Source: Monocercomonoides exilis PA203 (taxonomy: Eukaryota; Protista; Preaxostyla). From it: 64,000 bases of DNA. The notes under the pieces were generated by a model. That model did no database searches and was not told where the DNA came from. It saw only the letters and a list, made by a program, of their open reading frames with translations. The translations under genes and the position numbers were made by a program. Location: NCBI GenBank assembly GCA_001643675.2, contig LSRY02000003.1, positions 2,294,001 through 2,358,000 of the forward strand, in the 5' to 3' direction. Below, piece by piece: positions 1-64,000 of this stretch. The number at the start of each line of letters is the position of its first letter. Within the stretch, counting starts at the first letter, position 1.

Positions 1-1095
1 TGTATTCAGCGTTTTCAGCTTGTCCATTATTATACACTCTTTTTGTTGGAGTTGTTGAACCACAATTCTCGAATGGAGATTGAGTAATGGAATTACCACT
101 GAAAAACACATCGTTTCCTCTGCCATTTGTTGCGGTGTTGCCATCAAAGAAACAGAAAGTGATGAATTTTCCTCCATTCATCCAGTTATATGTTGCATAA
201 CAGTAAATGGCAGCGCCTCCATAATTAGTAGAGGCAGTCAATTCGTTGTTAATAAATTGACAATCATTGATCAAAAATTGACTAGGTTTGTTACTTGGAG
301 GATAACGAAATGTTAAAGAGCCAGCAGAATCACCGCCAGAATTTGCGATGCATTTGCAGTTTGAAAACAGGAATTGACCATTTGATGGCATGTCATTAAG
401 CAAGAAGTACCAGCCAGTTCCACACCAACTTGTTATTGAACAACTTACCACTCTATTTTCTGAAAATGTCCAAACAGAACTGGATTGTGGCCAGCCGACA
501 TGAGCAGCTCCTCCATGAGCAGCTGAGCAACCCGTGAAGTTTGATTTTGAAATGTCAATTTTCAACAAATATACACAGTATAATGCTCCACTATGATCAT
601 CAGATGAGCAATTGTCGAATGAACAAAAAGTGATTGTGAGATTTGCATTCGTGCAGTTGACATGAAGTGCACCTCCACGACTGCTTCCACTGCTTGAATT
701 TTCCCATTCGCACCATTCAAATTTGTGGCTGTTCTCATCAAAATCAAACAATCTTCCAAGTGATTTTCTTTGAGATTCATTTCCCACGTGCACGACAGCA
801 GCATTTGTCGAAGAGCGTGTTTGGTGAAGAAAAGAGGCATTGAAGGCAGAGAGAGAAGTGGATGGGTTGTTGAGGTTGGGGAGGATGACTCCATCGATGG
901 AGTTGTGAGTGTGTTTGAAGAGGGATGAGTGGATGGAGAGGGATGAGTGAAGGGAGAAGGAGGGGATAGTATTGGTATTGGAGTTTGTGGAAGAAGAAGT
1001 GGTTGAGGTTGTTGAGGAGGCAGAAACGGATGAGGTAAGTGAGTGAGAGGGAAGAGATTGTTGAAATGGATGGGATTCGGACGAGGAGATGATTG
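1..1095 (-). pseudogene. Beta-helix (Pmp-like GGA/FxxN) surface protein family, copy 1; 5'-truncated, runs off the window start
   Basis: Manual translation of the minus strand gives IDGVILPNLNNPSTSLSAFNASFLHQTRSS...EWCEWENSSSGSSRGGALHVNC...SLTFRYPP...RVYNNGQAENAEY, homologous to the other copies. No signal-peptide region upstream. Confidence 0.8.
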
Positions 1096-3416
1096 AAAAG
1101 AGAGTATAGGAAGAGTGAAAAGAGAAATTTTAAAAATTCTTTTGTGTATGTTTGTGTTAAAGAAAATGAAATTGCTCAAATTGTTTCATTTTTCCTTCAA
1201 ATTATTCTTTTTGATGAAAAGAAATTGCCTTGTGTTATCTGCAATGAAAATGAAAATTAAAAAATTATAGAAATGAATTTTTGAATCAATAATTAAAATT
1301 TCATTTTGTTTCATTTTCGCGTTTTCATTAAAAAAACGAAAAGATCACATTTTCAAAAGATATTTATTTCTGAGAAAACTGAAAACACAAAATTCAACAA
1401 GAAATCGAAAAATATTCCAATAATTATAAATATTTGTTATCTGGCTTAAACTCAGCAGAAATTAGTGTTTATTAACTTTTTTTATCCCCACTTATTTGTG
1501 AATAAATAACTTAAGAAGAATATGAGGGTGAAAGTGAATTTAGGGATGGCTTTTTTGATTAATTATGAAAAATCATTTCATTATTAACATTTGGCGTGAA
1601 TATTTCCACTGTTTATAATTTTGAAAAATTATCTTTGAAATTCAAAAGAACACTTCATCTGTAATATTTATCGTTATTTGATACTGTATTTGCATTGACC
1701 AATCAAGGATGATGCATTTTTTAATGAAAAAAAGATTATATTGTCAATTTTTCATTAAAACTTTTTTTTTGTTTAAATTTCAAAAAAACAAAAATCAATT
1801 TTTCAACAAATTTCTGTTCCCACTCACATTTCTTTTCTTAAAAGGAAATAATTACATTGCTTCGGTTCTGTTTCCATTTTGGTGAAGTTTTATTAGTTGG
1901 AACAAAAATTTGATTAAAAAATGATATTTTTATTTTATTTGATAATTAAACAAAAGGAAGTTTTCAAAAAAAAAATTAGCCATAAAGTACTAGCAAACAA
2001 AAAAAAGAAAATCAAATGAAATGAATGATTTTGTTTTTTTGGTATTGCATGAAAAGAAAGGAAATGGAAAAGCTTAGCAAATATTTCAAAAATGTGTCTG
2101 GTTTTATTTGTTTGAAAATAATAAAAAAATAGATATTTTTTCCTATTATTCATAGTTTCATTGACATGAGTCCTTTCCATTGAGAGGGAAAACTTTATTT
2201 TTTGTTGATATCACAAATATCATCTCTTTCAATTTTCCAAAAGAAAAATAAAATGAAATTTTCTTCTTTCTTTTCTTAAAAAAAAAGAAAAGCAATAATA
2301 TTGAAGTGGAATGCCATTCTTTGTTAATTTTTTCAACTTTTTGTTTAAAATTTGTCACTTCAAACATTCACATTTCCAGAATCTATATGTGAAAAACAAC
2401 TGAAGGATAACACTGAAAAATTGTTGATTGTAATGATTTCAAAGATAATCACCCAATATTGAACTATTGTTGTCAACAACAAACAAACTTGATAGCGGAG
2501 AATATCACATTTCTCATTCAAAATGTGAAAAAGACTTTGGCCTTCACAATGGATCATTTGAAGAACACACAAAAAATTTTTTCATCAAAAAGCTTCTAAC
2601 AAGAACAATTATTGTGATAACGGATATTTGAACCTGTGATCATTTTCGATGAAAAGATGGTTCACAAAAGGTGATGATAAATATTAATTGAATATTCATG
2701 AAATGATGACTGAAATGTTTATAATTATTTTTCATTTTTTTATTCAGTTGAAAAGAATAACGAGGTGGAAATATCTTTGAATAAACTCACATTTCAACAA
2801 AAGCATCACTTGATTGTTTCAACAGAAAATTGAGAATCCATTATTTTTGAGAATCCTTTGTTCTTGGTTTTTCTGAAAAATGGATCCAATGATACAGAAT
2901 CGAAAAGTGAATAAACGAAGAAATTATCAAAATCAGTGAAGTTCTCCAATCCCAAAAATTTTCATTCAAATTTACATATTTTCAGTCAACAACAATGATT
3001 TTTTTAAAGGAAATAATTTTGAATATCAAGTTATTGTCGAACTTGACTATTGATTCGTTTTTAAATCAAAAATAAAAAATTGTTTTTAAAAATCAATTTT
3101 TCATTTTCTGGTTGCAAAATAGTAATTATTATTAAGGCATCTGAAGAACAAAACAAAAGAAGAACATTCTCAATAAAATATGTATTTTCGATTTACCAAA
3201 AGATCATTCAGAAAACAATACAAAAGGTATTTTGATGAGTGGGTTAAAAATAAAATTATGATTTTTCAATTCTTTGTTAGAATAGAAAGGATATCAATTC
3301 TGAAAAAATTCTTCAAAAAGAGAAACAAAAAGAAATTCATATTTGGAATCATAGAAATTTCATCGAAAATTGTTTGTGATAAAATAATTGAAAATCTCAA
3401 CACTATATGCAAATAA

Positions 3417-4420
3417 ATGCTGAAAATATTCATCTTGAACACTTTTCATATTTTGAAGCAAATTCTCGATTTAATTCAATGGCAAAATTCATTCTCTTTC
3501 TTTCCATTCACTCCTCTCTCTTTCTTCCCTTCCCTCAATAGCCCATCCACTTCTCTCTCTGCCTTCAATGTCTCTTTCCTCCATCAAACTCGATCTTTAC
3601 CAAATGATCCTGTGAAATATAACGGATCTGAATCTCAACAAGAGAAATTAAGCAGATTGTCCTTCACTGCTTTGAATAGCTATATCTTTGAGTGGTGCGA
3701 ATGGAATAATTCAAATGGTGGTTCTTCATCTGGTGGTGCACTTTATGTGGTTTGCACAAATGCAAATCTCACAATCACTTCTTGTTCATTCAATAATTGT
3801 TCAAATACAAATCACGGTGGAGCGTTATACAGTTACAGTTTACAGAATGTGAACATCGCTAAATCCAATTTTTCAAACTGTTCGGCATTACATGGAGGCG
3901 CAATTTGTATTGATGGTCAAAAATCATCTTCTGTTTATTCATTCTCAGATAATAGAGTTGAAGGGTGTAAAATAACGGGCATTTATGGAACTGGTTGGTA
4001 TTTCTGGATCTATAACATGACCTCAGCAAGTCAATTCCTGCTCACCAAATGCAAGTGCATTTCAAATTCTGGTGGTGATTCTGCTGGTTCTCTCACATTC
4101 AATTCTCCTCCAACCAATAAGCCAAATCAATTTTTAATTAATGATTGTCAGTTCTTAAACAATAAATTGACATCAACTTCAACTTCCTATGGTGGTGCTG
4201 CGCTGTGCTGCACAAAAACATCAAATTGGATGAGCGGGTTCAAATTCATCGCATTCTGTTTCTTCGATGGCAACACTGCAACTAATGGCAGAGGGAATGA
4301 TGTGTTTTTCAGTGGAAGCAGCATCACCCAATCTCCATTCCAGCAATGCGGTTCAACAACTCCAACACTATGAGTGTGGAATAAAAATACAGCTGATAAC
4401 TCTGAATAAAACAGCTGGCT
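3417..4420 (+). pseudogene. Beta-helix surface protein family, copy 2 (ORF 3417-4373, premature stops)
   Basis: Core EWCEW...GGAL...FCFFDGNTATNGRGNDVFFSG present. TGA at 4371 replaces the conserved Arg of RVWN, and a TAA replaces Tyr in the ADNxEY tail. Confidence 0.8.
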
Positions 4421-5142
4421 TCCTCATCTTTTCTCTCATAATTCTTCCAATTAAATGCTTTTCCCGCTTTCTCCATTTTTCCAAGCATTTTTGCTTTCTT
4501 TATTTTCTTCCTTCATCATGCTTCAAATTTTCTATCTTTTTTTTCAAAACTTTTGATTTTTCCTGCATTTAGTCACTTGTCCCTGCTTGTTGTTTCGCTT
4601 CTCGAACACTTTCCTCTGTTTATTCAATTATTCTTCTTCTCAAATCCAACTTCCAACTCAAACTTTGAATTCAATCTTCTTCTTCCTTTCATTCAAAAAA
4701 TATCTTCAATCCTCTCAATCTCATTTCCATTTAGCATGCACCCTAAATCAAGAATTTCTTTTCCTATCCTCTTCCAATTTTCATTTGAAATTTTCTCCTT
4801 CATCAATGTATTTGCTTGTTTCCATTTCTTTTTTCTCTTTATTTCTAATGCTGACACAATTGATGGAGAATTCAAAATGGATGAAGTGGATTTTGAGGAA
4901 ACTGTTGTGCGACATGTTGTTGGAGTTTTGCAAGAAGAAGACGAAGACGACGAAGACGAAGACGACGAAGACGACGAAGACGAAGACGACGAAGACGAAG
5001 ACGAGGATGATGAATGAATAGTACAAGCTGATTGATGGTCGAGATTTGCGAAAATGAATGATAACAAATTGAACAGAGAGTTTCGCTGAAATCGTTATTT
5101 CTTGTTTTTCAACTTTGTTTCCGCGTTCTTCTGACAAGAAGA

Positions 5143-6355
5143 ATCCTCCAACTCATCCCTCTCTATCCACTCATCCCTCTTCCTCCACACCCACAATCCC
5201 ATCGATGGAGTCATCCTCCCCAACCTCAACAACCCATTCACTTCTCTCTCTGCATTCAATGCTTCTTTTCTCCACCAAACACGTTCTTCCTCTAATGATG
5301 TTGTAAGATATAACGGATCCGAAACTCAAAAAAAGGAATTAAGTCGATTGCCCTTTACTGATTTGAATAGCTATCTCTTTGAATGGTGTGAATGGAATAA
5401 TTCAAAAAGCGAAAGTGATTGGGGTGGAGCACTTTCTGTTGTTTGCGCAAACGCAAATCTCGCTATCACTTCTTGCTCATTCAATAAATGTACATCAAGC
5501 AATGGTGAAGGAGGAGCAATATTCTGTCAATATTTATTACAAATCAGCATCACAAAATCGAATTTCACAAATTGCCAGGCGAGACATGGAGGAGCTGCGA
5601 GATTAGATAATCCACAATCATCTTCTGTTTGGACATTCTCAGAAAACAAAGTGGAAAGTTGTTCAATAACAAGTTGGTGTGGAACTGGTTGGTACTTTTC
5701 CCTCTATTACATGCCCTCAGATGCTCAATTCCTGTTTTCCAAATGCAAGTGCATTTCAAATTCCGGTGGAAATTCAGCTGGTTCTTTAACATTCAATAAT
5801 CCTCCACAAAATAAACCAAGTCAATTTTCAATCGTTGAGTGCCAGTTCATAAACAACAAATTGACAAGTGCATCATCTACACGCGGAGGAGCTGCGCTGT
5901 GTTGCACAGCAACTTATTCCTGGATGAATAGTATAAAATTCATCACATTCTGCTTTTTCGATGGCAACACTGCCAAAAATGGCAGGGGAAATGATGTGTT
6001 CTTCAGTGGAAGCAGCATCACTCAATCTCCATTTGAGAATTGTGGTTCAACAACTCCAACACAAAGAGTCTGGAACAACAATACAGCAGACAATGAAACT
6101 TTCAATGGCTGGCTCCCCCTCGTTGCCCAGAACAAAATCGTTGCCAGCAATGGAACTGATGCTGATGCCTGTGGCAGACCCCAACAGACCCCATGTGCCA
6201 CCATCGAGTATGCCCTCACTGGCTTCATTTCCCTCCTCCACGACGCCTCTCTCACCCTCCTCACCTCAACATTTGTTCCTCTTCAAACACTCACTTTCAG
6301 CGCAGTTGACACAAAAATCATTGATAACAATGAACTTTATCAGATTCTCATATAA
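5143..6355 (+). pseudogene. Beta-helix surface protein family, copy 3 (5'-truncated, open frame, no ATG/leader)
   Basis: Frame is open from HTHNPIDG (~5186) through the core and the DACGRPQQTPCATIEYAL domain, then truncated at DTKIIDN. Confidence 0.8.
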
Positions 6356-7659
6356 ATTCTTCCATTTATTAATTTTGAGCATTTTTTCATTTCAGAGAAA
6401 TATCCTACACCTATCATCTTCTTTTCACCAGAAGTTTATTTTTTTCAATCTATCTTTAATCTCCGCTCAGACAAAAATATTTCTTCGAAATTTCTTCATC
6501 AAATTTCTCCTTTTCATCAAATATGAATTGAGCTCAAGAAAAAAGATTCATCGCTTTCATCTCTTCAAATAGGATTTCTTCAGGCATATCAACATGCTCT
6601 TCTAAATTTTCCTTTCCTTTTCATTTTCAACAATTTGCTCCAGTTTCGTAGATGTGTAATCTGCAGAAGGCTATTTAGGAACACATCCATTTCATAAATG
6701 AATTGCTTCAATGCCCATTCCTTTTCATTTCAGATGCTTGATCTTCAAAATCAAAAAAGTCAGATTCAATCTCCGTTTTCTGTTGAATGCCTGATGATCA
6801 GCTTTTCTTGGTTAAACATTGTGCAATTTCCTTTGTAAAATAACATTAGCTGATATTTTGAGAGAGAATAAATATACATTTTGTGCTTCAGAAAAGATAT
6901 TAAAAGATGAGGTCTGGCCCTGAATTCGAGGGGAGTTGAATGAATTCGAATAAACATTATTTTTGTTGATCATCAAAGAAATCGAAGAAGAAGTTGATTT
7001 GAATGAAATAAATGAATTTTTCCAAATTGCCTTTTTTCATCACGAGAATCGTGATTGAAAAATGCAAAGAAAGCTCCTTTATTGATTGACTGAAGAGACA
7101 AAGGAAAGGAAATGAAGCAATTTTCCGTTCAATTTTGCGGAGCTGTTGAATTGAATGGAATAAATGCGTTTGAAGTTCGGTTCTCTGATCCAGTAAAAAG
7201 TGTAAAAAAAAATTTGAAGAAGAAGAAGATGATGAAGAAGGTGAAGAAGAAGAAGAAGATGATGATGATGATGAAGGTGAAGAAGGTGAAGAAGAAGAAG
7301 GTGAAGAAGAAAAAGAAGGTGAAGAAAAAGAAGGTGAAGAAGAAGAAGGTGAAGAAGAAGAAAAAGAAGAAGGAGAAGGTGAAGAAGAAGAAGGTGAAGA
7401 AGAAGAAGAAGAAGAAGAAGAAGGTGGAGCAATTGAGAATTGTGAAACGAATTTAATCCTTTTAATAAAGATGTTGATGATTACTTGAGGAATGTCGATT
7501 GATAAAAACAAATCATTCGATGAGTTGATTTCAGATGAAATATACAATCTTCATCACAAAATATGTGAAAGGGAAAGAGATGCAAACAGATAAAGAAGGA
7601 AGTCCACAAATCGTTGACTGACTTTGTGTGGTTGAACTGTTTTTCCCTCAGAAAAAGAA

Positions 7660-9360
7660 AATTATGCTTGTCCAATGATGTCAACAATTCAAATGAACTT
7701 CATGGATGATGAGGATATTGGCAGAGAAGAATTCAAAATCGAAGAAGGCGTTGTCGATTGATGAAGTTGACTTCAATTGCAAAAATTTCAAACGAAATAA
7801 GAAGAAAATGACGAATTTTATGATTATGTGATTGATGTGTCGATTCTGGCAATGAGCATCTTTTATTGAAGTGAGACTGTTGAGAATGATAGCGAAGGTG
7901 AAGAAGAAGGTGAAGAAAAATAGAAGATGTCAGCTTTTCCAAGTCACGTTGGGCGATAGAAAAAACTGAATGTGTTCTGAATGTGAATGCCCAGTCAGCT
8001 CATGTGCTCTGACAAAAGAGTCGCTTCTGCCAAACACTCTCAAAATAAGCCAAACAAACTGCTTTTCTCTTTCTTGCAAACTCATGTTAAGCATTGTCAG
8101 GCTTTGCCTCATACAAAACGGATGGCAAAAGTCACGAATATCATCATTGAATGCAATCCAAACAGGGATAATCCCAAAACTTATGGTTCTTTCGCGAAAT
8201 GAAAAGAAGGCTTTTCTTTCTATGGCATTCCTGTTCATGACCAATCTGTATTCATTCAAAGAACACCTTTAAAGAAAAATGAATGAAATAAAAAAATCAA
8301 ACCATTTTTTTGGCCTCGAAATATTTTCCCTTCTCCAATGGATTGGTTATTATCAGCCAAGCAGTCTTTCTTGCTCTCCAAAATTGCCTCTTGCCACATA
8401 AAAAAACAGACTGCTGAACAATAAATGGCTGATGAAGAACATCATCGAAAGCAGAAAATCCTTTATGAAACCGATAATGAAGACAGGTGAAAATTAATAT
8501 TCTCCAAATGATAAAGTAATGAACTCCTTTTCAAAGACTTATTCAACGCCATATCTTTGTTGATAGTTTTCCAACGTGTTTCGCGTAAATGGCAATGCGT
8601 TTGTTGTTAAGGCCTGCTGAGTGCTTCGTTCAACTCGCTTCCTCCATTGTTCAATCCCCAAATTCCCTTTCCTTTTCCACAAAGAAAATCTTCCTCCCAA
8701 AAACCATATAAAGCAAGTCCTGAGCAAAAGATATGCCAAGTGCAACGCATTTCCCTCGAAATGAACAAGCTGTTCAATTCGATCTTTCTGAAATTGTAGT
8801 AGCTTTTTCTGCAACTTGCTTGAGTTATTTTTCATTAAAAATATCACAGCCGATGTTGCACCATATGTTTTGCAATATACTGCCAAGTTCAAATCTCATA
8901 CAATTTTACCCACTAATTCACTTTTCGCAAACAATATTGGAAAACAGCCACTCACTCCTCCATCTGTTAACAAAATCCCTGTTCTTCTGCGGTGCCATAA
9001 CTTGCATTGGCACATCTGTAGCCGTTGGACTAAGCAGCTCAAACATGCTCTGGCCGCAGCAAATCATCAATCAAAAATCTTCACTTATATTATTATAGGT
9101 TGGACACCCTTATTAATAAACCAAACAATAAATGAATGTTTTGCTGCCCTTCGTCTTGCCTGTCTTGAGGCAAAAGAATGAAAATGATGCAGAGGAATAA
9201 GTTAATGATTGTGCATCTTCAGGTATTTTAATCGATATTTGTGACTCTTTTGAAGCAGATGTTCCTCCAACATTCAGAAATGGAATCAATATGTTGCTTC
9301 ACCTTGATTTTTTCGAATGCACAGGACCAGCAGCAAATGTTTTATGGTGTGCACAGGGCA
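7660..9360 (+). pseudogene. Degenerate ARM-repeat-like gene fragment
   Basis: Higher-GC island with broken ORFs. AIQTGIIPKLMVLSRNEKKAFLSMAFLFMTNL resembles an armadillo repeat. Many stops and frameshifts. Confidence 0.3.
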
Positions 9361-11766
9361 TGACTGAATCACTATTCAAGCGATTTTATCTGTTCTTTTT
9401 TTATTATTTTAGAAAAAAGAAATTATTTATTGACTTTTGAAAGGGGCTTGGGCGATTGAACAATTTGAGGAATGCTGTGCAAAAAGGGGAAAGCGAAGAA
9501 AATGGATGGAATAATGGAAGACGTGAGATTTGAAGAGACTGGCGCTATTTGTGGAGTGGGTTGTTGAAAGGAAAATGGAGAAAATGGCGGATGAAAAGGG
9601 ATTAGGATTGAGGTTGGGATTTTGGCGTTGGAGTATCGGGAGATGCTTTGAAGAGCCAAAGGCCTTGAAGGATGATGACTTTTTATTTTCGTTCTTCATT
9701 GAGGAAAAGATGCAAGAAAAAGATTTTTGATGAAAAGAAGAAGAACGAATAAGAAAAGGATGAAAGACTTCTGGGGGAATGTTTGCAATAGAACGTAATT
9801 CTGGGTGGAGGCCTTTCAGTGGAATTGGAGTTGATTTGTGTGGCTTGCCTGCTGAAAGGTGTGTTGGAGAAAGAAGGAAAGGGAGGAGACTCAAAAAGAA
9901 GTTGAAATGAGTTTGCTTGGCTTGAGTCATTTTCACACAGCGTTCAAGTGTGTCTTATTTTTTTTTTTTCAATTTTTTATTTTTTTTTTTGAAATGTATT
10001 TATTTTGAATAGGAGACAGACAACGAGTGATGTTTGAAGGAAGAAACAGGAATTATCATGTGCAATCAGAAGCAGCACAATTTGAGGGGACTTGCGAATG
10101 GATGAGTTTTGGAGAAATTGATGAAGAGATTGATGAAGTGCAGAGAGATGGGGAATGTGAGTGTGAATGGGCTGGGTTTTGGGAGAGAAGATTCAAAAGA
10201 AGTAGGAGATGTGGGAAAGGATGTGGATTGGAAGAGAAAATATGATGAGAGGATGAGAGAAGGGAGAGAATGATTGAACTCTGATGGGTGTGATTGTAAG
10301 AAGATGAAGAAGAGGAATTTGAAGAAATCAACATTTTCAGTTTCTGAGGGGAAAGAGGAGGCGACCACTCAAGAACAGTCAATGAACATTGGACATCCAA
10401 TTCAATTGGTATGCATCAATCTGCTTGTTGAATTTTTTGTGATCATGTTTTTTTTCCAATATGAAGTTCATTTATCAAATTCAATATTTTATCTCAATGA
10501 CAACATCACATGAACCCTTTTCATCTTCTTCTTCAGAAATATCATTCGATTGATTGCACATTTCTATTTCACCACATATATTCACATTTTTCAACTTTTA
10601 TGTCATCTTTTCCTCTTCCTCTTCTTCATCTTCTTCACACGAATTCCAAAATAAGCCAATGAGAACATTCACATTCGGAGAAATGCAATCTGAAAGCTTC
10701 TATTTCTCCGACAGACATATTCTGCACACAACACTCCTTCTCCTATACATTCTCCTCCTTCTCCTCCACCACCACTTCCTCCTCCTTCGTCTTCTTTTTC
10801 CTCGACTTCTTCGTTAATGTCTTTTTCGTCTTCTTCTTCGCCTTCTTCGTTTATTTCTTCTTCGTCTTCTTCTTCTCTGATGCTTTCTCTCACTTTGTAT
10901 CGGACGATCTCATATCAAGTTTATTTATACAGCTCGACGAGCTGCACCACAAAACAGAATCAAAAATTGCTTCATTTCGTTTCCTTCTACTCAGCAGATC
11001 AATCGTCAAATGATTCTTCATTTCATTTTTCATTCAAGATTCTCGTGATGAAAAGCCATTTGTTCAAATTCGTTTCGTTTCGTTTCTTCTTCTTCTTCTT
11101 CAACGTCTTTTTCAACGAGCAATAAAAATTGAGATATTATTTTTGTTTCAATAAACAATCCTCGAATTCAGCTCCAGGCCTCATCATCGATATCAATTTG
11201 GAAACACAAAAGCTGAAATTATATGGCAACGGAAACGATTCTATTTTTAGCCGAGAAAAGCCGATCAGAAGGCATTCAATCGGAAAGAAAATCTATTCTG
11301 GCCTTTTCGTTTTCAGATTGAAAGAATTCACCGAAAACAGAAAGAACAAGGCAAAAGACAATATTTGGAATTAATGATTATATGGATGATCTTCGAGAGA
11401 TTGCGCTATAACATGCGCCTTCATCAAGCAATCGAAGATGAAACAAAGAGAGAAAGCGGTTGTTTTAGGAAAATCAATAATCGAAGGATAATTCTATGAA
11501 ATAAGTGCGTCTGCAGCGAACACAAAAGGAGAAATGGGAATAATAAAAGAAATTGAAAGTTTGGAAGAGCTTGCTGATATTATCGAAAGATATCTTTTTG
11601 AAGAGATGAAAGAGATGATTCGTAAAAGCAACAAGCAGAATTTGCATTTGATGAAGAAGAAAAATTAGATGAAGAAATTTTGAAGAAATGTTTTCGTTTG
11701 GGCTGATTTTGGGCTCAATGAAAGAAAAGTGATGATATATACTTCAGTAGAAAATACGATGAAATC

Positions 11767-13040
11767 TCATGAACATGAAGTGAAATGGAAAACGATTAAT
11801 ATTTGAAGATGAAACGATCGAGAAAAGTTTAATATTAAAAATGATGAAAATGGAATGAATAATAAAGAAATCAGAAAATGTTTATCTTTTCCAGTGATTT
11901 TTGTAATTGGAGCACGAAATGTGAGAGTGTTTGTGGGAGTGAAAATGGAGACGAGAAGAGAGAGGGAGGCATCGCTGAAGGGAGCAATGCACCCGAGAGC
12001 ATACTCCACTGTGGCACATGGGCGTTGCTGTGTTTTGCCACAGGCATCGACATCACTTCCACTGTTGGAAACGATTTTGTTCTGGTTGATGATTGGAAGC
12101 CAGCTGTTGTACACATTGCTATCAGCTGTATTGTTATTCCACACTCTTTTTGCTTGGGTTGTTGAGCCACAATTTTCAAACGGAGATTGTGTTATGGAAT
12201 TACCACTGAAAAATACATCATTTCCTCTTCCATTTGCAGCTATATTTCCATCGAAGAAACAGAAAGTGATGAATTTTATTCCATTCATCCAAGAATAAGT
12301 TGAATAGAAGAAAATGGCAGCACCTCCATAATTGACAGAGGCAGTCAGTTTATTATTTATAAACTGACACTCAACGATTGAAAATTGATTTGGTTTGTTT
12401 TGTGGAGGCCAACGAAATGTGAGTGAGCCGGTTGAATCTTTACCAGAATTTGAGATGCACTTGCATTTGGTGAACATGAATTGACCGTTTGAAGAAAAAT
12501 CACCAATATAAAAATACCATCCAGTTCCGCACCAGTTTGTTATTGAACAATTTTCGACTTTGTTTTCTGAGAATGAATAAACGGAAGATGATTGTCTGCC
12601 ATCAATATCAATTGCACCTCCATGAGGAGCTGAACAGTTTGAAAAATTGGATATCGCGATATTCACGTTCTGCAAACAGTAAGTGTGTATTGCTCCACCA
12701 CCAGTATCGCCTGTGATCGAACATTTGCTGAATGAACAAGAAATTATTGAGAGATTTGCATTGGCACAAACAACATTAAGTGCTCCTCCATAATCATTTT
12801 GTCCATTTGAATTATTCCACTCACACCATTCGAAGCGATGACTGTTCACATCAAACGAAGTCAATCTTCCAGGTGATTTTCTGTGAGTTTCTGATCCGAC
12901 ATGAACAACAGGATCATTTGATGAAGATCGAGTTTGGTGGAGAAAAGAAGAGTTGAAGGCAGAGAGAGAGGTGGATGGCTTGTTGAGGTTGGGGAGGATG
13001 GCACCATCGATGGGGTTGTGAGTGTGGAGGAAGATGGTTG
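11767..13040 (-). pseudogene. Beta-helix surface protein family, copy 4 (5'-truncated, open frame)
   Basis: HTHNPIDG block at ~13030-13000, then ORF 11767-12864 core and DACGKTQQRPCATVEYALGC. Homology ends at KITG (~11890). Confidence 0.8.
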
Positions 13041-13195
13041 AATTGGAGGATTTTATTTATCAGAAGAACAAACAAAAATGAAAGAAGAGAAAATGATTTC
13101 ATCGAAAATCTTTGTTTTTATTTATATTCATTTCCGCAAATCTCAACCTTCAATCAACTCATCAGTTCATTCATTTTCATCACATCATACAGCTT

Positions 13196-13364
13196 CTTCT
13201 TCGTCTTCTTCGTCTTCTTCGTCTTCTTCGTCTTCTTCGTCTTCTTCGTCTTCTTCGTCTTCTTCGTCTTCTTCGTCTTCTTCGTCTTCTTCGTCTTCTT
13301 CGTCTTCTTCGTCTTCTTCGTCTTCTTCGTCTTCTTCGTCTTCTTCGTCTTCTTCGTCTTCTTC
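13196..13364. repeat. (TCTTCTTCG)n tandem repeat within the acidic spacer module
   Basis: Perfect 9-mer array. Related expansions occur at 4935-5013, 55420-55530 and 57422-57580. Confidence 0.9.
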
Positions 13365-15210
13365 AACTCCTTCAACTTCTTCAACTTCTTCAACTCCATT
13401 AATCACTTCTTCTTCTTCTTCCTTTTGTTTTCATGACCATTGTCTTTTTCTTCTTTTTCATCTTTTTCAACTTCCTCTTTTCCCTGCCTTTTAGTTCCTT
13501 CAGCCCATCATCATCTTCCCATGAATTCCAAAATAAGCCAATGAGAACGTTCTCATTCGGAGAAATGCAATCCAAAAGCTTCTGTTTCTTCAGAGACACA
13601 TTCAACGCACAACATTCTTTCTCCTTTGCATTCTTCTCCTCCTCTTTCTTCTTCATCTTCTTCGACTCTTTTATATTCTTCGTCTTCTTCGTTTTCGTTG
13701 TCTTCTTCTCCTCTTTCTTTTGCTACCACATCTCCTTCTTCTCATATTTCCAATGAAGAAAATCCTTCTTCTTCTTCTTCCTCTTCCTCTTCTTCTTCTC
13801 CTCCTCCTTTTCCTTCATTACCTTCTTTTTTTTCTTCTGCTGCTTCTTCATCTTCGTATTCATCTTAACTTCTATCTTCAACAGATATTTATGTCTTTTG
13901 TATTTTTAGAAACAACAGACAAACATCATTATTTTTATGTTTTTGAAGAGAAAGCAATGAAACCACTCAAAGTTTGCAAATGAACTGAAGATATCAATCT
14001 TCATTGACAAATTAATGCGAATTGCCCAATTTTATTTGTGATTGGGGTTTTATATTCCTTCTGAAATCAACTTATCAAATGTTATATTTTTGCCAACTGA
14101 CAACATCACATGAACCCTTTTCATCATCTTCTTCTGAAAAATTATTTGACTGATTGTTCATCTCTCAATCATCTCTTCTCATCTTCTTCAAATTCTTCAA
14201 CTTCTTCTGCGATTTGTCCTTTCCCACAAACTGTGCAATCTTTACCATTATCTCCAACATCTTCAATGCCATATTCACTAACTTTGCATTGGATCGGAAC
14301 ATCGACCTTCTATTGTGTTTATACGTTCCAATATACAGCTCTGCAAAATTGAACGAAAAATAGCTTCATTCACTTTTCTTTGTCTCTGCAGTCAATCGAT
14401 AAAAGAGCTTTCTTTACATTCACAATTCTTTTTATTTGAAAAAATGGCAATTTGGGCGAATTCATTCATTTCATTCAAATGGACTTCTTCCTCTACGTCT
14501 TCTTCAACGAGCAACAAAAATAATGTTTATTCAAATTCATTCAACTCCTGTCAAATGCAGCACCATGCCTTATCTTTTAATATCTTTTCTGAAGTACAGA
14601 AAACAATTTATTCTCTCTCAAAATATCAGCTGAAATTATATTTCGACGGAGGCGATTCTCCACAAAGCAAAGAAAAGTCTGCACGTTTTCAACAACGAAT
14701 CAATTCTGGCTTTTTCATTTGGAAGCTGAAAGAGGCACAGATAAAAAAGAAATATCGCTGAAGCAATTTTTATTTGGAACGGATGGATTCCTAAATAGCC
14801 TTCGGCAGATTACACAGCTACGAAGCAACAGCGAATTGCAAAAAATGAAATGAGGAAGAAAAACAATTTTGAAGAAAAGGGTTATTTGAAGGGTAATTAT
14901 ATGAGATTCTTGCTCCAATTGGATACTAACAAGTTGGAACGAGAAAGCTGATGAAAATATAATTATTGAAAAACCTTCGAATATGATCGAAGAGACTCTA
15001 TTGAAGAGAAGAAATAGATTATTCTCTTTTTCATGAGATAAATTTTCACTTGATGAAGAAGCCAAATCAAATGGAAAATGACAAAGAAATACTTTTATAT
15101 GAGATGATATTTAGGATTTTGAAAAAATTAAACTTCTGGTGAAAAGACAATGAAAGCTTATGAATTTTTCTATGATATGGAAAATGGTGAAAATAAGAAA
15201 ATGGAAGAAA

Positions 15211-16451
15211 TTATAAAGAAATAAGATAAAGTTCATTGTTATCAATGATTTTTGTATCAACTGCATTGAAAGTCAGTGTTTGAAGAGGAACAAATGTTGA
15301 GGAAAGGAGGGTGAGAGAGGCGTCGTGGAGGAGGGAAATGAAGCCAGTGAGGGCATACTCGATGGTGGCACATGGGGTCTGTTGGGGTCTGCCACAGGCA
15401 TCAGCATCAGTTCCATTGCTGGCAACGATTTTATTCTGGGCAATGAGTGGGAGCCAGCCATTATACACAGCGTTATCAGCTTGTCCATTATTCCACACTC
15501 TTTTCGATAGGGTTGTTGATCCACAATTCTCGAATGGGGATTGGGTGATACTGCTTCCATTGAAGAACACATCGTTTCCTCTGCCATTTGTTGCTGTGTT
15601 TCCATCGAAAAAGCAGAATGTGATGAATTTAACATTATTCATCCAATCATATGTTCTTGTGCAACACAACGCAGCTCCACCATATGTGGTTGGATTTTCG
15701 ACTTTGTTGTTGATGAACTGGCACTCTTGGAGCAAGCATTGTTTTGGTTTTTCTGGTGGAAGCCAATGAAACGTGACTGCTCCAGCTGCATCACCACCAG
15801 TATTTGCAATACAGGTGCAATTTTTGAACAAGAATTTTGCATCTGATGGCATGTTGTCGAGACCAAAATACCATCCAGTTCCAATACCGCCTGTTATTGA
15901 GCACCTTTCTACTCTGTTTTCTGAGAATGTCCATACAGAACTGGATTGTGGATAAGCTATGCAAGTTGCTCCTCCACCTGACGCAGAGCTGTTTGTAAAA
16001 TTGGATTTTGAAATATCAATTTTCAACAAATATACACAATACAAAGCTCCACCATTTCCATTACAGGAACAATCGTTGAATGAACAAGAAGTGATTGTGA
16101 GATTTGCATTTGTGCAAACAACAGAAAGTGCTCCACCCCAATCACTTTCGCTTTTTGAATTATTCCATTCGCACCATTCAAATTTGTGGCTGTTCTCATC
16201 AAAATCAGTCAATCTTCCAGGTGATTTTCTTTGAGATTCATTTCCCACGTGCACGACAGCAGCATTTGGTGAAGAGCGTGTTTGGTGGAGGAAAGATGCA
16301 TTGAAGGCAGAGAGAGAAGTGGATGGGCTATTGAGGGAAGGGAAGAAAGAGAGAGGAGTGAATGGAAAGAAAGAGAATGAATTTTGCAATTGAAATTTTC
16401 AGAAATTTGCTTCAAAATATGAAAATTTCTCAAAATAAATAATTTTAGCAT
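15211..16451 (-). pseudogene. Beta-helix surface protein family, copy 5
   Basis: ORF 15211-16389 holds the core plus the DACGRPQQTPC domain. Its 5' end (MLKLFIL...QNSFSFFPF) is paralogous to copy 2 but frameshifted. Confidence 0.8.
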
Positions 16452-17404
16452 TTATTTGCATATAATGTTAAGATTATTAATTATTTTATCACAAACAGCA
16501 TTCAATGAAATTTCTATGATTCCAAATATGAATTTCTTTTTGTTTCTCTTTTTGTCAAATCTTTTAAGAATTGATATCCTTTTTATTCCAACAAAGAATC
16601 GAAAAATCATTAATTTTTTCCAATTTTGTTGTCAAACAATTTTCTGTTTTGTTTTCTGAATTGTCATTTGTACAATCGAAAATTTTCAGTTTGATTAAAG
16701 AATGTTCTTCTTTTGTTTTGTTCTTCAGATAACATAATTATCGGTACTGTTTTGCAACCAGAAAATGAAAAATTGATTTTATAAACAAATAATCAATATT
16801 TCATTTTTAAACAAATAAAAAGCCAAGTTCAGTGAAAACGAGAAGTTAAATATGATCATTTTTTTTTTCAAATTATCCAAATTTGCTGTTTCTCTTTTGT
16901 TTTGGCGAATGCAATGAAATTGGAAAAAAAAGCAATCTCGAAGAAAGGTGAAAACTCTTCAATTTTCAATTTGAAATAGTATTCCATTTTTCTATAATCA
17001 ATAATAACACCACAACGGATGTATCAAAATGAAACAAAATTGAATCAAAAACAGTTTAGTGAAATGTTTTGTTTTACCAAATGTTATTTATTCCTGATAT
17101 GTGTGATTATTTTTGATATCAAATTTCTTCTGTGAAATATTTCGAATTGAACAATAATCTGAAAAGTTTGACTTTCGTTAAAAAGGTATTGTTGATGAAA
17201 CAAACATTCTTCATTGTCCACATTGATAAAAGATGTTTGAAAGATGAACAATTTCAAAGCTTGAAACATTTCGATGAAAATTCATCAATCAACAACTTGA
17301 AACTTTGAAATAATGAACAACACAAAAAAATTTCATTTCAACAATAATTACCCAGGATTTTCAAAATAATAAAAAAAATAAAACATTTTATTGCACTTCA
17401 TCAC

Positions 17405-20400
17405 AACAAATGCTTTTCTGACTCATTGAGAGAAACAACAACAAGACAAAATATAATAGGTTAAATTTTTCATTTTTTTGTGGAAAAGATCTTGTTGCAC
17501 ATTGAAGGATGAGTTCGTTCAAAAAAATATCCTCAACACCATTTTTCTATTTTTATTCTTGAAACAATATTGATTCAGTGATTGCATGTTATTCCCTTGT
17601 GTGATGAAATCATTATCTTACATTATTTTATTTTTCTTGGAACAAACATTGTGTGCATTTTTCATCTTCTTCTCGTGGAATTGAATAGCATGATCAGATA
17701 TTCTCAATCGAATCAAATAAGTTGAATGTGAGAATTTTCTTTGAACAATCGATTTTATGATCAAAACTTTCAAAATGCATGTCTCTCAAAAATGTGGGGA
17801 AAATAGTCAAAATGATATTTCTTTTCAATCATATTTGTTCTGACAATTGAAAATCGAGCACTTATTCTAATTATAAATATATTCATCTTTCCATTTTTTT
17901 CTTTGTGAAACACCATCGAATATAATCACAATCGGATATTATCACAAAAAGAAATACACAACTCAATGCGATTGTGAACAATTATGATAAAATGGATAAT
18001 TTTGCATAATCTGAGAAAATAACTTTTTTTGATTGAAATGTTCATGATAAATAAACTCGAAAAACAAAAGAAAATCAATGTTTCACTTTGAACAGTTTTT
18101 GATCGATTCTATTTGTCATCAATCGCTTTCAAACGAAGAATCTTTATTAAATTTTTTTAATTGAGAATGAGTGGGTGATTAACAAAATGATACATTTTCT
18201 GATGGAATTAATTGTTCACAATTTTCATCTTTTTATTCTAACAATGATTTTTTCGTTGAACAATAAATTGTGAATTGAAACATTTCTGAATTTGAAACAA
18301 GTCTATAAATAACACAAAAAACAAAATGTGTATTTTTATCAAAAGAAATCTCCCATTTCTTGAATATTCAATGTTTTTCGAAACATATTAGCTTTTTCAT
18401 TTGAATGAATTAGAGGTTTTCCAATCGTTAAATATGATATTGAAAATTGGAAAAGTGGAAAAAAGAGATGTTTCAAAAAAAGAAATAATTATTATTTGTT
18501 AATAATTGATAGAATGGTAGTCATAAAAACAAAATGTCTGATTTTTCTCATTTTTGGACAATTTGTTAAAAATTGGTTTCAATAAAAAAAGTTGTGTTTT
18601 TCTTATGTCAGATAATTTTATTTTGATTTTTGAATGACAAAAAGAAAAATAATAATTCAGTTCATTTTGATTGGTTGCACTCATATATCTTCCATGATCG
18701 ATCATTTAATCAGAAATTGGAAAGTTGATTGAAATGAATGATAACCTTGAGAGTGATTATTCTTCACATAATTGTTCCCCAGTGCATTTATTTTTAACAT
18801 TTCTCAAGTCAATGGAGAATGCCTTTGAGTATTATTTGTGAAAATAAAATATCAAACAATTCATCAAACAAAATATTTTATCCGAAAACCCTTTGACTCA
18901 AAAAAATCTATTTAACATCGAAAATAAAATGTTGTGTGAATATGAAAGAAACAAAAGCAAACAATAAATACAAATAGTTGTCCATTTACACAAAAGAAGA
19001 CAATTTCAGATAATCATCAATTATTCACAAGATTTCCTCTTCTTTCAGCTCCATTCAGAATTTCATTTCATTCAGATAATCAACAATATGTTCTTATTCA
19101 CTTTTGACCAGACTGTTTATAAAGGAATCAGAAAACTAAAAGCTTGGAAACATTGGTGCAAATACTCGCTGCATTCCTCACCATAAATCTCGTTCATGGA
19201 GAAGACATCGCAAACAGCATCATCAGAGGCGCTCGCCCAGACAAGGTGGAACATGCATCGGGAAATCACATCTGTGGTGCTCAGACAAGCCTTGCCCTCA
19301 TCAACACCTCCTTGTGTGTGACCCATCTCAACATCATCCCTCTCAGTGGTTGTCCACTCCTCACTGCCCAACACCACTCCGCTGCCTCCATCTGCTCCTC
19401 CGCTTGCACCATCCACCCACCTTCACTCAACAACAACCACCACCACCACTGCCCCCTCTTCCTCTCTGCCCATGCCTCCCTCGCCCTCACAAACTTCTCC
19501 CTCACCACCCACCAACCAGCCATCCTCTCCTTCCCCCTCTTCTCCACCCCAAACAATCTCCTCCCACATTCCTACTCCTCAACCCCTGCCTCCTTCTCCA
19601 TCTCCCACTCCTCCTTCTCCTCCTTCATCTCCCTCGTCCAGCCCTTCCTTTTTTCTCCTTCTTCCCTCTCTTCCCCTTCCCCTTCTCCTTCTCCTTCCCT
19701 TTCCCCATCTCCTTCATCTTTCTCATCCTCATCCTCATCCTCTTCTTTTTCTTCCCCTTCCCTTTCCCCTTCTATTTCCTCTTCCCCTTCCCCTTCCCCT
19801 CTCCATAACCATCACCAATCCCATCCCCACCTCCAAATCCACCTCAATCTCCATCTCTCAAACACCCTCTTCTCCAACATCTCCTCTCCCCAATCCCCTC
19901 GATCTCTTCCATCCCTTCCCTCCCACTCACTCCATCCTTTCCTCTCAACCACTTCTTCCTCTTCTTCCACTTCTACCTCCACCAACATCAATTCAATCCC
20001 CTCCTTCTCTCTTCATTCATCCCTCTCCATCCACTCAACCATCTTCCTCCACACCCACAACCCCATCGATGGTGCCATTCTCCCCAACCTCAACAGCCCT
20101 GCCACTTCTCTCTCTGCCTTCAACACATCTTTCCTTCACCAAACACGCTCTTCATCAAATGCTGCTGTAGTTCATATTGGAAATGAAACCAACAGAAAGA
20201 GACCAGGAAGACTGACTTCATTTGATGAGAACAGTCATCGCTTTGAATGGTGCGAATGGGAAAACACAACTGGAGGGCCAGATCGAGGAGGAGCGCTTTA
20301 TGTGGATTGCGCAAATGCTAATCTTGCAATCATATCGTGTTCATTCAACAATTGCTCATGCAATTGGGATGGCGGAGCATTGTTTTGTAATAGTTCGTTG

Positions 20401-23400
20401 AAGTTAACCATCATGCAGTCCAATTTCACAAGTTGTTCGGCTGCTCATGGAGGAGCAGTCACTTCATGGAATCCACAATCAAATTCTGTTTGGACATTCT
20501 CAGAAAACCGAGCGGAAAGCTGTTCAATAACAAACTGGTGCGGAACTGGTTGGTATTTTCATGTATATGATATGCCATCAAATGCTCAATTCCTGTTCAC
20601 AAAATGCAAGTGCATCTCAAATTCTGGTGGTGATTCAACCGGCTCTCTCACATTTAATGATCCACCAGCTAACAAACCAAACCAATTTTTAATAAATGAT
20701 TGTAAGTTCATCAATAACAATCTGACTGCTTCTTCTTCTTATGGGGGCGCTGCCATCTATTTGGATGTCACTTATTCCTGGATGAGTGGAAATAAATTCA
20801 TCACTTTCTGTTTCTTCGATGGCAACACTGCCAAAAACGGAAGAGGAAACGATGTGTTCTTCAGTGGCAATGCCATCATTCAATCTCCATTTGAGAATTG
20901 TGGATCAACAACCCTATCGAAAAGAGCGTGGAACAACGATACAGTGAAAACGCTGAAAAAAAATGACCGATTCTAGCTTTTCTTTCCAAATTCTCCAATG
21001 AAATGCATTTCTTGTTTCCTTCTCTAATTTTTTTTCTCTGTATTTTCTCCTCTTCTCTCATTCCTTCTTTGACTCATTTATTCAAATCTTTTGATTTCTT
21101 CTGTATTTAGTCATTTACCCCTATTTGCTATTTCTTCATTCAAATTTATCCTCTATTTATCCATTCACTTTTCTTTGTGTAAGTTGCTATTTCTTCTCTC
21201 CTCTTCTTCCTATAATTCTTCTTTTCATTCAAAAATATTTTCAATCTTCTCAATTCTATTTCCTTTCAAAATCCTCCAGTAAAACATGCTCTTCCTTCTC
21301 TTTCTCTTTCTCCTCTTCTTTCGCCTTCTTATTCTTATTTCTGATTATTTCCTTCATCTGCAAAATTTCTCCGTTTCTTCATTTCGTTCATGATCTCTGA
21401 CGATGAAACAGATCATGAAGAAATTCGATCAGATGATGCGAATGATGATAATGAAGAAGAAGCTGTGTGAAATGTTGTTGATGTGTTTAAAGAAGAAGAT
21501 GATGATGGTAATGATGAATGGATTGAATGAGACGATTAATTGTTGAAAATTGAGAAGATTGGAGTCAATAAATATCAACGTAGAATTTCATTGAAATTCT
21601 CTTCTTCTGGATTTCTTCTTCTTCTGCAGAGGAGAAACATCTGAATCCTTTTTCACTTTCAGCTCAATCCTCTTTCTCTCTCTCAAACTAAAAATACAAA
21701 GAACACCTCAATTCCTTTTTCATTCCGTCTCTTCCTTTTTCGCTTCCCCTTCTTTCACAAAAAATCTTCTTTCCTCAAAAATAATTCTTCGCCAAAGGTT
21801 AATGCCAGGCATCTTCGATTTATCTCGCATTTCATCTGTCTGTCTTTATTTTTCCTTTCCTGCTTTCCTTATTCAAAGCCACCTTATCCCTCATACTTTC
21901 AACATTCTTAAAACAAAATAATAATCACTTCAAAAAATATATCAGCAAACCTTCAGAACCAATGCTCAAGTCAATAACTATATTTTATTCCGTTGGCAAC
22001 TGTTTCCCTTCAATAAAAATTCATTATTCCTTCCTTTTTCAAGTGTTTCATCATCTGATTCGCTAATCGTCCTTTCCGTCAGTTGTTTTTCCATCAAATG
22101 CATTGATTTCCCTTCCTTCTGAAAAATGTGAAATTCATGTATTCTGCTCAAATTCCATTTTCATCATTGAAAAATATCTTATTTATCATCTGAAAATATC
22201 ATCTCCAATTCCCTTCCCAATCCCTTCATCATGCACACTTTTCATATGAATTCGCTCTCCCAACTCGATGGTCACCCTGCACAACGCGATATTCCGCTTT
22301 CATTCATTTTCATTCTTTTCCACCTCCTGCCCTGAAAACAACACAAAAACAGTCAACAGATAAATATTCATATATAGAAAAATAAATAAAGACCAAACTG
22401 CGCTTCGACTGTTTTTTGCCAAGCACACTCATTTCCACAGCCATCATCATTCCAAAAATAAATCAATCTCACCATTTCAGTCTCAGAATGGTCAAATTGC
22501 AGCACGGAACGCGTCTCCACAAAATACATCGTACATCTCACTGGAGGGTCTTCTCAGCCCGTACGCATTGTGGTGGATGTTCAGTGGTGGTTTTTTCTGT
22601 TTTTGGCATGATCATCTCCTTTAATAATATTCTCAACCATTCAAAGTGTTATATCTCGTTTATTTCATCAACACCAGGCACATGAGGGATATGGGGCAGA
22701 GAAGAGATGGAAGAATATTTTTTGTGGCAGGGGGTGGGAGTTGAGTGTTTTTTGGAATGTTAATATTTCGAGAGGGGTTTTTGAATGAAAGAAATTCTGA
22801 GACAAAAAGTTGGGGAAGGAATAGGCAGAGATTTATAGAAGAAAATGTAGAAAATATATAGAGAAGTGGTTGGAGATGATGAAAGAGGGCTTATTGTTGA
22901 TTGGAGAAATGGATTTTGAAGAGAAAGAAAAGAGGGCAAAAGCGGGACAGAAGAGGGCAATTGTGAAATATTCGATTGGAAGAGGGGGTAACTTTTATGA
23001 GAGGAGAAGAATGTTTTTTGGAAGAGACAGGGAAAGGTGAAGAAAAGGAGGGATTGATATTTTTTGATGATTTTTGGGATTGAATGGAAGAGGGGAATGG
23101 AAAGGAAAGGAAATTGAGAAAAATCAACATTTTCTGTTTTTGAGGGGAAAGGAGGGGAAATTGCAAAAAGAAAGTGAATTGATTTTGAAGAAATACAGCA
23201 AGATTGATTTATCCAATCTGTTCGTCACAAATATTGTGATTGAGTTTTTCAAACAAATCTGAAATTTATACAGCAAGCGATCCGTTTTGGCCAATCAACA
23301 ATTTCATACAAATTATTCTCAACATCATAAATGTTGTTCAACTGATTTCGCATTTCTCAACTGCATCTTCTTCTTCGTCTTCTTCTTCGTCGTCGTCTTC
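17405..23400. repeat. ~6 kb segmental duplication, inverted relative to 55,540-61,685
   Basis: Collinear reverse-complement matches: 17415 vs 61675, 18721 vs 60360, copy 6 vs copy 10, 22321 vs 56550, 23200 vs 55690. Confidence 0.9.
19144..20976 (+). pseudogene. Beta-helix surface protein family, copy 6; full N-terminal region but start ATG lost
   Basis: Signal-peptide-like LVQILAAFLTINLVHG, then the CGAQTSL domain, S/P/H-rich linker and core. In-frame TAA at 19120 and no ATG before the leader, whereas the paralog at 59958 has an ATG. Confidence 0.75.
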
Positions 23401-24644
23401 CGATAATCCTTCTTCATTCGATCAATTACCTTCCTCATTTTTCGGTTTGCAAACACAAAATTCGCCTTCTCACAATTCACCTGTTTATTCAGCGACAAGC
23501 GTGCCTGTTATGAACCATATAGCCAAAAACATGCAAAATCTTATTCAGTCACATATTGCTTCTTCTTCTTCTTCTTCTTCTTCTTCTTCTTCTTCTTCTT
23601 CTTCTTCTTCTTCTTCTTCTTCTTCTTCTTCTCCATCTTCTTCTGATAATACTCCTTCATTCAATCAACCATCTTTCTCATTTCTCGATTTACAAACACA
23701 AGATTCGCCTTCTCACAATTCACTTGCTTATTCAGCGACAAGCACGCCTGTTATGAACCGCATAGCCAAAAACACACAAAATCTTATTCATTCAAATTTT
23801 GCTTCTTTCTCTTCTTCTCCTTCTCCTTCTTCAACTTCAACATCATTCTTCCTTATTCATGCACACATTTGTACGGCATCGATCTTCATTTCAACAATTG
23901 TGATCCTTCTTTTTTTCTTCAACATCTTTTTCAACAAGCAACAAAAATGATACTATTTTTGCATTTCGTTCAACTTCCATCAAATTCAGGGCCAGATCTC
24001 ATCTATTGTTGCTATTTGGAAAGACACAAAGAATTACTTATTACAACGCATAATGTCAGCTGAAGTTAATAAAAATAGAAAAGATACTTAATTAAACAAG
24101 AATAGTCTATTAGCAGCGTGAAATAAAAAAGGAGGATGCTTTCCCCCTTCTTTCAGTGAATGAAGGATACACAGGTGAAAAAGAAAAAGAATTGGAGAAA
24201 TCCTTTTATGAAATGGATGGGTTCCAAAATGGCCTTCGGCAGATTTCACAACGTCATGCTCCTTCAACAAATCGCAGAAGATGAAACAAAGAGAGAAAGC
24301 GGTTGTTTTAGGAAAATCAATAATCGAAGGATAATTCTATGAAATAAGTGCGTCTGCAGCGCTCAAAAAAGGAGAAATTGGAGTGATAAAAGAAACAGAT
24401 ATTTTTGAAGAGATTGTTGATATGCTTGAAGAAATGTATTTTGAAGATACGACAGCAATGAATCTTTTTTCATGAGCTTAATTTGTAGTTGATGGAGAAG
24501 AAAAATTAGATGAGGTAATGACGAAGAAATATTTTTGTCTTGTTGATGGTATGGATTTCTGAAAAAAATAATGATGATATATACTCCAATTGAAAAAGCT
24601 ATGATAGCTTATGAATTTTTCTATGATATGGAAAATGAAAGAAT

Positions 24645-25995
24645 TTATATGAGAACCTGAAAAAATTCATCATTTCCTGTTGTTTTTGTGTCAGCAGCGC
24701 TGGATGTGAGTGTTTGAGTTGGGACAAATGCTGAGGTGAGGAGGGTGAGAGAGGCGTCTTGGAGGAGGGAAATGAAGCCAGTGAGGGCATACTCGATGGT
24801 GGCACATGGGGTCTGTTGGGGTCTGCCACAGGCATCTGTATTGGTTCCATTGCTGGCAACGATTTTATTCTGGGCGATGAGAGGGAGCCAGCCATTATAC
24901 ACTGCATTGTCAGCTGTATTGTTATTCCACACCCTTTGTGTTGGGGTTGTTGATCCGCACTGATTAAATGGAGATTGGGTGATGCTGCTTCCGCTGAAGA
25001 ACACATCGTTTCCTCTGCCATTTGTTGCGGAATTGCCATCGAAGAAACAGAATGTGATGAATCTAATTTCATTCATCCAAGTGAAGGTGTACATGCAGCA
25101 CAGCCCAGCTCCTCCGCGTGTGGAGGAGGCAGTCAATTCGTTGTTAATAAATTGGCACTCATTGATCAAAAATTGACTCGGTTTGTTTCCTGGAGGATTA
25201 TAAAATGTTAAAGAACCAGCAGAATCTCCACCAGAATTTGAGATACACTTACATTTAGAAAACAAAAATTGAAAATTTAACTGATTATAATCTAGAGCAA
25301 AATACCAACCAGTTCCACACCAATTTGTTATTGAACAACTTTCAACTTTGTTTTCTGAGAATGAATAAACAGAATTGGATTGAGGATACCACATGGAAAC
25401 ACCTCCTCCATGTCTTGCCTGACAATTTGAGAAATTGGATTTGGTCATATTAATTATTGATAAATTACAACAGTATAACGCTCCTCCAACATCACCACTC
25501 GAACAGTTGAAAAATGAGCACAAGGTGATTGCGAGATTTGCATTTACACAAACAACATAAAGTGCACCTCCATATTCATTCCCACTGTTTGAATCATTCC
25601 ATTCGCACCACTCAAATTTATGGCTGTTCTCATCAAATGAAGTCAATCTTCCAGGTTTCGCTCTTTGAGTTTCATTTCCAATGTGTTCAACAGGGGCATT
25701 TGATGAAGATCGTGTTTGGTGAAGGAAAGATGTGTTGAAGGCAGAGAGAGAAGTGGATGGGCTGTTGAGGTTTGGGAGAATGGCACCATCGATGGGGTTG
25801 TGGGTGTGGATAAAGATGGATGAGTGGATGGAAAGAGATGAGTGAAGGGAGAAGGAGGGGATTGTATTGGTGTTGGTGAAAGTGGAAGTGGAAGTGGAAG
25901 AAGACGAAGAGGTGGTTGAGGTGAATGGATTGAGTGAGTGTGAGGGAAGGGATGGAAGAGATGGATGGGATTGGGGAGAGGAGATGTTTGAGAAG
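24645..25995 (-). pseudogene. Beta-helix surface protein family, copy 7 (5'-truncated, open frame)
   Basis: Begins in the S/H-rich linker near 25995, followed by the HTHNPIDG block, core and DACGRPQQTPC domain. Truncated at DTKTTGN. Confidence 0.8.
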
Positions 25996-26147
25996 AGTTT
26001 AAATGGAATATGATGTATTTTGTTTAATGTACATTTGCATATATTTATGTTTGAAGCAACTTAACATTTTTTTTGAATGAGTTCATGTTTAGATAAGATA
26101 ATGAATTTAATTCTAATATCGTGATAAATACCTTTAAAAAAATATTA

Positions 26148-28629
26148 CCATCGTTCAAAAACCCGGATTTCAAGAAAAAAGTGAAAAATGATTATCTCTT
26201 CCAAAAACATTTTCATTTATATAAATATTTTCTTCACGTATCGACATCTATTTTCGATCCAAACATAAATCATTATCATTTAAATTCAATTTTCATTGTT
26301 GAGAGAATCACATTAATGCTATGCTCATTTCTCAATAAGGAAAAAAAAAAAAAAAAAAAAACAAGCAATTCTGTGAATAACTTTAATTGTTCAATGAATT
26401 CTACACTATTTCATTCCTTTTTTCACAAACAAAAATGCAAAATTAATTTTTGCATGTTTTCAATCATTATCAAATAACAAAACCATATTAATTGCAGTGT
26501 CTAAAAATTTATCATTTACTCAGTAGAAACAAGAATAAGTCACATCTGAAATAAGGCGACTGAAATCAATTTCACAAAAAATATTTGAACTTCGAAAAGA
26601 TCATTTGATTACAAAGAAAGTCGCTGTCGATTCTGGCACAATTTCTAACGGTTAATGGTACAGAGGAATAGCTGCAGAGAAGCAAAAAAGACCTGCGGGA
26701 GCGAACGGAAGATCACCAATAATAACACAAGATTTAATAGAAAAAATTGAGAATCAAGTTATTGTTCTTCTTTCAAAATGAGAAACAATTAGTGTGAAGG
26801 ACGTGCACAAAATGGTTTTTGTAATTATTTATCAAGGAAATTAATTTTTCGAAGTATTTCAAGATTATGGAGCATCTTGAGCAATCATTGCATGACGAAA
26901 AAGAGATAAAAATTCCAGGTTATACTGCATCATATTGCACGATTCAAAGAAGCAGTGTTTTGAAATCAGCGCTTTCCAAACCTTTGGACTCAGCAAAAAT
27001 ATCTGCACAATCATCAAGTGCCATGCAAAAAGGGTTCGAAGAACTTTATCAGATTGTAAATGACAAAGATATTAGTGAATCAGGAATATTTAATTTCAAC
27101 GAAACTTCACTCCATTTTGGAGACAATTCTTGCAAACAAGTGGTTTGTTTGCAAAATCAGAAACCCCATTCTACCCCGTTACCAAAAAAAACTTCAAACA
27201 CAACTTTATGCCTTTGTGTGTGTGCGGATGGCTCTTGTTTACCTTCATAACTTCTTTGGCCAGCAAAAAAAACACCTTCAGAATTTCTCACACTTTCTTC
27301 ATTCAATATCAACAATATATTTGCTTCATCTGGCTGGATAACAACGAAAATATTCGAAAAAATAATGTGCGAAAACTGGCTAATTCAAATTGAAGAAAAA
27401 ATGAAAAATGAGGAAAAAAATCGTCGTTATTTCTAACGGATAATCATTCATCACACTTCAGTGAAGCCGTTGAAATGTTTGCAAGAAAAAAAACATCATC
27501 ATCAAAAAATTTCCACCAAATTTGACTCATCTGCTTCAACCGTGCGATAACTCGATTTTTGCTAGGTTCAAAAAAAACGTACAACAAAAACTTCAAAACT
27601 TCATCTGATCGTTCCTCTTCCGCATTTCGCTTCGCTGTTTTTGACATTCTCCCAGAAGCTATATCTGCATCTTCAACTCCTTCAAATATTAAACTTGCAT
27701 TCAAACAAACAGGTGTATGGCTGGTCAAAGCTGCTCCGGTATTGGTGAGAATATGAGGTGAACCAGAAAGAAACAAATCATTATGTGTTGAAAAAAACAA
27801 AGAACAATTGTATAGAATCATTTTTTCCAAAGAAAAAGAAATATGAAGAAAAAACTTTTGAGAACATGAAAACTGATATTGAAAAAGGCAAAACAATTAA
27901 GAATGGAAAAGATGAAGAAAGAAAAAAAACTTCAGCAATCAGTGAAGAGTCAATTTTGATGAAGAAGAAAAAGAAACGAACTAGAAATGAATATTTGAAA
28001 CTGATGAGAAATGAAGAAAAGGATGAGATTGCAATGATGAATATTTCAAGAAAAGAAAATAGAAATAAAAGCGAAAAGAAATTTAAGAAAAAAATAAGTT
28101 TGAGGATTGAGTACAATGACGATGCAAGTGATGATGAAAATGCGAAGACTATTTGAAGCATGATCTTATTATAACAACGCTTTTCATCGTGAAATTAGTT
28201 GCTTGATATTCGATAAATCCAGAGAAATTGCGTTTTATCTTTTTTGAAAATAAAAAGGTTTGATTCTTTTATTCGAATTCCATTTGTTTCCTCATTTCAT
28301 CAAACGCTATCGAATATTGGAATATTTTTCCAATTAATGGATTTTGTTGGGAAAAGCAAATTAAAATAGAAACAAATGATTTCATTCGTTGTGAATTATT
28401 CGTAAGAATAAATATTGATAAAACAAGTTTTATGAAATGACTTTTGAAAAACTCATGTTTCTTTCTAAAAGAATGAACAATTCTTTCATTAACATATGAA
28501 TTATCAACAGTTCCAACATCATTTAACTGTTGAACGTGTATGAAAGAAAAATGTCAAGAACGAATGAATGATCTTTCAACACGATAGATGTCCGTGTTTT
28601 TGAAAAATTCCCGGGTTTTTGAACGATAG
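26148..28629 (+). mobile_element. Pogo/Fot1-like (Tc1/mariner superfamily) DNA transposon, degenerate
   Basis: 19-bp TIRs CCATCGTTCAAAAACCCGG (26148-26166) and CCGGGTTTTTGAACGATAG (28611-28629), 1 mismatch, each flanked by TA. Internal broken transposase. Confidence 0.9.
26520..28156 (+). pseudogene. DDE_1 (pogo/Fot1) transposase pseudogene
   Basis: Motifs IFNFNETSL (first catalytic D changed to N), TLCLCVCADG, SSGWIT, LTDNHSSH and PPNLTHLLQPCD. D2-D3 spacing is 107 nt, i.e. DD35D minus 1 nt. Several stops and frameshifts. Confidence 0.85.
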
Positions 28630-28631
28630 TA

Positions 28632-29441
28632 ATCACAATCTATTTTGCACAATTTTTTGTGATTATAACAGAACTTGATTATACCCGAACCATCTTTTTC
28701 ATTGAAAAGTTTTTCTGAAAAAATTTTTCTGAAGACAAATAAAATTTTTTCAATATTTATTTAAATCCACACATTTGAATCGATTTTTTAAATTATAATG
28801 TTTTAATGAAAATTTTTGTTCATTATAAAGCAGAAAAAAACAACTTTCATTTTTTCAAAAATTTCAAAATACAGATATCGCATAAAATACCGGACATCGA
28901 ACAAAATACCGGACAAGATCGATTTCTCAAAAACCGCAAGAAAAATAATTCTGACACTTTTCCTTAAAATATACCCCATCAATGCAAACTCATTTGATAC
29001 ACGAGACTTTCAAAATAACTTCATTTGTGCTCAGAAAAAAATGATAATTAAAATCTCGGAGAAACTCAAAATCCTATTTCTCCGAAATTTCGATATATAT
29101 TTTTTCTGAGCATAAACATGGAAGTTATTTTGAAAGTCTCGTGTATCAAATGAGTTTGCATTGATGGGGTATATTTTAAGGAAAATTGTCGGAATTATTC
29201 CTCCTGTAGTTGTCGTGAAATCGATCTTGTCCGGTATTTTGTGCGATGTCCGGTATTTTATGCGATATCTGTAGACAGAAAAATACTTATAAATTTTCAA
29301 AATTGTGATTATTCACGATTTTTGTGTGATTATAACCGATGAAATTACATATAAAAAAATGCAAAATTTGTTGATGCACGAAAAATTGTGATTATTTGCG
29401 GTCTTAATCACAACTGAGGTGATTATAACCGAGCTTCACAG
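28632..29441. mobile_element. Remnant of a second TA-type non-autonomous element hosting the MITE
   Basis: Four GATTATAACCGA-like repeats (28661, 28677, 29328, 29421) and terminus GATTATAACCGAGCTTCACAG|TA. The left terminus is not found. Confidence 0.45.
28872..29271. mobile_element. Fold-back MITE (Tc1/mariner-type), 400 bp
   Basis: TA|CAGATATCGCATAAAATACCGGAC...GTCCGGTATTTTATGCGATATCTG|TA. The two ~190-bp arms are near-perfect inverted copies. Confidence 0.9.
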
Positions 29442-29762
29442 TATTATTATAATTATTATTTATTAGCAAAAAATATTTTTAATATCATTTCTTGGTTACG
29501 GGAATAATGCTTAAGAAATTGTATTAATTTTATCAGCAAGCCCTATCTCAAAACATCATTTCAAAATATTCTTTTTAAGCGTTGTTTTTAAAGGATAGGA
29601 TTTACACCAAAATTATCTGATTATTAAAATATTTCTTTTTTCAAAAAATACACAGCCATTGCATCAAAATATATCTTTTTTACGATAACGTATCAATGCT
29701 CAAAATTAGGCAATAAAGTTCATAACAAAATGAGTAACTGGAAAAAATATTTGGAAGAAATT

Positions 29763-32172
29763 TTAAGTTTCGTTATCTAAAATGGATGATGTTCGATTAT
29801 CTAAATCTTCAATTCCCAAAGCAGAATTCCTGCGTGTCTTGCTTTTCTCTAAAAGCAATTCAGACGAAGCTGAACTCTTCCAAACAGTCGACGAAGATGT
29901 TTCCTTCTCTGCAGCATCAGAACATTTTTCCGTGCCCAAAACGTTATGAAGTGATGCGCAAGTGTCCAAAACATTCTGAGAACAAGTTTGTGGTGCTGGA
30001 TTCATTTGTGCAAAAGCCTGTGAAGTTGAAAGGGAATGCAATGAGTCTGAAATGCTATTCTTTCTTTCCTCAGGAATTTCAATTCTGGATGCAGCAGATA
30101 CTCCAATCAGTGGTGCGGAAGATAAAAAGGGTGATAGCTGCATTGCTGGCGAGCAGGTGTTGGCTGCGGGAGTCCAATCAGAGTCCAGCTCCACAAGTGC
30201 TCTGTCATCGTCCTTGCGGAACACATCCGCCAAGAGGAACGAGTGCTGGGCAGGATGAATGGGAATGATGCCATTCTTCAGCAGACTGTCGCTTTTGATG
30301 CTCTTCCCCATCTGCTCTTCCACAATAAATGCCAAATCGCCCACTGTCGTTGTGAGAGAGTCGTATAAAGCTTCTCCTAAGCAAATCTCCCGGCCAAAGT
30401 TTTGAACAAATAATGGAAGTCCTTTGATTACTTAAAAAAGATTTGAATAAAATACATCAAATACACAATAATAATAATAATAAAATATTTCTGTTAACAA
30501 AAAGATGAAAAAAGATTCCACAAACTTTGTTTTGTATTTTTTTGTTGTTTTTGATTGCGCTGCGATGGCTGAAACGTGTTTTGCTGTGTATTCCGATGAA
30601 GAGATGAATCGTGCTTGAGTTGCATTGAAGAAGTTGAAGAAGATATTGCTGAAGTGTTTGGCTTTACTGAAAACGCCTTTTCCTTTTTCTGTGTCTGCAA
30701 TTTCGTTCCTGCGGCAGAAGACTGAGAGTTGTGTGTATGGTTCAAAGGTGAGGAGAGAAAAGCAGAAGTGGCTATGGAAGTGGAAGAAGAAGAAGAAGAA
30801 GAAGGTCCACTCTGCGATGCAGATGATGGCAATTGCAGATTTGGGGCAGAAAGCGAGGATGACTGTGAATGTTGCGGTGGATTGGTGAAGTGATTGGCTG
30901 ATGAATGTGCTCCTGGAAAGTGACGCATCTTTGGGCTGTTGCTTTGCATCTGAGAACGCCGAGCAATTTGAGAATACGATGCATTTGCAACAGATAGCTG
31001 CGATGAAATTAGAGATGATCTTCTGAAATTGTTATCAATAGCAATTCAAAAAAAAAAGAAAAAAAAAGTTTGTGAAAAATAAATTCAAAATTGAAAAAAA
31101 CAAATAAACATGAATAAAAAATGGCATTGTACCTTTTTGTATCATAAGCTGTAGCAATTGGAGCGGGATCACCTTCTTTGTCTTTAGCCCTTTCAACGTC
31201 CTTGTCTCTTTGCTTATCTTTATCTGTAGCATTCTCTTTGTTCTGCACTTCTTTTGGTGGATGAAGTTCACATATTGCCTGGTGGATCTCCAATCTGTCT
31301 GTCGCAAAGCTTCTTCCGCAGATCTTACATCGCTCTAATGCCAGGTCACTCCGAGTGAACAATGCTGGCAATTATCATTCAACAAAATAAGAATGAGCTA
31401 AAATTATTAATATGAACTTATACATTGCCTCTTTGAAAATGTCTTAACTTTCGGTGCAACTTTAGTTTTACGGGCCTGAAATATTGAGTTTTCATGTTTA
31501 CGTGTTATTGGTATTTCCATTGGCTGTTCTGGTGGACTGTTTTTATCTGAAATCGATTTTCCAACATCTTTTTGTTCGTTTCTTTTCGATTCAAGCGATT
31601 TATGAAATACTTCTGAAGCTGAAGAAGGTCGAAGGGAAATGTTTATATCGAAATCGTTTTCATCAACATTAGTTTCTTCATTTTCTATGTCTTCTTTCAG
31701 AGGAAGAGAAGGATAAGAATCGGAATGCTTTTTTGTTGTGTAAAACAAGGGTTTTCCTCCAAGTTGTAGATCTATCGGTACTTCATTCTGTATCATAGAA
31801 TATACAGTTAAAATGTGAAACAGTTAAAACAATTTTAAACCGGATTACTTTCAGAGCAATTGTCAAATACTTTAATTTCATTTGATATGCTACCATCTAT
31901 GAAAGATTCTTTTGTTGGAGTGGATAATTTCCTTTCGCTTTCAATACTGATGTCAAGCTCTTGATCTTCTTTTTTTTCATTCTCCGAAGTGAAACATATT
32001 TTTGAATTGATCTGTAAAAATTTATATTCAAAAAATTTTGAAATGTTAAACAAATATGCACGATTCTAATAACCTCTAAATCTTCAGATAATTCATTGTC
32101 ATCATTGAGCACTTGCGAAATTTGTTTTGAATTATCGTCATCTTGAACAATAGATGAGATATTTTGTGACAT
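29763..32172 (-). CDS. Six-exon protein with C2HC zinc finger (zf-C2HC_2-like) and low-complexity regions
   Basis: Motif CKICGRSFATDRLEIHQAIC. Five GT-AG introns (e.g. 31023-31132) join the ORF pieces in frame from MSQNISS (32172) to LDNET* (29763). Confidence 0.8.
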
Positions 32173-32220
32173 AAAAAAAGAAAGGCATATGATCAAAATT
32201 TCTATGCTCATCGAAATTAT

Positions 32221-32879
32221 TCATTTTTGTTGAATAAGGTTTTGCGTTGCGAATTCAATCAAATCGTTAACTGTTCTCTTTCCGTCATATTCTTTCCGTT
32301 CATTTTCAATTTCACTGTAAGAAAAAAATGATGAAAAATTGTATCAAAATTGAATGAAAAAGAAACAAACAGTAAAAGCGTGGGATATAATTTAACTCTA
32401 TACGCAGAGCATAACCTTGGGTTTGAGTCGCAATTAATTTGCCCAAACGTTATTGAATTCATCGTTTCAGAAAATTTTATAGCAAATTGCTCATATATAG
32501 GAAAGAATGCCTTGAAAATTTTATAAATAAATGGTTAAAACAAAAATATTAGAAAATGCTTGATAAAAGCATGTAAACGAACCTTACAATGACGACAACC
32601 TGAAATATAGCTAAGAACATTTCCACGAATTATAATCGAAAAATAATTTTAAAAAAAAGGAGCAAACAATAATATAAAGTGTGTTTTTGACTTCTGTTTA
32701 AAAGAATCAATATTTTCTGATGTTATGCGCTCAACCATTTCAGTTTTTTGCTCAAATTCAACAGGATTTCCATTTGCATCATATTCAGGCATTTGATCCA
32801 TTCCGATTTTTATGAATATTAAAAAACTGATTATAGCGATAGCACTAAATAACGTCAATCTGGCATTAAGCGCCTTCAT
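32221..32879 (-). CDS. Single-domain thioredoxin/PDI-like protein with N-terminal hydrophobic anchor, CRHC site
   Basis: Spliced reading: MKALNARLTLFSAIAIISFLIF...HFILF|YISGCRHCK|AFFPIYEQF...GQINCDSNPRLCSAYRVKLYPTLLL|EIENERKEYDGKRTVNDLIEF. Three GT-AG introns. Confidence 0.85.
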
Positions 32880-33283
32880 ATGTAATACACAAAGATATTT
32901 AATTAACAAATGTTTTCGGAATAAAGTAAATTAAATATCTTCACAAGCTTGAATGATTCACTTCATAAATATGTCCATAAAATTCAATAAACAATCACAC
33001 ACAAAAAACCAGAGTTAAGTGAGATTTACACCTTTTGTGTTTGTTCTTTGAGATAAAAAGTTTATGGAAAAACCCGATCAAAAATAAAAATATGAATGCT
33101 TTCATCCAAATGGATTTGTTGTTCGATTTAATTTCAATTTCTCACAATAAATGAATATGTACATTCAAATTATTGGGACATTTTGAGGAGGAAGAATCAT
33201 GTTCGTGACTGTAAATCCACATATGATACGATTTCTTGAAAGAATTATCCCATTTCCTTTTCAGTTGTAAACCTGTGTTTTCA

Positions 33284-34848
33284 ATGTTTATATATCCTTT
33301 TTTGGTTGCTGCTTTAATCTCTGTGAACGCTCTTGGGTTCACAGGTCTCGGCTGTTCATGTCCATCATTTTCTCTTCCTTCATTCTGTTCTCAAAGGATG
33401 TGCCCTCAAAAAAGAATGCCTTGCATATCATCAAGAATTCCAAGGCTATCTCCGTTATGCGCACAAGTCCCATTTTATGATTCGTTTTATGTTCTTCAAG
33501 CTCCACTGGTTTATACGTCACAACTTGATTCATATATGCAAAAATTATCAAACCAACGGCTCACATCACTTCCACTGTTAGAATTGCAAAAAATTTTCAA
33601 TTCTTATGAGAGTTTGTTTAATTTTCGTATTTTAATTTTTTCATCCAAAAAATTAACATATTCTTTCGTTATTTTCATCTTAATTGAAGATTCTGTAATT
33701 CGTTATAATGCAAGCAGAAAAGAACTTGAAGAAACAGAGCAAGGCACGAATTCGAATATCGTGATTCCTGGTAAATCAAAAAACGTAGACGATTTATATG
33801 GAAGAATTGAAGATTCATGGTCGTCAATTATTCTTCATGAATTGTTCTTTACCAACACTGCAACAGGCACATCTCCTCAGCCATTCACTCAATACATGAT
33901 GGCCAAGCAATTTCCAACAGGAAGAGATTTTTCAAAGGCGATGGCAGAAGCAGCAGAAGAAAAGCGAGACGACGAGGATGGGTGGGTAGCGGCTGTGTTT
34001 GACAAGGCAAAAGAAAAAATCGTGATTGGATACATTCCAAAGAACGAATTTTCTCGAAGTATGCATTCATTTTCATTGCTTTCAGATTATTCAATGATAT
34101 TTTGAAATTCTTTACGTGTTGGATTATTTCCAATTTGTTGTTCATTTCCATTTTTTCACATTTTTTTCTGACGATTTATCTATTTCTCTTTCAAAAACGA
34201 TATTTTTTCGCAAATTGAATGATTGGCAATGGCAGTTTTCACATATGCACCTCTGTTAGTTGTATGTTCACTTTTATTTCATTCTGAAATATTCATGAAT
34301 TCATTTTTTCTAATGTTTAAATGTTATTAACTGTGCATTTCATACCATTTTATCAAATATCTTATTCTTCTTAATTTCATCATCATCATCACCATAATTA
34401 TCTTTCTTTCTTTTCTTCTTCTTCTTCTTAATATCATTCCACTTCCTATTCTCTCTCAAAATCCTCTATTTTCCCTTTCCAATTCTTCTTTCTCAGATCA
34501 AAGTGAGTCAATCGCTGCTCAATCAAGATTTGAATGGAGGGCAGCACAATTACATACAAACATACATTCCAAAGGATGCTAACTGGATGGCTGTATGATT
34601 TTGTTGTTATTATTATTATTATTATTTGAAAAAATATAATTAAAAAAAATATTATTATTAAAAAACCAATTCACTTTCTATTTATTTTTCATCACAATCC
34701 AATTTTATATCATCCCATTCAGATTGACAATCGCCTGAAAGAGGCAGTTTCTGAAGAGACATGGCAGAGTTTCCTCAGAATTTACTCTTCTTCTTCAGCT
34801 CCTGCTCAATCTGCACCTTCTTCTCTTCCACAGACACAGAATCATTAA
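33284..34848 (+). CDS. Secreted Fe/Mn superoxide dismutase-fold protein lacking most metal ligands
   Basis: Signal-like MFIYPFLVAALISVNALG, then LHELFFTN, GWVAAVFDK, APLLV|IKVSQS and NWMA|IDNRL, which align with SOD motifs NHxLFW, GWxWLV, PLLxxDVWEH and NWxxVxxR. Four GT-AG introns. Confidence 0.65.
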
Positions 34849-35740
34849 TCAGATAATTGCTTTATTCTTTCTCTCTCTGAATTGTTTCTCTCTTTCTCTT
34901 TCTCGATATCTCTTTTGTATTATTTTATTTTTTGATAACATTAAATAAATATGAATATACTCTATCTTTGTCTTTTTATCGCAAAGATTTCTGCGATGTG
35001 TTTCTTTCACTGTCAATTCCATTCAAAACATCTTATGTTATTCATTCTTCTTTTTGACAAAAATCATCAAAACAAAAAGCAAAAATTATTTTTTTTTTTT
35101 AAATGCAACTGATAAGGAATTTGTCTTGAAACAAAAAGGATCCATTGAGTGATTATCAAATTTTCTATCCAAAAGAAAATTCCAATCTTATTTCTTATTT
35201 TCATAAATTACAATTTTTATTCCCCATTAAAACAAAAAAATAACCAAAATCTTCTTTCTTTTCGAAGTGAATTATTCCTTTTTTATGCGTTTCATAGCTG
35301 TCTCATCAGATGAAGTGAATAAAAAAATGAAGATATTTTAAAAAATAAACAGCTTTTCATATTCTTTCCATTTCAGCTTCTCAAACCTTTCATTTCTCTT
35401 TTTCTTTATTCAAATGGAAAGGCTCTTCTGAAGTGAATGCGAAGGAGAGAGAAAAAGAGAATGAGAGAGAGAGAAAGAGAAACTGAAAGAAAACGAAAGA
35501 ATTCAATAGAAACGCACAAGCATATGCAAATGCTTGTTTTGAATGAGAAAATTTTCTCTTTCTCATTCACAAAGGATGAAACATACTGTTTTTCTTCTGC
35601 CTTCTCAATTTCACTGCTTCTTTTCCTGTTGGTATAAAATTGTGATGTTTTGTTCTGTTTTTGCTCTATTTCATTTCATTTTTGTTCATTTTTGTTCATT
35701 TTATTCCGTTTTCATTCTATTTTTTTTTTTTTCCTCCATC

Positions 35741-36438
35741 TTATTTGTTCTTCTTTGACTTCACTTTTGCTTTCTTCGAAGGAGTTTTTCTATCAGAATT
35801 AGCTGCATTTGATTGATGCTCTTTTTCTTTTTCTTTTTCTTTTTCTTTTTCTTTTTCTTTCTCTTTCCTTTGAGAAGAAGAAGATGATGATGATGAAATA
35901 GAATGTTCATTAGAAGAAGCAGAAATTGAAGAAGAAGAAGAATTTGAAGCTGAGCTTAAAGCAGCTGAGCTAATTTTCTCTCCTCTTTCCCCTTTTTCCC
36001 CTTTTTCCCCCTTCTCCCCCTTCCCCATCTGTACTTCATCTCCTTTCTGCCCACTCCCATGCCTCGTATTCTTCTTCTTCCCTCTTTCTCCTCCTCCTCC
36101 TTCTCTCCCCACCTCCCTCATCTTCCCCTCACTCTTCGTTGTAATGCTAATCCCAATGATAGGCGGCTGCTTCTTGTTCCCTCTCAGCCCATCTCCAGAC
36201 AGAAATGTGTCATCAATAAGCTTGTCTGTGGCTGCATTCCTGTGTGGAGGCGAAGACATGCGGACATAAGGGCAGTTGGGGCGGTGGAAGGAGACGGTGG
36301 AGGAGAGGGGGATGGAGGGATGGATCACTTTGGCACCACAGTGGGGGCAGGGCTGGCCGTGGCTGAGGGGTGGGAGAGAGAGAGGAGAGAGAAAAAAGAA
36401 AGAAAGAGAGAGAGAGAGAGAAAGAGAAAGAGAAAGAG

Positions 36439-36537
<99 letters not shown>

Positions 36538-38743
36538 AAAGAGAAGGGAGAAGAGAGAAAGAAAGGAAATATAAATAATAGATAGACAGAATAAATAAAT
36601 AAATAAATGTTTAATAATAGAAACAAACAATAAACAATAAACATTTTCACATAAAACAAACAAAATCAAATAGAATCTCAATATCCAAATACTCACACAT
36701 GCATATGCACATGCGTATACAGACACAAATAAATAAAAAAAAGAAAAGAAAAGAAAAGAAAAGAAAAGAAAAGAAAAGAAAAGAAAAGAAAAGAAAAGAA
36801 ATAAATTCATTTGTTCTTCACTCAATCTTGTGATATTCGCATACATGTCCCAACAAGAATCTCCATATTTGCATTTTCCCTTTGCGTGGAAGAAACACAA
36901 AGTTGGACGATGAGAAAGATGAGAATGAGAAGAAGAAGAAGAAGAAGAAGAAGAAGAAGAAGATGGAGAAGAAGAAGAAGAAGATGATGATGATGATTTA
37001 AAAGAAGGAGAACGAGAAGAAGAAGAAGAAGAATGAGAAGAAGAAGAACGAGAAGAGGGAAAAGAAATAGGATTCAAGTTAGTGCTCATCCCAATACCCA
37101 TCTCCCCAGCAGTGAATAGAACAGGAGAATCCAAAGCAGAAGAAGATGTTAATCTGCTCATGTGATTGTACTCCTTCGCATTCTGAACAAAACGCATACG
37201 ATTCAGAGAGGATAATGCCTGGAAAGCAGAGAAAGAGCTGAGAGAAGAAAGAGAGTCGATAGAAGAAGAAGAGGAGGAAGAGGAAGAGGAAGAAGAAGAA
37301 GAAGGGCCGAAGAAGGAAGAAGTTGTTTCACCAATGGGGAGGAAGAAAGGCGCCTGCATCATTTCGTCTTCTTCGTCTTCTTCTCCCATTCCTTCCATTT
37401 CTCCTCCTCTTCCTCCTCCTCCTCTTCCTTCTTCATCTTCTTCCATTCCCATTGCCATTCCCATGCTCATTCCCATCCCCATCCCCATCCCCATATTCAT
37501 ATCCATATCCATCATCATCTGCATCCTCATCTGCTTTTCTGCTTCCATCTCATTCATCTCTACTTCTTCTCCTTCTCCCCCTTCTCCCCCTCCTCCTCCT
37601 CCAAAGTACATATTCATTCCCCTCATCCTTCCAAATCTTCTTCTTCCTCCTCCTTCTCTTCCTCTTCCTCCTCTCATTTCGTTCTCGTTCTCATTCTCGT
37701 TCATTTCTTCTTCATAACCCCCTTCTCCTTCAACACCTTCTCCTTCTCCTTCTTCATACTGCCAGCTGTTCTGAATATGTCGTTTGACATGCCTGTCAAA
37801 TTGCTTCATGTTGTATCCATTTTCTCCGATTTCTCCGATTTCTCCGATTTCTCCGTCCTCCTCCTCATATTCGTTCCCTCCTCTCATTGCATCCCCTTCT
37901 TCTGCATAATCCATCTCACTATCTGAAAATCCTGTTATTTCTCCTCTTCTTCCTCTTAGCCCTTCTCTATCTCCTTCTCCTTCTCCTCTTCCTTCTTCTC
38001 CTTCTTCTCCTTCTCCTCCTTCTTCCTCTCTCAAGCACATCATCTGCCTTCTTTCTCTATTCATCCTCACATTCTCTCCAACCTTCACAATTTGAGCAGG
38101 AACAAATGAGTTTATGCTTATTCCTTTCATATTGGAGAAAGAAGAAGGAGAAGAAGGAGAAAGAGAAGAAGGAGAAAGAGAAGAAGAAGAAAGAGAAGAA
38201 GAAGAAGAAAGAGAAGAATTGATAGGATTAAGAGATAGTTGAGACTGTCTTATTCTTTCTCGATGGAAAGGGTTGTGTGCAAGTTCGAGTTCTTCTTCGG
38301 CAGAAAGAGAAGAAGAAGAAGAAAGAGAAGAAGAAGAAGAAGAAGAAGAAAAAGGAAGAGAAGGAGAAGGAGATAAAGAATGGAAGGGGTGAGAAGAGGA
38401 AGAGGAAGAAGAAGAAGTGGAATAAGAAGAAGAACTAATAATTCGAGAAGAAAAAGGAGAAGAAGAGAAAGACTCTGTTGAAGAAGAAGAGGAGGAGGAA
38501 GAAGAAGAAGAAGAATTTTCTTCATTTGAAATATGAGAAGAAGGAGATGTGGTAGCAAAAGAAAGAGAAGAAGAGGAGGAGGAAGAAGAAGAAGGAGAAG
38601 GAGAAGAAGAAGAAGGTGAAGAATTATTGATGGAATTTAGAGAAGAATGAATTGAAGGATGGAATACACGTGCTTGAGGAGAGAGAGAGAGAGAGAAAGG
38701 AAGAGGAAGATGAGAAGAAAAGGAAGAAGAAGAAGAAGAAAGA

Positions 38744-38778
<35 letters not shown>

Positions 38779-41119
38779 AGAAGAAGAAAGAGAAGAACGA
38801 GACTGAAGAGGGGGAGAAATATCAGAGAAAGAAGAAGAAGAAGAAAGATGAGGGTGAAATGAAGAATCGAATGAAGAATCAGAAAAAAGATGGTCAAAAA
38901 GAGAAGGTTTGAGGTTGGTTTTGAGGGGAGAAGGAAAAGAAGAAGAAGAAGAATTTAATGAAGAATTATTAATATTAATATTATTATTATTAATATCTGA
39001 AGAAGAGGAAGAAGAAGGAGAAAGAGAAGAAGAAGAGGAGGAGGAGGAAGAAGAAGAAGAAATTGCAGGGGATAGAATGGCAGAAGAAGAGAGAGAAAGA
39101 TCAGAAAGAGGAGAAGAATGAGAGGAGAACAAAGAGAATGGAAGAGAATCTGAAGAGGAGGAAGAGGAAGAAGAAGAAGAGGGAAAAGTTGAAGAAGAAG
39201 AAGAAGAAGATGATGATGATGAATCGAATACCGGTGAATTATTTGATTTTCTGTTATCTTTTAGTTCGTTTTCTTCAAAAGAAGAAGAAGAAGAAGAAGA
39301 AGAAGAAGAAGAAGAAGAAGGTTGATTAATATGATTATGATTTTTGTATTGCAATTGATGATGAAGATCTCTTTTGAAATGAGAAGGAGAAAGAGAAGAA
39401 GAGGAAGAAGAGGAAGAAGAAGAAGACATTTGATTATCTTCTAAAGGAGGAGAAAGAGAGCGAGAAGAAGAAGAAGAAGAAAGAGAAGAAGAAGAAGAAG
39501 AAGAAGAATTCATTGTATATTTATTGAAGACAGCCTGTGAATGGGAATAAGGGCAAGAGGAGCCCTTTCGACAGCTGCCAGAGAAGAAGTATTTACATGG
39601 GATGGATGAATGAGAAGAGGAAGAGGAAGAGGAAGAGGAAGAAGAAGAATGAGAAGAAGAAGAAGAAGGGGAAAGAGAAGGAGAGGATGAAGAAGAGGAA
39701 GAGGAGGAGGAGGAGGAAGAGGAAGGAGAAGGAGAGGAACCACGACGAGAATGAGAAGGGGTATAAATAGAAGAAGAAGAAGATGAGGAGGAGGAGGAAG
39801 AAGAAGAAGAAGAAGAAGAAGAAATATCATTTGAAGAAGAAGAAGAAGAAGAAGAAGTAGAAGCAGAAGAAAGACCAATTCGATGGAAAGAAGGGGAAGG
39901 GTTGGGAATGAGAGGAGGGAGATTGGCAGAAGGGAGAAGAAGAATAGTTTGAGGATGAGAAGAAGAAGAAGAAGAAGAAGAATTTGAAGAAGAAGAAGAG
40001 GAAGAGGAAACAAATGAATGAGAAGAAGAAGAGGAAGAGGAAGAGGAAGAAGGAGAAAGAGCAGGAGAAAGAGGACGAATTCGATGAGAACGAGAAGGAG
40101 TAAGTTGAGAAGAAGAGGAGGAGGAGGAAGAAGAAGAAGAATTATGATTATCATTGGGAGAAGAAGAAGAAGAAGAAGAAGGAAGGGTTGGGGGAGAAAG
40201 AGATTCAGAATGAGAAGAAGAAGAAGAAGAAGAAGAAGAAGAATTGAATATATCTGAAGTGCTAATGGAACTATGTTTGTTAGAAGAAGAGGAGGAAGAG
40301 GAAGAGGAAGAGGAGGAAGAATTATCATTGGAAGAAGAAGAGGAGGAAGATTGATCAATAGAAGAAGGAGTCCAAATAGAAGATTGATACAATGAAGAAG
40401 ATGATGATGATGAAGAAGAGGAAGAAGATGAAGAAGAAGAAATATGATCGGAAGAAGAAGAAGAAGAAGAAGAAGAAGAATTTCCATGTGTGTATTCATG
40501 ATTACTTCCTTGCGCTAATTGGTTATTATTATTATTATTATTATTATTGACAGAGCTGATGGAGATGATGGGGATGGAATAAGAAGGAGGCTTGGCAAAG
40601 AGAGGGGTCGGATGGGCAGTGACACGAATGATGGAGCCTATTGGCTGGGAGAGAGAGGAAGAGGAAGAGGAGGAGGAAGAGGAAGAGGAGGAAGAGGAAG
40701 AGGAGGAGGAGGAGGAGGAAGAGGAAGAAGAAGAGGAAGAAGAATTTAATGAAGAAGAAGAAGAAAGGGAAGAGGAAGAGGAAGAAGAAGAGGAGGAGGA
40801 AGAAGAAGAAGTGATTGAAGAAGAAGAAAATAAACCAGGGGAAGAAGAAGGAGAAGATGAAGAAGAAGACGAAGAAGAAGAAGGTTGATATACAAAAGAA
40901 GGTGCAGAAGAAGAGGAAGAAGAATTTGTTATTTTAGATGATAATTCTTTATCTTTATCTTTCTCTTTCTCTTTCTCCTTCTTCTTATTGCTTCCACTTA
41001 TATTGCTATGAGAAGAGGAGGAGGAAGAAGAGGAAGAAGAAGATGATGATGATGATGATGATGATGATGAATTTAAGTTATTATCAATTAAAGGAGAAAG
41101 AAGAGGAAGAGAAGAAGAA

Positions 41120-41152
<33 letters not shown>

Positions 41153-41408
41153 TTTCTGTTTTTCTCATTTTTCGTCTTCTCATCAGAAGTTTTATTGTTT
41201 TTTGTGATATTTTTGGTTTCTATTGGTTTATTATTCGAATTACTAATGTTATTATTATTATTATTGTTCATTTCTTCATTGATTATCTTATCATTGTTTA
41301 TTTCAAATGAAGAAGAAAGAGAAGAGGAAGAAGAGGAAGAAGAAAGAGAAGAAGAAGGAGAAGGAGAAAAATCCAAAGAAGAAGAAACATTATCCCATTT
41401 GGAAAAGA

Positions 41409-41439
<31 letters not shown>

Positions 41440-41775
41440 AGAAATAGGAAAAGAATAAGGAAGAGAAAGAGAATTCGAGAGAGAAAGAGAGAGAGAAAGA
41501 GAAAGAGGATCAAAAACAGAGGAAGAAGAAGAAGAAGAAGAAAGAGAAGCATCTTTTAATTGCAAAGGAAAAGAATCAGGAGAAAAAGAAAGACGTTTTG
41601 TGTAGTCAGCATTGGGAGAGGAGAGGATGTTAGAAGAAGAAGAGGAAGAAGAAGATGATGATGAAAGGTTCTATTGATTAAAAGGAATAAAGAAATACAA
41701 ATAATCAAATAAATGAATGAACGAATACATTAATTAATTAATTAATTGTTAACAAAAATTTTTCAATCAATCAAT

Positions 41776-41831
<56 letters not shown>

Positions 41832-43465
41832 AGAAGAAGAAGAAGAAGAAGAAGAAGAAGAAGAAGAAACCAAAAAAAGTAATCAAAAGAACAAACCTTA
41901 TTGAATGAATCTTCACTTCCCTCTGACTTGTTGCTTTTTCCTTCTCTCACATTGTTATCATAATCATTTCTATTATTATTATCATTATGCCTCTTCTGTA
42001 TCTGAATGTATTTCTCCCTCTCTCCTCCTTCTCCTTCTTCTCCATGTGGAGGAGTCGACAAAGCAGCCAATGATCCCAATGAATCTATTGTATTTAGCTG
42101 ATGAATTTGATTAATTTGACTTAGAGGATCAATAGGATTAAGATGATTAATAGAATTATGCATATCCATCATCTCCCATGTCTTCATTGTCTTCATTGCC
42201 TCTAATGAATCTATAGATTCTATGGATTCTATTGTTTCCAGTGGCTCTAATGATTCCAATGACACTAAAGGATCAAGTGCTGGTGAGAGAGGGAGCAAGA
42301 AGGAGGTGAACGATAAAGCTTCATCCTCTTTATCTTCTTCTATCTCTCCTTCTCCTTCTTCTCCTTCTCCTTCTTCTCCTTCTCCTTCTTCTTCCTCTGC
42401 TTCTTCTTTGGTTGTTCTAGATGATTTCTTTTGTAAAGACAAGTCATTTTCATTTTTTCTTTTGTTTCTGCTATATTGTTCTTTCTCAATTGAATCATCT
42501 TCGTTCATCTTCTTCTCTTTCTCTTTCTCTTTCTCTTTCTCTTTCTCCTTCTTCTCATTCTTCTTCTTTTTCCCCTTCTGTGTGAATGATGTTATCTCTA
42601 TCTCCTTCATTCCCCTGTCAACTGAAGGAAACAATAGAGATGATTGTCTGCTTGCTATTGGAGGAGAAAGAAAGGCTGATTGTATTTGATGGCTTGTTTG
42701 TGGATGCTGAGTGGAGAGAGAGAGAGAAGAAGAAGTAGAAATAGAAGAAGAAGAGGAATAAATAGAAGAAGAAGAAATAGAAGGGATAGAAGAAGAAGAA
42801 GAAGAAATAGAAGAAGAAGATCCAGAAACAGAGTGAGAGCGTATGTGTGTGGTTGGATGATGTTCTGCTCGTGAGGTTGAACGAGGTCGAGTGTGTTTTG
42901 CTTTCTTCAGAGGTGAACTGACTGTTGAGGCAGGAGAAATATTAGTTGGGGATTGCGAAATGGATGGGAAGTAAAAGGGGGTTCCGGAAGGAGAAGGGAC
43001 AAAGGAAGACGGAGAAACAGGAGGAGGCGGAGGAATAACAGAGCAATCGTGAGGAGTTGGAGTGGATGGAAACAGAGGAAGAGGAGAGGGAGAGGAAAGA
43101 GATAGGGAATCAGATGGAGAATTGGTCCGCTTTGAAAAGGTTCCGGGTATGATAACACGAGCGCGAGGAGAACATAAAATGTCATTTGGAGACGATGCGG
43201 GATAGGATGGTGAAGGAGCAGTTACAGAGTGGATAGATTTTTCAGGTGACTTTGTACCATCGATGTTAAACATTTCTTCATCAGAAACTGAACGTGAAAA
43301 AATAAATTCACCAACGGAGGAAGATATTCCAGATGTCTCAAAAGCGTTGAAAGGTTCTAATGTTGGTCGTTTTTCTGGAATGGGAGATGCTGCATCGAAA
43401 GTAAGTATTGGTTCTCTTGTTCTTTGGTCGATAAATGCATCTTCATCTAAAGCGAACATGCACAT
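35741..43465 (-). CDS. Very large Ser-rich makorin-like CCCH zinc-finger protein (3 exons)
   Basis: CKYFFSGSCRKGSSCPYSH, and across the intron (~36366-36843) CFFHAKGKCKYGDSCWDI|HGQPCPHCGAKVIHP...HRPNC, i.e. C3H plus the makorin Cys-His motif. A further intron lies at ~41670-41896. Confidence 0.75.
36380..36800. repeat. Intronic microsatellites (GA)n, (GAAA)n, (GAAAA)n
   Basis: Directly visible tracts at ~36405-36535 and 36742-36800. Confidence 0.9.
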
Positions 43466-44088
43466 AATGTAAATTTTACAAAAAAAGAGCAGTCAAACCA
43501 TTCTCTTTTAAAATTAAAGAATTTTGGCCAAAAGTTTGAGATAATTGGTGATTATCTTCTACAGTGATATCTTCACCATTTAAACTTTCTGGAATATCAT
43601 ATATTTTCAAAATATTCAATAATAACAAATAATTTCATGCCTTCCAGTTTTGACTGAAGAGGAAGTGGATGATGCACAAAAACGAAATGATCATGGTTAT
43701 CAGTAAAAGTAGTTGTCATCAAATATATTGCTACAATTTAAGGAAGAAGAAGATAAGAAAGGCGAAGTTCCAAGACAAGAAAGTGTAAAATTGCCAATTT
43801 GCGGAAAAAGACCCAACAGCCCAAATCCAAACAACTTAACCTATCTATAAAGGTTAGATCTGATAAATATGTGATAAATTGAAAGATTGTTGTATGTGAC
43901 TTACTAATATTAAAAAGCATATGGTGCAATCAAAAATCATTTTCTCAAAATAAGCAACCAAAACAAAAAATCTTTTATCCATATCATTTCTTGGAAATAA
44001 TTATTGAACGGAGCCAAAGAAAAGATAGCTTTTAATTTTATTGCATGCAAAATGCATTTAATAACAGCAATCTTGCCCATCTTATTCA

Positions 44089-46163
44089 ATGTTTGTTTTT
44101 ATGTTTAATTCATTGTATATGCAATTGATGTGTTTTTCTTTTTTTCACTTATTGAATAAAGCTGTCATTGAGCAATGCGTAACTCAAGCACTAGAAGCTA
44201 ATTTAGAAAATTTAAGAAGTTGTATAAGAATTGCTTCAGAAATGCCTTTGCCAGAACTTGAGAAAGAAATAGATGAATCTATTTGCGCAAAAATTCATCT
44301 TCTTTTAACTTCTGGATCACTTAAAACTCAAGAAAGAGATTTATTAATATATTTACTTTTGATAATTTCTTACAAAGGTTGTCAATTGGTCGATCTTTAC
44401 AATAAGAACAAGTTTTATGATCTTTGGCATGCAACAGAAATCGTTCTTTATTTAATTTCAATGATAACCAAACAAAAAGCATCGCAATCTTCATTTACTG
44501 AAAATGATGTTCATTTGATATTGACTTTTTCATTTATCCACAAGCATGAAACTCTTCCTCCTCCATTATTGGAACAAATATTTTTCATATTATCAGCTCT
44601 TGCAGCGCTTCCTCTTACAACTTCCATAAATAGAGAACGCTCGGAGATGGCAATATTAGCAATTCGTTGTTTATGTGAAGATTGGAGTTTGTTCCGGTTT
44701 TTAATTAAACTTGACTTTCTTTTATGAAATTATATTTTTTTCATTATAAACCATTTTTTTTTTTTTGTTTTTAAATATGAAACTCAGGCAACTGTAATAC
44801 TCTTGTCAAACTTCATTTCCAGATACCAAAGTTAGCCAGCCAATTGCTCGAAGACAGCGAAGAAAGATCTCTTCCACCCGAACTATTGATACACAAAGAA
44901 GATGATGAATCAGAATATAATCGGAGAGAAAAAAACTGCCAAATATCGAAAGAGACACTGTTCAATGCGAGTGTTATTTCGTATTGCCTGTTTGAAATAG
45001 ACAGCAGGCAGATGAATGCTTTCAATTCAAAACTTCCGTTTTTTCGTGTTGTGTCATATTTGCTGGATGATGTAGAATTTGTCACTGATGAAAAGGGTTG
45101 TATTCGAATTTCTTGTTCAATGGCTGAAAATTTCAATTGTTTTTCTTCTTTCAATCAGAGCGATCTTTCAACTTCTGCATCTTCATCATCATCTTCTTCT
45201 TCTTCCTCTTCTTCTTCTTCTTCCTCTTCCTCTTCCTCTTCCTCTTCCTCTTCCTCTTCCTCTTCCTCATCTTCCTCATCTTCCTCCTCCTCTTCCTCCT
45301 CTCCTGTCAACACTCACAACATCAATGGTAATTCAACTTCTTCTTCTTCTTCTTCTCTGATTCATTCTTCTTCTCAACAAGAAAAAAGAGAGTCTTCTAC
45401 GTCTCAAACTTCTTCCTTTTTCTCTCCCTCTCCCACCCTCACATCACATACCCTCTCCCTCAAACCAAATAACATCCAAATATCCTCAAGGCCAACAAAT
45501 TCCCCTGTTCCCTTTCACGTTCTCACTCGCATTTCGAATGTGCTCTGGATGATTGGACTTGTTCTGAAGAGACACAATCAAATAATTCCTGATTTTTTAA
45601 GCAATTCTTCACTCTTTCGCAAAATTCTCTCTTTTTGTCTTTCTCCTCACAGATGCTTCTGCTGGAGGCTGGGAGCACATAACATTGTTTATTGTCTTGT
45701 TCAGCACATAAAAAAGGAAGAGCTGATTTGTCTGTGGAGAAACGGGGCGATTTCAGCTGTGTCCAGCTGCCTCTTGCTCGAAAATGAGTGCTGCTTTGCT
45801 GTTCAGCTCAGGGCGCTCTTTGCAATCGATGCGTTTGTCAGCAGAATGAACGAGGCAAATCACAAAAATGGAGAAGAAATTAAGAGATTCTGGTGTGAAT
45901 GGAATCAAAGATGGGAGGAAGAAGGTATGGACGATGCTATGGTGGCTTACTCCCATCATCCAGAGACGACTCTTTCGTGGATGTCTGGCAGACTTGCTAA
46001 TTCGGCTAGCTATAAAGTTACATCAAATCGTTTGACTTTAAGTCATGATTTTATTTGGAAGCATTTGCAGACTTTTCCTCTAGCAAATTTTTATTTAATT
46101 TTTGTTTTAATATTTGTTGCATGCCTTTTTCATGCATTGTGTAAAAATGGTCTTTTACAATAA
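44089..46163 (+). CDS. Hypothetical helical-repeat (ARM/HEAT-like) protein with poly-Ser insert; true 5' end uncertain
   Basis: ORFs 44089-44727 and 44844-46163 join in frame via an intron (CEDW a|gtttgt...ctcag|gc, giving SNCNTLVKLHFQIPKL). Leu-rich helical composition. Confidence 0.55.
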
Positions 46164-49100
46164 CATTTTCTTTTATTTTTCATTCAAAAGGAGGAAATTA
46201 CGCCAAATGCAAACTTCATCAATAAGAATTATTTTTTGATCGAATTAATTCAAATTATAAGAATGATCAAGATTTTTGTTTTTGACTTTTTAAAGTTGTT
46301 GCAAATGTATTTTTGAAATATACACGCTTGAAAAATAAAGATTGCATATACGGTTAAGCTGAGCTAAAATGAGGGAAAGATCTTTTGTCCTTGTTGAATT
46401 AATGAATTGCATATCAATTTATTGCATATTGCACAAAGTGCATTTTTTTGGGGAAATTGTAATTGTAGCCTTTTTTCATTTTTGAGTTTGATGATAAAAC
46501 TCAAATTATTATGAAAGAGTAAAATGGTTTGTTTAATTTTGTGAGAGAATATGAGATACACACACAAGTTATTGATATTGTTTTAATAATTTGTTAATTT
46601 ATCTCAAAAATAGAAAGATGTCAAGAAGTCAAACGCAAAGGAGAAAATTCCAATGAGGTGTTTGAAAGAAATTACATCGAAATATTTTTGGAAGATTTTT
46701 TGAATTTTTTTGTTCATTTTTAGTAATCAAATGTTTCTTGATCATTTAAATGGTAAATTTGATTTTATTTGTTTAGAGTCAAACATAGTAATTTTGAGAA
46801 GTGATTATTTTAATTAATCATAAGAATTGGTATGAATCTTCGACATGTGGCGACCGTTTCACGCGTAAGTCTATGAGGGATTGTCAATTCGTTTTGAATA
46901 AATGGCATTCATCTCGAAAAAGTGCGCGAATATTAATTTGGCCTAACCTGGAACATTTGAGAAATCAAACTTTATTTTTTGATTTCAATAACAATTCGTT
47001 CGTTTATGTGTCCAAATACTATGCTTTATATGAATTCTAATGATATTTTTGTTATTTTTTTTTTTGAAATCTAACTTATATTGTTTGCTTGTTTATTATT
47101 CTTCTATTTTTTATTATTAGATTACTCAATTTTTTGGAAAATAATTTTGTTGTTTCTTTACCGTGATGAAGGTTTGAAAAGCGTTTTGGTTTTGATTTGA
47201 ATAGAGAATGAAGCGAACATGCTTTGAAGGCTCAATTCTAATTTTTTTTTTTTTAAATTAACGATGCACCTTTTTGAAACATTATGTTTATGTTATAAGT
47301 TTTGTTTCACTCCTGGTGCAAATATTTTCCGCTATATCCAAATGATGTCAGGAGTTTATTTCATTCCTGATAGTTCTCTCCAAGTAGCGAACAATTCATT
47401 TTTGTAGTTTTTTTCTGATCGTATTATTTTTTTTTTAACTTATTTTGCATAATTTAAAATTAATTATTTTGATAGAGTTTTATGTAATTCATAGAAAATA
47501 TTCGGAGAAAAATATCTTTCATGTATCTTTGTTGATAATTCGAGTGTATGCTTTAAAAACTATTGATAAAGACATAAATATTCTTTGGAAGAAAAATGCG
47601 TTTGTTTAGGATGAGAGATAATCTTTCATGTCTCTGGTTCTTTGTACAACGCAAATATTAAAAAGAAATCTTGAGTAATTTTGTCCTGTTGTGATTGGGA
47701 TTATTTTATAATCAAAACAGATAAAGTTACTCATACATTTTGTTCATGTTTTGTTATATTATCACAACTAGAAATGTATTTTATTATTTTCGGTAGGATA
47801 TTTCATTTTTTCTTTTCACAAATTATTATGATATATATCGTTGAATATGTATTTGTGTTAACTCTATCGCAGTTGCTGTGAATATAATTTTTTGAATTGT
47901 GAATAAATAACAGAATTTTGCGAAGCATCTGAATAATTCATTAAGTTTAAAAGACAATGATTATGAAATGAATAGTTTTATTTTTTATTTTTCCAATTCA
48001 TTGCTAATATAGGGATTTTTTTATTCACTAACTGTATTGAAATATGAAACAAAGCGGTTATAAAGACAAATTGACCAAATAATATTGTAAGTTTTATTAA
48101 GTAATTTGCGGGTTAACAGATGGCATTTAATAGTAATAAAAAATGTTGAAGTATTTTATTTTTATTTTTTTAACAATTTCATTTTGCTTAATTTTATTTT
48201 TTATTTTTTTTTTTTTTAATCAAATTTTTAGAATTTATTGTACTCACTTTTGATGTGAATGTGGAAATTTAAGCTTTGACAATACCAAAAATACCAAAAT
48301 TCGAAATATACATACATAAATATGTTTCAGTCCATTCAAAAGTTGAATTTGGTTTATCAAACAATCTGTGTTTGAAAATGTTTTTTTATTAACCTTTTTT
48401 TATTTTTTGGGTTGAATTCAGACGATTTATTTACAATGAAAATTTGTTTTTTCTTAATAACTATTTAATTAACAAACAAGAAGAAATAGTTTGTGTTTTG
48501 AATGAAAAAATTGGTGGAGTGTCTTGATACACAACGATACAAATTCTTGGTGTTTGTTTTTTTAAAATGTTATAGTAAAAAATTTTTGTAAAAAATTTCG
48601 TATCTGCTAACTCCTTATTTTTGTTGAAAAAAAAACAAAACCATTATCTGTCAAAAATAGATTTTTTTAAAGGAATTAATAGATAATCGAAGAAATAAAT
48701 TTGTCTCAATTCACATTCAGATTCATCTATTCGATCGGCTACACCGAAAAAATCAGATCCTCCTTTTGTTTCTTTATCATTTTCATTCATATTTTCATAT
48801 CACTTTCAAAAATTCATCAGTTTCAACTTTTTCTATTTTATCGAATATTTTTTAACATTTCCTGGTTTAATCACTTGCAACTTTTGAAAAAAATGTTCCA
48901 ATTCAAATGTTAATGATCTTTTTATAACAAAGTTCTTCACAGAGTTCTATATGAGTGTTATTCTTTTTGAAAAGTCGCGAATGTTTAATATCTTGGTAAC
49001 ATAAAATTGAACCTAAGTTGGTCATTTTTGTTAACAAATCCATCAAATTTCACCATTGTGCATTTAATCACATATCCAAATAGGTTGCATATTTATGTTT

Positions 49101-49455
49101 GTTATATGATTTTGTTCGATGGATATGGATGATTATTTTTGAAATCATATTTTTTTGAACAAAAAATTCGATTTGATAATATCGTTTTGTATATTGATAA
49201 ATGTACACAGAAAAGTGATAAATCCTATAAAGACCATCTTTGCATTTCATTTTCATCAAATATTGGCTTTTGACGCAATTGAAATGATTTTTTTATTTCA
49301 AAGATTAATTGATTCTCTTTGACAATGAATTATCAAAATAATCAGCATCCCTAAAAAAGTTATGATTTCAAAAATAATCACCCATATCAAGCAATAAATG
49401 ATCTTTTTGAGTTCATTTTTATTTAACCTGGATATTAAACATTTGCGACTTTTCG

Positions 49456-49528
<73 letters not shown>
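49456..49528. repeat. Poly-A tract (~70 nt)
   Basis: Directly visible. A similar tract at ~41777-41829 is intronic. Confidence 0.9.
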
Positions 49529-49531
<3 letters not shown>

Positions 49532-50821
49532 TTGCGTTTCGAATTGTTGGACAATGTTTGCGTCTTCAAAAAGTTTGCATATAAATTCATTTTTTTTTAC
49601 ATCGAAAAATATTTGTTATTGCCATCTGTTAGATGATTGACACAAAATGGACAAGTTTTTGATTATCTCTTGTTATTTCATCAAAACGATTTTTTCACTT
49701 ATTCATCTGTGTCAATTCTGCATTTTTATTATCTTTTTGAATGATAGATCAAATATTTGAAATCTTGATATTTTTCACGAATTATTTCAAAATGATAGAA
49801 TTCTTTTGTCCCGATGAAAACATGAGATTTTTCATTTTGATTACAAGAATTATTAATTAGTGCAATTGATGGTGTGTCAGATTAAATTCAAATTCGATCA
49901 CTCAAATCATATAATTTGTGTTTATTTGGATAAAAATGAATATATCAAAAAATGAGAAAAAACAAATTGCTATTTGAAAAAAAGCACTCAATAAACGAAT
50001 TCATAAACAATCAATATTTCAGTTTGTTGTGGTGTTTTTTGTTGTTGGAAAATATTTTTCAATGAAAAGAAGTATTTTACTGTCTTTAATATGAATATTG
50101 AAGAAGAAGTGAAATCACAATAACCAATGGCAAAATGGGTTTGCCAATAGTTTATTTTATTTATTAAAAAAAAAAAATAAAATAAAAATAAAAACATCAA
50201 AACACTAATTCAAATAAATATCAATAATTGTTGTGAGGATTGAATATTCACAAAGATATCCACAATTATTCACGCTCCAAGAAAAATAACATTTTTGAAA
50301 AAATCAGAACAAACAAATAACTCCGTTTCGACAACAACAACAATTTACAACTCTTTCAAATTTTGATAATAGCAAACCGCAAACTCATCATTTTGTGCAC
50401 AAAAATTCTCATTTCAAATTATTTTATTGTGCGGCAAATACAAAGAAAAAGAAAAACAAAGAACAGATATTTTTTTATCAATCTTTTTTCGCCTTTACCA
50501 CAGAAAGCACAATCGTTCAGAAGGCAAACAGAATGAAGATGCTCACAACAAATATCATAATCTCAGTCAACGCGTTATTCCAATTTCAAACAACACTCAT
50601 TCTTTCCACAAAATAATTCATGCTCTAATGAAAATCTTTTTCTTCTTCTCCTGCTGCATCGCTCACTCGTTCAAAAATAATATTCCAAAGAAAACCCAGA
50701 AAAAAAGCAATTATAAAATTTAGATTCCAATAATGATCAATCTACCATCCGTTTCATAATCATCATCGTGAATGCACACTTTACAAATATAATTCTATTC
50801 TATTTCTATTGATTTATTCTT

Positions 50822-51751
50822 TTGCTCACCAAAAACCCCATTGATGGCGCCATCCTCCCCAACCTCAACAGTCCATCCACTTCTCTCTCTGCCTTCAATG
50901 CATCTTTTCTTCACCAAACACGATCTTCATCAAATGCCCCTGTTGAACACATTGGAAATGAAACTCAAAGAGTGAAACTTGGAAGATTGACTTCATTCGA
51001 TGAGAACAGCCATAAATTTGAATGGTGCGAATGGAATAATTCAAACGGTGGTAGTGATCATGGAGGTGCACTTAAAGTTGTTTGCACAAATGCAAATCTC
51101 ACAATCACTTCTTGTTCATTTTTCAATTGTTCGAGTGGTGATCATGGTGGAGCGTTGCGTTGCGATAACCTGCTGAAAATTGACATCTCAAAATCCAATT
51201 TCACAAGCTGCTCAGCTGCTCATGGGGGAGCAAATTGCATTGCTTATCCTCAATCAAATTCTGTTTATTCATTTTCAGAAAACAGAGTTGAAAATTGTTC
51301 AATAACAAATTGGTGTGGAACCGGTTGGCTTTTTGGACTAAATTATAATCAGTTAAATTTTCAATTTGTGTTCTCCAAATGCAAGTGCATCTCAAATTCC
51401 GGTGGAGATTCAGCGGGTTCTCTCACATTCAATAATCCTCCAAGCAACAAACCAAGTCAGTATTCATTCAATGATTGCCACTTCATAAACAACAATCTGA
51501 CTGCCTCTTCCACATATGGCGGCGCTGCCATTTATTTTCATTCGACTTATTCCTGGATGAATGGAATGAAATTCATCACATTCTGTTTTTTCGATGGAAA
51601 CACTGCCAAAAATGGCAGAGGAAATGATGTGTTCTTCAGTGGTAATGCAATCACTCAATCCCCATTTGAGAATTGTGGATCAACAACTCCAACGGAAAGA
51701 GTGTGGAACGCAGGAACTGCTGATAATGCTGAATATAATGGCTGGCCGTAG
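50822..51751 (+). pseudogene. Beta-helix surface protein family, copy 8 (5'-truncated, open frame)
   Basis: Starts abruptly at TKNPIDG with no ATG, carries the full core, and ends ADNAEYNGWP*. Confidence 0.8.
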
Positions 51752-52394
51752 CTTATCTTTCCTTCTCTAATTTTTCCAATGAAAAGTCTTTCTAACTTTC
51801 GTCTCTTATTTTTGCTTTCTCTATTTTCTCCTCTCCTTGCATTCTTTCTTTTCTCTCAAATTTGATAGTTTATTTCCTGAATCTCGTCATTTGCCCCTGT
51901 TTGTTTTACCGCTTCTCAAAATTACCCTCCGTTTATCCAAATACTTTCCTTCCAAAATCCAACATTCAACTCGAATCTCCTCTTCGAAACATCTCTCTTT
52001 AATCCAAAAATATCTTCAACCCTCTCAATCTCATTTCCATCTTGAATGAATCCGAGATTAACAATTTCTTTCTCTTTCCTCTTCTATTTTTTATTTTTTA
52101 TTTTTTTCCTTCGGTTGTACAATTTCTCTGTTTCTTTCTCATTTCATTCATGATCTCTGATGATGAAACAAATCATGAAGAAATTCAAAATAGATGAAGT
52201 ATATGTTGAGGAAATTGTTGTGTTATATGTTGTTGATGTGTTTGAAGAAGAAGAAGAAGAAGAGAAATAAATTAATGAGATAATTGAAGGCAGAGAATTG
52301 TGAAGATAAATGAAGACAAACAAAAATGAAGATGTTCGCAGAAATCGTTTAATTTCAGTTTTTTCAACATTGAGTTCATCTGGCAAATAAGATC

Positions 52395-54684
52395 CTCCAA
52401 CCTATCCCTCTCCATCCATTCAACCATCTTCCTCCACACCCACAATCCCATCGATGGTGCCATCCTTCCCAACCTCAACAGCTAGTTCACTTCTCTCTCT
52501 GCCTTCAATGCCTCTTTCCTTCATCAAACACGATCTTCATCAAATGCTCCTGTGGTACATGTGGGAACGGAATCTCAAAGAGCGAAACCTGGAAGATTGA
52601 TTTCATTCGATTTAAACAGCCATCGCTTCGAATGGTGCGAATGGGAAAACACAACTGGAGGGCCAGATCGAGGAGGAGCGCTTTATGTGGATTGCGCAAA
52701 TGCTAATCTTGCAATCATATCGTGTTCATTCAACAATTGCTCATGCAATTGGGATGGCGGAGCATTGTTTTGTAATGGTTCGTTGAAGTTAACCATCATG
52801 CAGTCCAATTTCACAAGTTGTTCGGCTAAATATGGAGGAGCAGTCACCTCATGGAATCCACAATCTAATTCTGTTTGGACATTCTCTGAAAACCGAGCGG
52901 AAAGCTGTTCAATAACAAATTGGTGCGGAACTGGTTGGTATTTTCATGTATATGATATGCCATCAAATGCTCAATTCCTGTTCACAAAATGCAAGTGCAT
53001 CTCAAATTCTGGTGGTGATTCTGCTGGTTCTCTCACATTCAATTGGCCTCCACAAAATAAACCAAATCAATTTTTGGTTAATGATTGCCAATTCATAAAC
53101 AACAAATTGACAAGTTCATCAACTTCCAATGGTGGTGCCGCGCTGTGCTGCACAAGAACATATGATTGGATGAATGGAGTAAAATTCATCACATTCTGTT
53201 TCTTCGATGGCAACACAGCAACAAATGGCAGAGGAAACGATGTGTTCTTCAGTGGAAGCAGCATCATTCAATCTCCATTTGAGAATTGTGGCTCAACAAC
53301 TTTAACAAAAAGAGTGTATAATAATGGACAAGCTGATAATACCGTGTACAATGGTTGGCTTCCAATCATCAACCAGAACAAAATAGTTTCAAATGGTGGA
53401 AGTGATGCTGATGCCTGTGGCAAAACACAGCAAAGCCCCTGTGCCACAGTGGAGTATGCCCTCGGATGCGTTGCTCCCTTCAGCGATGCCTCCCTCTCCC
53501 TTCTCGTCTCCACTTTCACTCCCACAAAGACTCTCACATTTCGTGCTCCAAATACAAAAATCACTGGAAATGGAACAACTTCCACCATCATCGCCTCCAG
53601 TGGCATTCTCCAGCCATCAAACTCACATTCACACTCATCACAATCAACATCATCTCTTTCATCCTTGTCATCATCATCAACATCTTCTTCACCAGATCCA
53701 TCTGCCTCGTCTGCCCTCTTCCAACAGACCCAAGGCTCCCTCACAGTCTCTGCCCTCGCCATTGCCCACAACTCCACAAATCAAATCACCCCCATCCTCT
53801 TCCACCTCTCCGGTAACTCCCCTTCCCTCAACCTCAACACAACCACCATCACAGGAACAACCTCCATAACAATCACAACCCCCCTCTTCTTCCTCACTGC
53901 TGGCTCCCTCGCCCTCAACCACACAGCAATCACCAGTCTCCCCCTCAACAGCCAAAGCATCTTCCACCTCACCTCCCTCACAGCTCCCCTCGCTCTCAAC
54001 TCCTCCAACATCACCGACATCACCTCCACTGCCACCCCCACCAGCTGTGTTCTCTCCTCTGCCACCTCCCCTGCCCTCTCCCTCTCCCTCGCCAACTGCA
54101 CCATCACCAACATCAACTCAGCTCCGCAAAACCAACAGACTGCCACCAATGGCGGGTGCATCTCATTCGCCTCATCTGCTCCTGCCAACACATTTTCGGT
54201 GAGTGACACCACCTTCTCCACCTGCTCTGTGAGCGAGGATACAAGTTCTGGAGGAAGAGGCGGTGCTCTCATGGTTGAGTTCAATGAAGGCTCACAAGTG
54301 TCAGAATCCTCCTTTTCCATCGCCAACATCGTGTTTTCAGCCAACAAGGCCAGTGTCGGAAGAGATATGTATTTTGTGTGTGAATCATTTGTCGCTTCCG
54401 TGAAGGAACCCTTGTTCGCCTTCATGAGAAGCATCACTCAGAAAGACAACTCGGCTGTTGGACATGACAGAACAGAAGCATTCGGTGATTGGAATGTCGA
54501 TTTGTTTATATTTCTCAACGGGCATGCAGCTGACAATGAATATGTGAATGATCATCTTGGCATCAAAGCAATGAATTGCTGGCTATCAAAGATGCCCCGC
54601 AAGAGCACACGCAATGCGATGGGTCTTCTGAAGAAGGTGCAGATCATAAGGCAGAAATCATTTCATCAGCTGACTTGTCGGTGA
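52395..54684 (+). pseudogene. Beta-helix surface protein family, copy 9 (5'-truncated; only copy with the long C-terminal region)
   Basis: HTHNPIDG block followed by an in-frame TAG at 52483. ORF 52552-54684 holds the core, the DACGKTQQSPC domain and further beta-helix (NGGCI, GRGGAL, FSANKASVGRDMY). Confidence 0.8.
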
Positions 54685-57654
54685 AAATATGCGCAAATGA
54701 ATGCAAAGTCGAAGATATTTGAAGAGGAGGCACAAACACAAAAAATAAGAAATTGACTCAGAAACATTTTTGATGGATTAATCATCACATATCTGCTGTA
54801 TATTTGGCTGTTTCATAGAATTTTCTGTTAAATATGCCTTTTCAAATAAATATGTTTCCTTTATCGTCTCATCTTTGATCGCATGTTGAAGGCTCGTAAC
54901 ATTGTCAAAATCTGAAGAACATCCAATATGACAAAATAGTTATATTTTTTATTTAACGCCATCTGACAGACTTTTTCTTGGCTAAATATAGAATCATTTC
55001 GTTGCTGTGTTAGGCCTGGCTGAAATTCAATACAAGAATGAATTTTCATTTTGCGATTATGAATAGAAAATTGATGACAATGTTTGACTTCGAATTCCAC
55101 GGGAGATGCATCAGAAGAAAATTGTAACATTTTTGTTGCTCCTTGAAGAAGGCGCTGAAGAAGAACATAACGAGAATGAAAAGATTGATATTGACCCAAA
55201 TAGACTTTTCACCACAAATAACATGTATGGAAATACAAATCATTCAGTTATTGATATGTTGAGAGGAGGAAATGCAAATGAAGCTATTTTTTGCTCATGT
55301 GGTATTTCTGCTCACAGAAAATGCTTAATATTTCCGAATGAGGATGCTCTGCCCCAATGTCAAGCGAGAGAAATACAATAAAAATTTAGAATAAAGTGAA
55401 GAAGAAGAAGGAAAAAGCGAAGAAGAAGGTGAAGAAGAAGGTGAAGAAGAAGGTGAAGAAGAAGGTGAAGAAGAAGGTGAAGAAGAAGGTGAAGAAGAAG
55501 GTGAAGAAGAAGGTGAAGAAGAAGAAGAAGATGCAGTTGAGAAATGAGAAAACAGTCGAACAATATTTATGATGTTGAGAATAATTTGTATGAAGTCGTT
55601 GATTGGCCGAAATGTTTCATTTAATGCATTCACTTCAGATTGGCCAGAAAAACTCAATCACAATATTTGTGACGAACAGATTGGATAAATCAATCTTGCT
55701 GTATATTCACAACTTCAGTTCACTTTCTTTCTGTGATTTCCCCTCTTTTCCCCTCAAAAATAGAAAATGTTGATTTTTCTCAATTTCCATTCCCTTCTTC
55801 CATTCAGCACACAAAATACTCAGAAAATATCAATCCCCTCCTTTTCTTCATCTTTCCCTGTCTCTTCCATAAAACATTCTTCTCCTCTCATAAAAGTTAC
55901 CCCCTTTTCATATGAACATTTCTCAATTTCCCTCTTCTTTCAAGCTTTTGCCCTCTTTTCTTTCTCTTCAAAATCCATTTCCCCCATCAACAATCCGTCC
56001 TCTTTCATCATCCCCAGTCACTTCTCTATATATTTTCTACATTTTCTTCTATAAATCTCCACTTGCTCTTCTCCATCCCTCTGTCTCGGAATTTCTTCCA
56101 TTCAAAAATCATTCTTGAAATATTAACATTCAAAAATATACTCAACTCCTACCCCCTGCCACAAAATTTAAACTTCCATCTCTTCTCTGCCCCATATATC
56201 TCCTGTGCCTGGTGTTGATGAGATAAACGAGATATATTTCTTTTGGCGGTTGAGAATATTATTAAAGGAGATGATCATGCCAAAAACAGAAAAAACACAT
56301 CCTGACAGGCAACACAATGTGTATGGGTTGAGAAGACCCTCCAGTGAGACATACAATGTATTTTGTGGAGGTGCATTCTTTGTTGCATTTTGACCATTCT
56401 GAGACTGAAATAAAGAGATTTATTTTTTGAATGATGATGGCTGTGGAAATGAGTGTGCTTGGCAAAAAACAGTCGAAGCGCAGTTTGGCCTTTATTTATT
56501 TTTCTATATATGAATATTAACATGTTGAATGTTTTTGTGTTGTTTTCAGGGCAGGAGGTGGAAAAGAATGAAAATGAATGAAATGTTTATATCTCGTTGT
56601 GCAGGGTGACTATGGAGTTGGGTGAGCGAATTCATATGGAAAGTGCCCAGGATGAAGGGATTGGGAAGGGAATTGGAGATGATATTTTCAGACGAAAAAC
56701 GGGATATTTTTCAATGATGAGGATGGAATTTGAGCAGAATGCATAAATCTCACATTTTTCAGCAGAGCAATAAATCGATGCATTTGATGGAGAAATGACT
56801 GATGAAAAGGATGATTTGCGAATCAGATGATGAAACACTTGATAAAGGAAGGAATAATGAATTTTTATTGGAGGGAAACAGTTGCCTAGGGGGAAAAGGT
56901 TGGAAAATACTTATAGAAATGGTAAGAAGGTTTGTTGTCGTAATATTTTTGAAGTAATTATTATTATTATTTTTAAGAATGCTGAAAGGATGAGGGATTA
57001 GATCGCTTTGAAGAAGAAAGAGAAAAGTGGGGAAGGAAGAATAAAGACGGACAGATGAAATGCGAGATATTTCGAAGATGGCTTGCATTGTGCTTTGGCG
57101 AAGAATTATTTTTGAGGAAAGATGATTTTTTGTGAAAGAAGAAAAGATGGAATGAAAAAGGAATTGCTCAATATTTCCTATTTTTAGATGGAAAGAGAGA
57201 AAGAGATTGAGCTGAAAGTGAAAAAGTATTCAAAGGTTTCTCCTCTGCAGAAGAAAAAGGGATAGAAGACGAGAATTTCAATGAATTTCTCCGTTGGTAT
57301 TAATTGACACTCAACTTCACAGTTTTCAACAATCAATCGTCTTATTCGATTCTTTCATCATCATCATTACCATCATCTTCTTCTTCCTCTTCTTCAAACA
57401 CATCGTCAACATTTCGCACAGCTTCTTCTTCTTCTTCTTCTTCTTCTTCTTCTTCTTCTTCTCCTTCTTCTTCTTCTTCTTCTCCTTCTTCTTCTTCTTC
57501 TTCTTCTTCTTCTTCTTCTTCTTCTTCTTCTTCTTCTTCTTCTTCTTCTTCTTCTTCTTCTTCTTCTTCTTCTTCTTCTTCAGATACATCATCGACATTT
57601 CGCACAGCTTCTTCTTCTTCTTTATCATCATTCATATTATCTGATTGGATTTCT

Positions 57655-59958
57655 TCAAATTCTGCATCTGCACCAGAGATTAAGAGAGAAATGAAAAGGA
57701 AACAAGGAAATGTATTGATGAAGGAAAAAATAACAAATAAAAATAAGAAAAAGAAAGAGAAAGAAATTCTTGAACAAGGGTTCATGCTTGATGGAAATGA
57801 GATCGAGAGGGTTAAAGAGATTTTTGACAGAAAGGAAGAAGATGCGTGAATGAAAGGAAGAATAAAGGAAAGAAGAGGAGAATGCGGCAGGATGTTGGAT
57901 TTGTGAAGAGATGGAAAGAGAAAGAAATATGAAGAAATGGACTTGGATGAGCAGTGGAAGATGTTTGAGATTCAAAACAAGAAACAAGGGAAGATGATGA
58001 AATGCAGAAGAAATCAAAAATATGTTAAGAGAAGAAAACAGAAAAGGCAAAAATGCTTGGAAAAGAGAAGATAGTGAGAAAGAAATTCCATTGGAAGAAC
58101 ATGAAAAGAAAAGCCAGAGCCTGTCATTTTTCTCAACGTTGTCAGCAGTACCAGCTTTCCACACTCTTTTTGTTGGGGTTGTTGAACCACAATTCTCAAA
58201 CGGAGATTGAGCTATGGAATTACCACTGAAGAACACATCGTTTCCTCTTCCATTTTTGGCAGTGTTTCCATCGAAAAAACAGAATGTGATGAATCTCATA
58301 TTGTTCATCCAAGAGTAAGTTGAATAGAAGAAAATGGCAGCGCCGCCATAAGATGTGGAAGCAGAAAGATTGTTATTAATGAACTGACATACAACGATTG
58401 AAAATTGATTTGGTTTATTATTTGGAGGATATGAAAATGTCAGAGAACCAGCAGAATCTTTTCCAGAATTTGCGATACACCAACATTTGGAAAACAGGAA
58501 TTGGGCATTTGTTGGAGTTCCTTCAAGCGCAAAATACCAGCCAGTTCCACACCAACCTGATATTGAACAATTTTCCACTCTATTTTCTGAGAATACCCAA
58601 ACAGAATTTGATTGTGGCCAAGCTATGCAAGTTGCTCCTCCATGAGCAGCTGAGCAGCTTGTGAAATTGGATTTTGAGATGTCAATTTTCAGCAGGTTAT
58701 CGCAACGCAACGCTCCACCATGATCACCACTCGAACAATTGAAAAATGAACAAGAAGTGATTGTGAGATTTGCATTTGTGCAAACAACTTTAAGTGCACC
58801 TCCATGATCACTACCACCGTTTGAATTATTCCATTCGCACCATTCAAATTGATAGCTGTTCAATTCAGAAAAACCCAACCTTCCAGGTGATTTTCTGTGA
58901 GTTTCATTTCCTTCATATGCAACAGCAGCATTTGATGAAGAGCGTATTTGGTGGAGAAAAGAAACATTGAAGGCAGAGAGAGAAGTGGCAGGGCTGTTGA
59001 GGTTGGGGAGGATGGCGCCATCGATGGGGTTGTGAGTGTGGAGGAAGAGGGATGAGTGGATGGAAAGGGATGAGTGAAGAGAGAAGGAGGGGATTGTATT
59101 GGTGTTGGTGTTGGTGGAAGAGGAATAAGAGGAAGAAGTGGTTGAGGTGAATGGGTTGAGTGAGTGGGAGGGAAGGGATGGAAGAGATGGATGGGATTGG
59201 GGAGATGAGATGTTGGAGAAGAGGGTGTTTGAGAGATGGAGATTGAGGTGGATTTGGAGATGGGGATGGAATTGGTGATGGTTATGGAGAGGGGAAGAGG
59301 AAGAGGAAATGGAAGGGGAAAGGGAAGGGGAAGGGGAAGAAAAAGAAGAGGATGTGGATGAGGATGAGGATGATGAAGGAGAAGGGGAAAGGGAAGGGGA
59401 AGGAGAAGGGGAAGGGGAAGAGAGGGAAGAAGGAGAAAAAAGGAAAGGCTGGACGAGGGAGATGAAGGAGGAGAAAGAGGAGTGGGAGATGGAGAATGAG
59501 GCAGGGATTGGGGAGTGGGCATTATGGAGGAGATTGTTTGGGATGGAGAAGAGGGGGAAGGAGAAGATGGCAGGTTGGTGGGTGGTGAGGGAGAAGTTTG
59601 TGAGGGCGAGGGAGGCATGGGCAGAGAGGAAGAGGGGGCATTGGTGGTGGTGGTGGCTGTTGGTGAGGGAAAGTGGGTGGATGGTGCAAGTGGAGGAGCA
59701 GATGGAGGCAGCTGAGTGGTGCTGGGCAGTGAGGAGTGGACAGCCACTGAGAGGGATGAGGTTGAGATGGGTCACACACAAGGAGGTGTTGATGAGGGCG
59801 AGGCTTGTCTGAGCGCCACAGATGTGATTTCCCGATGCATGTTCCACCTTGTCTGAGTGAGCGCCTCTGATGATGCTGTTTGCGATATTCTCTCCACGAA
59901 CCAGATTTATGGTGAGGAATGCGACGAGTATCTGAGCTAATAACGTGATCCTAATCAT
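57655..59958 (-). CDS. Beta-helix surface protein family, copy 10; only copy with ATG and signal peptide
   Basis: ATG at 59958 starts MIRITLLAQILVAFLTINLVRG, followed by the N-domain, linker and core. After NDR the paralogous TAG is TGG, giving a hydrophobic read-through tail. Confidence 0.8.
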   Translation of the reverse strand: MIRITLLAQILVAFLTINLVRGENIANSIIRGAHSDKVEHASGNHICGAQTSLALINTSLCVTHLNLIPLSGCPLLTAQHHSAASICSSTCTIHPLSLTNSHHHHQCPLFLSAHASLALTNFSLTTHQPAIFSFPLFSIPNNLLHNAHSPIPASFSISHSSFSSFISLVQPFLFSPSSLSSPSPSPSPSLSPSPSSSSSSSTSSSFSSPSPSLSPSISSSSSPLHNHHQFHPHLQIHLNLHLSNTLFSNISSPQSHPSLPSLPSHSLNPFTSTTSSSYSSSTNTNTNTIPSFSLHSSLSIHSSLFLHTHNPIDGAILPNLNSPATSLSAFNVSFLHQIRSSSNAAVAYEGNETHRKSPGRLGFSELNSYQFEWCEWNNSNGGSDHGGALKVVCTNANLTITSCSFFNCSSGDHGGALRCDNLLKIDISKSNFTSCSAAHGGATCIAWPQSNSVWVFSENRVENCSISGWCGTGWYFALEGTPTNAQFLFSKCWCIANSGKDSAGSLTFSYPPNNKPNQFSIVVCQFINNNLSASTSYGGAAIFFYSTYSWMNNMRFITFCFFDGNTAKNGRGNDVFFSGNSIAQSPFENCGSTTPTKRVWKAGTADNVEKNDRLWLFFSCSSNGISFSLSSLFQAFLPFLFSSLNIFLISSAFHHLPLFLVLNLKHLPLLIQVHFFIFLSLSISSQIQHPAAFSSSFLYSSFHSRIFFLSVKNLFNPLDLISIKHEPLFKNFFLFLFLIFICYFFLHQYISLFPFHFSLNLWCRCRI

Positions 59959-61685
59959 TTTTAAACTGTTGTGCAATTTGATTGGAATGAATATGAATGA
60001 AGGCTTAATTGGCGGAGAGGGGAGAGATGCAATGTGAAGTGAAAATCGAAGAGGAAATCTTGTGAATCGTTGATAATTATCTGAAATTATCTTCTTTTGT
60101 GTACATGGACAACTATTTGTATTTCTGTTGCTTTCGTTTCTCTCGTGTGCGCTCAAATTTTTGTTTTAGATGTTAAATAGATTTTTTTTAATCAAAGAGT
60201 TTTCCAATAAAATATTTTGTTTGATGAATTGCATGATATTTTATTTTCACAAATAATACTCAAAGGCATTCTCCATTGACTTGAGAAATGTTAAAAACAA
60301 AATGTATTGGGGAACAATTATGTGAAGAATAATCGCTCTCAAGGTTATCATTCATTTCAATCAACTTTCCAATTTCTGACAAATGATCGATCATGGAAGA
60401 TATATGAGTTCAACCAAACAAAATGAACTGAATTGTTATTTTTCTTTTTGTCATTCAAAAGTCAAAATAAAATAATCTGACATAAGAAAAACACAACTTT
60501 TTTTATTGAAACCAATTTTAAACAAATTGTCCAAAAATGAGAAAAATCAGACATTTTGTTTTTATTACGACCATTCTATCAACTATTAACAAATAATAAT
60601 TATTTCTTTTTTTGAAATTGTTTTTTGTCTTCTTATCCAATTTTCAATTTCCATTTTCACGATTAAAAAACCTCTCTTTCATTCAAATGAAAAAAGAATT
60701 ATATTTCTTAAAATATGGCATTCAAGAAATGGGAGATTGCTTTTGATAAAAATAAACATTTTGTTTATTGTGTGGATTATAGACTTGTTTCAACTTCTGA
60801 AATGTTTCAATTCACAATTGATTCCTCAATGAAAAGATATTGTTTGTAAAAAAAAAAAAAAAGATGAAGTTTGTGAACGATTAATTCCATATGAAAATAT
60901 GACATTGAGTTTAACATCCACCTATTCTCAATTAAAAAAATTTAATAAAGATTCTTCAATAGAAAGTGACTGATTTTCAAAATATCGATCGAAAATAGTG
61001 CTAAGTGGAATAAAGATTTTCTTTTGTTTTTCTTGTTTATTAATCAATAATGTTTCAATCGAAAAGATGAAAATTCAATAAGACTGAACAAGATTATCCA
61101 TTGAATCATAACTGTTCATAATCGCATTGAGTTATGAATTTATTTTTGTGACGATGTCCGATTGTGATTATATTTGATGGTGTTTCATAAAGAAAAAATA
61201 AGATAATTAATGAATATCTAAATAGAATAAGTGCTCGATTTTCAATTGCCAGAACAAATTTGATTGAAAAGAAATATCTTTTTTTCTTTTTTCCACCACA
61301 TTTTTGAGAGATATGCATTTGGAAAATATTTATCAGAAAATCGGTTGTTCAAAGAAAACTCTCACATTCAACATATTTGATTCGATAAAGAATATCTGAC
61401 CATGCTCATCAATTTCCCCGAAATGAAAATGAAAAAGTTACTCAATGTTTGTTCCAAGAAAAATAAAATAATGTAAGATAATTATTTCATCACACGAAAG
61501 AATATCACACTATAACATATTCAATTTTGTTTCAAGAACTAATTGGTGAAAAAATGACGTTGTGGAAATGTCTTCGAAAGAACTCAAATCAAACCGTGCA
61601 ACTGGATCTTCTCAACAAAAAAATTGGAAATCCGAAATATCACCGAATATTTTGTCACTGTTTCTTTCAATGAGTCAGAAAATCA

Positions 61686-64000
61686 GGCATAGGTCTAAAT
61701 TGTACCAGTAGTGATTTTAACATTCTCTAATGAATAACAGTTCTATTATTGATTGTCATAATTTATTAACACTGTATTATCGAAAAAATTTGAAAAATCT
61801 TATCTTCAAAATGAAAACAAAAATTATTGATCAAACCCATAAAAATTTTTGTTCATTTTTCATTTTGTGTTTTGTGACGTATAAGAGCTATGTTTTGGAT
61901 ATTTTCTACATTCATTGTTTTGTTGTATTTTTCACATTACAACCTCTTTTTTAAAAAGAACAAATCAGAATGATGTTGAAAATTTTCTTTTAAAATACAA
62001 ATTACGAAATTTAAAATAAATGCATTGAATTATATACGAAACATCACAACTATTCTAATAAAGTTTTTATCTTTATTCAGAAAAATATATCCGAAATAAT
62101 TCAATTTCACTCCGTCTTTCGAAATTGATGTTCCAATTCGAGCTTTGATTGTTGATGTTTCCAACACTTCCTTAATCCCACCTCCATTCCCATTCACACA
62201 CTCACATTCTTCAATCGTTGTGTTGCTCACCACAAATGTCTCTTTTCCGTTTTCACTTCATGCCATCACGACTCCATCTCCTCCTGTTATCCGATTCACA
62301 TTCCGAATTGTCACATTCCCCAGCAAACTCTCTCCTGATGTTGATTCTTCTGTTGATGGCTCTTCGAACAGAGGTTGGCTCATTTTCATATTTTTTATCT
62401 CAACATCACTCATCCTCAACTGAGACAGTGCCATCACAAATATCGATGCTGATATTTCTCTCTCTCCATTAACACTTGAAAAGATCAGCACATCTTCCAA
62501 TGAAAGAGTCCCACTTCCCACAGACACCACAAACACACTCGGTGAAGAAGGGCTTGCATTTGAGTTACAATCAACCTTCATGTGCAATAAACCAAGATGA
62601 CCTGTTGACACACTGAATAGCGCTCCAGTTGATGAAAGTGCACCTGTTCCAATCGAACTCTTATCTTTGCCTCTCCCAATGACTGAAATCTTCTGTGCTC
62701 CAATATCAATTGTTGACGTCTCGTTTTGATGATTCCCTTCCATCAGCGTGATTGACAAGCTTATCTGCACCTCACACATCTCAAACGCCTTCTTCACTGT
62801 CAGACACGGATTTGATTCATTCATCCCACACAACTCAATATTATCATCTCCACCAACAGAAACATAAATCGTCTTATCCTTCAGCCAATCCCTTTTTGAT
62901 GTTTGGTCATATATCCAGGTACCTGATGGATTATACGCATAGCACATTCTCTTATCATCTGTATTTGTCGTGTAGCATTCATAGAACGGGTTAATTGATG
63001 ATAAATACAAATTATATGCATCTACAAAATAGGCATCATGCCCATATGGAGTGGAGGTTGTTCTGCATTTGCATTCATGGAAGAACAAATAATAACAATA
63101 AATTTTATCATTTGGTGCTGTTGCTCCATTTGGATGAAAATATAATCCTCCTCCATACCTCATTGCTGAACATCAGATAAACTGAATGCTCCTCATTTTG
63201 AATTGAGTAATTGGAATGTTAATACAGCGCATTCCTCCACCATCATTTCCAGTAACCGAGCATGAAGTGAAACTGCAGTCAAACACACACGCACTCTCTC
63301 CTCCTCCATTTTCTGTTGGAATGCATCCTGACCCTGAAACCTGAAAATTATCAAGATTAAGCCCTCCTCCATAGCTATTTGCTTCACAATCCTGGAATTC
63401 ACACCCGCTGATCATAACACACGATGAATTTGCATAAATGCGCATTCCTCCTCCTCCATGAGTTTTTGTGGAACATGAGTTGAACGAATTGTTTCAACAG
63501 ATATAATATTTGCACACATAACCCCCCCTCCATCCCAATAAGCATTGCAATCATTGAATGAGCAGTGCTTAATTGAAGCCGATGCGCTTGATTGACCATC
63601 CATGCAGATTGCCTGCCACTTGATTCACCAACTGTGAATGAATTTTCTGTTCCTGTTGTCTCTGATCCGTTTCATTCACTCCAAAATAAATGAATATGCT
63701 TCGCTTAGAGATTCTCTCTCTTAAAAATTTCTGATTATCAAGTTAGCATCATTCTTCGAACTTTATTTGAGCACAACCTATGCGAAGCAAGATGTTAAAA
63801 ATAAATTTATGAAACATGTAGGTTAGTATAATTTGATAATGGAAATTAAATTGAAAATAGCATAACTGTTGCAATACGTCACAAAACACAAAATGAAAAA
63901 TGAACAAAAATTTTTATGGGTTTGATCAATAATTTTTGTTTTCATTTTGAAGATAAGATTTTTCAAATTTTTTCGATAATACAGTGTTAATAAATTATGA
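61686..64000. mobile_element. Long-TIR (MULE/Pack-MULE-like) non-autonomous element, right end beyond the window
   Basis: 61756-61882 is a perfect 127-bp inverted repeat of 63874-64000. Homology with the 17.4-kb paralogous region breaks exactly at 61686 (GGCATAGG...). Confidence 0.7.
62100..63620 (-). pseudogene. Fragment of a different beta-helix/adhesin-like subfamily gene inside the TIRs
   Basis: GGG-x repeats (WDGGGV, YGGGLNL, DGGGMRC, YGGGLYF) and IYVSVGGDD..CG.NESNPCLTV. Frameshift near 63480 and in-frame TGA at 63173 and 62258. Confidence 0.8.

Follow-up and report, generated by a model that had tools for sequence, protein, structure and literature searches.

Start-less gene fragments that lack conserved splice signals and lie in decayed surroundings are normally dead. 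The 64,000-nucleotide stretch of Monocercomonoides exilis DNA analyzed here (the window) holds ten copies of one protein-coding core, most of them of this kind, and it raises a testable question in a gut commensal that can be grown in culture, namely whether the variable tip of a receptor family is supplied from a free-standing archive. A first-pass annotation had proposed that one expressible gene, c10, was served by nine silent donor copies built on a Pmp-like beta-helix scaffold.

A tblastn search of the window with c10 found ten copies at 57-80% amino acid identity to c10 (Table 1), and all of them contain a common 269-codon block (SLSAFN...ENCGSTT), so the ten paralogs with a shared core recognized at first pass were recovered. 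The N-terminus of c10 was judged signal-peptide-like by inspection. After the head, c10 runs into a decayed CT-rich tail with no transmembrane segment (TM) and no kinase, making it a truncated fragment; it is absent from the annotated proteome. As had been noticed, c6 has the leader but has lost its ATG: it aligns to c10 from residue 4, and no in-frame ATG is present. The start and leader attributed to c10 are there, but c10 is not alone in having a start, as c2 also has an in-frame ATG and an intact ORF of 345 aa. Nor do all other copies begin near the conserved block: the 5' ends of c1 and c7 fall about 70-80 codons before it, within the Ser/Pro-rich region. The window's left edge cuts c1, which reaches, like c9, about aa 1056 of the full-length protein, and the annotated model on c1 (P0174) begins at an internal Met, 391. 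A TAG interrupts the conserved N-terminal motif of c9 (52483-52485), and stops lie immediately 3' of the core in c2 and c8. Apart from a CCCH zinc finger, scanning the window for Pfam, Rfam and tRNA matches yielded nothing further.

Table 1. Head copies, conversion tracts and duplication arms in the window (tblastn spans with c10 as query).
Feature	Position	Strand	tblastn span	Description
c1	2..1156	-	2-1156(-)	head fragment from Ser/Pro-rich region, about aa 240 of full-length protein
c2	3417..4451	+	3519-4424(+)	ATG 3417, 34-codon non-homologous N-terminus, head 3519-4424, type-A 3' end
c3	5135..6352	+	5186-6319(+)	start-less head; MONOS_11907-class 5' junction with in-frame TGA; type-B 3' end at aa 693
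c4	11770..13056	-	11890-13044(-)	start-less head; 5' junction class as c3/c9, TGA and TAA in junction; type-B 3' end
c5	15214..16398	-	15247-16344(-)	start-less head; 5' junction of c2 class, broken; type-B 3' end
c6	19123..20973	+	19144-20973(+)	full leader without ATG, then Ser/Pro region, head; type-A 3' end
c7	24648..26060	-	24675-26021(-)	head fragment from Ser/Pro-rich region; type-B 3' end
c8	50813..51862	+	50816-51757(+)	start-less head; own 5' junction; type-A 3' end
c9	52330..54681	+	52405-54657(+)	aa 306-1056 of full-length protein; 5' junction class of c3/c4
c10	57658..59958	-	57658-59958(-)	ATG 59958, signal-peptide-like leader, Cys-rich N-terminal block, Ser/Pro region, head
conversion tract c8/c10	51015..51225 with 58640..58850	+ / -		211 nt identical; rest of the two cores 77.7%
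conversion tract c6/c9	20245..20636 with 52630..53021	+ / +		392 nt at 97.7%; 76.9% outside tract
conversion tract c7/c8	25596..25724 with 50909..51037	- / +		129 nt at 96.9%
conversion tract c1/c5	704..807 with 16165..16268	- / -		104 nt at 97.1%
left arm, 6-kb inverted segmental duplication	17411..23400	+		carries c6
right arm, same duplication	55497..61685	-		carries c10

All ten copies, c10 included, are N-terminal fragments of giant M. exilis receptor-like proteins. They show 68-80% amino acid identity to at least 126 genomic copies of the family head, 27 of which lie in open frames of 2,000-3,100 aa. The full-length receptors (2,500-3,100 aa) comprise a signal peptide, a Cys-rich block, a Ser/Pro region, the predicted beta-helix head, more beta-helix modules, a TM and a partial kinase; the head is the outermost domain of these surface proteins. 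In one example (L006:342-9425:-, 3,028 aa), the C-lobe matches Pfam PK_Tyr_Ser-Thr. When two full-length proteins were searched against the window with tblastn, family homology stopped at aa 620-626, 693 or 1056, and no TM or kinase match was found near any copy. Thus, the full-length members have TM and kinase, whereas the window copies are heads only, some with the leader or part of the stalk. Matches covering the head at full length came from M. exilis only. These receptors belong to the tyrosine-kinase-like "protein tyrosine kinase" family, which with 332 genes is the largest of the M. exilis genome (PMC6759080) and overlaps the "unclassified repeats", 28.9 Mb in total (PMC8767320). We found no account in the literature of the array of fragments or of the constraint and conversion tracts seen in it. 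Within the ectodomain, divergence is highest in the head, with a dS of about 0.8-0.9 compared with 0.07-0.28 in the block upstream and about 0.18 in that downstream. The type-B breakpoint coincides with the fall in dS, from 0.94 at aa 632-692 to 0.18 at aa 694-800.

Structure prediction points to a right-handed parallel beta-helix for the head. In VIA-align, the AlphaFold2 model (pLDDT 78.9, pTM 0.79) matched pectate-lyase-like and tailspike folds over 210-250 residues, with Z scores of 15-19, and Foldseek against the PDB gave weak matches, all of them beta-helices. Chlamydial Pmp and other proteins with Chlam_PMP (PF02415) or Beta_helix (PF13229) repeats would share this predicted fold, but c10 and the full-length M. 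exilis protein fall below every Pfam repeat model. Neither c10, c6 nor the full-length ectodomain matched PF02415 or PF13229, and the link to proteins bearing these repeats is indirect only, through hits that a profile of the core made to proteins with Chlam_PMP and Beta_helix repeats. The proposed Pmp-like scaffold is retained as a predicted beta-helix fold but not as a Pfam match.

The window belongs to an array of shortened head copies that spans roughly 1 Mb (about 1.48-2.51 Mb) on the right arm of C25, the largest M. exilis chromosome. A census built from search tables counted about 17-21 leader-bearing short forms like c10 within the array; in about 17 c10-like forms, ATG and leader are both retained and the 290 bp upstream are conserved. 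Outside the array, the genome contains hundreds of full-length genes. The family thus has far more than one or very few potential expression sites, and c10 is not the single expressible gene that it had been taken for.

The 269-codon block contains no stop and no gap in the ten copies and in 21 full-length genes. The remaining five reading frames of the same core DNA have 3-21 stops each, which rules out stop-poor composition as the source of the ORFs. In a neutral simulation of substitutions only, the probability that ten of ten copies stay stop-free was ≤3e-11 at K = 0.05 per lineage, so ORF retention is far above chance. Pairwise dN/dS was 0.25 among the fragments and 0.256 among the long genes. 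With least-squares branch lengths fitted to pairwise dN and dS, terminal-branch dN/dS was 0.246 for fragment heads versus 0.254 for full-length genes, and terminal dS ranged from 0.17 to 0.46; this detailed comparison took in 31 of roughly 500 heads. The common non-coding tails had K = 0.26-0.42 and 15-45 gap events per kb, compared with no gap events in the core. These results indicate that the start-less, ORF-retaining cores are under real purifying selection, equal to that of full-length genes, and they bear out the earlier observation that the spacers have decayed while the cores stay open.

Some of the fragments are transcribed. Exact-match RNA contigs were found on c1 (417-723), c2 (3548-3638 and 3966-4071) and c3 (5094-5194, 5507-5614, 5804-5914 and 6299-6400), and also in the spacer between c2 and c3, and 27-36% of the 31-mers of c10 were present in RNA runs. 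The 1.6-kb spacer at 1606-3213 had zero RNA depth in all four runs, which rules out DNA contamination of the RNA libraries. Therefore, the "donors" c1-c3 do not appear to be silent, contrary to what had been supposed for the nine copies.

Exchange among the heads was detected by the PHI test for recombination (p = 0.001) and as near-identical tracts between otherwise diverged cores (Table 1), including one that links c9 to a full-length gene (L024) over 118 nt at 97.5%. The c10 core is a patchwork whose best matches are 94%, 98% and 82% in three segments; for most of it, no near-identical donor was found genome-wide, the best outside the c8 tract being 82-94%. For most of each head, the closest relative genome-wide is at 80-90%, implying that exchange is sparse on the mutation scale. 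The fragments interleave with the long genes in the core phylogeny, which conflicts with the junction class. The two arms of the c6/c10 duplication are 80-96% identical in their flanks (90-96% for the flanks of c6 and c10 themselves) but only 65-81% in their cores.

Taken together, we tentatively favor, with a probability of roughly 0.45, the reading that the array is a selected reservoir of head variants, with gene conversion as its link to the family. The data show that a small number of truncated prototypes, which differed in their 5' and 3' junctions, spread by segmental and inverted duplication, as seen from junction classes common to several copies, whose flanks are homologous. The head-coding part has since remained under the protein-level purifying selection found in the full-length genes, whereas decay has affected leaders, tails and spacers. 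Through gene conversion, heads trade tracts of 50-400 nt among themselves as well as with leader-bearing short forms and full-length genes. Their sequence would be selected through use, by being copied into expressed family members. Most copies have no usable start or conserved splice signals, and passive refreshment would not account for so strong a constraint, so selection via use is the most likely route. Such a reservoir has no single expression site, and its exchange need not be programmed or frequent. Several considerations count against it. By a rough estimate, selection via rare donation alone would be too weak for a dN/dS of 0.25. The transcribed fragments may be translated by some unrecognized route, and an ATG may allow translation of some members of each junction class, as in c2 and MONOS_11907.

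A rival reading, which we regard as unlikely but well worth weighing, is that the fragments are independent translated short genes for head-only proteins, secreted or not, with the leader-broken copies being recent pseudogenes. Translation would start at overlooked junction-class ATGs, in unannotated 5' exons or by non-AUG initiation. Core selection equal to that of full-length genes, the exact RNA contigs on c1-c3, the ATG and intact ORF of c2, and the c10-like forms (about 17) with ATG, leader and conserved upstream region are all as expected of short genes. So is MONOS_11907, which belongs to the junction class of c3, c4 and c9 and has an in-frame ATG with a hydrophobic, signal-peptide-like N-terminus; open frames of 420-438 aa recur in its class. 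However, the sequence upstream of the core contains stops but no in-frame ATG in c3, c4, c5, c8 and c9, and in c3, c4 and c5 the stops in the junction leader contrast directly with the open core. Per codon, stops are far denser in the stretch with the junction leader than in the core: 37% of MONOS_11907-class copies have one within the 75 codons searched (junction leader plus core start), and about half of c2-class copies have one in the equivalent stretch, compared with roughly 7% over 316 codons among the top-scoring cores, a list biased towards intact copies. Depending on junction class, up to about half to two-thirds of the copies are free of stops in the searched stretch, and the share of intact leaders (about 50-63%) is probably close to what neutral decay of 20-35 codons predicts; leader-broken copies still have intact cores. 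A search for conserved AG acceptors at the 5' junctions and for conserved GT donors at the type-B junction came up empty, and the RNA contigs contained no canonical splice joint over 6 kb; spliced upstream exons were rejected on these grounds. Every joint listed connects paralogous positions of c2 and c3, which identifies the contigs with such joints as coming from other paralogs. Finally, the annotation treats very few of the fragments as genes.

If c10 or a few leader-bearing copies were instead the expression site of programmed antigenic variation, with silent cassettes copied in at high frequency, such frequent use would account for the strength of the constraint. The cassettes are indeed start-less, ORF-retaining and in both orientations; leaderless c8 and leader-bearing c10 share an identical 211-nt tract; c6 and c10 are alike in their flanks but not in their cores; and the c10-like leaders are 88-94% identical versus about 73% at the amino acid level for their cores. 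Yet c10 is truncated and has no membrane anchor, there are 17-21 such loci in addition to hundreds of full-length genes, the "donors" are transcribed, two of the three tested segments of the c10 core have no donor above 94% or 82%, and the ATG is gone from c6, the twin of c10. We therefore give this explanation little credence. From the proposed archive with its expression site, the start-less constrained cores and the conversion tracts with leader-bearing copies survive, but the single expression site does not, and the silence of the donors is doubtful. High-frequency, short-patch templated diversification, running from a megabase start-less archive into about 20 leader-bearing forms and/or several hundred receptor genes, seems improbable to us. 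Gene conversion also underlies the remaining explanation, in which the fragments are functionless relics whose cores look constrained only via conversion from selected full-length genes, the flanks decaying for want of an intact template. Conversion tracts exist, one of them linking a fragment and a full-length gene, constraint ends where family homology ends, and fragments and long genes are interleaved in the tree. Against this, most of each core differs by 10-20% from all other copies in the genome, a sign that these stretches have long escaped overwriting, and is nevertheless lesion-free, with a dN/dS of 0.25. By our rough reckoning from tract frequency, overwriting runs at about 10-60 times the per-site mutation rate; at equilibrium, several lesions per core would then be expected where roughly none were observed. 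Functionless relics thus appear very doubtful.

In all, more than 100 M. exilis fragments appear to have been long held under the constraint of working genes while sharing recent tracts with leader-bearing and full-length members. The array also gives a name to part of the 35% of the M. exilis genome classed as "unclassified repeats".

Among gut protists, the Entamoeba transmembrane kinases and the Giardia VSPs are large variable surface-protein families. The M. exilis family resembles them as a very large type I membrane family with variable ectodomains, and the Entamoeba proteins also have kinase-like tails. Their ectodomains carry a CXXC-rich domain, whereas that of M. exilis is predicted to be a beta-helix, and an array on the megabase scale, made of ectodomain fragments that lack a start but are under selection, is not known to us from either group. 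Donor systems are known from the chicken Ig psi-V genes, Anaplasma msp2, Borrelia vls, Neisseria pilS and the trypanosome VSG archives. Like these, the M. exilis array consists of partial units without promoter or leader that lie in both orientations and keep their frame, with a variable core between conserved blocks and short tracts shared with leader-bearing copies. Unlike them, it has no single expression site, its putative donors are transcribed and exchange looks sparse. If true, templated diversification here would give a eukaryotic microbe its own equivalent, on a beta-helix scaffold, of psi-V conversion in chickens or VLR assembly in lampreys.

By tblastn of the c10 product (57658-59958, minus strand) against the window, we found ten paralogs (c1 to c10) on both strands, with 57-80% amino acid identity and MONOS_ entries as nearest database proteins throughout. 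The c10 frame opens with an ATG at 59958, and its N-terminus, by inspection, resembles a signal peptide. The c10 leader is present in c6 without an in-frame ATG, c1 and c7 begin about 70-80 codons before the HTHNPIDG/SLSAFN motif, and the remaining copies begin at or near it. A 269-codon block is free of stops and gaps in each of the ten copies, as it is in 21 full-length relatives; the TAG of c9 (52483-52485) is a blemish at the edge, and the stops of c2 and c8 lie directly 3' of the core. With ten tblastn matches and this open block, the first-pass observation of ten paralogs with start-less yet open cores holds. About 30 residues ahead of the beta-helix (NPIDG..LPNLN.P.TSLSAFN.SF, 58983-59040 and equivalents) are nearly invariant in 28 copies. 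This stretch, which has pLDDT <50 in the model and contains a conserved N-x-S sequon, may act as a motif for processing, glycosylation or docking.

In the M. exilis assembly (82.3 Mb, 101 contigs), the core was found in at least 126 scored places, 27 of the 126 within open frames of 2,000-3,100 aa. One such full-length gene, L006, encodes in order a signal peptide, a Cys-rich block, a Ser/Pro-rich region, the core (aa ~320-620), an extended series of additional beta-helix-like modules, a transmembrane segment (TM) and, at the C-terminus, part of a kinase domain (Pfam PK_Tyr_Ser-Thr at 1.4e-9, matching the C-lobe only). The largest M. exilis family is a kinase family that overlaps 'unclassified repeats' (PMC6759080, PMC8767320), and from the Pfam kinase hit the full-length head genes appear to belong to it. 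Aligned to two full-length proteins, all ten window copies are N-terminal fragments. Because its homology to these proteins ends at aa 620-626, c10 is not a complete family gene; it is a head-only form, and the CT-rich tail behind it owes its scarcity of stops to composition.

The core is predicted to fold as a right-handed beta-helix (model pLDDT 79; VIA-align Z 15-19). Its profile reaches proteins bearing Chlam_PMP and Beta_helix repeats, and Pfam models run against M. exilis proteins gave no direct match for the head. In a comparison of full-length genes (L002+L005 against L006 and L003), two have the TM and cytoplasmic part in common (76-97% nucleotide identity), while in a third this part is unrelated (~40-60%) despite an ectodomain with ~80-90% identity; entire cytoplasmic modules seem to have been exchanged at the TM boundary. 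An open frame at 62258-63487 (minus strand) shares just 26% amino acid identity with a full-length gene's head and is therefore a distant paralog.

The copies group into junction classes whose flank homology reaches past the coding part; type-A tails are mutually homologous, as are type-B tails. We counted at least 46 genomic places with the MONOS_11907-type junction and about 10 with the c2-type, nearly all of them on contig C25 at 1.48-2.51 Mb, an interval that includes the window (C25:2294001-2358000). A 6-kb inverted segmental duplication carries c6 and c10. The c10-type leader (88-94% amino acid identity) recurs in ~17 further short forms from that part of C25, whose open frames span 617-773 aa; therefore c10, proposed by the first-pass annotation as the unique expressible site, is instead one among ~20 leader-bearing short forms. 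Many array copies on C25 (~1.49-2.51 Mb) form palindromes, inverted pairs with identical scores that lie 3-17 kb apart. The small contig C98 repeats the copies around C25:1.58 Mb, perhaps through assembly redundancy. Elsewhere in the window, a 1,746-aa open frame (36325-41565, minus strand) combines long internal repeats of low complexity with a CCCH zinc finger (Pfam zf-CCCH, 1.9e-5). Its ~200-bp repeat unit recurs at six places (Table), and GC and AT skew are extreme at 38-42 kb.

We found similar constraint in fragments and full-length genes, by pairwise dN/dS (window copies 0.25, full-length genes 0.256) and on terminal branches (0.246 and 0.254; terminal dS 0.17-0.46), with branch lengths least-squares-fitted onto the ML topology. 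Within a junction class, non-coding tails have K=0.26-0.42 and 15-45 gap events per kb, against 0 gap events in the core. In a substitution-only neutral simulation, the probability that all ten cores stay stop-free was 3e-11 when K per lineage was set to 0.05, and lower by far at K=0.10-0.15. A stop occurs within 75 codons in 37% of the MONOS_11907-class copies that align into the leader, in the equivalent junction-leader stretch of about half of the c2-class copies, and within the 316 core codons in ~7% of copies on a top-scoring list biased towards intact ones. By these comparisons, the short junction leaders evolve as neutral DNA would. Because leaders are broken (c3, c4, c5) or neutral-like while cores are intact, and no conserved AG acceptor or GT donor was found at the junctions of the copies compared, constraint is located in the head itself, independent of an upstream in-frame start.

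Four metatranscriptome runs of one study contain 27-36% of the sampled 31-mers of c10. Short Logan contigs from four runs of one study, placed on window 400-6400, match several copies (Table) and indicate the presence of transcripts, not their level, strand or ends; none has a canonical splice joint. None of the four runs gave any depth over the 1.6-kb spacer (1606-3213), which argues against DNA carry-over. On the plus strand at 3415-6400, exactly matching contigs continue unbroken from c2 through its tail and the spacer into c3, and the spacer upstream of 3415 is uncovered; c2 and c3 may form one read-through transcription unit from near the ATG of c2.

Sequence is exchanged among the heads. 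The core tree has a star-like shape in which fragments are mixed with full-length genes, and copies of one junction class do not form a clade. The PHI test rejected no recombination for all copies, fragments alone and long genes alone (p=0.001 each), and conversion tracts rise above a background of ~77% identity (Table). For c8/c10, with 77.7% identity elsewhere, we calculate a chance of ~1e-23 for 211 consecutive matches. Three 120-nt pieces of the c10 core, searched against the genome, revealed a patchwork, with best non-self matches of 94% (to a leaderless fragment at a distance of 366 kb), 98% (to c8) and 82%. In the c6/c10 duplication, flanks are 90-96% identical in places but cores just 65-81%; the c6 core is nearest to a leaderless fragment (92%) and to c9 (87%). 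In full-length genes the head (dS ~0.8-0.9) is flanked by low-divergence blocks at aa 150-265 and from aa 694 onwards (dS ~0.18), and when blocks are compared, dS falls at the type-B breakpoint, from 0.94 in aa 632-692 to 0.18 in aa 694-800.

Features of the window copies and their relatives (window coordinates unless a locus is named)
Feature	Copy or place	Coordinates	Size or identity
Mismatch-free RNA contig	c1	417-723	at least 100 nt
Mismatch-free RNA contig	c2	3966-4071	at least 100 nt
RNA contig, one mismatch	c2 tail	4465-4700	236 nt
Mismatch-free RNA contigs	c2-c3 spacer	4801-4927, 5094-5194	at least 100 nt
Mismatch-free RNA contigs	c3	5507-5614, 5804-5914, 6299-6400	at least 100 nt
Repeat unit of the zf-CCCH open frame		7188-7423, 13193-13480, 13630-13866, 45172-45374, 55388-55550, 57337-57635	~200 bp
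5' junction class	c2, c5		
5' junction class of MONOS_11907	c3, c4, c9		
3' end, type A	c2, c6, c8, c10	homology stops at aa 620-626	
3' end, type B	c3, c4, c5, c7	homology stops at aa 693	
3' end	c9; c1 per its annotated model	aa 1056	
Full-length gene	L006	342-9425 (minus strand)	3,028 aa
Tract	c8/c10	51015-51225 / 58640-58850	211 nt, 100%
Tract	c6/c9		392 nt, 97.7%
Tract	c7/c8		129 nt, 96.9%
Tract	c1/c5		104 nt, 97.1%
Tract	c3/c5		57 nt, 100%
Tract	c9/full-length gene L024		118 nt, 97.5%
Tracts	several full-length gene pairs		e.g. 264 nt, 99.2%

We tentatively read the array as a selected reservoir of head sequence tied to the family via conversion (probability about 0.45), in which the heads would serve as templates copied to other family members. 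The array anatomy and the conversion tracts fit template use. By a rough estimate, exchange as sparse as that seen would transmit too little selection, unless templates are used far more often than a genome snapshot records. That the fragments are instead translated as genes is less likely, though plausible: they are transcribed, and some copies, such as c2 and MONOS_11907, are complete ORFs, but missing starts and neutral-like leaders are difficult to reconcile with ordinary genes.

It is improbable that the fragments are functionless relics whose cores are passively refreshed from intact genes, as most of each head differs by 10-20% from all other genomic copies and is still clean; it therefore evolved on its own, and refreshment cannot explain the constraint. 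We give similarly little credence to the programmed system of the first-pass annotation, in which start-less donor cassettes feed one expression site as in antigenic variation, since c10 is one of ~20 leader-bearing short forms and is itself head-only.
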